From Armatimonadota bacterium (GTDB lineage Bacteria > Armatimonadota > SYMT01): a stretch of DNA of 64,000 nt. This document shows positions 1 through 64,000 of this stretch, in pieces. Location of the stretch: contig JAWLHY010000001.1 in assembly GCA_041690135.1 (NCBI GenBank), positions 480,001-544,000 of the forward strand. The letters run 5' to 3'. The position numbers were made by a program, and so were the translations under genes. The first letter of the stretch is position 1, and every line of letters begins with the position of its first letter. A model generated the notes under the pieces. That model was not told the DNA's origin and searched no databases. It worked only from the letters and a program-made list of their open reading frames with translations.

Positions 1-489
1 TGCCGCGAGCGACTCGTCCACCGGCAGCGCGTTTGAGGCGCCGACGCAGAGGCGCAACGGACAGGCGACCTGGGTGTGGCCCCGCCGGAACTGCCGCTCG
101 TTCAGGATGCCGAGGAGGGTGTTCAGGATCGCCGTGGAACCCAGGAAGATCTCGTCCAGAAACGCGATCTCCGCCTCCGGAAGCATGCCGGAGGTTTCGG
201 TCTCCACCACGCCCTCCCGCAGCTTGCGGAGATCGACCGGGCCGAAGATCTCGCTCGGCTCGGTGAACCGGCCCAGAAGGTACTCGAAGTAGCGCCCGCC
301 CGTCGCCCGCGCGACCCGCCGGACGGCCTCGCTTTTCGCGGTGCCCGGCGGCCCGATCACCAGCAGGTGCTCGCCCGCCACCGCGGCGAGGGCAACGGTC
401 TGCACCAGGGCTTCCCGCTCGATCAGTCCTCGGGAAGCGCCGTTAACGGCCGTGCGTAAGCGTTCGGAGACGGAGAATAGGTCTGGCAT
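1..489 (-). CDS. RavA/MoxR-family AAA+ ATPase, 5' part (runs off window)
   Basis: Manual translation from ATG at 489: MPDLFSVSERLRTAVNGASRGLIEREALVQTVALAAVAGEHLLVIGPPGTAKS (Walker A)...YLLGRFTEPSEIFGP...AFLDEIFLGSTAILNTLL (Walker B). Missing from the ORF track because its stop lies outside the window. Confidence 0.85.
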   Translation of the reverse strand, partial: MPDLFSVSERLRTAVNGASRGLIEREALVQTVALAAVAGEHLLVIGPPGTAKSEAVRRVARATGGRYFEYLLGRFTEPSEIFGPVDLRKLREGVVETETSGMLPEAEIAFLDEIFLGSTAILNTLLGILNERQFRRGHTQVACPLRLCVGASNALPVDESLAA

Positions 490-703
490 GCGGATTAACT
501 AGCGTTGACGGCTACCCCCAGGGCGTCGGGCAACTCCAGATCACCGTTGAAGCCTGCGTCGATGGTGGCTCGCCAGGATTTCCCATCAACAGGCACGTCA
601 CGGTAGTTGCCATGCTAACATCTCCTGACTGGAATTATTCCACCCGGATACAAAACTTGCAACCAGGCTACGGTCGAGTACGGGGGAAGGTGGACGGACC
701 AAA

Positions 704-1309
704 GTGCGCACAGCTCTGATTTCGGATATCCACGGCAGCTTGCGCCGGCTCCAACGGGTGTTGGCGGACATCGCGGACCAGGGCTGCGACCGCATCCTCT
801 GCCTGGGGGACCTGGTGGATGGGGAAGAACAGGGCGTGGAAGCCGTGCGCCTTCTGCGGGACGCGGGCATTCCGATGGTGCGCGGCAACCACGACGAAAC
901 CGCGCTCTACGACCCGAATCTTCCGGAGGACGTACGGGAGTTCCTGCGCGGCCTCCCGGAAGACCGGATCGAGGGCAACGCGATCTACACGCACTCCTCG
1001 CCCCGCGGCAAGCGCCGGAAGGTGCGGGATGAGATCGAAGCCTGGAACGTCTTCGAAGAGACGGAATGGCGACGCATCTTCGTCGGGGACGTTCACGTTC
1101 CGTTCCTGTTCGGGAGCCGGAGCGAACACCGCTTCACCCCGACGGTCTACCCGGTGGTCTACGGCGTGGAGTTTCCATTCGACGCAGACGACCGATACCT
1201 CGTTTGCCCGGGAGCGGTCGGATACAGCCGCGACGCGGATCCCCGTCCGCGGTACGCGATCTATGACGCAGTCAGGGACACCATTCGCTTTCGCGTGTTT
1301 GAGGGATAG
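704..1309 (+). CDS. Metallophosphoesterase (calcineurin-like, YfcE/MJ0936-type)
   Basis: DIHG, LGDLVD, RGNHD, THSSP motifs. Confidence 0.85.
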   Translation: MRTALISDIHGSLRRLQRVLADIADQGCDRILCLGDLVDGEEQGVEAVRLLRDAGIPMVRGNHDETALYDPNLPEDVREFLRGLPEDRIEGNAIYTHSSPRGKRRKVRDEIEAWNVFEETEWRRIFVGDVHVPFLFGSRSEHRFTPTVYPVVYGVEFPFDADDRYLVCPGAVGYSRDADPRPRYAIYDAVRDTIRFRVFEG

Positions 1310-1321
1310 CGCGTCCCCGGC

Positions 1322-3331
1322 TCAGGAGCCCGGGAATCCCTGCGGTCCGCCCGGACCACCACCGGGGCCGCCCGGTCCGCCCGGAAAGCCGCCAGGCCCC
1401 CCAGGACCGAACGACGGTCCGCCTGGACCTCCTGGGCCGCCGGGCCCAAAGCTCGGGCCGCCGGGACCACCCGGTCCAAACCGGGGATCGCCGGGGCCCG
1501 AGGGGCCGGTAGGCAATGTCGGCGACCCGGGGCCGCCTTCGGGACCCCTACGGGGGCCTCCCCCGGGGCCATACGGGGACCCACCCGGGCGCATGCGCGG
1601 GAAGTCCGGTCGGCCCATCTCCGGACGTGAAAACTCCGGCCGGGGCATCTCGGGTGCGCTGATTTCCGGGTGTTGGATCTCCGGCATCGGCCGCGGCTGG
1701 TAGCGGGGAATCCGCGGCGCCGTCAGACCAGCACCGGGCATCCGGGAGGGGGCGCTGCCGATCCGGCCCGCCAGCGTTCCCGCTCCGGGCGCGCCCGCGA
1801 AGGACGGGGAGATGCTCAGCGAGTCGAGAAAGCGGTTCACTCCGGCCGTGTTAAGGTCCCGTTCCTTCTCCAGCAGGCACCCAACGGCAAAGACCCGCGG
1901 CGGATCCGCCACGATGCGCACGCGACCGTGCCGGGTCTTGCCGCCTTCCACGGACGTGAACCGGAACTCTTCGCCGGGACGGCCCTGATGAGGGCGGGGC
2001 ATGGAACGGCCTCCCTGGAGGCGGCGCGCTTTCTCCAATCCCTTCCGCAGGTCACCAATTAGCTTGGTGCCGTCCGCGGAGCCGCTGCCGACCTGGGTCG
2101 CGGCCACGAAAACCTCTCCCGGACCCGCGTTGGCACCGTAACCCACGGAGTTGGCGCCGATGCGCGTTCCGGGAATCTGGCGCGGTGTGGGGTTCATGAA
2201 GGCGGCCGGAAAAGCGACACTGAACCCGAGACGCGCATCACTCACCTGAGGACCGGGCTGCGTGCTGCTGAGGCCCGATCCGAAGTGCCGTGACGTGCGC
2301 CAGATCCGGCCTCCGTACTTGAGGGCGAACAGGCCGAGCACCACCACGCCAACCACGGCGCCGGCAGTAGCCTTCAAGCCGGAATTCGTGCTGGAAGAAG
2401 AGGAACTCGAACCGGGAGGTGGCCCGGAGTGCGGCGGAAGCGGGTTGGGTCCGGGGCCTCCGTAGGATCCGGGACCCGAGGAATTGCTACCGGGCCAGTG
2501 CGAGGCCGCTCCGGTAATACCTGGGTCGGGAATACCGGAGAAGGCCGACGGCGGCCAGGCCCCCGGCGTGGGTTTAGTAGGTACCGAAAGCAATGCCGGA
2601 TCGATGGACGGAACCGCCGGTACGCTTCCGGTGGCAAAAAGACCGGCGGAGGGTGGCGGTCCGGGCGGAGCGGGTGGCGGACTGCCGGGATTCGCCCAGG
2701 GAGAAACCGCGGGCGCCGTGGGTTGGGGGGCGGACGGGGCCGGTGGGGGAGTGGCGGGAACTGCTCCGGGAAGAGCAAAGTCATCCAGCCCGGGGACGGC
2801 GGAGACCGACGGCCCGACGTTAGGCGTGGGCGCCGAAGCCGCAGGGGGCGGTGGGAAAGGCGCCGGGCCGGAGGAACCCGGAGGCGGTACGCTGCCGGGC
2901 GCACCCGGTGAGAACGAGGATCCCGTCCCGGACGGACTTGGAAACGAGGGCGAGGCGGCAGGGGGTGCGGGGACCGCAGTTGCCGGGATACTGGCGGAAA
3001 GGCGCTCGACGGCCGCGGCAGCCTGGCGATGGGAGCTATCGAGTTGAACAGCACGCCGGTAAGCGATCAGGGCCTCCGGGGCTTTCTGAACCTGCTCCAG
3101 CGCTCGGCCCAGGTTGTAGTGGAGCGAAGCCTGCTGCGGAACCAGGGCCACGGCCTTCTCCAGAGCGCCGACCCCGTCGCCCACCCGGCCCGCCTGGCAA
3201 TAGGCGATGCCCAGGCCGCCCCAGGCGTGTCCATCCTGGGGTGCCTGCTGGACTGCCTGGCGGAACAATTCGATGGCCCGCGCGGCATCTCCGGCCCGGA
3301 GCGCCTCGAGGCCCTGGTCGCGTGCACTCAT
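1322..3331 (-). CDS. TPR-repeat, Pro-rich, single-pass membrane protein with Gly/Pro tail
   Basis: N-terminal TPRs (AWGGLGIAY, LHYNLGRAL), long Pro/Ala linker, TM segment AVVGVVVLGLFAL, globular C-terminal domain, GPGGPGGPSF repeats. Confidence 0.75.
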   Translation of the reverse strand: MSARDQGLEALRAGDAARAIELFRQAVQQAPQDGHAWGGLGIAYCQAGRVGDGVGALEKAVALVPQQASLHYNLGRALEQVQKAPEALIAYRRAVQLDSSHRQAAAAVERLSASIPATAVPAPPAASPSFPSPSGTGSSFSPGAPGSVPPPGSSGPAPFPPPPAASAPTPNVGPSVSAVPGLDDFALPGAVPATPPPAPSAPQPTAPAVSPWANPGSPPPAPPGPPPSAGLFATGSVPAVPSIDPALLSVPTKPTPGAWPPSAFSGIPDPGITGAASHWPGSNSSGPGSYGGPGPNPLPPHSGPPPGSSSSSSSTNSGLKATAGAVVGVVVLGLFALKYGGRIWRTSRHFGSGLSSTQPGPQVSDARLGFSVAFPAAFMNPTPRQIPGTRIGANSVGYGANAGPGEVFVAATQVGSGSADGTKLIGDLRKGLEKARRLQGGRSMPRPHQGRPGEEFRFTSVEGGKTRHGRVRIVADPPRVFAVGCLLEKERDLNTAGVNRFLDSLSISPSFAGAPGAGTLAGRIGSAPSRMPGAGLTAPRIPRYQPRPMPEIQHPEISAPEMPRPEFSRPEMGRPDFPRMRPGGSPYGPGGGPRRGPEGGPGSPTLPTGPSGPGDPRFGPGGPGGPSFGPGGPGGPGGPSFGPGGPGGFPGGPGGPGGGPGGPQGFPGS

Positions 3332-3333
3332 TA

Positions 3334-4866
3334 CTATTGACTTCCCAGTTTCCGGGTTCCGGCCTTGACGCGCTTGGTGCGGGAGAGATCTCGCGTGCCG
3401 CTAGCGACATCGTCCGCCGCGGCATCCATTTCGTCGGCGAGCGCGCTCGCGCCCATCGAACGCAGCATGCGTGTGGCGGATTTCAGGTGCTTGGTGGCGC
3501 TCTCCTGGTCTCCTCTCGCCATCGCGGCCGCGGCGTGGCGCTCTTCCCGATAGATCTCCAGGCGACGAACGGCATCCAGAACCTCATCGTCGCGGGCCTG
3601 GAGTAGAACGCGGTCCTCGGTGTAGAAGAGCCGGATCGGCGCCTGCGCCGCGAACAGGTCGCTGCCCACCGGGTTCAAGCCCTCCACCCGCACGATCCCC
3701 AGGCGGGCCTCGCCGGCTGTAAGCGCCGCGGGAGCCAGCTCCACGAGAAAGTCCAGTTCGTCGGTGGCGGAGAGATCTCCGATAGGGAACTTCCAGGTGC
3801 CCCCCTCCAGCCAGACCGCCTGGAACTCCGACAGGGTCGGGGCCACGGGGTACACGTCGTGGATTACCGTGCCCTTCAACGGCTGGACCCGCAGGGCAGC
3901 CCGGCGCCCCACGGCACGCGTCACCGCCTGAAGCTCACGGGTGAGGGCCTGTTCGACTTCCGGCGCCGTGGCTGCATAGGAGTAGTTGCCGCGCGCCAGG
4001 TCCGCGATCGGCATCAGGAATTCTTCGTCGAAATCGTCGCCCACGCCAACGACGCTGATCACCACGCCCCGATCAACCGCCAGGTCTATCAACTCGCGGC
4101 ATTCCTGCGCGTCCTCGATGACGCCATCGCTGACCAGTACCAGCCGCCGCACCAGGGGCGTATCGGAATCCGTGGAGAGACGGTCCAGAGCGTGCCGCAG
4201 GGCGCCCGCCAGCCGGGTGCCGCGCCCGAGGCCGCTCTCATCCGCTCCGCCGCCCAGGCGCGCGAGACCGGCCTTGGCGGTCTCGAGGCGCTGGCCGCGC
4301 TCCGCGACACCGGTGTCTTCGTACACCACTCCCCAATGGTCCGCAAACCCGAGGACGCTCACCCGGTCGGTTAGTTCGAGGCTCTCCAGGCTCTGCCACA
4401 CGCCGCGAAGGGCGCTGATCATCGGTGTGCTGACCAACTGCTGGAGCTCCCGCAGCGTCTGGCCCGTCCAGATCAATCCGGTGCGCCCATCCGCTTGCTG
4501 GCGGGTGATCTCACCCCGCTGTTCGGCGCGCTGCTGCCAGTAGGCCCGCTGTTCTGGGTTGAGCACGAAACGGTGCATGCTGGCACTGGCATCCAGAAGG
4601 AAGCAGAGATCCAGTTGCGGGCGCACCGCCGCGTCCGCGCGCGGTCGCACGCGGATCCGGGCGTAAACGGATTCTTCCGGCTCGATTTCCGCCGTCACGG
4701 CGGGGCAGGCGAGCGTCACCTCCAGGTCTACCGGCGCGCCGGCCGTCGCCTGGAGTTCCTGCACGGGTAGGGTCGGGGCAGGGGGCGGGGTGGGCAACTC
4801 CGGTAGGGTGCCCTCTCCCAACCTGCGAGTGGAGGACTCATTGTCGATCGGCTGTCCCGTTGACAT
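3334..4866 (-). CDS. von Willebrand factor A domain protein
   Basis: MIDAS DASASM, LVLVSDG, VGVGDDFDEEFL, C-terminal helical segment. Confidence 0.85.
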   Translation of the reverse strand: MSTGQPIDNESSTRRLGEGTLPELPTPPPAPTLPVQELQATAGAPVDLEVTLACPAVTAEIEPEESVYARIRVRPRADAAVRPQLDLCFLLDASASMHRFVLNPEQRAYWQQRAEQRGEITRQQADGRTGLIWTGQTLRELQQLVSTPMISALRGVWQSLESLELTDRVSVLGFADHWGVVYEDTGVAERGQRLETAKAGLARLGGGADESGLGRGTRLAGALRHALDRLSTDSDTPLVRRLVLVSDGVIEDAQECRELIDLAVDRGVVISVVGVGDDFDEEFLMPIADLARGNYSYAATAPEVEQALTRELQAVTRAVGRRAALRVQPLKGTVIHDVYPVAPTLSEFQAVWLEGGTWKFPIGDLSATDELDFLVELAPAALTAGEARLGIVRVEGLNPVGSDLFAAQAPIRLFYTEDRVLLQARDDEVLDAVRRLEIYREERHAAAAMARGDQESATKHLKSATRMLRSMGASALADEMDAAADDVASGTRDLSRTKRVKAGTRKLGSQ

Positions 4867-4877
4867 GGATGTAGTGA

Positions 4878-6407
4878 TTACCCTTTGCGGAAGCGGTCCT
4901 TCAGCGCGGTAAGCAGCCCGGCCGAGCGCCGAACGGCAGCCGATATCGGGATGGGTGGACGTGGGTTCCCCTCGACCATCCAGCGCAGTTCCGTGTGCGC
5001 CTCGGCTTCGCCCAACACGCTGGCATCGACGGAAATCGTCACTTCCTGGCGACCCTGCGGAGACAGGACGAACTCCTCGGGCTGGATGCCGATTGTCAGT
5101 TCCGGCGGGGCGGAAAGCATGAGCCGGGCGGCGGCAGAGCCCTGATTGTGGAAGCTGATCTTTCCGCTGCCGAAGGCGCCGGGCGGAACGGAGACACGGA
5201 GCGAAGTAGGCTGGGCTTTGACTTCCGCGACCTGGACCGACCGCCGGAGATAGACCGGAAGCTCCAGGATCGAGTTCTGAAAAGTCAAGACGACCCGGCC
5301 GGCGGCCTGGGTTCCGGGCGGCACTCGCTCGGGGTAGGCGATGACCCGCACCGTCTGGCGGTTCCGCTCGAACATCGCGTTCTTGCCGGTAACCGCTCCG
5401 GAAGTCCCGATCTCCAACCAGTCACCGTCCGCCGCAATTTCGGCGCGGAGGGTGCCGCCCCCCACGTTGTAGGCCTGGACGCTCATCTCCCGCGGCGTGG
5501 TGTCCTCTGCCATCCCGAAATCCAGGGCGGCGGGACGGACTCTTCCAACCGGAGGGGCCGCCGGGGTGATGTCTTCCGCCAACTCTACGCCACTGGGGTA
5601 GCGGCGCTCCGGATCGTAAGCGACAGACTTGAACACCGCCCGGACAAAAGAGATATCCAGCTTCCCGCTGTGCAAGATTTCGCCGTAAAGTTGGTCTTGC
5701 CTGCTGTTGATCTCATCCTGGGTGAGGCGCTTACCCACCATGAGCTCGACGAAGATCCGCCCCATCGCGAAGACGTCCATCCGCTTGCCGGCTACTTCGT
5801 CCTCTTCCGCCCGCTCCAGGTACTCCGGCGCCAGGTAGCTGTCCGAACCGTAGAGCTGATCCGTCTTCTCACCCGGCCGCCGGAACCAGTGGGCCGCGCT
5901 GAAGTCCACGATTACCGGGTCGCCCTGCTCGTTCAGGCGGACATTGGCCGGCTTCAGATCGTGGTGCACGACATTGCGACTGTGCAGGAAGGAGAGCTCG
6001 TGGCAAAGGCAGACGCACCACCGGGTAAGCGTCTCCACATCCGGCTTCTGACCGGATTTCAGCACCGCTTCCAGATCCGGACCCGGAACGAAGTCGGTAA
6101 CGAGATAGGAGTACCCTTCGTGCTCGAAGGCATCCCAGAACCGGGGGATCAGTTCATACGTGCCGATGCGACGCACGACGTCCCGTTCCGTCGCATAGAC
6201 TCGAGCCAACTCGGCCGCCTCGCTGGGCCGGCTGGGCGGGAAGTACTCCTTGACAAAGCAGACTTCCCCCTTCTCGTTCTTCGCCTGGTACGCAGCGGCG
6301 AACGCTCCCTGCCCGAGAAAGCGCTGAATCTGGTAGCGCTCTTTACCGGGAAGCCATTCTCCGGAGGCCAGCAAGTAGCGTTCGTTCGCTCGGACGCGTT
6401 TAGGCAT
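4878..6407 (-). CDS. Hanks-type Ser/Thr protein kinase with C-terminal Ig-like/BACON-type beta domains
   Basis: LGQGAFAAAY Gly-loop, VKE, HHDLKPAN, DFS, YLAPE, DVFAMG. Confidence 0.9.
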   Translation of the reverse strand: MPKRVRANERYLLASGEWLPGKERYQIQRFLGQGAFAAAYQAKNEKGEVCFVKEYFPPSRPSEAAELARVYATERDVVRRIGTYELIPRFWDAFEHEGYSYLVTDFVPGPDLEAVLKSGQKPDVETLTRWCVCLCHELSFLHSRNVVHHDLKPANVRLNEQGDPVIVDFSAAHWFRRPGEKTDQLYGSDSYLAPEYLERAEEDEVAGKRMDVFAMGRIFVELMVGKRLTQDEINSRQDQLYGEILHSGKLDISFVRAVFKSVAYDPERRYPSGVELAEDITPAAPPVGRVRPAALDFGMAEDTTPREMSVQAYNVGGGTLRAEIAADGDWLEIGTSGAVTGKNAMFERNRQTVRVIAYPERVPPGTQAAGRVVLTFQNSILELPVYLRRSVQVAEVKAQPTSLRVSVPPGAFGSGKISFHNQGSAAARLMLSAPPELTIGIQPEEFVLSPQGRQEVTISVDASVLGEAEAHTELRWMVEGNPRPPIPISAAVRRSAGLLTALKDRFRKG

Positions 6408-7386
6408 GGGTGCTGGGAATCTCGATGACGCGGATGAGGGTCAGTTCGCCGACTTCGATCTCATCGCCGGGGCTGAGAACGATTTCGCTTTCGGGCTGCA
6501 CCCACTGCCGGTTATGGCGGGTGCCGTTGGTGCTGTTCAGATCGGTCAGCACGTACTTTCCGTCCCGGATGAAGATCTTGGCATGCCGGCGCGACACCGC
6601 GTCGTCCTGCCGCAGGTCGATCTCGGGGTGGATGCCGCGCGTGGCGTCCGGACGACCGATGAGGGCTTCGCCGCGTATGTCCTGCTCAAAGGTGCGGCGC
6701 CCGATAGTGACTTCCACCCGGAGTGGGGCGGCCGCGAGGTTTTCCGCGGGCGGCGCCACCGGGGGAATGGGTGGCCCAAACGGGGTCATCGGCGCCGGTC
6801 CGCCCGTCGGAGAAGCCGGTGGCTGTACTGGGGTCGCGGCGGCGGCGGGCGGTGGCACGCCGAAAGGAGAAGGAGGTGGGGCCGGAGCGGGGCTGGGCGC
6901 TTCCGCGGGGGCGAAGGGGTTCCCGGCCGGTACGGGTCCGGCCAGGTTGCCCAGGTCCAGATCGAAATCGCCCACGGGCGGCGCGGCCGGGGAAGTGGCG
7001 GGCGGCGGTAGTGGCGCCGCCGGTCCGGACTCCGGAACCGCCGGGACCGCTGGCGCCGGCGCTCCCGGCACGGCGTCAATCGCCAGGTCCCAATCGCCGC
7101 CGGCCGCCGGGGAGGCTCCCTCGGCAATGCCGGCGAACGGATCGACCGGCGCGGAGGGAGGCCAGAGGGCGGCCAGGTCCGAGGGGCTGGCGGAGGATGT
7201 TGGCAGGGCGGTAGGAGGCGGAACCAACGGATCGTCGGGAGGGAGTGACTTCAACCAGGCGGCCAGAACATCGTCGTCGACCGGACCGGACTTGTCCGTT
7301 CCATCTTGCGACGGGGTTTTGTCCGCTGAACCCCCGGCCTGGCCGGAACCGGCTCCCCACTGTTCCCAGAACTTGTCTTGACTCAA
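6400..7386 (-). CDS. FHA domain protein with Pro/Ala-rich N-terminus
   Basis: IGR...VSRRHAKI...DLNSTNGT FHA motifs; probable TTG start at 7386 after a GAAGGGA RBS. Confidence 0.85.
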   Translation of the reverse strand: MSQDKFWEQWGAGSGQAGGSADKTPSQDGTDKSGPVDDDVLAAWLKSLPPDDPLVPPPTALPTSSASPSDLAALWPPSAPVDPFAGIAEGASPAAGGDWDLAIDAVPGAPAPAVPAVPESGPAAPLPPPATSPAAPPVGDFDLDLGNLAGPVPAGNPFAPAEAPSPAPAPPPSPFGVPPPAAAATPVQPPASPTGGPAPMTPFGPPIPPVAPPAENLAAAPLRVEVTIGRRTFEQDIRGEALIGRPDATRGIHPEIDLRQDDAVSRRHAKIFIRDGKYVLTDLNSTNGTRHNRQWVQPESEIVLSPGDEIEVGELTLIRVIEIPSTHA

Positions 7387-7619
7387 CTGCGTTTCCCTTC
7401 GGATGGCCCGGAACGGCAAGCGGAACAGCGGAAGCAAGTGTCGCGCTTCCTGGAGATTACGGTCGCACCCCTATCATTCCCGGCTGCCGTATCGCGGGTT
7501 GGTGGGATAGTCGTTCTTAGTTCGAATGTTCCCGCAGCGCCGCGCTTTTTCCTTGTCTCCCGACAGATCGGCACAGGATTGGGACAGATTGGGAAGGATT
7601 CGAGTGGTGACGTTTGTGG

Positions 7620-8819
7620 TCAGGGTCGGATCACCGTGCCGTCCGCCCTGCGAATGGCCGGCCACGCGCCGTTGTAGGGATGTTCCGGCAGCGGATAACG
7701 CGCCGCTTTCTCCTCATCGATATCCACGCCGAGACCGGGGCGGTCGCTGGGCCACATGCAGCCGTCCCGCACTTCCGGCGAGCCCGGGAACACCTCGCGG
7801 GTCGCTTCGGGAATGGGCGACAACTCCTGAATGCCGAAGTTGTAGCAGGCCAGGTCCAGGTGCATATTAGCGGCGTGGCCCACCGGAGACACATCGCCGG
7901 GGCCATGCCAGGCGGTGCGGATTCCGAAATACTCGCAAAGAGCCGCCAGCTTCCGCGCCGGGCTGAGACCGCCGATGGTGGAAACGTGCACCCGAATGAA
8001 GTCGATCAGCCGGTCCTGAATCAGGGGGAGGTACTCGTTTACGTTGGAGAAGAGTTCCCCCATGGCGATCGGAATACTGGTCTGCTGTCGCAGCAGCGGG
8101 AAGTAGCCGATGTCCTCGGGCGCGAACGGGTCTTCCAGGAAGAAGAGGTGGAACGGCTCCAGTTGCCGGGCCAGGTGGATGGCCTGGATGGGGGGGATCC
8201 GCTCGTGGATGTCGTGCAGGAGTTCGACTGGTTCGGTGATTTCCGTGCGCAGGTGCTCGAAGAGGCGGACGGCGGAAGTGACATAAGGCGTCGGTTCCCA
8301 TACCGCCTGCTGGGCGGCCTGGCCCTTGGCGCCGTAGGTGCTGTAGCCGGGAACATCCACCTGGGCTCTCACGTGGGTGAAGCCTTCCGCCATGGCGGCC
8401 CGAATGTGGTCGGCAACCTCCTGGGGATCACGACCGGACGCGTGGCAATAGAGCGGCACACGGTCGCGGCACTTGCCGCCCAGCAGTTGATACACCGGCA
8501 TTCCGGCGCGTTTGCCCTTGATGTCCCACAGGGCCTGGTCCACGCCGCTTAGCGCGTTGTTGAGGACCGGGCCGTTACGCCAGTACGAGCTAACGAAGGC
8601 CGATTGCCAGGCGTCTTCGATGGCGTCGACGTCGCGGCCCAACAGGAACGGACGCAGGTACTCGTCGACAGCCGCAGCCACGGTGAGCGGACGCTGGGTA
8701 AACGTGGCGCAGCCCAGGCCGTACAGACCGGGCTCGCTGGTATCCACCCGCACGACGATCAAACGGATTCCATCGGGCGCGGTCAGGATGGTACGGATAT
8801 TGGTGATAGTGACAGGCAT
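7620..8819 (-). CDS. Mandelate racemase/enolase superfamily dehydratase (RspA/ManD-like)
   Basis: SYWRNGPVLNNALSGVDQALWDIKGK, LLHDIHER, FFLEDP, AMGELF, AWHGPGDVSP. Confidence 0.9.
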   Translation of the reverse strand: MPVTITNIRTILTAPDGIRLIVVRVDTSEPGLYGLGCATFTQRPLTVAAAVDEYLRPFLLGRDVDAIEDAWQSAFVSSYWRNGPVLNNALSGVDQALWDIKGKRAGMPVYQLLGGKCRDRVPLYCHASGRDPQEVADHIRAAMAEGFTHVRAQVDVPGYSTYGAKGQAAQQAVWEPTPYVTSAVRLFEHLRTEITEPVELLHDIHERIPPIQAIHLARQLEPFHLFFLEDPFAPEDIGYFPLLRQQTSIPIAMGELFSNVNEYLPLIQDRLIDFIRVHVSTIGGLSPARKLAALCEYFGIRTAWHGPGDVSPVGHAANMHLDLACYNFGIQELSPIPEATREVFPGSPEVRDGCMWPSDRPGLGVDIDEEKAARYPLPEHPYNGAWPAIRRADGTVIRP

Positions 8820-9140
8820 GGCGTGAGGTTTGGGCAGCAGTGCCCTGGCGGACGGGAGAGGCGGAACCGTCGCAACGGACGGAATGCGGAAGTGCCATGG
8901 GCAGCCCAACCCGTAATGCGGCGGGGAAGGGCCTGAACCCTCCTAATTGTGACGCATGGACCCGGGGAAATGGCTCGCGGTATCGCCCCCATCTGTGGGC
9001 GAGTTTGCCGGGAGGAGGCGGAGACGTAGCAGTCGGGGTGAGACGGCGCAGGCGCCCCCATGGATGGCGGAAGACGCGGCAGACACGGTCTTCCGATTAC
9101 GGGCGGCTGCCTGCGGGCAGGTTGGGAGCCGAAGGTACGG

Positions 9141-9347
9141 CTACTTCTTGATAGGCAGCAGAATACCGCCGAGGAGCAGCCCGGCCAGGGCCCCGACCAT
9201 GCCCACGGGAATCAGAATCGGTAGGGCTTCGGCCGCGATTTCGATGTGGCTCGGGCCACCCGCCTTCTGGATGAAGACTTCCAGCACGCGGAATGAACCC
9301 CACACTCCGGCGGCCATGCTCGCGATGAGAAACAACATACGGAACAA
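9141..9347 (-). CDS. Small two-TM membrane protein
   Basis: 68 aa, two hydrophobic helices, basic C-terminus; follows cydB. Confidence 0.55.
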   Translation of the reverse strand: MFRMLFLIASMAAGVWGSFRVLEVFIQKAGGPSHIEIAAEALPILIPVGMVGALAGLLLGGILLPIKK

Positions 9348-9450
9348 GCGGCTACTCCCCCGGGACTTCGGCCGCAGCGGCGCCTACGGCTCCACACCGG
9401 CGGCGACTCGTCCCGCTCTCTCTCGATTGTGGCGAGCGGGCAATGTCTCT

Positions 9451-10455
9451 TCAGGGGCGTGGTCGCAAAGTGTCTCCCTTGAATACGACGAAGAGCAGCG
9501 CGAGCGAGGGGGCCAGCAGTAGCACGCCGGGAATGAGGCTCCAGAGCACGAAGCGGAGCGTGGGAGCCGGCGAGGCGGCCTGGGCCAGGGTAAAGTGCGG
9601 ATAGACGAGGTAGGGCTGCTGTGCCACAGCCCAGCCCAGCACGACGAGGGAAACCTGGACGATGGTCGCGGTGCGCGCCAGAGCGTACCGCCGCTTCCAG
9701 ACCGCCCAGGCGGAGAGGCTCGCGAGGCCTCCAGCGCCCAGCAGTACCGGCGCGGCCTCCGGAGCGGTGATCCGCGCAAAAAAGACTGGAGCGTCAAAGC
9801 GGGCCGCGGCCAGCGTCACCAGGGCCAGCACCACCAGCACGCCTCCCGCATTCAAGCTCTTCTTCCGAAAGTCTTCCCGGGTCTCCCCGTCCGTTTCCAG
9901 GGTCAGGTAAACGGCCGTGACGTAGGCGCAGATCGCCAGGCTCAACGCCCCCAGGCACCAGGAGAAGGCTCCCAGCCAGGGTGTCCACGGATCGGAGACG
10001 ACCTGTCCACCTTCCAACCGGATTCGGCCCGCCGCCACGGCACCCAGGCACATCCCCAACAAAACCGGGGTGATGGTGCTGGCGATGCCGAAGACGCGCG
10101 TCCAGAGCCGCGTAGCTTCGGAGCGCTCGTCGCCATAAGAGCGGAAGACAAAGGCCGCACCGCGGAGCACGATCCCCAGGAGCGCCAGGTGGAACGGCAC
10201 GAAGAGGGCCACGCTGAGCGCTGCAAACGCCGGCGGAAAGCACGAAAACAGCAGGACGATCAGGAAGATCAACCAGACGTGGTTGGCTTCCCAAACCGGT
10301 CCCATAGCTTTTGCGATGGCTTTCCGCTGCGCTTCCGCGCGTGGCCCGCGAGCCAGGAGATCCCAGACCCCCGCGCCGAAGTCCGCCCCACCCAACACGG
10401 CATAGGCGATCAGGGCCGCGGCTCCTACCAGGGCAATCATTACTTCCGGTGACAT
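9451..10455 (-). CDS. cydB: Cytochrome bd ubiquinol oxidase subunit II
   Basis: YAVLGGADFGAG, GPVWEANHVWLI, LRGAAFVFR. Confidence 0.92.
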   Translation of the reverse strand: MSPEVMIALVGAAALIAYAVLGGADFGAGVWDLLARGPRAEAQRKAIAKAMGPVWEANHVWLIFLIVLLFSCFPPAFAALSVALFVPFHLALLGIVLRGAAFVFRSYGDERSEATRLWTRVFGIASTITPVLLGMCLGAVAAGRIRLEGGQVVSDPWTPWLGAFSWCLGALSLAICAYVTAVYLTLETDGETREDFRKKSLNAGGVLVVLALVTLAAARFDAPVFFARITAPEAAPVLLGAGGLASLSAWAVWKRRYALARTATIVQVSLVVLGWAVAQQPYLVYPHFTLAQAASPAPTLRFVLWSLIPGVLLLAPSLALLFVVFKGDTLRPRP

Positions 10456-10464
10456 CGAGGTTAG

Positions 10465-10603
10465 CTCCAGGTGTTCGGGTGTTCAGGTATTCGGGTGCTC
10501 AGGCGTTGGGCGTCCAGGCTTTCGGCGTTCAGGTGTTCAGGCGTTCAGGCAGTCGGTTTTCAGGTCTTCAGGTGTTCGGTCATTCCGTGTTTAAGCGTTC
10601 GGG
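10465..10603. repeat. Degenerate tandem octamer repeat (GTTCAGGT/GTTCGGGT-like)
   Basis: gtgttcgggtgttcaggtattcgggtgctcaggcgttgggcg...gttcaggtgttcaggcgttcagg... visible directly. Confidence 0.85.
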
Positions 10604-10627
10604 ATGTTGGTGGTGAATTCGGATTGA

Positions 10628-10808
10628 TCGGCTGCAGTGGCACTGCAGCCGAACGGGTGCCCCTTGGGCGATCGTGCGCAGTTGCACTGCGCCGCTCCCG
10701 ACCCGGTGCCGGCATTGGCGACCCAGGTGGGCCGCGACGACTGCGAGACCACGGGCTTCCGCAGTGCAACTGCGGGACGAAGGCTTCCACGGGCAGAGCA
10801 ACTGCCCG
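10628..10808. repeat. Cluster of four related REP-like palindromes (GCAG-n-CTGC core)
   Basis: tcggctgcagtggcactgcagccga (10628-52), gcgcagttgcactgcgc (10676-92), ccgcagtgcaactgcgg (10759-75), cgggcagagcaactgcccg (10790-808). Confidence 0.7.
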
Positions 10809-10857
10809 CGATCGAGTTTCCCAACAGCATCTTCCGAACGTTCAGGCGGTCGGACAT

Positions 10858-12234
10858 TCAACCATGAGCCGGAGCGTGGGCCTCGCGTCCCCCCGTCCTC
10901 TCTGGTTCGCCCGGTCTCTTTTCACCGGACTCGTTCGCCGGGCCAGACTCTTCTATTCCCGCGAGACGGAGCAGCAGCCAGCCCAGGGCGACGGCGAGCA
11001 CGGTGTAGAGCGCCAGGAAGCCGAAGAACGTCACCTCGACGTACGGGGCGGTGGTCACCGCCTCGCGGGTGCGCATGATCCCATAGATCGTCCAGGGCTG
11101 GCGTCCCACCTCGGAAACGATCCAGCCGGCCTCCAACGCGGCGAAGGCCATTACTCCGGTGGGAACCAGCAGGCGCATCACCCAGTCCGGTAACTCGCCG
11201 CGCCTCTTCCGGAAGATTGCCCAGTAGAGGGCGGAAAGTCCCATCAGCGCGAAGCCACTGCCGATCATCACCTGGAAGGCGCCGTGGACCAACGGCACAT
11301 TCGGCCACTGGTCGCGGGGGATCTCTTCCAGACCCTTCACCTCGGCATGGGGATCATGATGCGCCAGCAGGCTGAGTCCAAAAGGAATCTCGAGGGCATA
11401 GGGGACCTCCTGCCGGGTGGTATCCGGCAGGCCGCCGATTTTCAGTGCGGCGCCCCGTTCGGTGCGGAAGTGGGCTTCCATGGCGGCCAGTTTGGCCGGC
11501 TGGCGGTGGGCCACATGCCCCGCACTGAAGTGACCGCTAAACGGCATGATGAACGCTACGAGGGCGCCCACGGTCATCGCGAGCCGCAGGGCGGCCCGCT
11601 GGTAGTCCGTACGGCGGCCCTTCAGGTAGCCCCACGCATAGACGGACGCGATGCTGAAGGCACTGGCCATGTAACAGGAGAGCGTGGAGTGCACCGCCAT
11701 GACCGCCCAGGTCGGATTGAACAGCGCGGCCATCGGGTCGATGTTCACCGCCTTGCCGCCTGCCAGCTCGAACCCGACAGGGTTTTGCATCCAGGCGTTG
11801 GCCGAAACGACCAGGATCCCCGAAACGGCGCCGCTCACGGCCACCGGCACGCCGCACAGCCAGTGATGGACCGGCTTCAGGCGGTCCCACCCATAGAGGT
11901 AGAGACCGAGAAAGATCGCCTCGATGAAGAAGGCGTAACCCTCCAGCGCAAAGGCCGGTCCGATCAACGGGCCCGCGAACTCCATGAAGCGGGGCCACAG
12001 GAGGCCCAACTCGAACGAGAGCGCCGTCCCCGACACGGCGCCAACCGCAAACAGCAAGCCGGTAGCCTTGGCCCATTTCCTGGCCAGGGCGAGATACTCG
12101 GGTCGCTTCGTACGCAGGTAAAGCCCTTCCGCCAGCACCATGAAGAGCGGCAGCCCGATTCCCAGGGCCGCGAAGATCATGTGGAACCCGAGCGAAAATG
12201 CCATCTGCGCCCGGGCTGCCCCCAGTGGGTCCAT
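10858..12234 (-). CDS. cydA: Cytochrome bd ubiquinol oxidase subunit I (short Q-loop)
   Basis: RAQMAFSLGFHMIF, EGYAFFIEAIF, ANAWMQNP, QPAKLAAME, EVGRQPW; ATG at 12234. Confidence 0.93.
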   Translation of the reverse strand: MDPLGAARAQMAFSLGFHMIFAALGIGLPLFMVLAEGLYLRTKRPEYLALARKWAKATGLLFAVGAVSGTALSFELGLLWPRFMEFAGPLIGPAFALEGYAFFIEAIFLGLYLYGWDRLKPVHHWLCGVPVAVSGAVSGILVVSANAWMQNPVGFELAGGKAVNIDPMAALFNPTWAVMAVHSTLSCYMASAFSIASVYAWGYLKGRRTDYQRAALRLAMTVGALVAFIMPFSGHFSAGHVAHRQPAKLAAMEAHFRTERGAALKIGGLPDTTRQEVPYALEIPFGLSLLAHHDPHAEVKGLEEIPRDQWPNVPLVHGAFQVMIGSGFALMGLSALYWAIFRKRRGELPDWVMRLLVPTGVMAFAALEAGWIVSEVGRQPWTIYGIMRTREAVTTAPYVEVTFFGFLALYTVLAVALGWLLLRLAGIEESGPANESGEKRPGEPERTGGREAHAPAHG

Positions 12235-12516
12235 TTCAACCCATCCTTCTACGACCCCGCCGCGCCCTGCCTCACTGCCTGCGCGCCTGGCGGGATCCAC
12301 TTCATGCGTAGTTTAACGGGGCCGCTCGTAAGTATTGCTTATGATTTTCTCTCTTTGAATAAGCATGATTTATTTATCGGCGCGTGGTAGGAAGTCCTGA
12401 ATCGCATTTGCGTGAACTGACAGAATGAATGCAGTGGCCGGAGTGTCTACCGGCCGCCCCCTAATCTATAATTCCGGCGGCCGATCCAATTTCGAGACGG
12501 GTCCACGAGGGAAAAG

Positions 12517-13761
12517 ATGGTCGCCGAGATCCTGAGCGTAGGGACGGAACTGCTGCTGGGCCAGATCAACGATACGAATGCCAGCTACCTGGCGCGCACC
12601 CTGGCGGGGCTGGGCATCGATATCTACCACAAAAGTACCGTGGGGGATAACGAAGGGCGCGTCATCGACACCCTGCAGCGGGCGCGCGAGCGGGCGGACC
12701 TCATCATCACCACGGGGGGTCTCGGGCCGACGGAGGATGATCTTACCAAGGAGTGCATAGCCAGGGTCTTCGACGAGGAACTGGTGATGCATGAGCCTTC
12801 CCTCGCATGGATTCGGGGGTTCTTCGCCCGCCGCGGGGTCGAGATGCCGGCCCGGAACGCGAAGCAGGCACTGATTTACCGGAACGGGCGTCCCCTGGAT
12901 AATCCCCACGGCACGGCTCCGGGCGCGCTGCTGGAGAAGGACGGCAAAATCGTCATCTCCCTGCCCGGCCCCCCGAACGAGATGGTGCCGATGGTGGAGA
13001 ACCAGGTGGTGCCGTTCCTTACGGAGCGAATCTCCGGCCACCGCCAGTATCTCGTGACCCGGGTCTTCCGCCTGATCGGTATCGGAGAGTCGTCCGTCGA
13101 GGAAAAGGTGCAGGACCTGATCCGGGGACATAACCCCAGCCTGGCGCCGCTCGCCCACACCGGGGAGGTCCATCTCCGGGCGGGCGCCAAGGCGGACAGC
13201 ATCGAGGCGGCGGAAGCCCTGATCGGGCCCCTGGAGGCGGAACTCCGCGCGCGGATCGGCCGTTTTATTTACGGCGTGGACAGCACCACCCTGGAACAGG
13301 CCGTGGTGCAGGAACTGGCGACCCGCGGCCGAACCATCGCCGTGGCGGAGTCTTGCACCGGGGGATTGCTCGGTGCCCGGCTGACGGAGGTCGCGGGCAG
13401 CAGCGCGGTGTTCCTGGGCGGCGTGGTCTCCTACGCGAACGAGGCCAAGGTGCGCCTGCTGGGGGTGGACCCGGATCTGCTCGCCCGGTACGGAGCTGTG
13501 AGCCGGGAGGTCGCCACGGCGATGGCCCAGGGAGTGCGGGAACGTCTCGGCGCGGACCTGGGGGTGTCGATCACCGGCGTCGCGGGTCCCGGCGGCGGCA
13601 CGGAGGAAAAGCCGGTCGGCCTGGTCTATATCGGGCTGGCGACTCCGGATCGCGTGCGGGTCACGGAGAACCACTTTATCGGCATCCGGCAGGACGTGCG
13701 GCGTCGCTCCACCCAGGTGGCGCTCCAGATGGTCCGTGACGAGTTGCTGGGGGAAAGCTAG
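12517..13761 (+). CDS. cinA: Competence/damage-inducible protein A (MoCF-like + PncC)
   Basis: GTELLLGQINDTN, GGLGPTEDDLT, AVAESCTGG, SITGVAGPGGG. Confidence 0.95.
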   Translation: MVAEILSVGTELLLGQINDTNASYLARTLAGLGIDIYHKSTVGDNEGRVIDTLQRARERADLIITTGGLGPTEDDLTKECIARVFDEELVMHEPSLAWIRGFFARRGVEMPARNAKQALIYRNGRPLDNPHGTAPGALLEKDGKIVISLPGPPNEMVPMVENQVVPFLTERISGHRQYLVTRVFRLIGIGESSVEEKVQDLIRGHNPSLAPLAHTGEVHLRAGAKADSIEAAEALIGPLEAELRARIGRFIYGVDSTTLEQAVVQELATRGRTIAVAESCTGGLLGARLTEVAGSSAVFLGGVVSYANEAKVRLLGVDPDLLARYGAVSREVATAMAQGVRERLGADLGVSITGVAGPGGGTEEKPVGLVYIGLATPDRVRVTENHFIGIRQDVRRRSTQVALQMVRDELLGES

Positions 13762-13764
13762 GCG

Positions 13765-14379
13765 ATGCCGGACACCCCACGGCCTTTGCGCCTGTTCATC
13801 GCCGTCCCCACGGCCGCGGAAGTGCGGAGCGCGGCGGAACGGGTGCTGCGGGGCCTGCGGGGCCGGGGAGACGTTCGTTGGGTAACCCCGGAACGTCTTC
13901 ACCTGACGTTGAAGTTCCTCGGCGAGACGCCGGGCGACCGAGTGCCGGAAATCATCGCGGCACTCGAAAAATCATCGAACAAGTTTTCTCCTCTTGTGGT
14001 AGAATTGGAAGGTGTCGGAGCCTTCCCGAACCTCCGGAAACCCCAGACGATCTGGCTGGGGATCGGGCGGGGCGAGAGGCTGGCCGGCCTGGCGGAATCG
14101 GTAGAGAGTGCGCTTCAGAACCTGGGGTTCGAGCGGGAGAAGCGGGCGTTTCGCCCCCATCTTACCCTCGGCCGGCTCCGCTCCCCGAAAGAAGTGCGGG
14201 AACTGACCCAGGCGCTGGAAGCGGTACAGGCCGATGCCGTCGGGCTGGTGGAGTGGCCCGTGACGGAAGTGCAGCTCGTGCAGAGCGTGCTGCGGCCCTC
14301 GGGACCCGAGTATACCGTGCTGCATACGTTCCCCCTGGCTCGTGTATCCGGGCCGGAAGAACGGGAGCCGCATGCGTAG
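13765..14379 (+). CDS. thpR: RNA 2',3'-cyclic phosphodiesterase (2H family)
   Basis: Two HxT motifs (HLTLKFLG, PHLTLGR). Confidence 0.92.
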   Translation: MPDTPRPLRLFIAVPTAAEVRSAAERVLRGLRGRGDVRWVTPERLHLTLKFLGETPGDRVPEIIAALEKSSNKFSPLVVELEGVGAFPNLRKPQTIWLGIGRGERLAGLAESVESALQNLGFEREKRAFRPHLTLGRLRSPKEVRELTQALEAVQADAVGLVEWPVTEVQLVQSVLRPSGPEYTVLHTFPLARVSGPEEREPHA

Positions 14380-14455
14380 CTGGACTTGCATATCCTGGTG
14401 ATGGTAACTGGACACGGACGGCGCATACGTTGGCCCGGCGTGTGGAGGAACGGCA

Positions 14456-15490
<1,035 letters not shown>

Positions 15491-15622
15491 GCGCTCTCAC
15501 CCTGCCGTGCTTCCGGCGGTGGGTGCACGCGGTAGTGGCATGGAGGTCGCTACCGTCCAATTGATCGACCTGCATTCGGTGGGGGCAGCCCGTTAGGGCT
15601 GCCCCCATTGTGGTATTAGTCT

Positions 15623-16297
15623 ATGGACGAAGGATTTACGTCGCCGGCCTCCGAACCCTCAGCTATCACTGCGATCGAGCCCCAGAAGAAGAACCCGGAC
15701 CGCGTCTCCGTCTTCGTGGATGGAGAGTTTGCGATCGGCGTGCATTCGGAGGTGCTGCTGGCGGTCGGCTTGTACGTCGGGCGCCGGGTTTCCGTTCCGG
15801 AGTTGCAGCAACTGGCGCTGAAGGAAGAGACGCGCCGGGCACGGGAGAGCGCGCTGACTCTCCTCGGCGTCCGAGCGCGCAGCCGCAAAGAGCTTCAGGT
15901 TCGCCTGCAGCAAAAGGGCTACGATCCGGCGGCCATCGCCGGCGCGCTGGAGTCGCTGGAGCGCAGTGGCTTCGTGGATGACGCGGAGTTCAGTCAGAGC
16001 TGGGTGCGGGGCCGCACCGGCGGACGTCCAATGGGTCCGAACCGGCTGGCCGCGGAACTGCGCCAGAAGGGCGTGGACCGGGAGCTGATTGATGAGGCGC
16101 TCCAGGCGATCGATCCCGAAATGGAACTGGAACTGGCGTTGACGGTGGGGCGCCAGAAGGTAGAACAGATGCGCGGGGACATGGGCGACGAGAAGCAGGC
16201 GGTGCGCCGCAAAGTGACGGCGATGCTGCAGCGCCGCGGCTTTACCTGGCAAACATGCTCGCGCGCGCTGGACATACTCATGCAGGACGACGAATAG
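15623..16297 (+). CDS. recX: Regulatory protein RecX (long form)
   Basis: [31 protein letters not shown]; directly downstream of recA. Confidence 0.92.
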
Positions 16298-16346
16298 ATC
16301 GTCGCGATGCGTTCTCCCGGCGCCCCACCTTCGGCCGGAGTGCTTA

Positions 16347-17888
16347 ATGGATCCCGTGACGTTAACGCTCCTGGTCGCCGCCCTGCTGACGCTGGCGGCC
16401 GGCCTGGTGCTTTTCTATAGAGTGAGTCAACAGAAGGCCGAGCTTTCGGCCCTTCAACAACAACTGGAACGCGAACGCCAGAACATCGCCCGGGACGCGG
16501 AAGCGACCAAGAAGGAGACCCTCCTCGAAGCACGCGACGAAGCCCACATCATCCGCGAAAAGGCCGAGCAGGAGGCCCGTGAGCTCCGCGCGCAGGTCCA
16601 GAAGTTGGAAGAGCGCGTGAACCAGCGGGAAGAAACCCTGGAGCGACGCTCGACCAGCCTGGAGCAGCGGGAAGCGGAGGCCAAAGAGCGCGACCGGGAG
16701 CTAGAAGGCCTCCGCCAGGAGGTGCAGACGCTCATCGCACGACAGCGTTCGGAGCTGGAGCGGATCGCGGGTTTGGGCCACGAAGAGGGTCGCACCCTCT
16801 TGATGAAGCAGCTCGAAGATGAGCTGCGCATGGACATGGCTCGCCTGATCAAGCAGATCGAGGAAGAGACCCGCGGCGAGGCCGATCGCCGCGCCCGGCA
16901 GATCATTGTCCAGGCGATCCAGCGCTGCGCGGTCGACCAGGTTTCCGAGACTACGGTGTCGGTGGTGCCGCTTCCCAGCGACGATATGAAGGGGCGCATT
17001 ATCGGGCGGGAGGGGCGGAACATTCGCGCCTTCGAGACGCTGACCGGCGTCGACCTCATCATCGATGATACCCCCGAGGCGGTCGTCCTTTCCGCCTACG
17101 ATCCCGTACGTCGCGAAACGGCGCGGGTGGCGCTCTCGAACCTTATTCTCGACGGCCGGATCCACCCGGGCCGCATCGAGGAGACGATCCAGAAGGCGCG
17201 CGACGAAGTCGAACAGAAGATCCGCGAGGCCGGTGAACTGGCGGTGATGCGGGCGGGGGTCGGCGGCCTTCATCCCGAGCTGATCCGGCGGCTCGGCAAG
17301 CTGCGCTACCGCACCAGTTACGGGCAGAACGTGCTGGACCACTCCGTAGAAGTCGCCCTGCTGGCCGCCTCCCTCGCCGCCGAGCTGGGGGTGGACGCTG
17401 AAATTGCGCGCCGCGCCGGTCTGCTTCACGACGTGGGTAAGGCCGAGGACCACGAGATGGAGGGGTCCCATCTCGACATCTCCGTGGACCTGGTGCGCAA
17501 GTTCGGGGAAGCCCCGGGAGTGGTGCACGCCGTGGAGGCGCACCACGGGGATGTGGACTTCGGGAGCGTGGAAGCGGTGCTGGTCCAGGTCGCGGACGCC
17601 ATCTCCGCCTCGCGGCCGGGCGCCCGCCGGGAGATGCTCGAGACCTATATCAAACGGATGCAGCGCCTCGAAAACATCGTCAACGACGTGCCCGGCGTGG
17701 AGAAGACCTTCGCCGTGCAGGCCGGCCGGGAACTCCGGATCATCGTCCGCCCCGAGCAGGTCGACGACCTGAGCTCGGCCAAGCTCGCCCACGACACCGC
17801 CCGCCGCATCGAGGAGCAGATCGAGTACCCCGGCCAGATCAAGGTCGTCGTAATCCGCGAGACCCGGACTTCGGAGTACGCCCGGTAG
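16347..17888 (+). CDS. rny: Ribonuclease Y
   Basis: N-terminal TM, coiled coil, KH ([12 protein letters not shown]), HD (GLLHDVGK), [12 protein letters not shown]. Confidence 0.97.
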
Positions 17889-17893
17889 AATCA

Positions 17894-17982
17894 GGGTAAG
17901 GGAGTGTGGGACTAGGGGAGTGGGTGTGTGTGGGAGCCGCCTGGATCACCCCCAAACCTCCATACTTCCACACCCCCTACCC
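17894..17982. repeat. G-rich / C-rich inverted short-unit repeat between convergent genes
   Basis: gggagtgtgggactaggggagtgggtgtgtgtggg facing cccccaaacctccatacttccacaccccctaccc. Confidence 0.6.
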
Positions 17983-17984
17983 GG

Positions 17985-19019
17985 CTACAGCCTCACCTCG
18001 GCGCCGATGCGGGCTGACTCGTAGAGGGCGTCCAGCAAACGCATCACGATCAGGCCCTCCTCTCCCGTCGCCATCGGTTCCGTGTCGTTCAGGATGGCAC
18101 GGCAGAAGTGCTGCTGCGGCGTTTCGACGTGCTCCGGAATCCAGGGGTGTTCCGTGATGACATCGCCATCCGTACCCTTAAAGAGACGGGCTTCGAACTG
18201 GTAGCCCTCGTCCCAGTTACGGATCAGGGCCCCGCCGTCGATGCCGAAGAGCTGCGTCCACTGGTCCTCGCGCTTCTCCGAGTTCGAGGCCCAACTCGTC
18301 TCCAGCGTCAACGTGGCGCCGTTGTCGAAGCGGATGAACGCCGAAGCCAGATCGTCTACGTCGAACGTCTTGCCTTCCCGCTCCGCCAGGCGCTGTCCCA
18401 GATGGCTGTAAGTCGCTCCGGAAACGCTCACCGGCTTCGGGTATCCCATCAACCAGAGGACCAGGTCGAGGCGATGAACGCCGAGATCGATCAGGGCGCC
18501 GCCTCCCGACATGCTCTTGTTGGTGAACCAGCCCCCCAGCTGTGGGATGCCGCGCTTACGATGCCACACCGAACGGGCGTAGTAGATAGGTCCCAATGCT
18601 CCCGCGTCGATAGCGGACTTGATCGCCTGGGACGTGGGGAAGAAGCGCACGTTGAAGTGCATCATCATCTTGCGGCCCAGCTTGCGGGCGGTGGAGACCA
18701 TCTCCGCACCCTCGGCGGCGTTCATGGCCAACGGCTTCTCACACATCACGTGCTTGCCCGCGTGGAGCGCCGCCAGGGTCACCGGCGCATGCATCACATT
18801 CGGCAATACGATGCTGACCGCGTCGATCTCCCGGTCCGCCAGCAGGTCCTCGTAATTCGTGTAGGTCCGCCAGGGATGGACTTCCGCCGCCACCTGCTCC
18901 AACCGGTGCGGGTTGACGTCGCAAATGGCCACCAGGTCGGCTTCCGGGCAATCTCGATAATGCACGGCATGGTTTCGTCCCATCCCCATGCCGATCACAC
19001 CAACGCGTACTCGCTCCAA
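17985..19019 (-). CDS. Gfo/Idh/MocA oxidoreductase
   Basis: VGVIGMGMG, HVMCEKPLA, GGGALIDLGVH; probable TTG start at 19019. Confidence 0.9.
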   Translation of the reverse strand: MERVRVGVIGMGMGRNHAVHYRDCPEADLVAICDVNPHRLEQVAAEVHPWRTYTNYEDLLADREIDAVSIVLPNVMHAPVTLAALHAGKHVMCEKPLAMNAAEGAEMVSTARKLGRKMMMHFNVRFFPTSQAIKSAIDAGALGPIYYARSVWHRKRGIPQLGGWFTNKSMSGGGALIDLGVHRLDLVLWLMGYPKPVSVSGATYSHLGQRLAEREGKTFDVDDLASAFIRFDNGATLTLETSWASNSEKREDQWTQLFGIDGGALIRNWDEGYQFEARLFKGTDGDVITEHPWIPEHVETPQQHFCRAILNDTEPMATGEEGLIVMRLLDALYESARIGAEVRL

Positions 19020-19240
19020 ATCGCTTCTCCAATCCAACGGCTGTGCAGAATTCGGGGGCACATCTCAGATGTCGGCGCCGGACAGAGCGCTGACACAGTT
19101 CCCGGTCGCTCGGTAATACCCGCCGGATGTGGCGCTGAAGCATCCCAACACCCTTGCGGCAGGAAGTCGGGCTCCGGCGGCGGAACAGCGGGGTGGTCCT
19201 TCGAGGGCCGTCCAGAGATGCTGCGAGAGGGAAGGGAAGA

Positions 19241-19996
19241 ATGCAAAATATCATTGCGGTCAACATCGGCAGCTACCGGAAACACCGGGAGCGTGCCCTG
19301 GAGCTCCTACCGGAGCTCGGGGTCCGGAATGTCGAAATCCCCGTACCCGCCGCGGATGAGGTGGATGCCGTCCGGCAGCGGCTCGAGCGGAATGGCCTCA
19401 TCGCGACCACCCTGATCTGCCCTTGCGACCTTACCCAGGACGCGGAAACGATGCGCGAGAAGCTGGAGATCGGTCGGGCCATGGGAGTGCCGATCTTCTT
19501 CATCAGCGCCAAGGCGGGAGAACTGTCGAAGCCCGAGGCCTATGCCCGACTGCGAGCGCGCGCAGAACTGGCCGAGGAATACGGGATCACCCTGTCCCTG
19601 GAGACCCATCCGGATCTGGGGGAGAACGCCACCGAGGCCCGTGCCACGCTTCTGGCGGTGAACCATCCCCGCTTACGCTGGAACCTGGATACCGCCAATC
19701 TCTACTACTACAACCAGAATATAGACGCGGTCTCCCAGGCCCAGAAAGGCCTGGACCTGATTGCGAGCGTCCACCTGAAGGAGACCAACGGCGGTTTCAA
19801 GTGCTGGTGGTTCCCCGCCCTGGGAGAAGGAGTGGTGGACTTCGCCGGCGTGTTCCGCGTGCTCAACGAAGCCGGGTTCTACGGCCCCTTCACCTTCGAG
19901 CTGGAAGGCATCCAGGGCGAGGAGCTGAGTGAAGCGGAAGCCCAGGCCCGCGTGGCGAAGAGCCTCGCGCATCTGCGGAGCCTGGGCTTGACTTAA
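19241..19996 (+). CDS. Sugar phosphate isomerase/epimerase (AP endonuclease 2 TIM barrel)
   Basis: LETHP, LDTAN, VHLKE, GEGVVDF, FELE. Confidence 0.85.
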   Translation: MQNIIAVNIGSYRKHRERALELLPELGVRNVEIPVPAADEVDAVRQRLERNGLIATTLICPCDLTQDAETMREKLEIGRAMGVPIFFISAKAGELSKPEAYARLRARAELAEEYGITLSLETHPDLGENATEARATLLAVNHPRLRWNLDTANLYYYNQNIDAVSQAQKGLDLIASVHLKETNGGFKCWWFPALGEGVVDFAGVFRVLNEAGFYGPFTFELEGIQGEELSEAEAQARVAKSLAHLRSLGLT

Positions 19997-20008
19997 ACAA
20001 CTTTTGAT

Positions 20009-20905
20009 TTAAACAAACTCTGGGGCCAGGCGCTCGATCAACCAGTCCGCATACGCTTCCGTGTCGGCGTCGAGTTGGATCGTGGCCTCCCGCACGTGGG
20101 TGTTGCGGATCACCCCCATTGTTTTCAGCAGCCGCTTTTCCACGTGCAGGAACAGCTCCATGTGCTGCAGCTCGAACACGATCAACGGCAGCACCTGCTG
20201 GAAGGCTGCATAGGCCCCTTCGACATCCCCCTCGCGCCGCCGCTCGAAGGCTTCGCGCAGGGGGATGAGCGAGGCCGTGCCGGGCATCACCCCACAGATG
20301 CCGCACGGCACCAACTCCATCATGTACATCCCGCCCCAGCCCTCCAGCACCCCGATCTCGCCGTTCGTGGCTTCGAGGATCGACCGCACCCGGGGACCCA
20401 TCATCGGGTCTTCCAGCTTGAGGTAGCGGAAGTTAGGACATTCCCGGTGGAGCCGCGCGGCAAAGGAGGCTCCGACCGTCGGGCCGCCGGGGTTGAAGTC
20501 CTGAATCAGCAGCGGACCGCGGATCTGGCGGCATACGCCCGTGAAGTAGCGGAGCAGGTCCTCTTCGCTGAGCCCGAATACCCGAGGGGCGGCCATGCTG
20601 ATCAGGTTCGCACCCGCCTCTTCCATCTGTCGGGCCAACTCGACCGCCACGGACACGGAAGCGTGGTTCGCCTGACCGATGACCGGCACCCTTCCTCCCG
20701 ACGCCTCGACGGCGACCCGCACAACATAGAGCCGTTCCGCTTCGGAAAGTTTGTAGAACTCGCTGCCGTAGGCCGGCAGGCAAACGGCGGCCGCTTCCCC
20801 CTGCACGCAGAATTCGACCAGCGAGCGGAGATCTTCTTCGTCGATGGCCCCATCAGGGCGAAAGGGGATGGGAACGATCGGAACGATACCGGTAAGTGGT
20901 TGCAT
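20009..20905 (-). CDS. Dihydrodipicolinate synthase family aldolase
   Basis: GIVPIVPIPF, GSEFYKLSEAER, YLKLE (Schiff-base Lys). Confidence 0.88.
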   Translation of the reverse strand: MQPLTGIVPIVPIPFRPDGAIDEEDLRSLVEFCVQGEAAAVCLPAYGSEFYKLSEAERLYVVRVAVEASGGRVPVIGQANHASVSVAVELARQMEEAGANLISMAAPRVFGLSEEDLLRYFTGVCRQIRGPLLIQDFNPGGPTVGASFAARLHRECPNFRYLKLEDPMMGPRVRSILEATNGEIGVLEGWGGMYMMELVPCGICGVMPGTASLIPLREAFERRREGDVEGAYAAFQQVLPLIVFELQHMELFLHVEKRLLKTMGVIRNTHVREATIQLDADTEAYADWLIERLAPEFV

Positions 20906-20928
20906 GGGTTATTCAAAGGACCGGTGCT

Positions 20929-21936
20929 TCAGGAGTGGCTTTCGTCCTGACGGCAGAGCCGGGCGAGCCGTTCCACGAACCGACGGCCGAAACCCTCGGC
21001 ATCCACCTCCAGGCAGATCTCCGCGTTGGGCTCCCGCGCTTCGGAATGGGCTCCGGGACGGAAATCCGCCACCGTCACCCCGCGGGTCAAGACACCTTCC
21101 GTTTCGACGTCCACCCGGCGTGCCACCTTCCGGAGCAGTAGGTCCGGCCACAACACGAGCCCGACGGGCAACGGATCGTGCAAGATACAGGCACGCTCCC
21201 CGAACCCCTGGAGATGATGCTCCATGTAGAAGTGGGTGATGGCGTGTACGAACCTTGCGGCCTCCGAGGACTGCAGGCCCTCCACGTCGGCAGGTCGCAG
21301 CAGGCACTGATGGGTGACGTCGAGCGGAACCCAGAGTTGCGGCACTCCGGATTCACACACCTGCTGAGCCGCCTCCGGATCTGCGAAGATGTTGAATTCC
21401 GCGACCGGGGAGGCATTGCCCGTCTCGCGGAACGCTCCGCCCATGATCACGATTCGCCTAAGCTGGCGGAAGGTGACCGGATCTTCCTGAAAGGCCAGCG
21501 AGAGGTTGGTCAGCGGGCCGAGAGTGATCAGGGTGATCTCACCCGGTCGCTGGCGGGTATGGTTCAGGAGTGAAGTGACAGCATCCACCGGGGAAAGCTG
21601 AGCGTGGGGCGGGTAAAGGGGCTGGCCATCCTCCGTGGTGTGCGAAACCACCCCCCCGAGTCCGTCCCAGCCGTGGACGAACTCCGCCGTTTCCCGCCCG
21701 GACGCGAAACCGCGGTGGATCGGGGGATTGGGGCGATCCGGCCAGGCCATTGGCACGATCCGGCGCGCGTTCTCGGTGGCCAGGTCCAGGCTCACGTTGC
21801 CGCCAACCGTGTGGACCGCCAAAACCTCCAATTCCGACGACGCCCCCGCCAGCAGCAGGGCGAGGGCGTCGTCGACTCCGGGGTCCGTATCGAGGATGAC
21901 CGGGAGGGGGGTCACGTTATTCGACGAACTTGACAA
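20929..21936 (-). CDS. Nucleoside hydrolase (IU-NH family)
   Basis: DTDPGVDDA, HGWDGLG, LGPLTN, AEFNIFADPEAA, LHDP. Confidence 0.93.
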   Translation of the reverse strand: MSSSSNNVTPLPVILDTDPGVDDALALLLAGASSELEVLAVHTVGGNVSLDLATENARRIVPMAWPDRPNPPIHRGFASGRETAEFVHGWDGLGGVVSHTTEDGQPLYPPHAQLSPVDAVTSLLNHTRQRPGEITLITLGPLTNLSLAFQEDPVTFRQLRRIVIMGGAFRETGNASPVAEFNIFADPEAAQQVCESGVPQLWVPLDVTHQCLLRPADVEGLQSSEAARFVHAITHFYMEHHLQGFGERACILHDPLPVGLVLWPDLLLRKVARRVDVETEGVLTRGVTVADFRPGAHSEAREPNAEICLEVDAEGFGRRFVERLARLCRQDESHS

Positions 21937-22579
21937 CCCGCGTCACCGCGGGCAGCCCATCCACCGTCACCGTGAGGGTGATCGTGTCCGCTTCTTCGGC
22001 ATCGATCTGTGCTATCACCTCTCCGGAGCTATCGGTGATCTCCGCCTCGGTATCGATCTCGCCCTTGTCGACCTTGAACGCAACCCGAGTGGCCGGTAGC
22101 CGGCGACCTTTGGCGTCCAGCACGCGGACCGTCAGCTCGCACGGCTCTCCCAATTTGTAGTCCTTCTTCTGATACTCCACCGTGAACCGGCCTGGCTTGA
22201 CCGGCTTGTTGCGGATTCCGAGCGTCAGGTCCTCCCGGACATCCTGCGGCATGCCCTGGACTAGCACGCGGTACTTGATGGTCACCAGATAGAGGCCGTC
22301 CGGCAGTAGGCTGGTATCGGTGCGAGAAGTGCAGACGTTGGTTTGCGGGTTCCGGGCCGCGGGGAGCTTCTGAACTTCCTCGCCATACTCGTTCTGGAGA
22401 ATGACTTCCGGGTTCTGAAGGAACAGCTCACCCTGCGCGTGCTCCGGTAGGATGTTGAATTCCGCGATGCCCTTGAGGATAGCCCGGTCCGCGGGGGCGA
22501 GGATCTTGAGCTCCGCGGCGGCGGCAGGCCTGGCGCCGGCCGGCAGGAGGAGGGGAAGCAGCAGCAAGAGCCGTTTCAA
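21917..22579 (-). CDS. Secreted Ig-like (Big_1-type) domain protein
   Basis: TTG start after AGGAG; signal peptide MKRLLLLLPLLLPAGARPAAA; C-terminal LTVRVLDAKG...TDSSGEV. Confidence 0.65.
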   Translation of the reverse strand: MKRLLLLLPLLLPAGARPAAAAELKILAPADRAILKGIAEFNILPEHAQGELFLQNPEVILQNEYGEEVQKLPAARNPQTNVCTSRTDTSLLPDGLYLVTIKYRVLVQGMPQDVREDLTLGIRNKPVKPGRFTVEYQKKDYKLGEPCELTVRVLDAKGRRLPATRVAFKVDKGEIDTEAEITDSSGEVIAQIDAEEADTITLTVTVDGLPAVTRVVKFVE

Positions 22580-22674
22580 GTGGGAATCTCCTGACCGGCC
22601 GAGAAACACAACAACGGGAAGACGGCCGGCACACGACATGGAGACGGAAAGCCGGCGTGGATGGTTCCGAAACG

Positions 22675-22920
22675 CTATTCCCAGGTGAGTGCGTCGAGGC
22701 TCTTCGCGTCCATCGCGCGCTCCAGGAACTGCTCGCACCACTCGGCGTCCGCGGCTTCGATCCGCTCTTCCAGGCGCCGGGGAAGCTCGCCGAATTGCTT
22801 CCGCAGCAGGCGGAGCGTCAACCTTCTGGCTTCTCGCTCTTCGCCACGTGCCTCCCCGCGTGCCTCGCCACGCGCCTCGCCTTCTGCGATCCATTCGTCG
22901 GTAATGGTTGCACCCTGCAT
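22675..22920 (-). CDS. DUF4351 / Rpn C-terminal small protein (remnant of an Rpn gene)
   Basis: EGEARGEARGEARG repeats, LRLLRKQFGELP, C-terminal SLDAL; upstream in-frame LLESLFREELPA remnant. Confidence 0.75.
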   Translation of the reverse strand: MQGATITDEWIAEGEARGEARGEARGEEREARRLTLRLLRKQFGELPRRLEERIEAADAEWCEQFLERAMDAKSLDALTWE

Positions 22921-23098
22921 GGCAGGTAGTTCCTCTCGGAAGAGCGACTCCAGTAACGACCACTGTAAGGGTCCCCTCCCTATTGTCCAGGCTACGGCGT
23001 CGGTTCCTTCTCACCCAAACAAATTAGGGGACCGCCACCTGGCGGCCCCCGTCTATTGACCTACCGAACGGAGGCGTTGCGAACTACCTATTGCGGCT

Positions 23099-24016
23099 TC
23101 ACGCCGCCTTCCGGATGTGGACGCCTTCCTCTTCCGTCTCGTCCTGAACGGCGCTGCCGCGGGCGTGCTCCAGTTCCGTCCGGTAGAGGTCTTCTTCCGG
23201 GGTCAGAGTGTCGACATGTTCGACGGAGTCGATTGGTTCCGGACGGTGGCCGCCGCGGGTTACGGGTGTGTGGCGATCCCAGGCACTGGCGGCACCCGGA
23301 TGGATGTCGACATCGTTGATCCGGTCGAAAGTACCCCCATCGACCATGCCTTCCGTGGGCAGGAAACCGGAGGTGTGCGCCCCCGATACTTCCAGCGGAA
23401 GATCGCGCGTAATCGGGACTCCGCCCGGCGACGCCGCCATGGTACCCACGAGGGCGGCCTGACTGTCGCTGCTGACGTCCGCAACGTAGCTGTTCGGGCC
23501 GGGATCGGCTTCACCGCCGGCGTGCGACCGGGTGTGATCGGCTCCCATTTCCCGTAGGATCAGGTGAGCCTCGCCTTCGCGGGCGGTGTCGTGTACCGCA
23601 ACGAGAACCCCACCCGCCCGGATGGCTTCTTCGTAGATTGCGGCTTCATCCTCCGGAATGCCGGACCCGATGAGCGCACCGATCAAACCGCCGGCCGCGG
23701 CGCCACCGACCAGTCCCGCAAGTGCGCCCAGGAGGGGTCCCGCGATAACTGCTGCGCCCATGCCCGGGATTAGAAGCGTGGACATGCCGAGTGCCCAGCC
23801 TCCGGCGGCCCCCAGCGCGCTTCCGGAGATCACCCCGAGAATCGTTCCCTGCTCGGCCTTATTGCCCGTCGCTTCCGCCATTTGCTGGACGCGTCCCGTG
23901 TCGTCCACTGCGATAACGCTGATCTGTTCTTGCGAGAAGCCCCGCTCGATCAGGCGGTCCACGGCGGCTCGGGCTCGCTCCCGATCGTTGAAAACTCCTA
24001 CTGCTGTGCGCTCCAT
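23099..24016 (-). CDS. General stress protein 17M-like (YflT-type) glycine-zipper protein
   Basis: AVGVFNDRERA, LIERGFSQEQISVI, Gly-rich TM hairpin, GIPEDEAAIYEEAIRAGGVLV. Confidence 0.8.
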   Translation of the reverse strand: MERTAVGVFNDRERARAAVDRLIERGFSQEQISVIAVDDTGRVQQMAEATGNKAEQGTILGVISGSALGAAGGWALGMSTLLIPGMGAAVIAGPLLGALAGLVGGAAAGGLIGALIGSGIPEDEAAIYEEAIRAGGVLVAVHDTAREGEAHLILREMGADHTRSHAGGEADPGPNSYVADVSSDSQAALVGTMAASPGGVPITRDLPLEVSGAHTSGFLPTEGMVDGGTFDRINDVDIHPGAASAWDRHTPVTRGGHRPEPIDSVEHVDTLTPEEDLYRTELEHARGSAVQDETEEEGVHIRKAA

Positions 24017-24152
24017 TCCTGCTCCCCCTTCATTGCTCCCCTTTGCGAGGCCGCCTCCCGCAATTCCGGTGGGCCGTTGTCCCACCCACGCGTGGCCGGC
24101 ATCACACCGGGGCTTCTTCAAGATTGTTTCCGGGGGAGGGGAGGGCGAAACG

Positions 24153-25085
24153 TCAGGCGGCCAGCAGCATCCGGCCGTAGCGAGGATCCGCCTCGAGCAG
24201 GTCGAGGACTTCCCGTACGGCAAGGTCCTTGCCCTTGCACTCGAACATGATGTCGAAGTCCTGTTTCAAGGACCGGGTATCCGTCAGAAAACGCTCCAAC
24301 TCATCCCGGTCGATGCCGTAAGCGTGGGCGCCCGGCTTCTTGTCGGGGTCCTGGGACGAGAAGTGGATCTTGGGGGCTCCCATCTCGGGAGCCCAGGTCT
24401 GAAAGACCCGATCCAGCAGTTCCGCACAGGGCATTCCCGCCCACTGGCCTGGGATCACCGCGTGATGCAGCACATCCACTACGACGGGGAGACCAGTGCG
24501 GCGGCTGACCTCGATCGTCTCCTCGACGCTGTAGTACCGGTCGTCGTTCTCGATGACGAGATGCCGGCGGTGCTCGGGAGCCACCCGGTCGACCGCGCGC
24601 GCGAAGCGGTCCACCGCCTCTTCACGGGTAGGGGATTTCACCCCCACGTGCAGGATGATCTTGTGCTCCGGTCCCAGTTCCATCGTTTCCAGGACCCGGC
24701 CCATGTACTCCACGTCCGCCAGGGAGGCCTCGGCGACTTCCGGCTGTACCGAATTGAGGATGGTGAAGTGGCTAGCGTGGAAGGACAGCCGATGGCCGTG
24801 CGAACGGGCCCACCGGCCCACTTCCCGCAAGCGCCAGCCGAAGTCGGACCACCATTCCAGCGTGTTCACGGCGTGAGACGCGAACGGGATGAAGGCATTG
24901 CCGATCCGGAAGAGCCGCAGGCCGTGCCCCTCATTGTACCGAAGGACCTCCTGAAGGCCGTCGATGTTGGCGTGGATCAGGCTCCGGAGCTTCTCGGGGG
25001 TCGCGTTACGCAACACCGTGGTCCGCTGGCAGCGTGCTTCGTCGCATCCCAGGCTGATGCAGGCGTATCCCACTCGCATGCTCAA
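24153..25085 (-). CDS. uvsE: UV DNA damage endonuclease
   Basis: RVGYACI, LFRIG, PFASH, IILHVG, IENDDR, HFSSQ, GAHA, MFECKGKD. Confidence 0.92.
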   Translation of the reverse strand: MSMRVGYACISLGCDEARCQRTTVLRNATPEKLRSLIHANIDGLQEVLRYNEGHGLRLFRIGNAFIPFASHAVNTLEWWSDFGWRLREVGRWARSHGHRLSFHASHFTILNSVQPEVAEASLADVEYMGRVLETMELGPEHKIILHVGVKSPTREEAVDRFARAVDRVAPEHRRHLVIENDDRYYSVEETIEVSRRTGLPVVVDVLHHAVIPGQWAGMPCAELLDRVFQTWAPEMGAPKIHFSSQDPDKKPGAHAYGIDRDELERFLTDTRSLKQDFDIMFECKGKDLAVREVLDLLEADPRYGRMLLAA

Positions 25086-25300
25086 TGCTCCCTTTCCATG
25101 TGTCCGGCCGTCTCTGTTTCCGATCCGGGATCACCCTTTCCGGCGTCTCCGCCCCGTTGTATCCAGAGAGTAGCGATTTTGCTACATGTCTACCCGCACT
25201 GCCGGAAGGGCACGACGCCGCGCGCCTCGAACGGCATAGCAAGATAAACCCCAGCGCTCATCCCTCGCGCTTACCCCCTCTTTACCGGAAAGGATCGGGA

Positions 25301-26320
25301 ATGAACCGACTGTTAACCCGCCGCACGGCAGCCGCACTCATTGCGGCCGGAACGGCGCTCACCCTGGTATCGACCGCCCACCGTGCCGAGGCCCAGAGCC
25401 GCCCGAAAACGGGCAAGGCGATCCAGCTTTTCAACGGCAAGGACCTGACCAACTTCTACACCTGGCTGGTCGGCACCAAGTACCAGGACCCGGATAAGGT
25501 CTTTACCGTGGTCCCGAACGTGGACGGAAAGCCGGCCATCCGCGTGAGCGGTCAGCACTTCGGCGCCTTCATCACCAAGGAAGAGTTCTCGGACTACCAC
25601 CTGGTGACCGAGTTCAAGTGGGGCGAGAAGACCTGGGCACCGCGCGAGAAGGCGACCCGCGACAGCGGGATTCTGGTCCACTGCCAGGGACCGGATGGAA
25701 ACACCGGCAAGGACTTCAACGGCCCATGGATGCTCTCGCAGGAGTGTCAGATCATTGAGGGCGGCGTCGGCGACTTCATCCTGGTGGGCGGGCACACGCA
25801 GAGCGGTGAGCGCATCATCCCGAAACTGACCGTGACCGCCGGTAAGGACCGCGACAACGAGAACATCTACGACCCGAAGGCTCCCGCGAAGGAGTTCCAG
25901 GGAGGCCGCATCAACTGGTGGGGCCGCGACCCTGATTGGAAGGACACGATCGGCTTCCGCGGCAAGCAGGACGTGGAGAGCCCGTTCGGCGAGTGGACGC
26001 GTGTCGAGGTCATCTGCGACGGGGACAGCATCACCAACATCGTCAACGGCAAGGTGGTGAACCACGGGACGAAGTCGAGCCTCACCCGCGGCAAGATCAT
26101 CTTCCAGTCCGAGGGGGCGGAGCTGTTCTTCCGCAAGATCGAGCTGCGGCCGATCCAGAAGGCCGGCGCGGCGAACGGCGTCCGGACGGCCGGCCTGGAC
26201 AACCACCACCATCCCTCGCCGAAGGTGCTGCGCGGCAACCGCGGCTTCCACTACGGCGATCACCTGAATATCTACACGCTCAAAAACGCCGCCACCGCCT
26301 CCCACAAGAAGGCGAAGTAA
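25301..26320 (+). CDS. DUF1080 (3-keto-disaccharide hydrolase-like) secreted protein
   Basis: Signal peptide (TRRTAAALI...AEA), LFNGKDL, RDSGIL, GEWTRVEV, IFQSEGAE. Confidence 0.85.
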   Translation: MNRLLTRRTAAALIAAGTALTLVSTAHRAEAQSRPKTGKAIQLFNGKDLTNFYTWLVGTKYQDPDKVFTVVPNVDGKPAIRVSGQHFGAFITKEEFSDYHLVTEFKWGEKTWAPREKATRDSGILVHCQGPDGNTGKDFNGPWMLSQECQIIEGGVGDFILVGGHTQSGERIIPKLTVTAGKDRDNENIYDPKAPAKEFQGGRINWWGRDPDWKDTIGFRGKQDVESPFGEWTRVEVICDGDSITNIVNGKVVNHGTKSSLTRGKIIFQSEGAELFFRKIELRPIQKAGAANGVRTAGLDNHHHPSPKVLRGNRGFHYGDHLNIYTLKNAATASHKKAK

Positions 26321-26345
26321 CTCTGGAGTTGCTTACTCCAAAAAA

Positions 26346-26388
26346 GCGAAAGGGCACCTCTCATCACGTGAGGTGCCCTTTCGCCTTT
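26346..26388. terminator. Intrinsic terminator hairpin (probably bidirectional)
   Basis: 15-bp stem gcgaaagggcacctc / gaggtgccctttcgc with an A-run before and ttt after. Confidence 0.75.
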
Positions 26389-26421
26389 GGTCTCCCTGGC
26401 GTGTATCTGGCAAGAGTAGCT

Positions 26422-26685
26422 AAGTTTTCCGTACGCGATGCTGCGGCCACTCCGAGAGTAGTCAGGACTCGATCTCTGCCATAGGAGACCCGAACAGTAG
26501 GGAATGCGACGTACACCCGGCGGAGTTAGGGCCGTTCCATTCCGCAATCTGTAAAGCTGATCCGGCTGCGCCAAACCGAACCGATCCTGTTCCTAGACGG
26601 CTACGCGTTGGCGGGACGGGATCGGATCCCGTCCGACGGAACGCTACGGTGAGACGTTCCCTACGGGTGCCGCTCTCGAAAACTT
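26422..26685 (+). ncRNA. Candidate structured non-coding RNA (unassigned family)
   Basis: Five nested helices found by eye plus local hairpins (see findings); no convincing ORF. Confidence 0.4.
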
Positions 26686-26700
26686 TGGATGGAACCCGGC

Positions 26701-27654
26701 TCACACTGCCGGACGTGTCCCGCCACCGTGAGCAGCTGCCTGCCAGTTACCGGCTACGCCGCTTAGCCGGGCGTACTGCCGGCTGGGGAGCGGGTGGGGG
26801 AGGTGGCCCGCTATCAGCGCGGAGGCCCGGGCAATGCCCTCCAGGGAGACGCCGGTGGCGTATCCCATCCTCTCCAGCATGTACACCAGGTCCTCCGTGG
26901 CCAGGTTTCCGGCTGCGCCGGGCGCGTAGGGGCACCCGCCCAGGCCGCCCGCGGAGCTGTCGAACGTCGTGATGCCCGCCTCCAGCGAGGCGAGGACGTT
27001 GGCGAGCGCCGTGCCCGAGGTGTCGTGGAAGTGCATCGCCAGTTGGTCGCGAGGCAGGTCATCCGGCAAGGCCGCGAGCAGGCGTTCCACGTCCGTGGGC
27101 ACGGCCGCCCCCACCGTGTCGCCGATCGAGACCTCGTCCACGCCCAGGTCGAATAACTCGCGGACCACCGGCTCTACCTGGGCGGGCGCCATCTCCCCTT
27201 CGTAGGGGCAGACGAAACAGGTGGAGACATATCCCCGCGCGGTCAGCCCGGCCGCCGTCGCCCGTTCCGCGATCCCCCGGAAGGTATCGAGGGACTGCCG
27301 GATCGTCATGCCGATGTTGCGCTGGACAAAGGTCTCCGAGGCGGCGGTAAAGACGGCGATGCGCGGAATGCCGGAGGCGAGGGCGCGCTCCAGGCCCCGC
27401 TCATTCGGGACCAGCGCCGAGTAGCGGGTTCCACTTCCCGCCGGGAGACCGGCAATCACCGCCTCGGCGTCGGCCAATTGCGGGATGCGGCCGGGGTGGA
27501 CGAAGGAGGTCGCCTCGATTTCCCGCAGGCCTGCCTCCGTCAGCGCCCGGATGAACGCCAGCTTGACTTCCGTGGGGATGGGGGTCGGCTCGTTCTGCAG
27601 GCCGTCGCGCGGTCCGACTTCGATGATCCGGATTGGGGTAGCCACAGATTTCAC
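26701..27654 (-). CDS. Hydroxymethylglutaryl-CoA lyase
   Basis: EVGPRDGLQNE, HFHDTSG, GLGGCPYAPGAAGNLATED. Confidence 0.95.
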   Translation of the reverse strand: MKSVATPIRIIEVGPRDGLQNEPTPIPTEVKLAFIRALTEAGLREIEATSFVHPGRIPQLADAEAVIAGLPAGSGTRYSALVPNERGLERALASGIPRIAVFTAASETFVQRNIGMTIRQSLDTFRGIAERATAAGLTARGYVSTCFVCPYEGEMAPAQVEPVVRELFDLGVDEVSIGDTVGAAVPTDVERLLAALPDDLPRDQLAMHFHDTSGTALANVLASLEAGITTFDSSAGGLGGCPYAPGAAGNLATEDLVYMLERMGYATGVSLEGIARASALIAGHLPHPLPSRQYARLSGVAGNWQAAAHGGGTRPAV

Positions 27655-28172
27655 AGATTTATCTTGATTTTGAGGATGAGCTGGCCCTGATCGACGAGCT
27701 CCCCTTCGGCTGCGAGGATCTCCTGAACGGTACCGGCGCCGGGAGCGGGGAGGGAGAGTTGCATCTTCATCGACTCCAGCACGAACACCGGCGCGCCGGC
27801 CTCCACGGGATCTCCCACCGCCACCAAGACCTTGCGGACGATGCCCGGCATCGGGGCCGTCAGATCTCCGTGTGAGGCAGCGGCGGACCGGCGGTCCGCA
27901 GTCGCCTCGTCGGTTCGGGACAGTTCGAACACAAAGGTGTCGCCGTCGATCCAGAGGTGTAGTTCACTGCCGGTGCGCGCCCAGTAGCAGGGGAGCACCT
28001 GGGTTCCGTGCCGCAGAATGCCGCCCTGGTTCCCCAGAAGCTCCAGTTCCCCTTCCGCCGCTCCCGACGGCCCTTCCAGGGTCAGGCGGACCGGCCCCTC
28101 TCGTAGGGCTTGCTTTTCGAGGCGCAGCTCCAGCGGTTCGGCACCCAGGGGGCAGAGTGTGACCCTGTCCAT
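27651..28172 (-). CDS. Biotin carboxyl carrier protein (BT + biotinyl domain) of a split MCC alpha subunit
   Basis: LTAPMPG, LESMKM biotinylation motif; ATG overlaps upstream TGA. Confidence 0.88.
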   Translation of the reverse strand: MDRVTLCPLGAEPLELRLEKQALREGPVRLTLEGPSGAAEGELELLGNQGGILRHGTQVLPCYWARTGSELHLWIDGDTFVFELSRTDEATADRRSAAASHGDLTAPMPGIVRKVLVAVGDPVEAGAPVFVLESMKMQLSLPAPGAGTVQEILAAEGELVDQGQLILKIKINL

Positions 28173-29668
28173 CAGGCAAGCCTCCAGTTTCCGGCTTCCA
28201 GCCATGGTGAGGGTCGTGCTCCCGCGCCGGAGCGCGAAGGCCGGTTGCCCGCAGCTACCGTAGGCCTTTCCGTAGCGGCCCATCCCGCCACCAGGAGGGC
28301 CTCCTGGAGAACGCCTGGTGGCGCGGGAGCAATGGCATGTTCGTCCAGGAAGTGCGTGTGCAGGTCCCCGGTCGCAAACGAGGGATGGCGGATCAGGTTG
28401 CGCAGGAACGGGATATTGGTGCGCACGCCCAGGATCACGAACCGCGATAGGGCCAGGTCCATCCGGGCCAGGGCGGACGGACGGTCTTCAGCCCAGACGA
28501 TCAACTTCGCCAGCAGGGGATCGTAGTGGATCGTCACCTCGGAGCCTTCCTCCACGCCGCTGTCCACGCGGATGCCGGGCCCCGCCGGAGCGCGATAGAC
28601 CTGGATCCGTCCCGTGCTGGGAAGATATCCCCGGGAGGGGTCCTCCGCATAGACCCGGCACTCCAGGGCGTGGCCCTCTTGCTTCAGCTCTTCCTGGCGG
28701 AACGGCAGGGGTTGCCCCGCGGCAATGGCGAACTGCGCGCGCACAAGATCGAGGCCGGTGACCAGCTCCGTAACCGGGTGCTCCACTTGCAGGCGGGTGT
28801 TCACCTCCAGGAAGTAGAAGTTGCGCTGCGCGTCCAGGATGAACTCCACCGTTCCCGCGTTCTCATAGCCCAGCGCCTGGGCGGCCCGGACCGCCGCCTC
28901 TCCCATCCGGGCGCGGAGATCCGGGTCGAGCGCGGGAGAAGGGGACTCCTCGATGATCTTCTGGTGGCGCCGCTGCACGGAGCACTCCCGCTCGAACAGG
29001 TGCACCGCGGCGCCATGGCGGTCGCCGAAGATCTGCACCTCCACGTGCCGGGGCCGTTCCAGGTACTTTTCCAGAAAGACGCGCCCGTCCCCAAAGCTCT
29101 TCTCCGCTTCGGAGCGCGCGTCGGCGATGGCAGCCTCCAGGCCGGCCGGGGTGTCCACGCGCCGCATGCCGCGGCCGCCGCCGCCCGCCGCCGCCTTCAC
29201 CAGGATGGGGTAACCCAGCCCTTCCGCGGCGCGCCGGGCTTCCGCCAGGGCCGAGACATCCCCCGTCCAGCCGGGCACCACCGGTACGCCCGCCTCCTCC
29301 ATTACCTGCTTGGCCGTCACTTTGTCGCCCATGGCCGCAATGACCTGGGACGAAGGACCAATGAGGCGGATTCCTGCCGCTTCCAGCTTGGCGGCGAACT
29401 CCGCGTTCTCGGAGAGGAAGCCGTAGCCCGGGTGGACCGCCTCCGCGCCGCACTCCCGGGCGACCTCCACCAGCCGGTCCGCGTTGAGGTACGTTTCCGC
29501 GGCGGATGCCCCTTCCAGGCGATGGCTTTCGTCGGCCAGGCGCGCGTGGAGGGCCTGGCGGTCCGGATCGGAGTAGACCGCCACCGACGGGATGCCCACC
29601 TCGCGCAGGGACTGAAGCACGCGGACCGCGATCTCGCCGCGGTTGGCGACGAGAACTTTACGCAGCAC
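28172..29668 (-). CDS. Biotin carboxylase subunit of methylcrotonyl-CoA carboxylase
   Basis: LVANRGEIA, HPGYGFLSEN, ERECSVQRRHQK, EVNTRLQVEHPVTE. Confidence 0.95.
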   Translation of the reverse strand: MLRKVLVANRGEIAVRVLQSLREVGIPSVAVYSDPDRQALHARLADESHRLEGASAAETYLNADRLVEVARECGAEAVHPGYGFLSENAEFAAKLEAAGIRLIGPSSQVIAAMGDKVTAKQVMEEAGVPVVPGWTGDVSALAEARRAAEGLGYPILVKAAAGGGGRGMRRVDTPAGLEAAIADARSEAEKSFGDGRVFLEKYLERPRHVEVQIFGDRHGAAVHLFERECSVQRRHQKIIEESPSPALDPDLRARMGEAAVRAAQALGYENAGTVEFILDAQRNFYFLEVNTRLQVEHPVTELVTGLDLVRAQFAIAAGQPLPFRQEELKQEGHALECRVYAEDPSRGYLPSTGRIQVYRAPAGPGIRVDSGVEEGSEVTIHYDPLLAKLIVWAEDRPSALARMDLALSRFVILGVRTNIPFLRNLIRHPSFATGDLHTHFLDEHAIAPAPPGVLQEALLVAGWAATERPTVAAGNRPSRSGAGARPSPWLEAGNWRLA

Positions 29669-30461
29669 CGTCCAGGTCTCCCGGATGCCAGGAGGGCCGG
29701 CGTTTATCCAGAAAGGCGCGGATCCCCTCCTGGCCCTCCGAAGAGGCACGGCGATCCGCCAATCGCCCCGCCATCTCCTTCAGCACCGCTTCCCACTCCG
29801 CGTCCGAAAGCGGGTCGGTGAGCGCCTTGGCTCCGGCCATCGCCTCCGGCCCGTTGGTGAGAATCTGGCGGATCCAGCGCTGCACCGTTTCATCCAGCTC
29901 GGGAAGCGACCCGACCGTTTCGGAAACGAGGCCCAGCTCGCGGGCAGCCGGGGCCGGGATCCGCTCGCCGGTGAGGAAGTACCGGCGGACCTGTCCGTGC
30001 GGCGCCTTGCGGAAGACGAACGGCGAGATGACCGCCGGAACCAGTCCCAGCTTGACCTCGCTGAAGCAGAAGCCGACGGTTTCGAGCGCCACCGACATGT
30101 CACACGCCGCCGCCAGGCCCACGCCACCCCCGTACACGGAGCCGTGGATGCGGGCAATGACCGGCTTGGGGCACCGGTACAGGGTAAGGAGCATGCGCCC
30201 CAGGCGCAGCGCTTCCTCTGTGCTTTCCTCCCGGCTGACGCTGGCCGAAGACCGCAGCCAGTTCAGGTCGCCGCCCGCACAGAAGGAGGGTCCCGTCCCC
30301 TGGAGGACGATAGCCCGCACCCCCGGCGCCGCACCCATTCCCTGGAAGGCGCGCTGAAGCTCATCGATCATCTGCGGGTTGAGCGCGTTATGAACCTCGG
30401 GCCGGTTCAGGGTGACCTGGGCCCAGGTTCCGCGGATGGTAACTCGAATGGTGTCCCACAT
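29658..30461 (-). CDS. Enoyl-CoA hydratase (methylglutaconyl-CoA hydratase-like)
   Basis: LNRPEVHNA, FCAGGDL, GGGVGL, FSEVKLGLVPA. Confidence 0.9.
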   Translation of the reverse strand: MWDTIRVTIRGTWAQVTLNRPEVHNALNPQMIDELQRAFQGMGAAPGVRAIVLQGTGPSFCAGGDLNWLRSSASVSREESTEEALRLGRMLLTLYRCPKPVIARIHGSVYGGGVGLAAACDMSVALETVGFCFSEVKLGLVPAVISPFVFRKAPHGQVRRYFLTGERIPAPAARELGLVSETVGSLPELDETVQRWIRQILTNGPEAMAGAKALTDPLSDAEWEAVLKEMAGRLADRRASSEGQEGIRAFLDKRRPSWHPGDLDGAA

Positions 30462-30464
30462 GCT

Positions 30465-30525
30465 CGTAGTGCGTGTTGCGTAGTGCGTGCTGCGTAGTGC
30501 GTGCTGCGTATTTCGTGATGCGTAA
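30465..30525. repeat. Tandem heptamer repeat (TGCGTAG/TGCGTGC)
   Basis: cgtagtgcgtgttgcgtagtgcgtgctgcgtagtgcgtgctgcgtatttcgtgatgcgtaa. Confidence 0.85.
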
Positions 30526-30647
30526 CTGGAACCAATTGACGCCCAAAGCGGTTGCCTCGAACCGTCGATGGGAAAGTGTTCCCGTCACCCCCGGTTCATT
30601 CTTCCCTTCCAATCTGCGAAATCTGTGGCTTCCTTTCGCCGTCGGCA

Positions 30648-32258
30648 TCACATGCGGAACACACCGGTCCGCCGGTCGGGCCACGGGGCGTTGAGGGAGG
30701 CGGAGATCCCCAGGGCCAGGACCATGCGCGTGTCCAGCGGATCGATGATGCCGTCGTCCCACAGGCGGGCCGTGCTGTAGTAAGCGCTGCTTTCCCCGGC
30801 GTAACGGTCCAGGATCGGTTGCTTGAACGCTTCTTCCTCTTCCGGGCTCATCGCCGGTTGGCCCTGGGCGGCGGACTGGTCCTTCTTGATCGTGAGCAGC
30901 ACGTTAGCCGCCTGCTCGCCGCCCATTACCGAGATCCGGGCATTCGGCCACATCCAGAGCTGCCGCGGTCCGTAGGCGCGGCCGCACATGCCGTAGTTTC
31001 CGGCCCCGAACGATCCGCCGATGACGACGGTGAACTTCGGCACGGAGGCGTTAGCGACGGCCTGGACCATCTTCGCGCCGTCCTTCGCAATGCCGCCGGT
31101 CTCGTATCGTTTGCCGACCATGAAGCCGGTGATGTTCTGGAAAAAGACCAATGGGATGCGTCGCTGTTCGCACAACTCGATGAAGTGGGTCGCCTTGAGC
31201 GCGCTCTCCGAAAAGAGGACGCCGTTGTTGGCCAGGATGCCGACGAGGTGACCCCAGATCCGCGCGAAACCGCAGACGAGCGTGGTGCCGTACAGTGCCT
31301 TGAACTCCTGGAAGCGGCTCCCGTCCACAATCCGCGCCAGGATCTCCCGCACGTCATATTGCACGCGGGGATCGGCCGGCAGGATGCCGTAGAGCTCCTC
31401 GGGATCGTAGCGCGGCTCTTCGGGCTCGGCGATGTCGAGGGGCTGTTTCTCCGGTCGATTGAGGGATTCCACGATGCCCCGGGTGATCCGGAGCGCATCC
31501 TCGTCATCCAGGGCATAGTGGTCCGCCACCCCGGAGGTCCGGCAGTGGACGTCCGCCCCGCCGAGCTCTTCCGCGGAGACTTCCTCCCCCGTGGCCGCCT
31601 TTACCAGGGGCGGGCCGCCGAGGAAGATGGTCCCCTGGTTGCGCACCATCACCGCCTCGTCGCTCATCGCCGGCACGTAGGCGCCGCCCGCAGTGCACGA
31701 GCCCATCACCACGGCGATCTGCGGCACGTTCAGCGCCGACATCCGCGCCTGGTTATAGAAGATCCGCCCGAAGTGGTCGCGGTCCGGAAACACCTCCGCC
31801 TGCAGCGGGAGGTAGGCGCCGCCCGAATCAACCAGGTAGATACACGGCAGGTGGTTCTCCAGCGCGATCTCCTGCGCCCGCAGGTGCTTCTTCACGGTGA
31901 GCGGATAATAGGTGCCCGCCTTGACCGTGGCGTCGTTGGCGACCACCATCACCTCGCGCCCGTGAACCACGCCGATCCCGATCACGATCCCCGCGGCAGG
32001 CACCTCGCCGCCGTAGAGTTCCCACGCGGCCAGCGGGCTCAGCTCTAGAAACGGACTTCCGGGATCCAGCAGGCGTTCGATGCGGTCGCGCACCAGGAGC
32101 TTGCCCCGGTCCGTGTGCTTCCGGCGAGCCGCCTCGCCGCCGCCTTCCCGGACCGTGCGCAGGCGCTCCCGGAGAGTTTCCACCTGGGCCGCCATCGCCT
32201 CTTGGTTGGCGCGGGCAACATCGTCCTGGGGGCGGTGGTGGGTAGGCAAGATTTCCAT
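30648..32258 (-). CDS. Methylcrotonyl-CoA carboxylase beta (carboxyltransferase) subunit
   Basis: [53 protein letters not shown]. Confidence 0.95.
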
Positions 32259-32342
32259 GCAGGTGTGCTCGTGTGACGCTCTATCAAGGGGATTATACCG
32301 GGACTGCGGGGTTCATAGACCTGGGATCGGCAGGCACTTCGG

Positions 32343-33119
32343 TCACTTCTGCCTCGGCCACTCCTTGAGGAACGGAGCAATCCCCTCCACGAACGCCTCC
32401 GGGTGACTCAGGTGCGCGGCGTGCGCGCCGGGGACGGTCACCGTCCGGGCGTGCGGAAGAGCCGCGGCCGTCGCTCGCACCCGCGCCTCCGTTACCACCG
32501 TATCCCGTTCTCCGCGGAGGACCAGCACCGGCTGTTGGATGCCGGGCAGCAACACCTCCGCCGGACACTTCAATTGCTCCGCCAGGATGCGCAGGAGGCG
32601 CTGCGGTCCGCAGCGGAAGTAGTCCGGCAGGATCGCCCCGAACACCAGAAGCGGCTCGCGGGGCGCGTCCACGGCGGCGGCGAACAGTTGGGCCGTCAGG
32701 GAGTCGAGGTGCGGCAGTCCGGAGGGCGCCGCCAACACCAGCCGTTCGACCTGGGTGCGCCGGAAGGCAGTGGTGAGCACCGATATCTCGCACCCGACGG
32801 ACTGTCCCACCAGCGAGCACTGGTGGATTCCCACCGCGTCCAGCCAGTGCGCCAGGTGCCGCGCGAGCCGCGGCAGTTCCGGAGGCCAGTCCGGGTTCTG
32901 GCTTTGCCCAAAGCCGGGGAAATCGAGCGCGTGGACCCGGAACGGACCCGCCGCCGCAAGCAGTCGCTGCGCCGGCAGCCAGTAGCGACTGGAAACCCCG
33001 GCCCCGTGGACCAACACCACGTCGGGGCCTTCCCCTACCACGCGGGAGAAGGTACGCAGGCCGTCCACGACATGGATCCGCTCTTCTTCACCCGGCACCC
33101 TCGCCAGCGTGCTTCCCAT
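32343..33119 (-). CDS. Alpha/beta fold hydrolase
   Basis: VLVHGAG, DFPGFGQS, GQSVG nucleophile elbow, GAHAAH. Confidence 0.85.
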   Translation of the reverse strand: MGSTLARVPGEEERIHVVDGLRTFSRVVGEGPDVVLVHGAGVSSRYWLPAQRLLAAAGPFRVHALDFPGFGQSQNPDWPPELPRLARHLAHWLDAVGIHQCSLVGQSVGCEISVLTTAFRRTQVERLVLAAPSGLPHLDSLTAQLFAAAVDAPREPLLVFGAILPDYFRCGPQRLLRILAEQLKCPAEVLLPGIQQPVLVLRGERDTVVTEARVRATAAALPHARTVTVPGAHAAHLSHPEAFVEGIAPFLKEWPRQK

Positions 33120-33497
33120 ACTCTCGTGATACCCCTTTGCTCGGCCGCATTCGCCCCAGATCCAAGCCCAGCCGTTGAAGGAGTGCCCGTGCCAAGGGAT
33201 ATCGCCGGTACTCCCTCCGGGCACTCTACTCCGCCGTCGGCGTCCGCTCCAAGGAACCCCCAAACGCTGAAACGAATGAACACACCGGAACCCTGTCTCC
33301 GCGGCAGCAAATTGGCGACTAAAAGTCGCAAGCTGAAAAGACGCGAAGTCGGCCTGCGCCGACTGGTGCAGTTCCGGCCATTCGCCAAACCATACAACAT
33401 ACCGCCGAGTGCACGTGCCACGTCTCTGCGCGGAGGCCGGCGTCGTGCCGCCTCGTTCGTCAGTATTACGAGCAATTACGCATTACACACTACGCCC

Positions 33498-34598
33498 ATG
33501 ATCGACCTCAACCTCGACATTCTGCCTCATCGCCCACCGAGCGCCGACTACGGGATCGGCGCCATAGGGGCCGGCTTTATCGTGCGCGACTGCCACCTCC
33601 TGGCGTACCAGAACGCGGGATTCCGGCGCGTGGCCATCGCTTCCCGCACCCGGTCCTCCGCCGAAGAGGCTGCTCGCCTTCGGGGCGTGGAGCGGGTCTA
33701 CGACACCTGGCAGGAGATGGTCCGCGATCCCGAAGTGGAGATCGTCGACCTGGGGGTCCCGCCCGATGAACAGCCCGCCATCATCCGGTGGCTGGCGGAG
33801 CACCGGCCGCCCCAGTTGAAGGGAATCCTGGCCCAGAAGCCGCTGGCGATGGACTACTCCCAGGCCGCCGAACTGGTGCGCGCCTGCCGCGAGGCCGGGA
33901 TCAAGCTTGGCGTCAACCAGAACATGCGGTACGACCAGTCGATCCGCGCGCTCAAGTCGGTGCTGGACCGCGGCTACCTGGGAGAGCCGGTCCTCGGCAC
34001 CCTGGAGATGCGCGCCATTCCGCACTGGATGCCGTGGCAGGAGCGGATGGGGTGGATCACCCTGCGGATCATGTCGATCCATCACCTGGATACCTTCCGC
34101 TACCTCTTCGGTGACCCGGAGCGCATCTTCTGCAGCGTGCGCCAGGACCCGCGGACCCGCTTTCCCCACCGGGACGGCATCTGTCTCTACATCCTGGAGT
34201 ATGCGAATGGCCTCCGCTGCTCGGGTTGGGACGACGTCTGGGCGGGCCCTGCCAAAGAAGGGGGAGAGACGGATATCTACATCAAATGGAGGGTGGAGGG
34301 AACGGAGGGGATGGCCGATGGAACCATCGGCTGGCCGCGGTACCCGGAGCCGACCCCCAGCACCCTACGGTTCAGCACGCTCCGCGAGCCGGGCCGCTGG
34401 TTCGAGCCGCGCTGGCCGCAGGTATGGTTTCCCGACGCTTTCGAGGGCCCTATGGCCCAGTTGATGGCGGCCATTTACCACGATACGGAGCCGGAGATCG
34501 GCGGCGAGGACAACCTCCGCACCATGGCGCTGGTCGACGCGGCCTATCGCAGCGTGGAAGAGCGCCGTTCGGTTGCAGTGGCAGAGATCCTGGAGTAG
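33498..34598 (+). CDS. Gfo/Idh/MocA oxidoreductase
   Basis: IGAIGAGFI, LAQKPL, VNQNMRYD, IHHLD; ATG at 33498. Confidence 0.88.
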   Translation: MIDLNLDILPHRPPSADYGIGAIGAGFIVRDCHLLAYQNAGFRRVAIASRTRSSAEEAARLRGVERVYDTWQEMVRDPEVEIVDLGVPPDEQPAIIRWLAEHRPPQLKGILAQKPLAMDYSQAAELVRACREAGIKLGVNQNMRYDQSIRALKSVLDRGYLGEPVLGTLEMRAIPHWMPWQERMGWITLRIMSIHHLDTFRYLFGDPERIFCSVRQDPRTRFPHRDGICLYILEYANGLRCSGWDDVWAGPAKEGGETDIYIKWRVEGTEGMADGTIGWPRYPEPTPSTLRFSTLREPGRWFEPRWPQVWFPDAFEGPMAQLMAAIYHDTEPEIGGEDNLRTMALVDAAYRSVEERRSVAVAEILE

Positions 34599-34619
34599 GA
34601 TGGGAGAAGCCATCCAACA

Positions 34620-35702
34620 TTGAGCCAACTTCAGATGAAAGTCCGCAGCGTCTACATTCGGGATTTCCGCAGTTTCCGGGGAGAGAACACGATTTCGTTC
34701 GTCGATCCTCTCACGGATAACCCGTTCCCGCTCTCCGTGCTTTCCGGTGTGAACGGCTCCGGTAAGACAACCGTGCTCGACGGGATAGCGGCTGCCTGGA
34801 AGCTGGCGCAGTGCCCGGATGACACGGACCCGTTTGTAAAGTCGCTGCTTGCGACGGGTTTGATCTGCGTAGAGTTTGAAGGGCATATAGATGGCGTTGA
34901 GGGGAAGCAGCGTGCATTCGTAGCCCTGGGTAGCGAAGCCCTGATTCCGGAAGACCACGAAGCCCGTTGGCCTGACCTCTTTGCGATTCTGGCAGGGCCA
35001 CAAGGCGACCGCCGGAAAGTCGCCTTCGGAACTCCTCGTCAGGTCGGCGATCGGGCTCCTGTCTGGTTCAAGGACCTACTCAACAGCACCCGAGCGGGAG
35101 GGCTACTCTACTTCCCTGGCGAGCGACGCTTGAGCCCGGGTAAGGGCGGTCCCATCGAGGCTCCGCCGGAGATCTCTCGCTTCGATGCGCGAGTCGGAGA
35201 CCTGGATGGCTGGCAAGGCAGTCTGGAGCAGTACTGGGTCTGGCTCAATTATCTGGACCTGGAAGAGGGGAAGTTGCCGGGCGAGCGGCTCTCGCCTTTC
35301 ATCGAGCGTCTAAGCTCGCTCCTGGGTCGAGGTCGACAGCTCTACGTTCGCAAAGGTCGGATTTACGTTGCTTCCGGCCGTGCGGACCAGCCCGATGCCC
35401 GGATGGACGAACTTCCGTCCGGTGAGAAGCAGATCCTTCTCATGGTTGGTGAATTGATCCGCAGGATGCGGCCAGGGATGGCTTGTCTCATAGACGAGCC
35501 AGAGGCGAGCTTGCATTCGGCGCTCCAGCATGCGCTGATCTTCCAGTTACGAAAGTGCGCTTTGGAGAGCGATATTCAGTTCATACTTGCCACGCACTCC
35601 CTGGAGATCGTTCAAGCACTACCCACCTCCGTGGTTTTCCTCGACCATCTGATCCGGACGACCTCGCCCTATCCTTCCATCCACCACGAGGCGGCAGCCT
35701 GA
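34620..35702 (+). CDS. ABC-type (AAA_15/AAA_21) ATPase, AriA-like
   Basis: IRDFRSF, GVNGSGKTT, LPSGEKQ signature, LIDEPEASLH, ILATHS. Confidence 0.85.
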   Translation: MSQLQMKVRSVYIRDFRSFRGENTISFVDPLTDNPFPLSVLSGVNGSGKTTVLDGIAAAWKLAQCPDDTDPFVKSLLATGLICVEFEGHIDGVEGKQRAFVALGSEALIPEDHEARWPDLFAILAGPQGDRRKVAFGTPRQVGDRAPVWFKDLLNSTRAGGLLYFPGERRLSPGKGGPIEAPPEISRFDARVGDLDGWQGSLEQYWVWLNYLDLEEGKLPGERLSPFIERLSSLLGRGRQLYVRKGRIYVASGRADQPDARMDELPSGEKQILLMVGELIRRMRPGMACLIDEPEASLHSALQHALIFQLRKCALESDIQFILATHSLEIVQALPTSVVFLDHLIRTTSPYPSIHHEAAA

Positions 35703-35705
35703 ACG

Positions 35706-36548
35706 ATGCCGTTTGCCTCTCCCGACAAAGCGACACTCCTTCAGCAGGTGGGGTCGGCGGTTGCCGTGTTGGTGGAAGGGGAGGAGGTGGGTGGAGACGC
35801 CTGGATCTACGGCGATAAGTGGTTCGGGGCGCGGTCTCTTGAAGTGAGATTCCTACCCCAAGGTCGCTGGGGTGGCGTCGTGGAGGCCGTAGCTCGACTG
35901 CGGAGAGAGCCGCCGCCACATCCCGTCTTTGGGATCATTGATCGGGACTGCACTCCGGACGGCGAGCTGGCGGATCTGGAGCCTCAGGGCATTTTCCGGG
36001 TTCCGCGCTATTCCGTGGAAAACTACCTGCTCGATCCACACTGTTGGTGGCAGGTGTTCCGGATCATGACGGATCACCGTGGCGGACTTCCACCAACCTG
36101 GGCAAGTGCCACGGAAGTAGCTGCAAAGATCGAACGGTGCTACCAGGAATGTGTAGACCTCGCAGCATTCAATCGCGTGGTGGGGCTCACGAAGCGCTCG
36201 AACCCGGATTACCCTGATACTCCGATCTACATGCGAAACCCGCGAGATTCTCGCGATCCAGAGGGAGTGCTGGCAAGCTGGCAACACCGATGTGGTCAAC
36301 CATCCTGCCTCTCGACCGAGTTTCAGCTGGAGAAGCAACGCCTTCGCGCCGCAGCCAATCCGGAACTCGACCGCTGCATCGATGGCAAGCTAGTGATAGA
36401 GGCACTACTACGACGCTTCAACAACGAGGTCAACCCACAGCCCCAGGCCTCTCGAGGGCCCTACCTGAGCTACTACCTCGACAAGTGCCCCCATCCACCC
36501 GAAGAAGTCTGCGCACTGCTTGACCGAATTCTTGCAGAAGTGCAGTAA
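35706..36548 (+). CDS. TOPRIM-like (DUF4435-type) protein, AriB-like
   Basis: VLVEGE...D, FGIIDRD (DxD), YSVENYL, DGK; 3 bp downstream of the ATPase. Confidence 0.7.
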   Translation: MPFASPDKATLLQQVGSAVAVLVEGEEVGGDAWIYGDKWFGARSLEVRFLPQGRWGGVVEAVARLRREPPPHPVFGIIDRDCTPDGELADLEPQGIFRVPRYSVENYLLDPHCWWQVFRIMTDHRGGLPPTWASATEVAAKIERCYQECVDLAAFNRVVGLTKRSNPDYPDTPIYMRNPRDSRDPEGVLASWQHRCGQPSCLSTEFQLEKQRLRAAANPELDRCIDGKLVIEALLRRFNNEVNPQPQASRGPYLSYYLDKCPHPPEEVCALLDRILAEVQ

Positions 36549-36667
36549 GCGAGCCTCCCAGAGACCTGTAACGACCGGGCCCATCCGAACGCCTAATAGA
36601 GGTAACAAGAGGCGGCACGGACAGTTGGGGATTAGATCGAACCCCCGATTGTGGTGGGATTGACACG

Positions 36668-38068
36668 ATGCTGGAGATACAGGGTCCGGGAGTACGGTTG
36701 TGTGACGGGGTGTCGCGCCGCACCCTGATTCAGGCGGGCGGGATCTCCTCACTGGGCCTCTCGCTGCCGCAGCTCTTCGCGGCCCGGGCGGAAGCGGCGC
36801 CGAATTCCGATCCGACGGCCGTGCCGGCCTCCCGCCCGCGCGCGGATCGGGATCTCAACTGCATCATGATCTGGCTGTGGGGTGCCCCCTCCCACCTCGA
36901 CACCTGGGACATGAAGCCGGACCAGAGCGAGGAGATTCGCGGGATGTGGCGGCCGATCTCCAGCGGCATCCCCGGAATGGAGGTGTGTGAGCACCTGCCG
37001 CGCTTCGCGAAGCAGATGCGGCGTATCGTCCAGGTCCGGACCATGCACAACGATGCGCCGGACCACCCCGAGGGCGCCTCAATTGCCCTTTCCGGGTTCA
37101 AGTTCGTTCCGGGCAAGCCGGACAAGGAAGGCCCCCACCTCGGGTCGGTGATCGCCAGATTTGCCCGCCCGGCTTCCTCGCTTCCCCAGTACGTGGTACT
37201 CGGGCGAGAGTTGTGGGACAACGGCGCCCGCGTTCCGGGCCAGTACGGCGGCTTCCTCGGGGGCGCCTACGCCCCATTCCGGATCGAAGACCCACGGGCC
37301 GGCGTGGAAAACTTCCCCTCGCTGAAACTGCCCGAGGGGATCACCCCCAGCCGGTTCGGCCGGCGCGACCTGATGCGCCGGATGCTGGACGACTTCCATC
37401 GCCGGGTCGAGACCCGCGACACCCGCTCCTTCGATGGCAGCGTCGAACAGGCCCTGGGTCTGCTGACCTCGCCCGATGCGAAGAAGGCATTCGACCTGAC
37501 GGAGGAGCCGCCGAAGCTTCGCGCCCGCTACGGGGAAACGTTCTTCGGCCAGAGTTGCCTGGCCGCGCGGCGGCTGGTGGAGGCGGGCGTCCGGTACGTG
37601 CAGGTGAACTGGAGCCGGCACCCCGGCGCCGACGGGCTGGAGGGGTGGGACGTCCACGGCGAGTTCGGCGGCTTTCTCACTGACTACCCCAAGAAGCAAT
37701 TCCCGAACTTCGACCAGACCGCCTCCACATTCCTGGACGACATGGCGGACCGGGGCTTGCTGGAGAACACGCTGGTGATCTTCGGCACGGAGTTCGGTCG
37801 AAGCCCCAAGATCAACAAGTGGGGCGGACGGGACCACTGGTCGTCCTGCTACACGGTGATGTTCGCGGGGGCCGGAATCGAAGGCGGCCGCTTCATCGGC
37901 GACAGCGATGCCCAGGGCGCCTACCCCGCCACGGAAGCTTACGGTCCCCGGAATATGCTGATGAGCGTCTACCAGCACCTCGGCCTCGACACGGCCAAAA
38001 CCCTCCGCGAGGCGGGCATCGTTGATCAGGATGCCCCCATCCGCGGCCTCTTCGGCAACCAGGGCTGA
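36668..38068 (+). CDS. DUF1501 domain protein with twin-arginine motif
   Basis: CDGVSRRTLIQAG, GAPSHLDTWDMKP, GQSCLAARRLVEAGV, EFGRSP, GRDHW. Confidence 0.9.
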   Translation: MLEIQGPGVRLCDGVSRRTLIQAGGISSLGLSLPQLFAARAEAAPNSDPTAVPASRPRADRDLNCIMIWLWGAPSHLDTWDMKPDQSEEIRGMWRPISSGIPGMEVCEHLPRFAKQMRRIVQVRTMHNDAPDHPEGASIALSGFKFVPGKPDKEGPHLGSVIARFARPASSLPQYVVLGRELWDNGARVPGQYGGFLGGAYAPFRIEDPRAGVENFPSLKLPEGITPSRFGRRDLMRRMLDDFHRRVETRDTRSFDGSVEQALGLLTSPDAKKAFDLTEEPPKLRARYGETFFGQSCLAARRLVEAGVRYVQVNWSRHPGADGLEGWDVHGEFGGFLTDYPKKQFPNFDQTASTFLDDMADRGLLENTLVIFGTEFGRSPKINKWGGRDHWSSCYTVMFAGAGIEGGRFIGDSDAQGAYPATEAYGPRNMLMSVYQHLGLDTAKTLREAGIVDQDAPIRGLFGNQG

Positions 38069-38196
38069 CCCACGGCGTGAAGGCGCCCATTGAAATCTCC
38101 GGTTGCTCGTCCGATGAATAAGGAAAGTGTCTGCGCCGCCCTCGTTTATAGGGGCGGCGTTCGCCTTTCATCCGGTTAGAGCCCCGAGAGGAAACC

Positions 38197-39114
38197 ATGA
38201 AAAGGTTCGTTAGTCGCCGAGTTGTCCTGTTGTGGTCCGCCTGCGTGGCGGCATCGCTGATGGTGGTCCATGCAGCCCCGGCCGCCCCGGAGTTGCCTGC
38301 GGTTCCGCTGGTCATCTCCGCCGACGAGGGAGTCGCGGCGGTCAGCCTCGCTCCCGCGAGCGTTTCCGCAAGCGGTCTGGAGAACACCCGGCGGCCGACC
38401 CGTCGCGACGAAGCGCGCACGGCCCCGAAGCTCCAGAGCTTTGTGTCTCAACTGCTCGGGGAGAACACCGGCACTTTCTCTTCCGGACGCCGTACCCAGC
38501 GACGGGTCCGGGAGGCGAACCGCTTCGTGAGCCAGCTTTTCCGCAAAGTGCTCAACAGCCAGATCAACCCACGGCGGCGACGCGCCCCGGCGGCGGGTGG
38601 CAACCTGTCGGTTCTGGCGGTGGCTTCCGTCGTGACCGCGGCCGGCCTCACCCTGGAAGAAGACGTGTCTCTCGACTTCACGCTCAACACCCAGGGCTAT
38701 CACGCCGATCTGACCCAGCAGTACCAGCGGACCACGGAGGCGGGCGCCAGCCTCCAGGTGGACTACACCCCACTGCCGGCCCAGGATGCCGTGGATGGTT
38801 CCCTCGTCGCCGCGTTCATCCGGGAAAGCACCACCCCCACCACGGGCGTTCTGGTCTTGATCGCCTTAGATAGCGGGCTGCCGGCGCTCCTGGAGACCTA
38901 CGGGGTCGCCAACGAGACGGTCAGCGAGAGGGCGATTACCCTCCCGTATGACCTGTCCCTGACCGGTTCCGCGAACGGCACGCTCACCGCCCCGTCCCCC
39001 TCATTCGACGATGTCTACTACGCGAAAGCGGATGTGCTGGGCATCGCGGTCCCACCGACGCTCGCGGAGCAGGTGGAAGCCCTGGTCGGCCGCCTCGGCG
39101 AAGGCGTAGAGTAG
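38197..39114 (+). CDS. Hypothetical secreted protein
   Basis: GAGG RBS, signal peptide-like N-terminus, host-like codon usage. Confidence 0.6.
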   Translation: MKRFVSRRVVLLWSACVAASLMVVHAAPAAPELPAVPLVISADEGVAAVSLAPASVSASGLENTRRPTRRDEARTAPKLQSFVSQLLGENTGTFSSGRRTQRRVREANRFVSQLFRKVLNSQINPRRRRAPAAGGNLSVLAVASVVTAAGLTLEEDVSLDFTLNTQGYHADLTQQYQRTTEAGASLQVDYTPLPAQDAVDGSLVAAFIRESTTPTTGVLVLIALDSGLPALLETYGVANETVSERAITLPYDLSLTGSANGTLTAPSPSFDDVYYAKADVLGIAVPPTLAEQVEALVGRLGEGVE

Positions 39115-39210
39115 GCAAACCCCCGCTTGCCGGGAAGGGAAATCCTGCCGGCACGCCCAACGAAGAGGGCGTATTCGTCCGCTGGGCGCGCCGACAGGAG
39201 TATCCCGACC

Positions 39211-40383
39211 GTGACCGAGATCAACAGCGACTGGAATCCCCCGCAGCGTATTCTGATGGGCCCCGGCCCAAGCAACGTCCACCCTCGCGTACTCCAGGCG
39301 ATGGCGCAGTGGACCGTCGGGCACCTCGACCCGGCGTTCCTGGCGCTGATGGACGAGACGATGGCCCTGCAGCGGCAGGTGATGCGTACGCAAAACCCCG
39401 TCACCTTCCCCGTGTCCGGTACCGGCAGCGCCGGGATGGAAGCCACCTTCGTCAACCTCCTGGAGCCGGGCGACCGGGTCGTTGTGGGGGTCAACGGCGT
39501 GTTCGGCGAGCGGATGTGCGATGTCGCCTCCCGCTGCGGCGCCGAAGTGCGGCGAGTGGAGTCGCCCTGGGGCCGGATTCTCGACGCGGCCGAAATGGCC
39601 GCCGCCATCCGGGAGACTTCTCCGAAACTCGTGGCCGTGGTCCACGCCGAAACCTCTACCGGCGTCCGCCAGCCCCTGGAGGAGATCGAGCAGGCCACCC
39701 ATGCGGCGGGCGGCCTCTTGCTGGTCGACTGCGTCACCTCCCTGGGGGGCGTGGACCTGCGGATCGACGAGTGGAAGATCGACGTGGCGTACAGCGGCAC
39801 GCAGAAGTGCCTCTCCTGCCCGCCGGGCCTCTCGCCCGTCACCTTCGGCGAGCGAGCCCTGGAAGCGTTCGACGCGCGTAAGAGCAAGGTCCAGAGCTGG
39901 TACCTCGATATCGGCATGATCCGCCGCTACTGGGGCGGCGAGCGTCTCTACCACCACACCGCGCCCATCAACGCGATGTACGGCCTGCGGGAAGCACTGC
40001 GCCTGATCGTGGAAGAGGGCCTGGAGAACCGCATCGAGCGTCACTCCCGCAACGCGCGCGCCCTCCACGCCGGCATCGAGGCGATGGGGCTGCAGCTCTT
40101 CGCGCAAGAGGGATATCGACTGCCGACGCTGACCACCGTCTCCGTGCCCGAGGGGTGCGACGAGGCGGCGGTGCGGGCCGCCCTGCTCCAGGAGTTCAAC
40201 CTGGAAGTGGGTGGGGGGCTCGGGCCAATCAAGGGGAAGGTGTGGCGCGTCGGCCTGATGGGGGAAACCAGCAGCCCGCGCAACGTCTTCTACTTCCTCT
40301 CCTGCCTGGAGCGCCTCCTGAAGCGCCAGGGCATCGCCGTCGATAGTGGTCTCGCCGCCGCCCAGGCAGCCCTGGGAGAATAG
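39211..40383 (+). CDS. Alanine-glyoxylate / serine-pyruvate aminotransferase (class V)
   Basis: LMGPGPSN, HAETSTG, DCVTSLGG, SGTQKCL, YHHTAP. Confidence 0.93.
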   Translation: MTEINSDWNPPQRILMGPGPSNVHPRVLQAMAQWTVGHLDPAFLALMDETMALQRQVMRTQNPVTFPVSGTGSAGMEATFVNLLEPGDRVVVGVNGVFGERMCDVASRCGAEVRRVESPWGRILDAAEMAAAIRETSPKLVAVVHAETSTGVRQPLEEIEQATHAAGGLLLVDCVTSLGGVDLRIDEWKIDVAYSGTQKCLSCPPGLSPVTFGERALEAFDARKSKVQSWYLDIGMIRRYWGGERLYHHTAPINAMYGLREALRLIVEEGLENRIERHSRNARALHAGIEAMGLQLFAQEGYRLPTLTTVSVPEGCDEAAVRAALLQEFNLEVGGGLGPIKGKVWRVGLMGETSSPRNVFYFLSCLERLLKRQGIAVDSGLAAAQAALGE

Positions 40384-40417
40384 GCGTACCACCTTCGACC
40401 TATCCGCCAACTCGCAG

Positions 40418-40453
40418 TCTCCAGGGGAAACTTCCGTCTCGTTCCCCTGGAGA
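40418..40453 (+). terminator. Stem-loop downstream of the aminotransferase
   Basis: tctccaggggaa / ttcccctggaga 12-bp stem; weak U-tract. Confidence 0.5.
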
Positions 40454-40832
40454 TTGTGGAGCGGCGGTAAACCAGAACCTCTCTTCACCAGCCGGTCCTC
40501 AGGTCGCCCGACATCCCACCGGAGTGAAGGCGAACGGCAACATCTAGAGCGACTCCAGCGAAGTGCAGCCGCTCAACTTCGTTGAATGCCGCCCCGTTTA
40601 CTCCCACGCTTCCAGGGGAACTCCAGGGAAGACTTGGGGATGATAGGGCCGCATGCCGCCGGCGGGGGCGAGGAGTCCGACACCCTGGATGACACGGGAG
40701 CCGCGGCCCGGAACCGGGGGACGGCTTCTAGCCATCCAAGACGGTTCGCTGACGATCGCCATGGCGTCAACGGGACGTTGCTATAGGGGTCTGGGAGTCG
40801 GTAAGGACAGAAATCGGGGAACGGAGGTCAGG

Positions 40833-41075
40833 ATGATGCAACTGGACGCAGTCAGTGATCGCTTGCGGGGTGCCCTGCGCGAGGCGCCGGAACTCAATGG
40901 AGAGCGCCACGCCCGGGCCTGGGGACAGGGTGAGCAGTACCTCGCCACCGCAGCGGACGGCTCCGTGCGGATCTGCCGTGCGGCGCCGCCGCCGGTGGGG
41001 GTGGTCGAGGAAGAGATCGACTCCGAACCCACCGGCCTGGAATGGCAGCCGATGGGAGAGGCGGACATCGCCTGA
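40833..41075 (+). CDS. Small hypothetical protein (80 aa)
   Basis: GGAGGT RBS before ATG; MMQLDAVSDRLRG...WQPMGEADIA. Confidence 0.5.
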   Translation: MMQLDAVSDRLRGALREAPELNGERHARAWGQGEQYLATAADGSVRICRAAPPPVGVVEEEIDSEPTGLEWQPMGEADIA

Positions 41076-41290
41076 CCCTTCAAAGGTGAAGAGCGCGCGG
41101 CCCGGGTAGGTGCGGATGTCGTCTTCACTGGCATCCGCACCTGCCCGGGCCGCGCGCCCATGGTCGACGGGCCGTGCGCCCCTACGCGATGCTTGGGAGC
41201 GTCGTGATCGGAGTCTTCGATCGGACAGAGCTGTTTCGCAGCCCCTTGTTTCGCGCATCGCCCATCCGGCCGCCGTTTACTTTACTTCCC

Positions 41291-42466
41291 TCACGACGGA
41301 TACGCGTCGGCAACGGACAGGTTTTGCTGGATGAGATGCTCGGCGTTGCCCATCATCTCTTCGATGATCTCGGCAACCGGCTTGATGTCGTGGATCCGCT
41401 TGATGCTTTCCGCGCCGGCCGGGAGGCCCATCTCCTCAAAGTCGCCGGTTGTCTCCGGGCTCGGTACGACGGCACTGAACTTCGGCATGGGGTAGGGGAT
41501 CCGGGCCGTGAAGGGGAACAGCACGGTCTCGCCGATCGTGGCCGGCGGGGGAGGGGGTACCGGTACTTCGGCCTCTCGCCCGGCCCATTCGTCGACCACC
41601 CGGGTCCGCAGCACCCGGTAGGGTACATTCGGGTACTCCGGTCCGAACAGGGTGGTGACCACGGTGTCGTTTCCGTTCGCCTCCACGATCCGCTGCTTAT
41701 ACTTCTCATGCGCGTAGGCTTCGGTGGAAGCGACCAGTCGCGTTCCGACCCACACCCCCTCGGCCCCGTTTGCCAGGGCCTTGACGACCCCGGCCCCGTC
41801 CGCGATCCCGCCGGAGGCGAGCACCATCAGCGGTGAAACCGCCCGGCGTACCTGGTGGAGCAGCGGGATCGTGGGGGTGCGGCTCTTGTTGTGCCCTCCC
41901 GCCTGGCTGCCCTGGGCAATGATGGCGTCCACGCCCAGGTTCGCGGCGCCTACTGCCTGTTCTACCGAGGCGGCCTGCATCCACACCCGCACGCCGCAGC
42001 GCTTCAGTCGCTGCACCCAGTGGGCGGGCGGTACGTTGAAGTGGAAAACTACCAGCGGTACTTGCTTCGCGATGCACACCTCGATGTGCTCATCCACCGT
42101 CGCCGGCCCGAAGGCCGTGATATCTACCAGCAAGTCCACGCCGAATGGCCGGTCCGTCAGCGTCCGGGTCTGGTCGATCAGCAGTCTTAGGCTATCCGGG
42201 GGCTCGATCGCATTCCCCAGCACTCCCATTCCGCCCGCGTTCGACACGGCCGCCACCAGCGGCGGCATTCCCACAAAGCCCATTCCCGCCCCGACGAACG
42301 GGTAGCGGATGCCGTACTCCCGCGTCAGCCGGGTAGTAAGGATCGGTTTCTTCAAGGGACCCGAATCCGCGGACGCCCGATCACCCAGCAGCGGAAGCGC
42401 TGCCAGTCCGGCCGCGTTCTGGCCCAGGAGCTGCAGTAGTCGTCTTCGATCCAGCTTGTCTATCAT
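41291..42466 (-). CDS. Nitronate monooxygenase / FabK-family flavoprotein with Tat-like leader
   Basis: AAVSNAGGMG, QGSQAGGH, ASGGIADG, GVWVGTRL; N-terminal LDRRRLLQLLG...ASA. Confidence 0.85.
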   Translation of the reverse strand: MIDKLDRRRLLQLLGQNAAGLAALPLLGDRASADSGPLKKPILTTRLTREYGIRYPFVGAGMGFVGMPPLVAAVSNAGGMGVLGNAIEPPDSLRLLIDQTRTLTDRPFGVDLLVDITAFGPATVDEHIEVCIAKQVPLVVFHFNVPPAHWVQRLKRCGVRVWMQAASVEQAVGAANLGVDAIIAQGSQAGGHNKSRTPTIPLLHQVRRAVSPLMVLASGGIADGAGVVKALANGAEGVWVGTRLVASTEAYAHEKYKQRIVEANGNDTVVTTLFGPEYPNVPYRVLRTRVVDEWAGREAEVPVPPPPPATIGETVLFPFTARIPYPMPKFSAVVPSPETTGDFEEMGLPAGAESIKRIHDIKPVAEIIEEMMGNAEHLIQQNLSVADAYPS

Positions 42467-42620
42467 CGTTGTGTCTCCGGCACGAGCTGTCTCATTTGCT
42501 CGCGAACTGAGTGTCCTGAGGCGGCGTGTCCGGAAGCGTGTCTCAAGCGGGAGGGATGTCGTGTCCGAGAGGCGCAATGACCGGTCGCAAACAATAAATG
42601 GGGGCAGGGAGGGAGACCGC

Positions 42621-45539
42621 ATGCTGTTCGAGCCGCCATCCGGGCAGCGGAGCCATCCGCATGGGGCTCCGCTGCAGATCCGGCTCCTGGGCCCGTTCGC
42701 CGTGCAGGTGAACGGTCAACCCCTCCCGCGGCTGAATTCGCGCAAGGGTCACTGGCTGCTGGCACTGCTGGTCCTGCGCAAGGGCCGAGAGGTGGAACGC
42801 TCCTGGGTCGCGGGCACGCTCTGGCCGGAGAGTGAGGAGACGCTTGCCCGCTACAACCTGCGCCGCGAGCTGAGTCACCTGCGTCGCGCCCTCGGATCGG
42901 AGGCCCAGCGCCTCGGCACCACCGGAACTCACACGCTACGACTGGAGTTATCCGGCGCGGAAGTCGACGTGATCGACTTCGACGCCGCTGTCGCGCAGGG
43001 AGATCCGCCCGCGCTGCGCCAGGCCGTGTCGTTGTACGGTGGGCTGCTGCTGGAAGGCTGCACCGAAGATTGGGTGCTGCCGGAGCGCGAGTCGTGTCTC
43101 CAGGCGTATTTGCACGCGTTGGAAACCCTTGCGGCGCATGAGCTCGCCCAGGGGAAGCCGGGGGACGCCGTCCCGTATCTCCGGCGCGCCATCGCCGCCG
43201 ATCCGCTCCGCGAGAGCGCCCATCGCATGCTGATGGAAGCGCTGGCGGCTGGCGGGGAGCGGGCGGCGGCTACCCGGACGTACCGGGACCTGCGTCTTCT
43301 GCTCCACCGGGAGGTGAATGCCGCCCCGGCGCCGGAGACCGACGAGCTGTTCCACCGGATCCGCACGCATACAGACGGCGCCGCCCAGCCCTATCACCGC
43401 ATGGATGGGCCAGTTACTCCCGGTTCGTCCCCCGGGTCGAAGCCTTCCCGTCGCCTTCCGGCGATCCTGACGCGTCTGGTGGGGCGGCAGCGTGAGCTGC
43501 GCGAGATCCGCGATCTGCTCACGACCGCGCGCTTGCTGACCCTGACGGGGGCGGGCGGCGTGGGAAAGTCTCGGCTGGCGATCCACCTCGCCGGGGAAGT
43601 CGAGGCGCGGGGAACGGAGCGGGTCTGGTTCTGCGAGCTGGCGGGCCTCTCCCATTCGGAATTGGTGGTGGAGACGGTTGCCGGGTGCATCGGCGTGCGC
43701 GAGGAGCCGGGTCGGCCCTTGCTGGGCCTGTTGGCGGAGGTCCTGGGCGGCGAACCGGCCCTTCTTATCATCGATAATTGCGAGCATCTCCTGGATGCGT
43801 GCGCATCCCTGGCCTCGGAGCTGTTGAGCGCCTGCCCGCAGTTGCGGATCCTGGCCACCAGCCGACAGTCGCTCGGCGTTCCGGGCGAAGTGGCCTGGCG
43901 GGTTCCCACGCTTTCGGTCACCCCTACCGATAGTCCAGGAGTGGGACCTCCAGCCGCAGAAGCACTGCGGTCCCTGCTGCTGTCTTCCGAAGCAAACCAG
44001 CTCTTCATTGAACGGGCGCGAGAGGTGGAGCCGGGCTTTCAACCCACGCCCACGGAGTTGGCCACCATTGCGCAGCTCTGCCGCCGCCTGGACGGCATCC
44101 CTCTCGCGATCGAGCTGGCGGCCCCTCGTGTGCGGGCCATGTCCGTGGAGCAACTCGCGACGCGCCTCGATGACCGGTTCCGGCTGCTGACGGGGGGCAG
44201 CCGGGTCGCGCTCCCACAGCACCAGACCCTGCGGGCCACGATGGATTGGAGTTACCACCTGCTCAGCCCGGAGGAACAGCAAATGCTCAGCCGGTTGAGC
44301 GTGTTTGCGGGCGGCTGGACCCTGGAGGCGGCCGAGACCGTCTGCGCGGGTGAGGGGATCGACCGGGCAGACGTGCTCGATCTGCTCACCAGCCTTGTGG
44401 ACCGGTCGCTCGTGGTGTTCGAGCGACGCGACAGCGGAGGGCGCTACCGTCTTCTGGAAACGGTGCGCGAGTACGGTCGGGAGCAACTTCCGGGCGACGC
44501 ATGGGAGGCGCTGCGGTCCGCGCATCTCCGTTACCACGTCCGGCTCGCCGAGGGAGCCGAGCCCTATCTCTTCGGCGGTATCAGCGATCGCAACTGGGTG
44601 CTGCGGATCCGGGATGAGATCGATAACCTGCGCGCCGCATTGGACTTCTGCGCCGGGCGTGTGGGTTGGGAAGAAGCGGAGCTGCGGCTGTTGATGGGGA
44701 TCCATTGGTACTGGTTCGCCGCGGGGAGCCTGAAGGAGGGCCGGGACCGCATCCTTTCGGCGCTGGCCCGCGGAACCGCGGTCGATCCCATCGTACGAGC
44801 GCGCGCCCTTTACGGGCTCGGGCTTACCGCGTTTTGGCAGGGCGACTACGCTGCGATCCGTCCCCCACTGGAGGAGAGTCTTCCGGTGCTCCGGGAGGCC
44901 GGTAACCCTGGGTGGACGTCCTGCGCCCTCAGCCTCCTCGGGGCTGCCCTGACCCTCGACCACGAGTTTGAGCGGGGCCGGCGCCTCCTGGATGAAGCGG
45001 CGGAGATCGCGCGGAAGTCCGGAAGTGGGGTTCTGCTCGCCTTCATCCTGTGGTGGCACGGCTTCACGGCCCAACTCCGCGGGGACTACGCCGCCGCTCT
45101 CCATTCTTATGAAGAAGGGCTGGAGGCCGGTCGCACCGCCGGCTCCGCTCCGGCAGTCGCGCACCATAGCTCGCGCCTCGGTTCACTTCTCGCGGAGCGG
45201 GGGGACTTCTCGGCCGCGCGGGAGTATCTGGGCGAAGCGCTCGCCTGCTTCCAGAGCCTGGACGACCGTTGGGGAATGGTGCGGGCCCTGGAGGGCCTGG
45301 GCCGTGTTGCGCTCGCGGAAGGGCGCTGCGAGCCCGCGGCAAAGCTCCTGGGCGCGGTGGAGACGCTGCGGGAGGCCATCGGCGCCTGGATTCCCGTAAA
45401 CGAGCGGCCGGATCATGACCGGGCCGTCGCCGCGCTGCGCGCCGCGCTGGGAGAGGCGGCCTTCGGTCGTCTCTGGGATGAAGGTCGCCGGATGTCTCTG
45501 GAAGCGGCCGCGGAGTTCGTGGGGCGAACCTCCCTCTAA
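42621..45539 (+). CDS. AfsR/SARP-type regulator: wHTH-BTAD + NB-ARC-like ATPase + TPRs
   Basis: IRLLGPF, DPLRESAHRMLM, GAGGVGKSRL, IDNCEHL, LDGIPLAIELAA, DWSYHLL. Confidence 0.92.
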   Translation: MLFEPPSGQRSHPHGAPLQIRLLGPFAVQVNGQPLPRLNSRKGHWLLALLVLRKGREVERSWVAGTLWPESEETLARYNLRRELSHLRRALGSEAQRLGTTGTHTLRLELSGAEVDVIDFDAAVAQGDPPALRQAVSLYGGLLLEGCTEDWVLPERESCLQAYLHALETLAAHELAQGKPGDAVPYLRRAIAADPLRESAHRMLMEALAAGGERAAATRTYRDLRLLLHREVNAAPAPETDELFHRIRTHTDGAAQPYHRMDGPVTPGSSPGSKPSRRLPAILTRLVGRQRELREIRDLLTTARLLTLTGAGGVGKSRLAIHLAGEVEARGTERVWFCELAGLSHSELVVETVAGCIGVREEPGRPLLGLLAEVLGGEPALLIIDNCEHLLDACASLASELLSACPQLRILATSRQSLGVPGEVAWRVPTLSVTPTDSPGVGPPAAEALRSLLLSSEANQLFIERAREVEPGFQPTPTELATIAQLCRRLDGIPLAIELAAPRVRAMSVEQLATRLDDRFRLLTGGSRVALPQHQTLRATMDWSYHLLSPEEQQMLSRLSVFAGGWTLEAAETVCAGEGIDRADVLDLLTSLVDRSLVVFERRDSGGRYRLLETVREYGREQLPGDAWEALRSAHLRYHVRLAEGAEPYLFGGISDRNWVLRIRDEIDNLRAALDFCAGRVGWEEAELRLLMGIHWYWFAAGSLKEGRDRILSALARGTAVDPIVRARALYGLGLTAFWQGDYAAIRPPLEESLPVLREAGNPGWTSCALSLLGAALTLDHEFERGRRLLDEAAEIARKSGSGVLLAFILWWHGFTAQLRGDYAAALHSYEEGLEAGRTAGSAPAVAHHSSRLGSLLAERGDFSAAREYLGEALACFQSLDDRWGMVRALEGLGRVALAEGRCEPAAKLLGAVETLREAIGAWIPVNERPDHDRAVAALRAALGEAAFGRLWDEGRRMSLEAAAEFVGRTSL

Positions 45540-45778
45540 GGGAGGTGGGGAAGTGTCTGAACAGTTTTCGACCCCGCGCCACGGGTCTGTTTCTCCACAC
45601 ACGTCAGTGAGGCTTGCCGGAGTGATCCGTACGGACCTCCATTGGGTGTACCGCACCTGCTCTATTACTTCCACACACCCCTGAAAGTGAAGAAACAGCT
45701 CCGGCTTGCGTGCTTTGAGCTATTGGCTCGGCGAAGCGCCCACACCACCGCCAACTCCGCGCTGAGGCACGCGTCGGC

Positions 45779-45878
45779 GGACATCGCGGGGGAAGTGTGT
45801 GGCGGCGGCTTGCTGGGGCTTATCGAATTGCTTGCGATCAACAAGGCAAGCATGGCCGATGGGCAGAGAAGGTCCTGA
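45779..45878 (+). pseudogene. Truncated paralogue of the 3' half of the small ORF at 48999-49205
   Basis: 79/100 nt identical (manual count) to 49106-49205. Confidence 0.7.
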
Positions 45879-46124
45879 CAGCGTTTTCACCGCGACCTCT
45901 ACCGGATAGGCTAATACGGCGGGTGCCGGGCACGGCGCCGGGGGTTTTCTGGGAGCGCCAGAGGAACCGGCGGGTGCCGGCTTAAGGTATGTGCGTAGGG
46001 TAGTAGGGCACGCGCGTTCCCCCGCCCGAGTGTCCCCGCTTCCTGGTAGGGTCGCTCCCCGGCGGGTATGGCGAGTGGCCCGTGATTCTTCCTCCCCTTT
46101 CCCCTCCCTTTTCGGAGTTTGCTG

Positions 46125-46580
46125 ATGATCCGGTTGAAAGTGAATGGAGCCGAGCGGACCTTCGACGGCGATCCGCAGATGCCGCTGCTCTGGTACCTGC
46201 GGGACGAGCTGGACCTGACCGGCACCAAGCTGGGCTGCGGGATCTCGCAGTGCGGCGCGTGTACAGTGCACATCGACGGCGAGGCACGCCGGAGCTGCGT
46301 GCTGCCCATGAGCGCCGTGGCGGGTAAGGCGATCACCACGATCGAGGGGCTGAGCCCCAGCGGAACGCACCCGGTCCAGGAAGCCTGGAAGGCCTGCGCC
46401 GTGCCGCAGTGCGGGTACTGCCAGAGCGGGCAAATTATGCAGGCGGTGGCCCTCCTGAAGGAGAAGCCGAAGCCAACCGACGCCGATATCGACGAGGCGA
46501 TGCGGGGCAACATCTGCCGCTGCGGGACGTACCAGCGGATCCGCCAGGCGATCAAGCAGGCTGCGGGGGTGAAGAAGTGA
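46125..46580 (+). CDS. iorA: (2Fe-2S) subunit of isoquinoline/aldehyde oxidoreductase
   Basis: [33 protein letters not shown]. Confidence 0.9.
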
Positions 46581-48829
46581 GCCGCGTCCAACTGATCAAC
46601 CGCCGCGATTTCCTGGGCGGGCTCCTCTCCGCCAGCGCCTTTCTCGTGGGGTCCACCCTGATCACCGACGAGGCCCTCGCCGCGCCGGCCGCGGGTGGGG
46701 GAGCCTGGAGCCCGAGCGTGTACCTGGGCATCCAGCCTGACGGCACCGTGGTCGTGGTCGCGCACCGCTCCGAGATGGGAACGGGCATCCGCACCGGCCT
46801 GCCGATGATCCTGGCGGACGAGCTGGAAGCGGACTGGAAGCGAGTGAAGATCGACCAGGCCATCGGTGACGAGAAGTACGGGAGCCAGAACACGGACGGC
46901 TCCTGCTCCATCGTCGACTTCTACACCGCCTTCCGCGAGGCGGGCGCGACGGCCCGGCTGATGCTGGAGCGCGCCGCCGCCGCGAAGTGGAACGCCAGCC
47001 CCTCGGACTGCAAGGCGAAGAATCACCAGGTGGTCCATACTCCCACCGGACGAACCCTGGGCTACGGTGAGCTGGCCGCCCTGGCCGCGCAGCAGCCCGT
47101 GCCGCGCAAGGAAGAGCTGAAGCTCAAGTCGCCCGGGGAGTTCCGCTACGTGGGCAAGGGCGTGCCGATTACGGACCTGGACGACATGTGTAACGGCAAG
47201 GCCGTCTTCGGGATCGACGCGAAGATGCCGGGCATGGTCTACGCCTCCGTGGAGCGGCCGCCGGTTTACGGCGGGAAGCTGAAGTCGTGCGACGACTCCG
47301 CGGCCCGCAAGGTGCGCGGCGTTAAGGACGTGGTGATCCTCGACGGGCCGAAGCAGCTCCCGATCCTGTTCCAGCCCCTGGGCGGGGTGGCGGTGATCGC
47401 CGAGAACTCCTGGGCGGCCATCCAGGGCCGGAAAAAGCTGAAGTTGGAGTGGGACCTGGGTGAGAACGCCACGCACGACTCCGAGGCCTTCAAGAAGGAG
47501 TTGATCGCGACCGCCCGGAAGCCGGGCAAGGTGGTCCGCAAGGTCGGGGATGTCGACGCCGAGTTCGCCAAGGGCGGCAAGGTGATCGAGGCGGACTATT
47601 ACACGCCGATGCTTGCCCACGCCCCGATGGAGCCTCCCGCCGCCGTGGTGGAGTACAAGGACGGCAAGGTTGTGGCCCTGGCAGCGACCCAGAATCCGCA
47701 GGCCGTGCAGGAGACGGTGGCCAACGCGGTGGGCATCGATAAGAAGGACGTGATCTGCCACGTGACGCTGCTGGGCGGCGGCTTCGGCCGGAAGTCCAAA
47801 CCGGACTACATCGCCGAGGCGGCGGTCCTCTCCAAGAAGCTGGGCAAGCCGGTGAAGATCGTCTGGAGCCGCGAGGACGACATCCAGCACGACTACTATC
47901 ACACCGTGGCCGCGATGCATATGAAGGCCGTGACGGACGCCAAGGGTCGCCCGACCGCGCTGCTGCAGCGGAGCGTCTTCCCGACCATCGCCTCTACCTT
48001 CGATCCGGCCGCCCGCTACGGCGCGGACTTCGAGATGGCGCATGGCTGGGTGGACATGCCGTTCGACATCCCGAACATCCGGGCGGAAAACGGCGCCGCG
48101 AAGAACCAGTTCCGCGTCGGCTGGCTGCGCTCCGTGGGGAACATCTACCACGCCTTCGCGATCCAGTCGTTCATGGACGAGCTGGCCGCGGCGGCGGGAC
48201 GCGACCGAATCGAGTACTTCCTGGAGGTGCTGGGCGAGCCGCGAAAGATCGACTACGCGGCTGAGGGCACGCAGAACTCCAACTACGGTCGCTCCCACCA
48301 GGACCACCCGGTCGACACCGGCCGGCTGCGGCGGGTGGTGGAGGCCGTGGCGCAGCATTCCGGCTGGAAGCAGAAGAAGGCAAGGAAGGGCCGCGCCCTG
48401 GGTTTCGCCGCCCACCGCAGCTTCCTCAGCTACGTGGCGGCCGTCGCGGACGTGGAAGTGGACCGGGCAGGGAAGATCCGGATCCACCGCGTGGACGTGG
48501 CCGTGGACGCGGGCCAGGTGATCCACCCGGACCGTGTGAAAGCGCAGTTCGAGGGGGCGGCGACCTTCGCGGCGAGCATCGCCCTGTTCGGCGAGATCAC
48601 CATCAAGGACGGGCGGATCCAGCAGTCCAACCTGCACAACTACCCGGTCGCCCGCATTGACCAGGCGCCCATCGTGACTCACGTTCACCTCCTGCCGAGC
48701 GATCACAGCCCGGGCGGGGTGGGGGAGCCGGGCGTGCCGCCGATCGTCGCCGCCATCACCAACGCGGTGTTCGCGGCAACCGGCAAGCGGGTGCGGCATC
48801 TGCCCATCAGCAAGACGAAGCTGGTCTAA
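46577..48829 (+). CDS. iorB: Molybdopterin-binding subunit of isoquinoline/aldehyde oxidoreductase, Tat-exported
   Basis: [37 protein letters not shown]; GTG overlaps iorA stop. Confidence 0.9.
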
Positions 48830-48870
48830 ACAAGACCGCAGAGCCGGAGGCGCCCTAACACAGAACGGAG

Positions 48871-48912
48871 ACGAGGCAGCGGGCTCGGGGTTTCCCGGGC
48901 CCGCTGCCTCGT
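48871..48912 (+). terminator. Stem-loop after iorB
   Basis: acgaggcagcgggc / gcccgctgcctcgt 14-bp stem. Confidence 0.65.
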
Positions 48913-48998
48913 ACGCTTTCCCAGAGGGAGGCCGTACCTGCGCAGTTACTCGCTCCCCCCTGACCACGGGATTGGGGTCGCGCGATAAAGGGATCGAG

Positions 48999-49205
48999 AT
49001 GAGCGAGCGAGAAGCGCGGAGCCTCCAAAGCGAATACGTCCAGTGGCGCCGGCAGCAGGGTTTTGAGCCAGGCACCGGCCAACGGGCGCTGATCCAGCGT
49101 CTACAGGACATCGCGGCGGAAGAGTGCGGCGGCGGCCTGTTGGGGCTTGTCGAAGTCATGGCAATCAATAAAGCCATCATGGCCGAGGAACAGAACAGGA
49201 CCTGA
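48999..49205 (+). CDS. Small hypothetical protein (68 aa)
   Basis: MSEREARSLQSEY...DIAAEECGGGLLGLVEVMAINKAIMAEEQNRT; coding-like conservation with the copy at 45779. Confidence 0.55.
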   Translation: MSEREARSLQSEYVQWRRQQGFEPGTGQRALIQRLQDIAAEECGGGLLGLVEVMAINKAIMAEEQNRT

Positions 49206-49237
49206 TGATCCCCAGCCGCGGTTCCCGTCGAAAACCG

Positions 49238-49427
49238 CACCTGAACGAGCGCCCGGATACGCACTACGGTACTCCGCACGACTATCGGTGTGCAAAAGCT
49301 GCCGCGGCGTGGGCGATCCGATCGGCTTCTCGTTGGAGCAGTTCGACGCGATTGGGCGCTACCGTGAGGTCGAAGAGGGCCGACTGATCGACGCGAACGG
49401 CGGGCTCCCAGACGGCATCCGGTTTGC
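49238..49427 (+). pseudogene. Degenerate, internally deleted fragment of a DUF1592/DUF1588 gene
   Basis: HLNERPDTHYGTPHDY and CKSCRGVGDPIGFSLEQFDAIGRYREVEEGRLIDANGGLPDG match two separate parts of the protein at 53521-56019. Confidence 0.8.
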
Positions 49428-49471
49428 CCATTCGAGCGAGGGTGCCGGTGGGGCCAAAACACCGCCAGGTG

Positions 49472-49768
49472 TCAGGCCGGCGGAGATTCTGGGGCGAATA
49501 CCTCACAACTTCCGTCTTCGCCCCGGAACCAGTACAACCGGTTACACGCTGGGCAGTTGTAGATCTGGGTGTAAATGGCACACGCCACCTCATCCAGTTC
49601 CTGAACGATCTCACGGTTCTGTGCGTAATCGTCGGACAGCCGTTCAGCTTCGGCTTCAGCGCGGACGAACCACTCCCGGTCAGCATCCTGAATGGCGATC
49701 CAGAGGTCCGGCTCTGGCGACGGGGTGGTGTCCATCACATGGCCGCACCGGCAAACGAGCTTGCCCAC
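49472..49768 (-). CDS. Cassette ORF, small Cys-motif protein
   Basis: CRCGH and CPACNR motifs; GGAGG RBS; TGA stop inside a GCCTGAC R''-like box. Confidence 0.65.
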   Translation of the reverse strand: MGKLVCRCGHVMDTTPSPEPDLWIAIQDADREWFVRAEAEAERLSDDYAQNREIVQELDEVACAIYTQIYNCPACNRLYWFRGEDGSCEVFAPESPPA

Positions 49769-49803
49769 TCCAACCTCCAGTCAGGGCTCCGCCAAAGGAG
49801 GGC

Positions 49804-49824
49804 GGCTAAGGCCCGGTTCACCCG
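49804..49824 (-). repeat. Degenerate half attC (L'/R' side)
   Basis: ggctaaggcccggttcacccg vs consensus gcctaacgccaagctcacccg. Confidence 0.5.
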
Positions 49825-49848
49825 ACGAGCACCCGCCAGGCCCCGTGA

Positions 49849-50343
49849 TCATGGGATATCTCTTGCCTCGAATTCCGTTGATGAAGTCGGCCTCTTGAGT
49901 CGTCGGAGACCGGTAGTGACAAGAAGGGCAGCCCAAATCAATGGTAGGAAGTATGGGACCAGGGTTTGGGACCCGAGTGCTCGCGTCCGGTCCAGCAATA
50001 GCGCGCCGAGCAGACAGCCGCCGATCACACTGACCCAACCTCCGGTTCTTCCCTTCCCCTGCAGGATCAGGACGCTGGCGAGCCCCGTTACAGAGCCCAG
50101 GGCAGCGCCTGCTGGGACCGTTGCTAACAGGGTCCAGCCGTATTGCCCCGTCGCGACTGTCCAACGGAAGAATAGCCAGTCGAACATGTAGGTCAGTAAG
50201 GAGAGGCCGAAGCCACCGGCAATGCTGCCGAGGGCGACACCCCCGACAATTCCCAAACCTTGCAACAGGTATCGTAGCCACCGCCCCCGGAGTGGGAAGA
50301 GCCATTCGATACGTTCGAGAGAAAGGGCCTTTCGTTTCATCAC
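49849..50343 (-). CDS. Cassette ORF, multi-TM membrane protein
   Basis: About 4 hydrophobic segments; lies between attC-like sites. Confidence 0.65.
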   Translation of the reverse strand: MMKRKALSLERIEWLFPLRGRWLRYLLQGLGIVGGVALGSIAGGFGLSLLTYMFDWLFFRWTVATGQYGWTLLATVPAGAALGSVTGLASVLILQGKGRTGGWVSVIGGCLLGALLLDRTRALGSQTLVPYFLPLIWAALLVTTGLRRLKRPTSSTEFEARDIP

Positions 50344-50370
50344 TGGCTTCTCTCTGGTCCGCTATGCGGA

Positions 50371-50424
50371 GCCGAACGCCAGGCTCACCCCGTCTGTAAG
50401 GATCGGGGACAGCGACTGCTAGGC
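50371..50424 (-). repeat. attC site (54 bp)
   Basis: gccgaacgccaggctcaccccgtctgtaaggatcggggacagcgactgctaggc; overlaps the TAG of the upstream ankyrin ORF. Confidence 0.8.
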
Positions 50425-50949
50425 CGTGTCAGTAATATGCATTGCGCCCCTGCTACGGAGATATTCCGCAATCTCCGGGTACTGATGCGTGCAGTCCAGC
50501 GGGGTGTTCCGATAACCCGTCTCGGGATCTTCTTCGATGGCATTAACGTCAGCACCCGCTTCGACCAGGATCTTCACGGCTTCCATCTGACCCCATGAGC
50601 AGGCGTATCCAAGTGCTACTTCGCCCGCGTCGTTGCGCTTCTCTGTATCCGCTCCGTATCGCAGGAGCAACCGCAGTCGCTCCAACTCACCTTCACAGGC
50701 GGCCTTCTGAAGTAGGGTCTGGCAAGCGGGTTCCGAGATGGCATCCGGGCTCAAGCCCGCTTGCAGTGCAGGTTCCAGAAGATCGGGAGCATGTCGGTCC
50801 AGGATCTCTATCCAGGTGCCGGCTTGACCTGGAAAGCGATGTAGCTCGGGGTATGCGGTGATGAGACGGATCACCGTGCTGCGGTCCTGCTTTCGTGCAG
50901 CCCGATAGAACCCCCAATAGCCTCTTTTGATTTCTAGCGAATCGGTCAT
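50419..50949 (-). CDS. Cassette ORF, ankyrin-repeat protein
   Basis: TLLQKAACEG, LLRYGAD, ALGYACSWG, LVEAGADVN, TPLD. Confidence 0.85.
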   Translation of the reverse strand: MTDSLEIKRGYWGFYRAARKQDRSTVIRLITAYPELHRFPGQAGTWIEILDRHAPDLLEPALQAGLSPDAISEPACQTLLQKAACEGELERLRLLLRYGADTEKRNDAGEVALGYACSWGQMEAVKILVEAGADVNAIEEDPETGYRNTPLDCTHQYPEIAEYLRSRGAMHITDTA

Positions 50950-50977
50950 GAGGTCAAGGTCGGTAAACTCTTGCGCG

Positions 50978-50997
50978 GCCTAGCGTCTAGCTCACCC
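50978..50997 (-). repeat. Degenerate half attC (L'/R' side)
   Basis: gcctagcgtctagctcaccc. Confidence 0.55.
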
Positions 50998-51011
50998 ACG
51001 CAGCCCCTGCA

Positions 51012-51665
51012 TTACCTGTCGCCTGTGCTGCTGCCGGCGCGGGGCGCCGTCGGTAGCGGCGGATGTTGGGCCGCGCTCCGACGCAGCAGCGCTACGATCT
51101 TGGCATCCCCCGCACGCGCTGCTACCTGAAACACCGTCTCCCCATACTCATTCTTGGCGAATGGGTCTGCCCCTCGGGCTAGAAGTAGCTGCGCAATCTG
51201 ATAGTGCTCAGCGGAGTACTCGGTATCCTCAAGCTCCAAGCGCACCGCTTCGTGGAGCGCCGTACCCCCCTGCTTGCGGCGGGCATTGACATCCGCACCT
51301 TTGGCCAACAGAAGGGACACGACAGCGACTCGACCTTCGTCCGCTGCACAGTGAAGAGCAGTGAAGTCATCAAGCCCTTTGGCGTTGACGAGCGCGCCGC
51401 CCTCGATCAAGACTTCGGCTGTATCGAGATCGACGGCATAGAAAAGCGGTGGGTTCTCGGAAGCGTTCTTGGCATTTGGATTCATACCACTGGCAATCAG
51501 CCGCTTTACCTCTGCCACATCACCCTGTCTCGCGGCGAAATGCAGCGGCGTCCAGCCAGCGTCTGGATCCCACACGCCATCCAACGACTGCGGAGGAGCA
51601 CAGCCCGCGAGCCCCACTACCAGGAAGCCGGCAGCCAGGTGGGTTACATGTAAGTGGAACCACAT
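51012..51665 (-). CDS. Cassette ORF, ankyrin-repeat lipoprotein
   Basis: Lipobox LAGC; GWTPLHFAA, TALHCAA, TALHEAV. Confidence 0.85.
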   Translation of the reverse strand: MWFHLHVTHLAAGFLVVGLAGCAPPQSLDGVWDPDAGWTPLHFAARQGDVAEVKRLIASGMNPNAKNASENPPLFYAVDLDTAEVLIEGGALVNAKGLDDFTALHCAADEGRVAVVSLLLAKGADVNARRKQGGTALHEAVRLELEDTEYSAEHYQIAQLLLARGADPFAKNEYGETVFQVAARAGDAKIVALLRRSAAQHPPLPTAPRAGSSTGDR

Positions 51666-51706
51666 ACCTTGCTCCAATACGGATGGCTTGCGACGCCGAT
51701 GTTGCG

Positions 51707-51760
51707 GCGCAACGCCAAGCTCACCCGTCCATACGGATCGGGTGCAGCGACCTGTTAGAC
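51707..51760 (-). repeat. attC site (54 bp)
   Basis: gcgcaacgccaagctcacccgtccatacggatcgggtgcagcgacctgttagac; overlaps the TAA of the upstream ORF. Confidence 0.88.
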
Positions 51761-52579
51761 CGCGCCCCAACCCAGCGGTTCCGCCTTCCGACAACCGGGA
51801 GTTCGCCGGTGCACCTGCTTTTGAAAGCCAGGTGAACTTCCCTTCAGTCTTCGCAGCATCCTCTTAGCGCCCATCGCGGCAGCATGATTGGGCGACTTAC
51901 CTACATCCTGTAGCACCTGAATCAGCCGTGTACCGTACTCGAAGCGAAAGCTGGAATCCGCGGCTTGGAGGACTTGCTGCGCGGGCTCCTCAGCGTACCT
52001 GGCCAGCACTGCATCTCGAAACCTGGGAAGGAGCCCAAGGCTCACAATCTGGCATGCCATTTCCCGAGCGGTGGGCTCTCGACTTTGGAGATACGAAACA
52101 ATACACTGCTTCTCCCGGGGCACTGGGTGGCCATCTATATGCCAAATCAGGGCTCGCAAGGGTGCTTCGAAACTCTCTCGCGGCCCACCATACTGCGACT
52201 CAGCATCTTTCAGATGCTGTTCCGAGAGCGTCAATAGCTCGCCACGAGCTGGAGCATAGGGTCGAAGGTTGCCAAGGATCCAAATCGCCAGGTCCCTGTG
52301 ACGCTCGGTGAGCCGCTGCGTACGGATATGGTCTGAGAACTCTGCGAACAGTTGTGCAAACTCTGCCCTCGGAACCGGTTTCTCTCGCGAATCGGCCATT
52401 CGCCCCGCCACATATTCGATGCGTGCCTGTGCCTCTTTCATCGAAGCCGTGCGGCTTTGCTCGGGCCGAATTGCCCAGGGCTTCGCTAGGGCAGCGCTCT
52501 TCACGGATGGTTGACTGCACCCCAGCAACATCAACGGAACAAGACCGATTAAACACATCCGAATGGCTTTCAGAAGCAC
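51755..52579 (-). CDS. Cassette ORF, putative helical (HEAT-like) lipoprotein
   Basis: Lipobox LLGC; GGGAGG RBS; helical composition. Confidence 0.65.
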   Translation of the reverse strand: MLLKAIRMCLIGLVPLMLLGCSQPSVKSAALAKPWAIRPEQSRTASMKEAQARIEYVAGRMADSREKPVPRAEFAQLFAEFSDHIRTQRLTERHRDLAIWILGNLRPYAPARGELLTLSEQHLKDAESQYGGPRESFEAPLRALIWHIDGHPVPREKQCIVSYLQSREPTAREMACQIVSLGLLPRFRDAVLARYAEEPAQQVLQAADSSFRFEYGTRLIQVLQDVGKSPNHAAAMGAKRMLRRLKGSSPGFQKQVHRRTPGCRKAEPLGWGAV

Positions 52580-52719
52580 GCATGCCTCCCGGCTCTAGCA
52601 TCAGACAGAGGGATTGACGTATGCTACGATCAAAGTCCGACTACCAGGCTATGCTGATATCACTTTCCTCAGTACGCTGCGGATTCAATACACCAGCGGG
52701 CCCGTGCCCCTCAAGCGCG

Positions 52720-52772
52720 GTCTAACGTCAACCTCACCCGTCCGTGCGGATCGGGTGCAGCGCCTGTCAGGC
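52720..52772 (-). repeat. attC site (53 bp)
   Basis: gtctaacgtcaacctcacccgtccgtgcggatcgggtgcagcgcctgtcaggc. Confidence 0.85.
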
Positions 52773-53520
52773 TGCAAATTACACCACTCCAGGTGGAAGG
52801 CAGCCCACGCCAACTGTCCGCTTGATTATACAGCGGCATTGCGATGCCGCCAACAGCAGCGCCACCTGCGGGCGGACGGTGTCTGTGGAACCATTCCTGA
52901 AAAGGCGCCAGTGGGCAGGTACCCTCGCAGTGGGTACCCGCTTCCAGCATCTCAATTACCGGACGGAGCAGTCCCACCTCCCGGTCATCCGCCGCTTCAA
53001 CGACTTCCACAGGCAAGGCGGTTCCGTTTCCCTGAATGCGCATCGTTCTGTCGCCCCTTCGGGGCTTTTCTGTGCGGGGGTCAGGTCCGGATGCTTGCCC
53101 CCCCCCCGCGCGGGCACCCGTCTCTCTCCGCCCCTTCCCTACGGACGCATGCGCCGGGGCTGCGAAACTGGTTCTTGCCGGAAACTGAACCGCCCTGGTT
53201 CCACGGGGCGTGCGTACCCGCGTGACCGTCCGCCAACGGCGGCAGCGCGTGCCGGAGGGGTTTCCACCCCTTGCGCACCGCGACAGTCAGGCCCTGGAGT
53301 TCCGCCAGCGTGAACGCACCGTACGGGGTGGGTGAGAGGGTCGTGGACGGACTCCCTCTGTCCCCCTTTGCGGCCCTTTGCGCCCCTTAGCGTCTTCGCG
53401 GTGCTCTGCCGGTGCAGGAAAAACGCACCTGGCGGAGTAGCTTAGGTACGGGGGCTCCTGCTTCCCGCCCATCATTCCGTGGCAACGGCAGGCCGAGCCA
53501 CTCCCGGACATCGAGTGAGC

Positions 53521-56019
53521 ATGCTGTTTCTTCGTAGCCTCCGCTTCAGCGACCCGCGCACGGCGTGGCTTTGCCGGTCGATGCCGCTCGTGCTGGTGGC
53601 CGGCGGACTGATCGGAGCGGCCCGCGCGAGCGGCGGGGCCACCGAACGTGCGCCCTCCCGGCCCGCTCCCGCCCGCAAGGCGCCGCGAAGGAACACGCCC
53701 GCGCCGGCTGCCCCGCGCCCGGCGCAGCCCGGTTTGGACCCCGCTGTGCTGGCGCGGTTCACCGGGCAGTACTGTCTCGGCTGCCACCGTAAGCCCAACA
53801 GCGCCGCGGGACTGGAGCTCGGCCTCCTGATTGGGCAGCCGGTCGCCCGGCATCCGGAGGCGTGGGAGAAAGTGGTCCGGAAGCTCCGCGCGCGTCAGAT
53901 GCCTCCGGTCGATCACCAGCGTCCGGACGAGCGCACCTATGAAACGGTGGCCGCGGGGCTGGAAGCCGCGCTGGACCGGGCCGCAGCGGCTCGTCCCGAC
54001 CCGGGCCGCACCGAAACGTTCCGGCGGTTGAACGCCACCGAATACCAGAATGCCATCCGCGATCTCCTGGCGCTGGAGATCGATGCCGCGGCGCTGCTGC
54101 CGCCCGAGCCGTCCAGCAACCGTTTCGATAACGTGACGGTCAGCGACCTCTCGCCCACGCTGCTGGACCGCTACCTCTCCGCGGCCCAGAAGATCAGCCG
54201 CATGGCGGTGGGACTGCCGGCGCGCTCCCCGGGCGGCGACACGATTCGGCTTCCGGCGGACCGCACACAGGAGGAGCACGTGCCCGGACTGCCGCTCGGC
54301 ACCCGCGGCGGGGCGCTCATTCCGTACACGTTCCCGGTAACGGGCGAGTACGAGATCTCCGTCCGGCTCAGTCGCGACCGCAACGAAGAGGTCGAAGGGT
54401 TGAAGGAGACGCACGAGCTGGAGCTGCTGCTGGATCGCGAGCGGATCGGGCTGTTCACCGTCCGTCCCCCGCAAGGCAGCGAGGGTCACGCGCAGGTCGA
54501 CCGGCATCTCAAGCAGCGACTCACGGTAACCGCCGGCCCGCACCGGCTGGGGGTGACCTTCTTGAAGAAGCCGTCTGCGCTGCTCGAAACCAAACGCCAG
54601 CCCTATCAGGCGCACTTCAACCTGCACCGGCACCCGCGCCTCTCACCGGCGGTCTATCAGGTCTCGATCACCGGGCCGTTCGGAAAGAACGTGCCCGGCG
54701 ATACGCCCAGTCGCCGCCGGATCTTCTCGGAAGCTGGGAAACCGGCGACCAGGAAGGCGATCGGCAAACCCGCCGAAGAGGAGCAGGCCCGGCAGATCCT
54801 CTCCCGCCTGATGCGGCGCGCGTACCGGCGACCCGTTACCCCGGAGGACCTGCAGACCCCGATGCGGTTCTTCCGCGAGGCACGCGCCGGAGGTCCATTC
54901 GAAGGCGCGATTGAAAGCGCGCTCAGTGCGATCCTCGTCTCCCCGAACTTTCTGTTCCATATCGAGCGCGATCCGCCGGAGGTGGCGCCGAGGACCGCCT
55001 ATCGCATCAGCGACGTGGAGCTGGCTTCCCGGCTGTCGTTCTTCCTCTGGAGCAGCCTGCCGGACGACACGCTGCTCGATCTGGCGGAACGGAAGCAGCT
55101 CAGCCGACCGGAGGTGCTGAACGCCCAGGTGCGCCGGATGCTGGCCGATCCACGTGCGAGCGCACTCGCCACGAACTTCGCCGCGCAGTGGCTGCACCTG
55201 CGGAACCTGGATTCGGCGACCCCGGACCTGCGGGCGTTTCCCGACTTCGACGATAACCTGCGGCAGGCGTTTCGCCGAGAGACGGAGCTCTTTTTCGAGA
55301 GCATCCTGCGCGAGGACCGCAGTGTGCTCGAACTGCTGACCGCGGACTACACCTACCTCAACGAGCGCCTGGCGAAGCACTACGGCATTCCGCATATCTA
55401 CGGCAGCCGCTTCCGCCGTGTCCCGCTGGCGGGGGAGCGCAAACGCGGCGGGCTGCTGCGACACGGAAGCATCCTGACGGTTACGTCCTACGCCACCCGC
55501 ACCTCGCCGGTGCTGCGCGGCAAGTGGGTCCTCGAAAACCTGCTCGGCATGCCGCCGCCCCCGCCGCCCGCGAACGTGCCGGCGCTGAAAGACAATACCG
55601 TGGCGGCCAATCTCACGGTACGCGAGCGGCTTGCGGCCCATCGCGCGAACCCCGCGTGCAAGAGCTGCCACGACGTGATCGATCCGATTGGCTTCTCGCT
55701 GGAGCAGTTCGATGCGATCGGACGCTGGCGCGAGGTTGAAGAGGGTCGCCCGATCGATGCGAGCGGCGGTCTTCCGGACGGCAGCCGGTTCGAAGGAGTG
55801 GCCGGGCTGGAACAGGCGCTGCGGAAGCGGCCCGAGCTGATCGCGCGTGCGCTCGCGGAGAACCTTCTGATGTACGGAGTGGGGCGCGTCGTCGACGAAC
55901 GGGACGCGCCCGCGATCCGGGAGGTCGTTCGCCACGCGAAGAAGGACGATTACCGGTTCTCGTCAGTGGTCATGGGGATCGTGAACAGCGTGCCGTTCTG
56001 CATGCGGAGAACGCCCTAA
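53521..56019 (+). CDS. DUF1587/1595/1592/1588/1585 multidomain protein with c-type haem motifs
   Basis: YCLGCH, RRLNATEYQNAIRDL, LVSPNFLF, LASRLSFFLWSS, TSPVLRGKWVL, CKSCH. Confidence 0.9.
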   Translation: MLFLRSLRFSDPRTAWLCRSMPLVLVAGGLIGAARASGGATERAPSRPAPARKAPRRNTPAPAAPRPAQPGLDPAVLARFTGQYCLGCHRKPNSAAGLELGLLIGQPVARHPEAWEKVVRKLRARQMPPVDHQRPDERTYETVAAGLEAALDRAAAARPDPGRTETFRRLNATEYQNAIRDLLALEIDAAALLPPEPSSNRFDNVTVSDLSPTLLDRYLSAAQKISRMAVGLPARSPGGDTIRLPADRTQEEHVPGLPLGTRGGALIPYTFPVTGEYEISVRLSRDRNEEVEGLKETHELELLLDRERIGLFTVRPPQGSEGHAQVDRHLKQRLTVTAGPHRLGVTFLKKPSALLETKRQPYQAHFNLHRHPRLSPAVYQVSITGPFGKNVPGDTPSRRRIFSEAGKPATRKAIGKPAEEEQARQILSRLMRRAYRRPVTPEDLQTPMRFFREARAGGPFEGAIESALSAILVSPNFLFHIERDPPEVAPRTAYRISDVELASRLSFFLWSSLPDDTLLDLAERKQLSRPEVLNAQVRRMLADPRASALATNFAAQWLHLRNLDSATPDLRAFPDFDDNLRQAFRRETELFFESILREDRSVLELLTADYTYLNERLAKHYGIPHIYGSRFRRVPLAGERKRGGLLRHGSILTVTSYATRTSPVLRGKWVLENLLGMPPPPPPANVPALKDNTVAANLTVRERLAAHRANPACKSCHDVIDPIGFSLEQFDAIGRWREVEEGRPIDASGGLPDGSRFEGVAGLEQALRKRPELIARALAENLLMYGVGRVVDERDAPAIREVVRHAKKDDYRFSSVVMGIVNSVPFCMRRTP

Positions 56020-56044
56020 CCAGGCACTGCCAGGCGCGCAGGCG

Positions 56045-56097
56045 GCGTTACGCCAGGCTCAGCCGTCCATACGGATCGGGCGCAGAGAATGTTAGAA
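56045..56097 (-). repeat. attC site (53 bp, degenerate R')
   Basis: gcgttacgccaggctcagccgtccatacggatcgggcgcagagaatgttagaa. Confidence 0.78.
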
Positions 56098-56102
56098 TCC
56101 GT

Positions 56103-56810
56103 TCAGCGCCTGCCTTCTATCCTCGCGAGATACATGGTAACCTCACGCACCACTTCCCCGGGGTTCGATGGGTCGTAGACTCCTGGGCTGATGGCGTCCG
56201 GGTCACCCGCTGACCACAGCCGAGACACTACCCGGTCCGAACTGGCTGCCCTTGGGGAGTAGGTGCGTATCCAAAGGCTCCCGTAGCCGGGGACAACCCA
56301 GGTCTCATACAGCCTCTTTGCCGTTGCGAAGAGCCGGTCCAGGTCCTGGCCGGTATTCAGGACGATGAAGGTACTTCCATACAACTCGGTCTCCCGGAGT
56401 TGCTCAACCTGAAGAAAGTCAGCCCGAAGCTGCTGCTCCTGAATGCCACGGAGGAGCGCCTCGCATAGCATCTGATCTTCCACCGCCACGATATTGCGGC
56501 TTCGCCCCATCTTCTCCAGATAATCCTGCCAGGCGTCCGGTGGCGGCGGCCACCGCTTCAGGTACGCATCCCGCTCCGTATCACGCTGCTGCCGCCAGAA
56601 GGGGAGGTACACATCACGCAGCCAAGCCTTGTAGATCCCCTGTCTGGACGGCCAGGGTTCCGCAACGGGCGACCAAGGTTTTATCTCGGGAAAGGTAACC
56701 CAAGGCGGGTGAGCTTCGGCCCCCTCCTGGTAGGCTCGGAGCTGTAGGGCGTACCATTCTTCCCATTCGGAAGGGCGTCCTCTCCAGGGCCATTGAAACG
56801 AGAATCGCAT
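56103..56810 (-). CDS. Cassette ORF, Trp/Pro-rich hypothetical protein
   Basis: GGAG RBS; PPWVTFPEI...WRQQ motif; bounded by attC on both sides. Confidence 0.65.
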   Translation of the reverse strand: MRFSFQWPWRGRPSEWEEWYALQLRAYQEGAEAHPPWVTFPEIKPWSPVAEPWPSRQGIYKAWLRDVYLPFWRQQRDTERDAYLKRWPPPPDAWQDYLEKMGRSRNIVAVEDQMLCEALLRGIQEQQLRADFLQVEQLRETELYGSTFIVLNTGQDLDRLFATAKRLYETWVVPGYGSLWIRTYSPRAASSDRVVSRLWSAGDPDAISPGVYDPSNPGEVVREVTMYLARIEGRR

Positions 56811-56838
56811 GGCGAACTCCAGGAGGGCATTCGAAGCG

Positions 56839-56891
56839 GTCTAACGCCAAGCCCACCCGTCCGTACGGATCGGGTGCAGCAACTGTTAGGC
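56839..56891 (-). repeat. attC site (53 bp, near consensus)
   Basis: gtctaacgccaagcccacccgtccgtacggatcgggtgcagcaactgttaggc. Confidence 0.9.
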
Positions 56892-56949
56892 TGCCCCGTT
56901 CAGCAGTATGGGTTGAGACATCCGCCTCGTTCTGGGTCGCCGTGCCTCG

Positions 56950-56958
56950 TGGTAGAAT
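56950..56958 (+). promoter_or_regulatory. Extended -10 promoter for the antitoxin (probably leaderless mRNA)
   Basis: TGgTAGAAT ending 6 nt before the ATG at 56965. Confidence 0.5.
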
Positions 56959-56964
56959 AAGGCC

Positions 56965-57204
56965 ATGACTACCTTCACAGTCCAGGAGATCCAGCTCGAT
57001 CCACGCAATTTCCTGCGTCGCCTCAAAGCGGGAGAGGCATTGGTAGTGGTTGAAGGGGAGCGCGTCCTGGCGCAGGTCCAGCCACTCGCGCCCGCAAGGA
57101 GTGCTTTGCGTCCTTACGGCCTTTGCGCCGGGCAGTTCACCGTCCCGCCGGAGTTTAATCAGGCACTCCCCTCCGGTATCCTGCAGGAACTCGAAGGGAG
57201 TTGA
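56965..57204 (+). CDS. Phd/YefM-like antitoxin (VapB type), orphaned
   Basis: FLRRLKAGEALVV...VLAQVQPL, RPYGLCAGQFTVPPEFNQALP; inverted relative to the array. Confidence 0.8.
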   Translation: MTTFTVQEIQLDPRNFLRRLKAGEALVVVEGERVLAQVQPLAPARSALRPYGLCAGQFTVPPEFNQALPSGILQELEGS

Positions 57205-57230
57205 GACTGCTGCTGCAGGACCTGTTAGAC
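57201..57230 (+). pseudogene. 5-codon VapC-like toxin stub fused to half an attC
   Basis: TTG AGA CTG CTG CTG (MRLLL) overlaps the antitoxin TGA and runs into tgcaggacctgttagac (attC L''/R'' half). Confidence 0.65.
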
Positions 57231-57680
57231 CGCACCCCGGACTTGTCGCCAACCTTCGTGAGTGGGATACCGGCCCACTTCCCGCAGCGTGTCCCGTTCC
57301 AGTAAGCGCTCGCCCGCATTGATTCCAAAGATCCGCACCGTGGCCTCGCCAATTTCCGTGAGCGGAATGATGGTGATGCCATCCACACCCAGGCGGAAAT
57401 GCTCACTCCATTGGTCGGTTCGCGGGTTGAAGAAACGTACCAACCGGTCGGATCCAGGCACCACCGAGGCGATATCACTGCCCTTATTTCGGTTGTAGAA
57501 GAGACAAGCTAGCGCGAGATTTGCCGCTGATGTCGGTCCGCCATGCTTCTCGCTAATGATGTGGTCCACCTCGCAGCCAAAGAAGGTGTCTTCCTCGTGG
57601 ATCAAGCAGTATTCGCACAACCGCTCGGCCCGTGCGAAGGCGAGGCGCCGGAGCTCCGCGCTGATGTAGGAGGTGCTCAC
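57225..57680 (-). CDS. HNH endonuclease
   Basis: CEYC, EVDHIISEKHGG, NLALACLFYNRNKG, FFNPR, WSEHF. Confidence 0.88.
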   Translation of the reverse strand: MSTSYISAELRRLAFARAERLCEYCLIHEEDTFFGCEVDHIISEKHGGPTSAANLALACLFYNRNKGSDIASVVPGSDRLVRFFNPRTDQWSEHFRLGVDGITIIPLTEIGEATVRIFGINAGERLLERDTLREVGRYPTHEGWRQVRGAV

Positions 57681-57685
57681 GAGAT

Positions 57686-57928
57686 CTACTCAGCAGTCAA
57701 GTGCCGCCGCGCCCGAGCCTTTGCCAACCGCATGAGGTGTTCCAGGTGAAGAGCGCTCTGCAACTCCGAGCTCTCTTCCGGCGCCAATCCTGTGGTCTTC
57801 TCTCGGGCCAACAGCTCCGCCACCCGACTACGTGCCGCTTCCGAAGGACGATAATCGGCGATCTCGCGTGGACTCGTTCCTGCACCTAGAAACTCAATGG
57901 TCTCTTCATAGGCTCGTGTTACTGCCAT
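57686..57928 (-). CDS. Small helical partner of the HNH (putative antitoxin)
   Basis: 80 aa, GGAGG RBS, 5 bp upstream of the HNH. Confidence 0.7.
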   Translation of the reverse strand: MAVTRAYEETIEFLGAGTSPREIADYRPSEAARSRVAELLAREKTTGLAPEESSELQSALHLEHLMRLAKARARRHLTAE

Positions 57929-58077
57929 GGCTGGTCCTCCACGCCCAGTATACCGAAATCTGCACCGATGACGGGTCGCCGCAAGCGCAGGGCCTCCGCT
58001 TGGCCGTTGAACACCGCCAACTCGGTGTAGCCTTTTGACTTCTGGATCGCGTCCGGGACCGCAACGTCTTCTGCCAT
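57919..58077 (-). pseudogene. Truncated paralogue of the Clp-N cassette 5' end
   Basis: MAEDVAVPDAIQKSKGYTELA vs MPEDVAVPETIQKSKGFTELA (59564); upstream sequence also shared. Confidence 0.75.
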
Positions 58078-58105
58078 CGTCCTTCCTCTACCCACTGCCG
58101 GAGCA

Positions 58106-58218
58106 GCCTGACCCCACGCTCACCCGCCGGCGGGCTCTGCCTTCCTCATCACGGAGTCGCCCGTCACGCCTTTGGGTGCGGCGACTGGGACGCTGGACAG
58201 GTGCACCGGCTGCTAAGC
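58106..58218 (-). repeat. Long-type degenerate attC with a duplicated R''-side end
   Basis: gcctgaccccacgctcacccgcc...gggtgcggcgactgggacgc then ggtgcaccggctgctaagc. Confidence 0.65.
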
Positions 58219-58224
58219 TGGTAT

Positions 58225-58689
58225 TCAGTTGCTCCCGAACTTCCACCAGGGCCGACGGCCACTCACTTCCTTGACCTCTGCGGGTTCAGCATCGGTCTCG
58301 TAGAGCCGTAGTTTGAGCTGGTCGGATGCCCACGCCATTTCTGCGTCCAGATCCAGGAAGACGCGGTCGCGCCGCTCGCCGTCGAGACCTGACGCGACCC
58401 ATGAGAACACCCCGCGCAACTGCTGGGTGCCCTCATCAGACGATACCTGCAGTTCAAAGGACGTTGCCAGACCGGCACGGGTGACGATGATCTTATCCGG
58501 AGCTTCTTTGGATCTGCGTCCGCCGGTGAGAAAGTCCGGCTCTGGAGCCAGGCGCAGCCAATCGAGACGAGCGGAGGGCGTCTGCGCGCGGAGTAAGCCC
58601 TCGATCTCCCGTCTCACTGCCTGGCTCGGATCATCTCCCAACCAACCCAGCCAGTGATCCCTGGTTGTGAGTGCTGTGAAATCGTCCAT
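58225..58689 (-). CDS. Cassette ORF, hypothetical protein with C-terminal RRPWWKF motif
   Basis: 154 aa, bounded by attC sites. Confidence 0.7.
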   Translation of the reverse strand: MDDFTALTTRDHWLGWLGDDPSQAVRREIEGLLRAQTPSARLDWLRLAPEPDFLTGGRRSKEAPDKIIVTRAGLATSFELQVSSDEGTQQLRGVFSWVASGLDGERRDRVFLDLDAEMAWASDQLKLRLYETDAEPAEVKEVSGRRPWWKFGSN

Positions 58690-58723
58690 TGCAAAGGCCA
58701 GCTCCCGGCTAATGCCAGCTCCC

Positions 58724-58776
58724 GGCTAATGCCAGCCTCACCCGTCCCTTAGGATCGGGTATTGCGCCTGTCAGGC
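58724..58776 (-). repeat. attC site (53 bp)
   Basis: ggctaatgccagcctcacccgtcccttaggatcgggtattgcgcctgtcaggc. Confidence 0.78.
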
Positions 58777-58801
58777 CGTGATCACCAGTCCGCGCACCAA
58801 C

Positions 58802-59002
58802 CTAATGACCATTCACCCCATATAGAACCGAGCGAACAGTGATGTAACACCCGAGCCAGAACGCCAGTTTGAGAAGCACACTCGGAGGATTCGTCAGTGT
58901 CGAACCGATCAACACCATTGTGATCCCCAGACAAAACCAGACGCCTGTCGGTAGGTATCTCAACCACCGGCCCTTCAATGGCCAACTGTCTCTGAGGTTC
59001 AT
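58802..59002 (-). CDS. Cassette ORF, small two-TM protein (66 aa)
   Basis: MNLRDSWPLKGRWLRYLP...; fills the cassette between two attC sites. Confidence 0.6.
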   Translation of the reverse strand: MNLRDSWPLKGRWLRYLPTGVWFCLGITMVLIGSTLTNPPSVLLKLAFWLGCYITVRSVLYGVNGH

Positions 59003-59020
59003 GATGGTTCTCTCGCTGCG

Positions 59021-59073
59021 GCCGAACGCCAGGCTCACCTTTTCCTACGGATCGGGTGCAGCACCTGTTAGGA
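59021..59073 (-). repeat. attC site (53 bp)
   Basis: gccgaacgccaggctcaccttttcctacggatcgggtgcagcacctgttagga. Confidence 0.82.
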
Positions 59074-59081
59074 CACCTCGT

Positions 59082-59564
59082 TTACGCCAGTGGATTCTCT
59101 GCGATGATGCTGCGCACCAGGTCAGGTTGGACGCCGTGTTCGCGCAGCACTTCGGAAGCCAGGCTCTCTTGTAGGAGAAGGCCAAGCAGCAGATACGGGG
59201 TGCTGACGTAGGGACAGTCAAATCGGCGAGCTTCGTCGCGGGCAAATGCCAGCGCCTGTTCTGCGGCTGGCGTCAGCTTCTCCTGCTTGATTAACTCCAG
59301 ATCCCACGGTCCCGACCCGCGCTCGGCTCGCGCCAGGACTGCTTCTCGGATCGTCTCCGGTGTGACTCCGAGGCGTGCCAGGAGGTCCAGAGCCAGCACG
59401 TTCTCCCGAGGCTCCAACAACGCCAGCAAGATGTGCTCCGGTCCGATGGCCTGCTGTCGCAGTCGTATGGCCTTCCCCGGCGCATTGAGCACCGCGGCCA
59501 TTGCCAACTCGGTGAAGCCTTTCGACTTCTGGATCGTCTCCGGGACCGCAACGTCTTCTGGCAT
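59082..59564 (-). CDS. Cassette ORF, stand-alone Clp N-terminal (Clp-R double repeat) protein
   Basis: IGPEHILLALL, LLARLGV, LTPAAEQAL...EARRF...VSTPYLLLGLL. Confidence 0.82.
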   Translation of the reverse strand: MPEDVAVPETIQKSKGFTELAMAAVLNAPGKAIRLRQQAIGPEHILLALLEPRENVLALDLLARLGVTPETIREAVLARAERGSGPWDLELIKQEKLTPAAEQALAFARDEARRFDCPYVSTPYLLLGLLLQESLASEVLREHGVQPDLVRSIIAENPLA

Positions 59565-59583
59565 TGTCCTTTGTCCACCCACT

Positions 59584-59729
59584 GTGGTTTTAAGCCCACG
59601 TCCTCTTGCGCGCCGCAATTCAGGATCCCGTCCAGATGAACCCAGGCCGGGCATCGGCTTGTAGTAGCGTGGCTTTAGCCCGGGTCCCCTCGCGATCAGC
59701 AATTCAGGATCCCGTCCAGGTGAACCCAA
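59584..59729. repeat. Two tandem ~84-bp direct repeats with REP-like motif
   Basis: gcaattcaggatcccgtccagRtgaaccca at 59615 and 59699; each preceded by gtggYttta(a)gccc. Confidence 0.8.
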
Positions 59730-59772
59730 GTCGACGTTATGAAGAACCAGGAAGCGCTTGTCCTATTCGGAG

Positions 59773-60414
59773 TCACTCACGCTTGGCGACTTCGATCCTG
59801 ATAAACTCCGGAAGATACGACGGCGTACAGTTCTTGGCCACGTGCTCGTCCTTGTAGAGCCCCAGTGCTTCCCCCAGCTGGATGCACCGGGATCGGAATT
59901 CAGGCTCGTGAACCCCAATCTGGCCGGCGCAGAAGTTCATGGCCCATTGAACTTCGGGCTCGGCATGAGCCATATCGCTTTCCAGGGAATCCAGCAGGTC
60001 TGCACTGTTTCCGGGAGGTGCTTGTCCGACCCAGCGCAGGCGCGCCTGGTGATACCAGAACCAGCGCCGCAGAATGGGGGAAGGGTTCTCTTCCCACGTC
60101 GCGATCAGGGAGACCAGTTTCTTATCTTTGGTGAGCTGGTTTGCCAGCAGCCAGTCGGCCAGTTGGGTGCGCTCTTGCGGGTCATGCTGGAGCATATCCG
60201 CAGCCAGCCGATCGATGACGCTTTCTGCGAGGAGCTTCTTGTCGAAGATGAGGGTCGCCAGAAGGCGAGGGGTGTATTCCCCCGTGGACCAGAGCTCCAT
60301 TGCCAGATCGTGGTCTTTCTTGATCTCGGCGCCACGCTTTTTGAGGTCGCCCAGCTTCGGGTTGCCCTGGGTGATCTCGGCGACAAGCTCTTTTGCTCTT
60401 GCCGATAAAGGCAT
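59773..60414 (-). CDS. DNA alkylation repair protein (AlkD-like HEAT repeat)
   Basis: KLGDLKK..EIKKDHDLAMELWSTG, VQWAMN, GEALGLYKD..NCTPSY. Confidence 0.85.
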   Translation of the reverse strand: MPLSARAKELVAEITQGNPKLGDLKKRGAEIKKDHDLAMELWSTGEYTPRLLATLIFDKKLLAESVIDRLAADMLQHDPQERTQLADWLLANQLTKDKKLVSLIATWEENPSPILRRWFWYHQARLRWVGQAPPGNSADLLDSLESDMAHAEPEVQWAMNFCAGQIGVHEPEFRSRCIQLGEALGLYKDEHVAKNCTPSYLPEFIRIEVAKRE

Positions 60415-60438
60415 TTAGTCTCTCTCCCTCTACGAACT

Positions 60439-61119
60439 TCAGAGTACGAAGTCGCCCTCGTCCAGGTCGTAGGACTGTACCACCCTCGCCCCCTCCAGCA
60501 CCCCGGGGCCGCCGATCAACTCGGTCAACCCTCCGGCCGCCAGCACGCGATCTTTGTGCATCAGGACGCCCAGGCCGTGGTCCCGGTCCCACCCGGTCTG
60601 GAACTCGAACGAGCTGAACCCGCACTCGTCCAGACCACTGTCCGCCAGACCGATGCCCACGAGTTTGAACAGGTGGTCGACCGCCGCCAACTCCTCCATC
60701 GCCACCTGGCGCTCAACCACCTTCCAGTACTTCTGGTACTCCCTGACGTGCGGCAAGTCCTCATCGCGGAACTGCGCCAGCCGCTTCCTGTGCCAGGCGA
60801 ACAGCTTGCGGCGGAGAGCCGCCTCGATCGCGGCGGGGTGGGCGAGGATGAAGTCCCACGCGCGCTCCTGGAAGGCGCCAAACCCGGTTGGGCTGGCCGC
60901 GTACAGCGCGACCTCGATGTCGGAACTCGCGTCGCGGGCCGACGGGCAGCCCGGGTCGCCGCTCGGCCCGCGGGATTTACTGACCCTCAGCTTCGGATAC
61001 TCGGGGTACGGTGGGGCGACCGCCACCACCGCGTCTCGCAGCAGCGGCTTGGCCGTGCGCCAGAGCCGCCGACCGTCGAACTCAGGGTCGGGCTGGAAAG
61101 GGTCGAGAAACGTGTTCAT
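60439..61119 (-). CDS. Cassette ORF, DUF6985-like (immunity-like) protein
   Basis: C-terminal FEFQTGWDRDHGLGV motif. Confidence 0.65.
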   Translation of the reverse strand: MNTFLDPFQPDPEFDGRRLWRTAKPLLRDAVVAVAPPYPEYPKLRVSKSRGPSGDPGCPSARDASSDIEVALYAASPTGFGAFQERAWDFILAHPAAIEAALRRKLFAWHRKRLAQFRDEDLPHVREYQKYWKVVERQVAMEELAAVDHLFKLVGIGLADSGLDECGFSSFEFQTGWDRDHGLGVLMHKDRVLAAGGLTELIGGPGVLEGARVVQSYDLDEGDFVL

Positions 61120-61142
61120 AAAACCGCGGCCCTTCCTCTGCC

Positions 61143-61230
61143 GCCGAACGCCCAGCTCACCCGCCGCGTGACCAGCCTCAGTTCAGCGGTAACCGCCGTC
61201 CGTGCGGATCGGGCGCAGCGACTGTTAGGC
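61143..61230 (-). repeat. attC site (88 bp, long/hybrid type)
   Basis: gccgaacgcccagctcacccgcc...cgtccgtgcggatcgggcgcagcgactgttaggc. Confidence 0.85.
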
Positions 61231-61255
61231 CGACATCCCGCCACAACCAGCGGGC

Positions 61256-61537
61256 CTATGACGCCGCCGCGTCCACCCAGATTTCGGTGCCAATGGGCAC
61301 ATCGTCCTTGTTGAGCGAGCGAAAGCAGCAAGCCCACCTCCGCTCCTTAGGCGGCGGGATACTAAAGTCGTACTGGATCGACAATTGAGCCACCAGTGAA
61401 GTGCCGTCCGGCCTGTGCAGTTCCGCGGCCACCAGCGCCTCTCCAGGAAACTCATTCAAGAGTGGCCCGGGAACTACGACGAGGCCGCGGCCGGCTATAT
61501 GGAATCGATCCTCGACCGTGAGTAGCACTCGCTTCAT
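61256..61537 (-). CDS. Cassette ORF, small EF-Tu domain-II-like beta-barrel protein
   Basis: LTVEDRFHIAGRGLVV resembles EF-Tu D2 IEDVFSISGRGTVV; ends KDDVPIGTEIW. Confidence 0.65.
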   Translation of the reverse strand: MKRVLLTVEDRFHIAGRGLVVVPGPLLNEFPGEALVAAELHRPDGTSLVAQLSIQYDFSIPPPKERRWACCFRSLNKDDVPIGTEIWVDAAAS

Positions 61538-61557
61538 CGCTACCTGACCGAACTGCA

Positions 61558-61643
61558 GCCTAGCCGCAAGCTCACCCGCACCGCGACTCGCCCCTGCCCA
61601 ACGGTAGCCGCCGTCACGCCGTCGGGTGCGGTGACTGTTAGAT
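61558..61643 (-). repeat. attC site (86 bp, long type)
   Basis: gcctagccgcaagctcacccgc...gtcgggtgcggtgactgttagat. Confidence 0.8.
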
Positions 61644-61805
61644 CGCTATTCGGTTCCCAGCGCACCCACTTGCCACAGCTCTACCAACGACCGAAGAGGC
61701 AGGCCACGTAACCGGGTTCCAACCACCACCGTCCGGGTCTCTAACTTGAAAGCTACCCTGCGGGGCCCAATTCCTTCACGGCATCCAGTTTGTCTGGTAT
61801 CGAGG

Positions 61806-62135
61806 TTATTGACCTTCCGCATACGCGGCGATACAGCCACCGCACATCCACTCGCCGTCATCGTAAATGCCGGAACCACAGTCCGTAGTCTGGTGGCATC
61901 TCGAGCAGGTAGGACCGCTAACCCGCCGCGGTTCGTAAACCGGCTTGTGTGGAGGCTCCGGACGCAAGTCACGATAGGGGCCGCGCGTTTGTATACTTTG
62001 CCGGGGATCGGGCACAACGGCAAAGCTCCCGCAACGCGGACACCACCGCCCACCCCTGTGTTCAATGGTCTGCGTTCTCCGACACTTCGGGCAAGTTACG
62101 GATTCACCTGGTTGCTGCTGGTTGCTGAATTGCAT
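61806..62135 (-). CDS. Cassette ORF, double zinc-ribbon protein (start uncertain)
   Basis: CPKC, CPRC, CSRC, CGGC. Confidence 0.55.
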   Translation of the reverse strand: MQFSNQQQPGESVTCPKCRRTQTIEHRGGRWCPRCGSFAVVPDPRQSIQTRGPYRDLRPEPPHKPVYEPRRVSGPTCSRCHQTTDCGSGIYDDGEWMCGGCIAAYAEGQ

Positions 62136-62167
62136 TGGCGCATGGTCTCCTCAACGCTAAGGGTGCG

Positions 62168-62220
62168 GCCTAATGCCGAGCTCTCCCGTCTATTCGGATC
62201 GGGTGCAGCGACTATTAGGC
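62168..62220 (-). repeat. attC site (53 bp)
   Basis: gcctaatgccgagctctcccgtctattcggatcgggtgcagcgactattaggc. Confidence 0.85.
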
Positions 62221-62223
62221 CGC

Positions 62224-62658
62224 TTACTTGCTTTCGTGCGCGCCGCCGGACCAAATCTCTTGTTTCAACTCTTCCAGGGTTGTGATGGAAAGCAGCCCGC
62301 ACTCCTCTGACGGACCAGGTTGACCCTGGTTACAGGAGCGTAAGTGCTTCCACCAGGCTCGCAGCAGCAAAAGCGCCGCCCTCTCCACCGTAACTCCGGC
62401 GGCTGGGCACCAAGCTACGGGCACAGCGGCTTCCCAATGCCCCATGAAGCCCCAACTACCTCCACGATCATCCTGCTGCCAGAGAATCCACCGGTCTCTG
62501 TTCTTGGAAAGCAAATATTTCACAGGCCAACCTGGCCCATAGGTCCAGTATCCTTCCCCAACCAGCTTTGCGGTTCGCGGCAGCTGGCTCGGGCAGTCTT
62601 GCGTCAGCCACGCACCTGGCGGTTGATGGATGACTATGGTGGGGGTCCCAAGGCTCAT
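62224..62658 (-). CDS. Cassette ORF, Trp-rich hypothetical protein
   Basis: 144 aa; stop 3 bp from attC. Confidence 0.65.
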   Translation of the reverse strand: MSLGTPTIVIHQPPGAWLTQDCPSQLPRTAKLVGEGYWTYGPGWPVKYLLSKNRDRWILWQQDDRGGSWGFMGHWEAAVPVAWCPAAGVTVERAALLLLRAWWKHLRSCNQGQPGPSEECGLLSITTLEELKQEIWSGGAHESK

Positions 62659-62707
62659 CGTTGATCCGTCACTTCGTCTGTCGGAATCAATACCACCAAG
62701 CGTTGCG

Positions 62708-62761
62708 GCCTAACGCCAAGCTCACCCGACCGTACGGATCGGCTGCAGCGGTTGGTGAGGC
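62708..62761 (-). repeat. attC site (54 bp)
   Basis: gcctaacgccaagctcacccgaccgtacggatcggctgcagcggttggtgaggc. Confidence 0.82.
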
Positions 62762-62842
62762 CTCACGACACTGAAGTTCATTGCGATGAAGAAAATGGAA
62801 GGGGGAGAGTGTCATCGGTCGCAGGGGGTACGGCCCTGCCCG

Positions 62843-63184
62843 TCAACTCTCGGAGTCATACCCGAACTCGCGGAGTTCCTGCGAGCAGCGGCAAGCGTTG
62901 GCGATCTTCGCGGCCCATTGGCCGGCGGCTTCGCGCGACGGGAGTTCCAGGACACAGAAGCCGCCGTCGAACTCCTTCGTCTGGGGATACGTTTCGTTTG
63001 TGACCGTGCCGTCTGCGGCGACCATGAGGGGTGCGACCTCCGCGTTGATGCCACCACCGAACACGTACACGCCGGCAGTCTTCGCCTCGCGTATGACCGG
63101 GTGTGCCGCTTCGCCCACGGCGGCAAAGTCCTCGGCAGGGACGTCCATCGCCCTTCCCGGAAAGGAGATCAGGTACTTCGCCAT
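62843..63184 (-). CDS. Cassette ORF, YciI/DGPF-family protein
   Basis: MAKYLISFP, EAKTAGVYVFGGG, YPQTKEFDGGFCVL, EAAGQWAAKIA...QELREF. Confidence 0.85.
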   Translation of the reverse strand: MAKYLISFPGRAMDVPAEDFAAVGEAAHPVIREAKTAGVYVFGGGINAEVAPLMVAADGTVTNETYPQTKEFDGGFCVLELPSREAAGQWAAKIANACRCSQELREFGYDSES

Positions 63185-63222
63185 CCTTCGGTCCTTCGGT
63201 TGAGGTCGGTGCTGTTTGCGAG

Positions 63223-63275
63223 GCCCAACGTCAGGTTCACCTGTCCGTACGGATCCGGTGCCGCGACTGTTATGC
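63223..63275 (-). repeat. attC site (53 bp)
   Basis: gcccaacgtcaggttcacctgtccgtacggatccggtgccgcgactgttatgc. Confidence 0.85.
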
Positions 63276-63298
63276 CGCACTCCGCACTGGGAAAGAGC

Positions 63299-63790
63299 TC
63301 AGTCAGCACCCTGCGTTTCAGGGTCGGCACCGCTTTCAGTGAGCTGACCGGCTCTGCGATTCAGGGTCGGATTGAGGACGCCTTTCATCTCCTCTTCGAG
63401 TTTGCGCAGGTCCTCACGAGTGACAGCGACTTGAACGGCAGAAAAGCAAACATTCGCCCTCGCCCACGCCCGTGTAGCGTTGTTGAAGGCAAGGGTACGT
63501 TCCTTCCCTCGCGCCTCGGGGTCGATCGCGGGGATGGTCATTCCGCTTCCGTACTCATCCCAGACGTAGAGGCTGAATTGGTCGCCTCCGCGTCCTCCAC
63601 CGAAGTGCGTGCCTACTCTCCCGCCGAGCGATACGTATGCGATACCAACGTATAGACACTCGTCCTGAAGACCACGACACTCGCGCCACCAAGCTGCGTA
63701 GATCCCGGCACCGACCGGAATCTCGCGCAACTGGTCGTAGGAGTAGCGGCTTCCGTCGCGAAGTTCTCTCGCAATCTCATCTGCTGTCAT
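63299..63790 (-). CDS. Cassette ORF, GIY-YIG nuclease family protein
   Basis: GIYAAW...LYVGIA...LGGRVGTH...LEEEM...LNPTLN. Confidence 0.8.
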   Translation of the reverse strand: MTADEIARELRDGSRYSYDQLREIPVGAGIYAAWWRECRGLQDECLYVGIAYVSLGGRVGTHFGGGRGGDQFSLYVWDEYGSGMTIPAIDPEARGKERTLAFNNATRAWARANVCFSAVQVAVTREDLRKLEEEMKGVLNPTLNRRAGQLTESGADPETQGAD

Positions 63791-63829
63791 GCTGTCGCCC
63801 CGTTGTGGCCACTCGTGCGCTGCCGAGCG

Positions 63830-63926
63830 GCCTAACGCCAATCTCACCCGCCTCGACCCACACCACTGCTTCCGCTAACGGCCGTACGTGACGCTGGGGC
63901 GGCGTCGGGTGCAGCGACTGTCAGGC
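63830..63926 (-). repeat. attC site (97 bp, long type)
   Basis: gcctaacgccaatctcacccgcc...gtcgggtgcagcgactgtcaggc. Confidence 0.85.
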
Positions 63927-64000
63927 CGTCCGCAGCATCGCCAGTTGCTCGCGGCCGGTCATTGGTCGTCAGTGTCCATCGGATTAGCAGTAACCCCAGG

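Follow-up and report, generated by a model that had tools for sequence, protein, structure and literature searches.

Sedentary chromosomal integrons, among them the Vibrio cholerae superintegron with its VCR sites and the Xanthomonas integrons, are among the closest described systems to the locus studied here. The integrase family IntI, represented by the profile TIGR02249, comprises tyrosine recombinases with an IntI-specific extra domain. Clusters of attC sites without any integron integrase were reportedly described by Cury in 2016 as CALINs, in connection with IntegronFinder. The excerpt of Neron 2022 (PMC9024848) defines the CALIN as used in IntegronFinder and gives an average of approximately 6 attC sites per CALIN. 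Moreover, the excerpt of Nivina 2016 (PMC5027507) gives rules for the attC bottom strand, including a 6-bp spacing between the extrahelical bases, and an attC length range of 57–141 bp.

The window, i.e., the whole analyzed stretch of 64,000 nucleotides, was found to contain two neighboring attC arrays, A and B, divided by a core gene, where a sequence-only reading had described a single array. With a probability of about 0.85, a chromosomal integron left the arrays as two adjacent remnants, both of them integrase-dead and headed by an intI pseudogene. Using a covariance model and the TIGR02249 profile, 17 model-supported attC sites were found in two clusters, with no IntI. Because the 97%-complete assembly contains no intact IntI, arrays A and B are by definition CALINs, that is, decayed sedentary integrons, an option that the sequence-only reading had also offered. 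The locus is a real but ordinary fossil, an element of an already known kind, from a phylum that has received little study, with approximately 20 small cassettes in all, because its integrase gene is reduced to fragments. Like the Vibrio cholerae and Xanthomonas integrons, it is chromosomal, with mutually similar attC sites, cassettes that run one way and face away from intI, and diverse small ORFs that include paralogous cassettes. Unlike them, it has no functional IntI, and its host belongs to Armatimonadota, as had been guessed and as 11 of 12 organism-named GyrA matches indicate. It also resembles a CALIN in that at least two attC sites follow one another and the neighborhood has no IntI gene. 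It differs from a typical CALIN in that its decay is documented, with intI fragments at the heads, a common attI-like stretch and promoter, and many mutated R-box cores. The two tandem units carry 4–5 and 13–14 attC sites, compared with the average of approximately 6 in the excerpt of PMC9024848. Table 1 lists the features.

Table 1. Features of arrays A and B and their flanks. Positions refer to the window; for entries marked L001, which lie past its end, window position = L001 + 64000. Bits are scores of the attC covariance model R1.
Feature	Position	Strand	Remarks
PSD/PSCyt-family gene fragment (3' part), left flank of array A	49239..49435	+	matches 55656-55790 of intact gene at 83% identity over 135 nt, and G006 orthologue at 84.8%
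Array A, ~5-6 cassettes	49471..52774	-	ORFs 49472-49768, 49849-50343, 50419-50949 (ankyrin), 51012-51665 (ankyrin), 51755-52579
R''-like remnant, array A left end	49471		by eye
Left-arm half copy, array A	49804		by eye
attC, short form, 54 nt	50371..50424	+ (bottom strand = +)	62.0 bits; stop of ORF 50419-50949 within R''
attC, long form, 94 nt	50978..51071 (model match 50975-51077)	+	44.9 bits, all 62 model positions
attC, short form	51707..51760	+	79.7 bits; DNA fold z -2.65; TAA stop of ORF 51755-52579 within R''
attC nearest array A head, 53 nt	52720..52772	+	78.2 bits; homologous to degenerate array B head site
attI-like head region (putative, from sequence)	52776..52880	.	105 nt, common to both arrays
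Sigma-70-like promoter into array A, Pc candidate	52825..52853	-	TTGGCG-17-TATAAT, 10/12
intI remnant, N-terminal (SAM-like) domain, array A head	52948..53016	+	tblastn, HMM, Pfam
Dispersed short repeat (MITE/REP-like)	53010..53230	+	not integron-specific
Core gene, PSD/PSCyt (DUF1592/1588/1585/1595/1587) domains, left flank of array B	53479..56019	+	Pfam; GC3 0.84
Array B, in-window part, ~13 cassettes	56045..64000	-	on to ~66400
Array B ORFs with Pfam match	57225-57680 HNH; 59082-59729 Clp_N; 59773-60414 DNA_alkylation; 60439-61119 DUF6985; 62843-63280 YCII	-	
Array B ORFs without Pfam match	56103-56810, 57686-57928, 57919-58095, 58225-58689, 58802-59038, 61256-61537, 61646-62065, 62224-62658, 63299-63847	-	
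attC, 53 nt, at distal end of array B	56045..56097	+	63.2 bits; R' triplet TAC for AAC; starts 26 nt past PSD gene stop
attC, top-scoring copy, 53 nt	56839..56891	+	80.7 bits; fold: R stem, L stem, bulge, z -2.18
Right-arm half copy (L''-spacer-R'')	57210..57232	+	adjoins HNH ORF stop; by eye
attC, degenerate long form	58106..58190	+	19.5 bits, E 0.007; R'' lost
attC, 53 nt	58724..58776	+	59.0 bits; fold z -2.95
attC, 53 nt	59021..59073	+	65.3 bits
attC, long form, 88 nt	61143..61230	+	68.6 bits
attC, long form, 86 nt	61558..61643	+	49.2 bits
attC, 53 nt	62168..62220	+	78.8 bits; MFE fold = consensus structure
attC, 53 nt	62708..62760	+	64.7 bits
attC, 53 nt	63223..63275	+	70.3 bits
attC, long form, 97 nt, last in window	63830..63926	+	59.5 bits
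attC past window	L001 716-811	+	62.9 bits
attC past window	L001 2055-2149	+	56.4 bits
Degenerate array B head site	L001 2352-2398		nhmmer match
attI-like stretch, array B head	L001 2412-2485 (C1:546412-546485)		82% identical to array A copy
Sigma-70-like promoter, array B head	L001 2444-2472	-	TTGGCA-17-TATAAT, 11/12
intI fragments, array B head	L001 2958-3121 (window 66958-67121)	+	E 0.72 and 5.8
DUF1552 gene, right of array B	L001 3140-4492	+	

The palindromic repeat from which the sequence-only reading started is real, strongly clustered, and of one orientation. Repeat finding in the window gave families of 9, 12, and 11 copies, and a 21-nt left-arm motif (up to 3 mismatches) matched 10 times, always on the + strand, with 0 matches expected from 100 shuffles. 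A covariance model of 62 positions (R1) was built from 16 copies at the locus. It scored 14 in-window sites at 44.9–80.7 bits on the + strand and the same places at 7–22 bits on the - strand, and all 17 model-supported sites lie in one orientation. Four of these were assigned to array A, while the in-window part of array B contained ten strong sites and a weak one. Across the 9.1-Mb genome, 17 of 25 nhmmer matches at E<1 fell in C1:530370–546398 (17 kb), and 16 of 22 covariance-model matches at E<=1 were located inside this region. A search of Rfam, which has no attC family, returned 0 matches for attC. Among the 14 copies that had been called full, 13 were strong model matches and the one at 58106 was a degenerate long form. 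The supposed half copy at 50978 proved to be a complete long-form site. The half copies at 49804 and 57214, like the remnant at 49471, can be seen by eye and gave no model match. The array had been drawn to 64000; it is present there, but its right end lies 2.4 kb farther.

The + strand consensus consists of a 5' RYYYAAC box, an unpaired spacer of 5 nt/4 nt, an L stem, and a 3' GTTRRRY box. In the L stem, an extrahelical C is followed by a 6-bp stem and then by an extrahelical T, both bases lying on the 3' arm, which faces the arm with AAC; 16/16 sites carry the T and 15/16 carry the C. The claimed attC architecture was supported, with RYYYAAC on the + (bottom) strand's 5' arm, and these sites match the bottom-strand rules in the excerpt of PMC5027507, the 6-bp extrahelical spacing included. 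However, C takes the first extrahelical position, which G usually occupies, and 10 of the 17 sites, being 53–54 nt long, fall under the length range in that excerpt. Pairing in the named structure reached 80.7% of cells, compared with 29.5–41.1% when the partners were slid by 1–3 columns, and the R stem was 76% paired. No covariation beyond sequence conservation was detected, as 429 of 500 shuffles reached the observed pairing. Single-sequence DNA folds were weak. In this folding, which the sequence-only reading had proposed as a check for the bottom strands, the MFE fold of site 62168 equaled the consensus structure, only 3 of 14 sites had z <= -2, and several folded no better than shuffles. 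A strict RYYYAAC was retained in 7/16 sites and a strict GTTRRRY in 5/16.

The layout of a cassette array was also supported. At 13 of the 17 sites, a minus-strand ORF (at least 50 aa) has its stop between -5 and +58 nt relative to the R'' end. Several stops had been placed inside the repeat end; 2–3 of the 13 do fall within R''. The cassette contents were diverse and mostly unannotated, with a TIR-Macro defence-type gene among them. The GC content was approximately 0.60 in the arrays compared with approximately 0.67 in the flanks.

At the right end of each array, the attI-like stretch is accompanied by a sigma-70-like promoter directed into the cassettes and by small + strand intI fragments. 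The attI-like stretch occurs in only two copies in the genome, one at each head, and the site adjoining it is itself attC-like. No significant similarity was found between this stretch and the attI regions of the complete Armatimonadota integrons G010 and G038. Each head has one promoter consensus match on the cassette strand, where 0.1–0.2 would be expected, and the match at array A is the sole promoter-like site in 52600–53500 (0.1 expected). An intI gene had been predicted beyond the right edge; only small fragments were found there and at the overlooked internal head, with no IntI over the TIGR02249 cut-off. The IntI HMM positions left at the heads are 27–54, 174–197, and 314–331. The remnants are individually marginal. 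The array A remnant matched the phylum IntI HMM (positions 27–54, E 0.0034), Pfam PF13495 (E 0.045, below cut-off), and the G010 IntI in tblastn (61% over 23 aa; E 0.042 for the whole genome, 2e-4 in 34 kb), and array B gave only the E values in Table 1. In the search with the phylum IntI profile, the top matches were a Xer-like gene at C1:560721 and an IntI fragment on contig C2, both known recombinase sequences; the two array heads ranked next among the 3411 six-frame segments.

No intact IntI was detected with TIGR02249 in the 9.1-Mb assembly, with approximately 3% of the genome being unassembled. The best match, the C-terminal fragment on C2, reached 53.9 bits compared with a cut-off of 265. 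Beside the arrays, where a complete integron has an IntI-family gene, none was found, and the nearest tyrosine recombinase lies 14 kb off and is not IntI.

In G006, a genome of the same family, 3 nt lie between the end of the PSD orthologue (10173) and the start of the DUF1552 orthologue (10177), while 11.1 kb separates the two genes here. Since the flanking genes adjoin in G006, array B is an 11.1-kb insertion.

A sample of 400 genomes from the phylum contained 24 that encode IntI over the curated TIGR02249 cut-off. The covariance model from this locus found same-strand sites directly upstream of a passing IntI in G038 (6 sites) and G010 (4 sites), and the same attC–IntI geometry was observed in G120 and G147 (two arrays); in total, 8 of 12 model-positive relatives had an IntI over the cut-off. 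Because other genomes of the phylum have bona fide IntI genes with arrays upstream that a locus-built model recognizes, the attC type is phylum-wide and not private to this genome. The idea of an attC family of its own was not supported, as bona fide IntI genes from other families in the phylum are flanked by the same R/L-box core. The statement that the lineage has no characterized integron agrees with the literature searched, but not with the 24 IntI-encoding genomes. Complete Armatimonadota integrons (G010, G038, G120, G147, and others) share with this locus the attC core GCTCACCCG ... T-CGGGTG-C-AGC, the AAC/GTT boxes, and the array orientation relative to intI. They differ in having an intact IntI and mostly long sites (approximately 100–124 nt) with spacers 1 nt longer than here. 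Their core triplets are near-invariant, AAC and GTT each being intact in 87/88 sites from 8 other genomes compared with 11/16 and 8/16 here, although the 87/88 figure is biased because the relatives' sites had to pass a foreign model and decayed ones would have been missed. The loss of AAC and GTT at this locus fits decay.

Each array is a row of promoterless minus-strand cassettes, which consist of one ORF followed by one attC. While the system was alive, IntI would have recombined the folded bottom (+) attC strand with attI at the head, inserting and excising cassettes, and transcription from a promoter in the attI region would have entered the first cassettes. The integron platform was inserted between the PSD-family gene and its DUF1552 partner, and the unit (PSD 3' end, array, attI, intI) may later have been duplicated in part, after which both intI copies would have been lost through deletions. 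The position of the truncated PSD copy, upstream of its intact counterpart, is not explained by this duplication model. At present the arrays are probably frozen, and rearrangement would occur only by homologous recombination among attC copies or with IntI supplied in trans. The proximal cassettes may still be expressed from the conserved head promoters.

A live sedentary integron, with an intact IntI in the unassembled part or on an unbinned replicon that shuffles the cassettes in trans, is considered unlikely. Most cassette ORFs are open, a perfect core is kept at several sites (e.g., 62708, 63830, L001 716-811, and L001 2055-2149), and assembly completeness is 97%, not 100%. Moreover, the two arrays have no cassette in common despite boundaries that are approximately 82–83% identical, which suggests turnover after duplication. 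However, no TIGR02249 match above 54 bits exists in 9.1 Mb, intI is present in the genome as three separate fragments without a complete copy, and at least one third of the sites have lost AAC or GTT.

It is still less probable that a non-IntI tyrosine recombinase uses the hairpins as substrates in an integron-like system. The Xer-like gene (C1:560721–561818), which has paralogues on C6, lies on the + strand approximately 14 kb right of array B, but core genes stand between it and the array, and the C6 paralogues are away from any attC cluster. The IntI fragments at the heads and the identity of site type with those beside true phylum IntI genes also argue against this explanation. An intergenic REP/BIME- or MITE-like repeat unrelated to integrons is the most improbable explanation. 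The repeat is indeed a short GC-rich palindrome between genes, and a truly dispersed repeat adjoins both array heads (53010..53230, for which blastn gave 47 further alignments on 16 contigs, including one at the array B head). The genome-wide spread in either orientation that the sequence-only reading had named as contrary evidence was not seen; only 6 of the 22 model matches lie outside the 17-kb region, and the copies within it face one way. The asymmetric bulges on one arm and the arrays that the same model finds beside IntI genes in other genomes likewise favor the reading as decayed integrons.

Regarding significance, no new mechanism for integron biology at large emerges from the locus. 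It documents the death of a chromosomal integron, as two platform copies retain different intI pieces, the attC cores are eroding relative to those of kin with a live enzyme, and the empty site in a related genome pins the insertion point. Tentatively, Armatimonadota may have an undescribed integron lineage of their own (approximately 6% of sampled species), whose phylum-wide attC has a conserved L box, C in place of G at the first extrahelical position, and copies down to 53 nt. This genome would then be an end state, with a tandemly duplicated platform that has lost its integrase and kept its conserved promoter, and the cassette bank, including the TIR-Macro gene, would be an island that has been domesticated, is still expressed, and could be re-mobilized by an incoming IntI. 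The taxon-specific attC models in PMC8352920 cover 11 taxa, Armatimonadota being absent. The Armatimonadota attC type is recognizable and could join such taxon-specific classifiers.

The sequence-only reading had described an integron-type gene-cassette locus, and this was borne out in the form of two tandem CALINs, i.e., clusters of attC sites without an integron integrase (IntI). Its guess that the host belongs to Armatimonadota agreed with GyrA. Among the best 120 GyrA relatives, 12 carried an organism name, and 11 of these were Armatimonadota (Armatimonadota/Armatimonadetes bacterium, Capsulimonas, Capsulimonadaceae, and Fimbriimonadales), the twelfth being a partial "Actinomycetota" MAG protein. 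No description of integrons from Armatimonadota or Armatimonadetes was found in the full-text literature searched; the supplementary tables of integron surveys may list the phylum. The full-text matches for integron plus the phylum name appeared to be resistome and microbiome surveys, the available portion of PMC13554262 describes no integrons of the phylum, and a search for IntegronFinder with Armatimonad* in full text returned nothing. Moreover, the 11 taxon-specific attC models described in the accessible text of Ghaly et al. 2021 (PMC8352920) include none for Armatimonadota.

The repeat was confirmed where it had been placed by a motif scan, a repeat search, nhmmer, and a covariance model. 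The 21-nt left-arm motif, allowing up to 3 mismatches, matched 10 times in the window, always on the plus strand, with 0 matches expected from 100 shuffles, and the repeat search gave families of 9–12 copies. When an nhmmer profile of 10 copies was run against the whole genome (9.1 Mb, 25 contigs, 65% GC), 17 of the 25 matches at E<1 fell within C1:530370-546398, C1 being the contig of the window (C1:480001-544000). The covariance model, R1, was built on 16 copies; it scored 14 in-window sites at 45–81 bits on the plus strand, compared with 7–22 bits at the same places on the minus strand, and detected two more sites just past the window (L001 716-811 and 2055-2149). The supposed half copy at 50978 proved to be complete and of the long form. 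Conversely, the copy at 58106, listed as full, is a degenerate long form (19.5 bits by R1), while the half copies at 49804 and ~57210 and the remnant at 49471 were seen by eye only. The Rfam gathering scan of the window gave 0 matches, Rfam having no attC family. Exact-core pattern scans that left out the host genome matched two Streptomyces records and one metagenome contig, which are not attC arrays; in all three the similarity is confined to the central hairpin (model positions 14-49, 16-46, and 19-42).

The plus-strand consensus reads, in order, GCCTAAC / GCCAA / GCT-CACCCG-TCC / GTAC / GGA-T-CGGGTG-C-AGC / GACT / GTTAGGC. According to the rules set out in the part of Nivina et al. 2016 (PMC5027507) that was available, an attC bottom strand has RYYYAAC in the 5' arm, extrahelical bases on the opposite arm with a 6-bp stem parting the first from the last, an unpaired central spacer, and a terminal loop. 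By these rules the consensus is the bottom strand, and the proposed attC architecture was thus upheld. The unpaired central spacer measures 5 and 4 nt, and the extrahelical T and C occur in 16 and 15 of the 16 aligned sites, respectively. However, C stands at the first extrahelical position, for which that source gives "usually a G". The 17 sites form two length classes, seven of 85–97 nt and ten of 53–54 nt from R' to R'' (window 50371-63275), and the latter are shorter than the 57–141 bp range in the same source. In the named structure, 80.7% of cells were paired versus 29.5–41.1% with the partners slid. Covariation beyond conservation was not found, as 429 of 500 shuffles reached the observed pairing, and single-site DNA folding, which had been proposed as a check, was mixed, with z <= -2 in only 3 of 14 sites. 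Therefore, the structural case is a conserved asymmetric palindrome and not compensatory change.

The single array originally proposed was resolved into two, A and B, parted by a core gene with PSD/PSCyt domains (hereafter the PSD gene). The coordinates of the features are collected in the table. GC falls from ~0.67 to 0.60 inside both arrays. The minus (top) strand carries the cassette ORFs; at 13 of the 17 sites, an ORF of 50 aa or more ends with its stop −5 to +58 nt from R''.

Coordinates of the arrays, related sites, and flanking genes (window coordinates unless a contig is named; L001, stretch to the right of the window on C1, window coordinate = L001 + 64000; L002, stretch of contig C2; head, right end of an array)
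Feature	Position	Strand	Remarks
Array A	49471-52774		
Promoter-like site, array A head		cassette strand	TTGGCG-17-TATAAT (TATAAT at 52825-52830); sole one of its region, in 105-nt stretch
Putative intI fragment, array A head	52948-53016	+	IntI residues 31-53, 61% identical
PSD gene	53479-56019	+	core gene between arrays; high GC3, PSD/PSCyt domains
Array B	56045 to ~66400		
Cassettes with Pfam matches	in window		two ankyrin proteins, HNH nuclease, Clp_N, DNA-alkylation-repair-like, DUF6985, YCII
TIR + Macro cassette	L001 863-2050 (64863-66050)	-	395 aa; outside window
Promoter-like site, array B head		cassette strand	TTGGCA-17-TATAAT (TATAAT at L001 2444-2449); sole one of its region, in 105-nt stretch
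Putative intI fragments, array B head	66958-67121	+	collinear; profile positions 174-197 and 314-331
DUF1552 gene	L001 3140-4492		directly after array B
Second small attC cluster	C2:763731-769280 (L002 8731-14280)		three attC-like sites, cassette, intI C-terminal fragment
Two adjacent attC-type sites	C9:163773-164359	-	41 bits each
Single attC-type site	C18:96608-96705		

The right ends of the two arrays are homologous, each ending in an attC-like site, and both heads share a 105-nt stretch (82% identical) that occurs nowhere else in the genome. Compared with the attI regions of two relatives (G010 and G038), this attI-like stretch shared only 8–9-nt words and a loose ATTATAC motif, and the resemblance was set aside. 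The left flank of array A (49239-49435) is a fragment of the 3' part of a PSD gene, 83% identical to the gene flanking array B. As both array boundaries are thus shared at similar divergence, an old segmental duplication of a unit comprising the PSD 3' end, array, and head is pointed to by the sequence comparison. A simple tandem duplication does not fit, since the intact copy of PSD would then precede the truncated one, and here it follows it. No cassettes common to arrays A and B were found in the repeat comparison. Beside each head, at window 53010-53230 and C1:546718-546867, is a copy of a short dispersed repeat containing GC-rich hairpins (GCCCCTTCGGGGC). This repeat gave 47 blastn alignments elsewhere in the genome, on 16 contigs, and may have mediated the rearrangement.

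In G006, a genome of the same family, the orthologues of the two flanking genes lie 3 nt apart, PSD (80% nt identity) extending to 10173 and DUF1552 (84.5%) beginning at 10177, and the gene after DUF1552 is also syntenic. The corresponding PSD-to-DUF1552 distance in the host is 11.1 kb, and therefore array B with its head is an insertion relative to G006. Upstream of the PSD gene, no synteny with G006 was found and the tblastx chains were spurious, so the empty site was seen for array B alone.

A live intI had been expected past the right edge of the window; only the plus-strand fragments at the head of array B were found there. At the curated cut-off of the integron-integrase model TIGR02249, no IntI was detected in the whole genome (best 53.9 bits versus 265). 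The best match, at C2:764477-764620, comprises 48 residues of an IntI C-terminus and shares 71% identity with a true phylum IntI (G010). Fragments were searched for first with the IntI proteins of two relatives and afterwards with a profile of 24 phylum IntI proteins, the latter in a 123-kb regional six-frame search of 3411 segments. The array A fragment gave E 0.042 against the whole genome, 2e-4 in 34 kb, 0.0034 with the profile, and 0.045 with Pfam PF13495, while the array B pieces gave profile E values of 0.72 and 5.8. Taken singly, these matches are weak indications of intI. Two known recombinase sequences headed the ranking (the Xer-like C1:560721 gene and the C2 IntI fragment), and the next best two of the 3411 segments were the two array heads. 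Moreover, the head fragments lie on the strand and side predicted by integron geometry, in which intI diverges from the cassettes. The tyrosine recombinase at C1:560721-561818, 14 kb further right, is not an IntI. It is one of three Xer-like genes, with C6:47511-48707 and the truncated C6:34335-34955, a family that is probably part of another mobile element.

Traces of attC were also found elsewhere in the genome. The C2 cluster has model matches at L002 8731-8833, 12346-12378, and 14220-14280, a weaker site at 9337-9403, and one minus-strand cassette ORF (L002 8822-9358). An attC-like site immediately precedes its intI fragment, and the 5' 85% of this intI is therefore missing. No IntI was found near the C9 and C18 sites.

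The repeat had been described as an attC family of the array's own; the same core was found beside IntI in relatives. R1 matched 12 of 150 relatives, mostly in a pair of families other than the window's (8/13 and 3/7), and at E <= 0.001 it had no match in the six other genomes of the window's family. IntI above the cut-off was present in 24 of 400 sampled phylum genomes and in 0 of 6 of that family, and the named close homologues of one phylum IntI bear the name "integron integrase" in their sources. In G038, six sites on the intI strand lie directly upstream of an IntI gene above the cut-off, and four sites in G010 show the same arrangement in mirror image; G120 and both G147 arrays have the same site-intI geometry. 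The kin sites have their L-box and R-box core in common with those of the window, with spacers one base longer and mostly long loops, and short forms also occur in the IntI-bearing G010 and G124. Very large same-strand arrays with ~109-nt sites were observed at G120:C1:3289189-3861002 and G147:C16:902437-923838, with >30 sites in one 18-kb sample of each genome. A second array in G120 has its tail towards a partial intI (3898055-3898708), a geometry that is not canonical.

Among 88 model-aligned kin sites from eight other genomes, which were preselected by passing a foreign model, the extrahelical C, the extrahelical T, AAC, and GTT were each intact in 87, versus 11 of 16 for AAC and 8 of 16 for GTT in the window. 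The lower intactness fits erosion after loss of the enzyme. The sites at 62708, 63830, and L001 716-811 are among the intact ones, and those at 56045, 58724, and 62168 among the decayed.

Most of the ~20 cassettes had no Pfam match. The HNH cassette protein has a 59%-identical homologue in an attC-bearing locus of G102. An 82-nt stretch is 89% identical between two cassettes (58016-58097 and 59503-59584) and corresponds to a Clp_N-family N-terminus, truncated in the first; the Clp_N cassette also contains a tandemly duplicated 84-nt unit (59590-59733). To the left of the arrays, two small plus-strand ORFs (45642-45878, 78 aa; 48972-49205, 77 aa), with no Pfam match and 3' ends 78–79% identical, flank a molybdopterin-binding oxidoreductase gene. 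In the 395-aa cassette protein, a CAP12/Pycsar-type TIR domain (Pfam E 1e-26) is joined to a Macro domain of the ThsA type (1e-14), and the protein also matched the PADLOC TIR-effector (E 1e-43) and ThsA models. Judged by these domains, it is a predicted one-gene defence-type effector borne as an integron cassette.

CALINs are defined, and held to be degraded integrons, in the available text of Neron et al. 2022 (PMC9024848). The locus consists of two CALINs in tandem that retain traces of intI pseudogenes, on an Armatimonadota chromosome, and is an element of an already known kind; its attC type, as judged from the shared site core, is not confined to this genome but phylum-wide.
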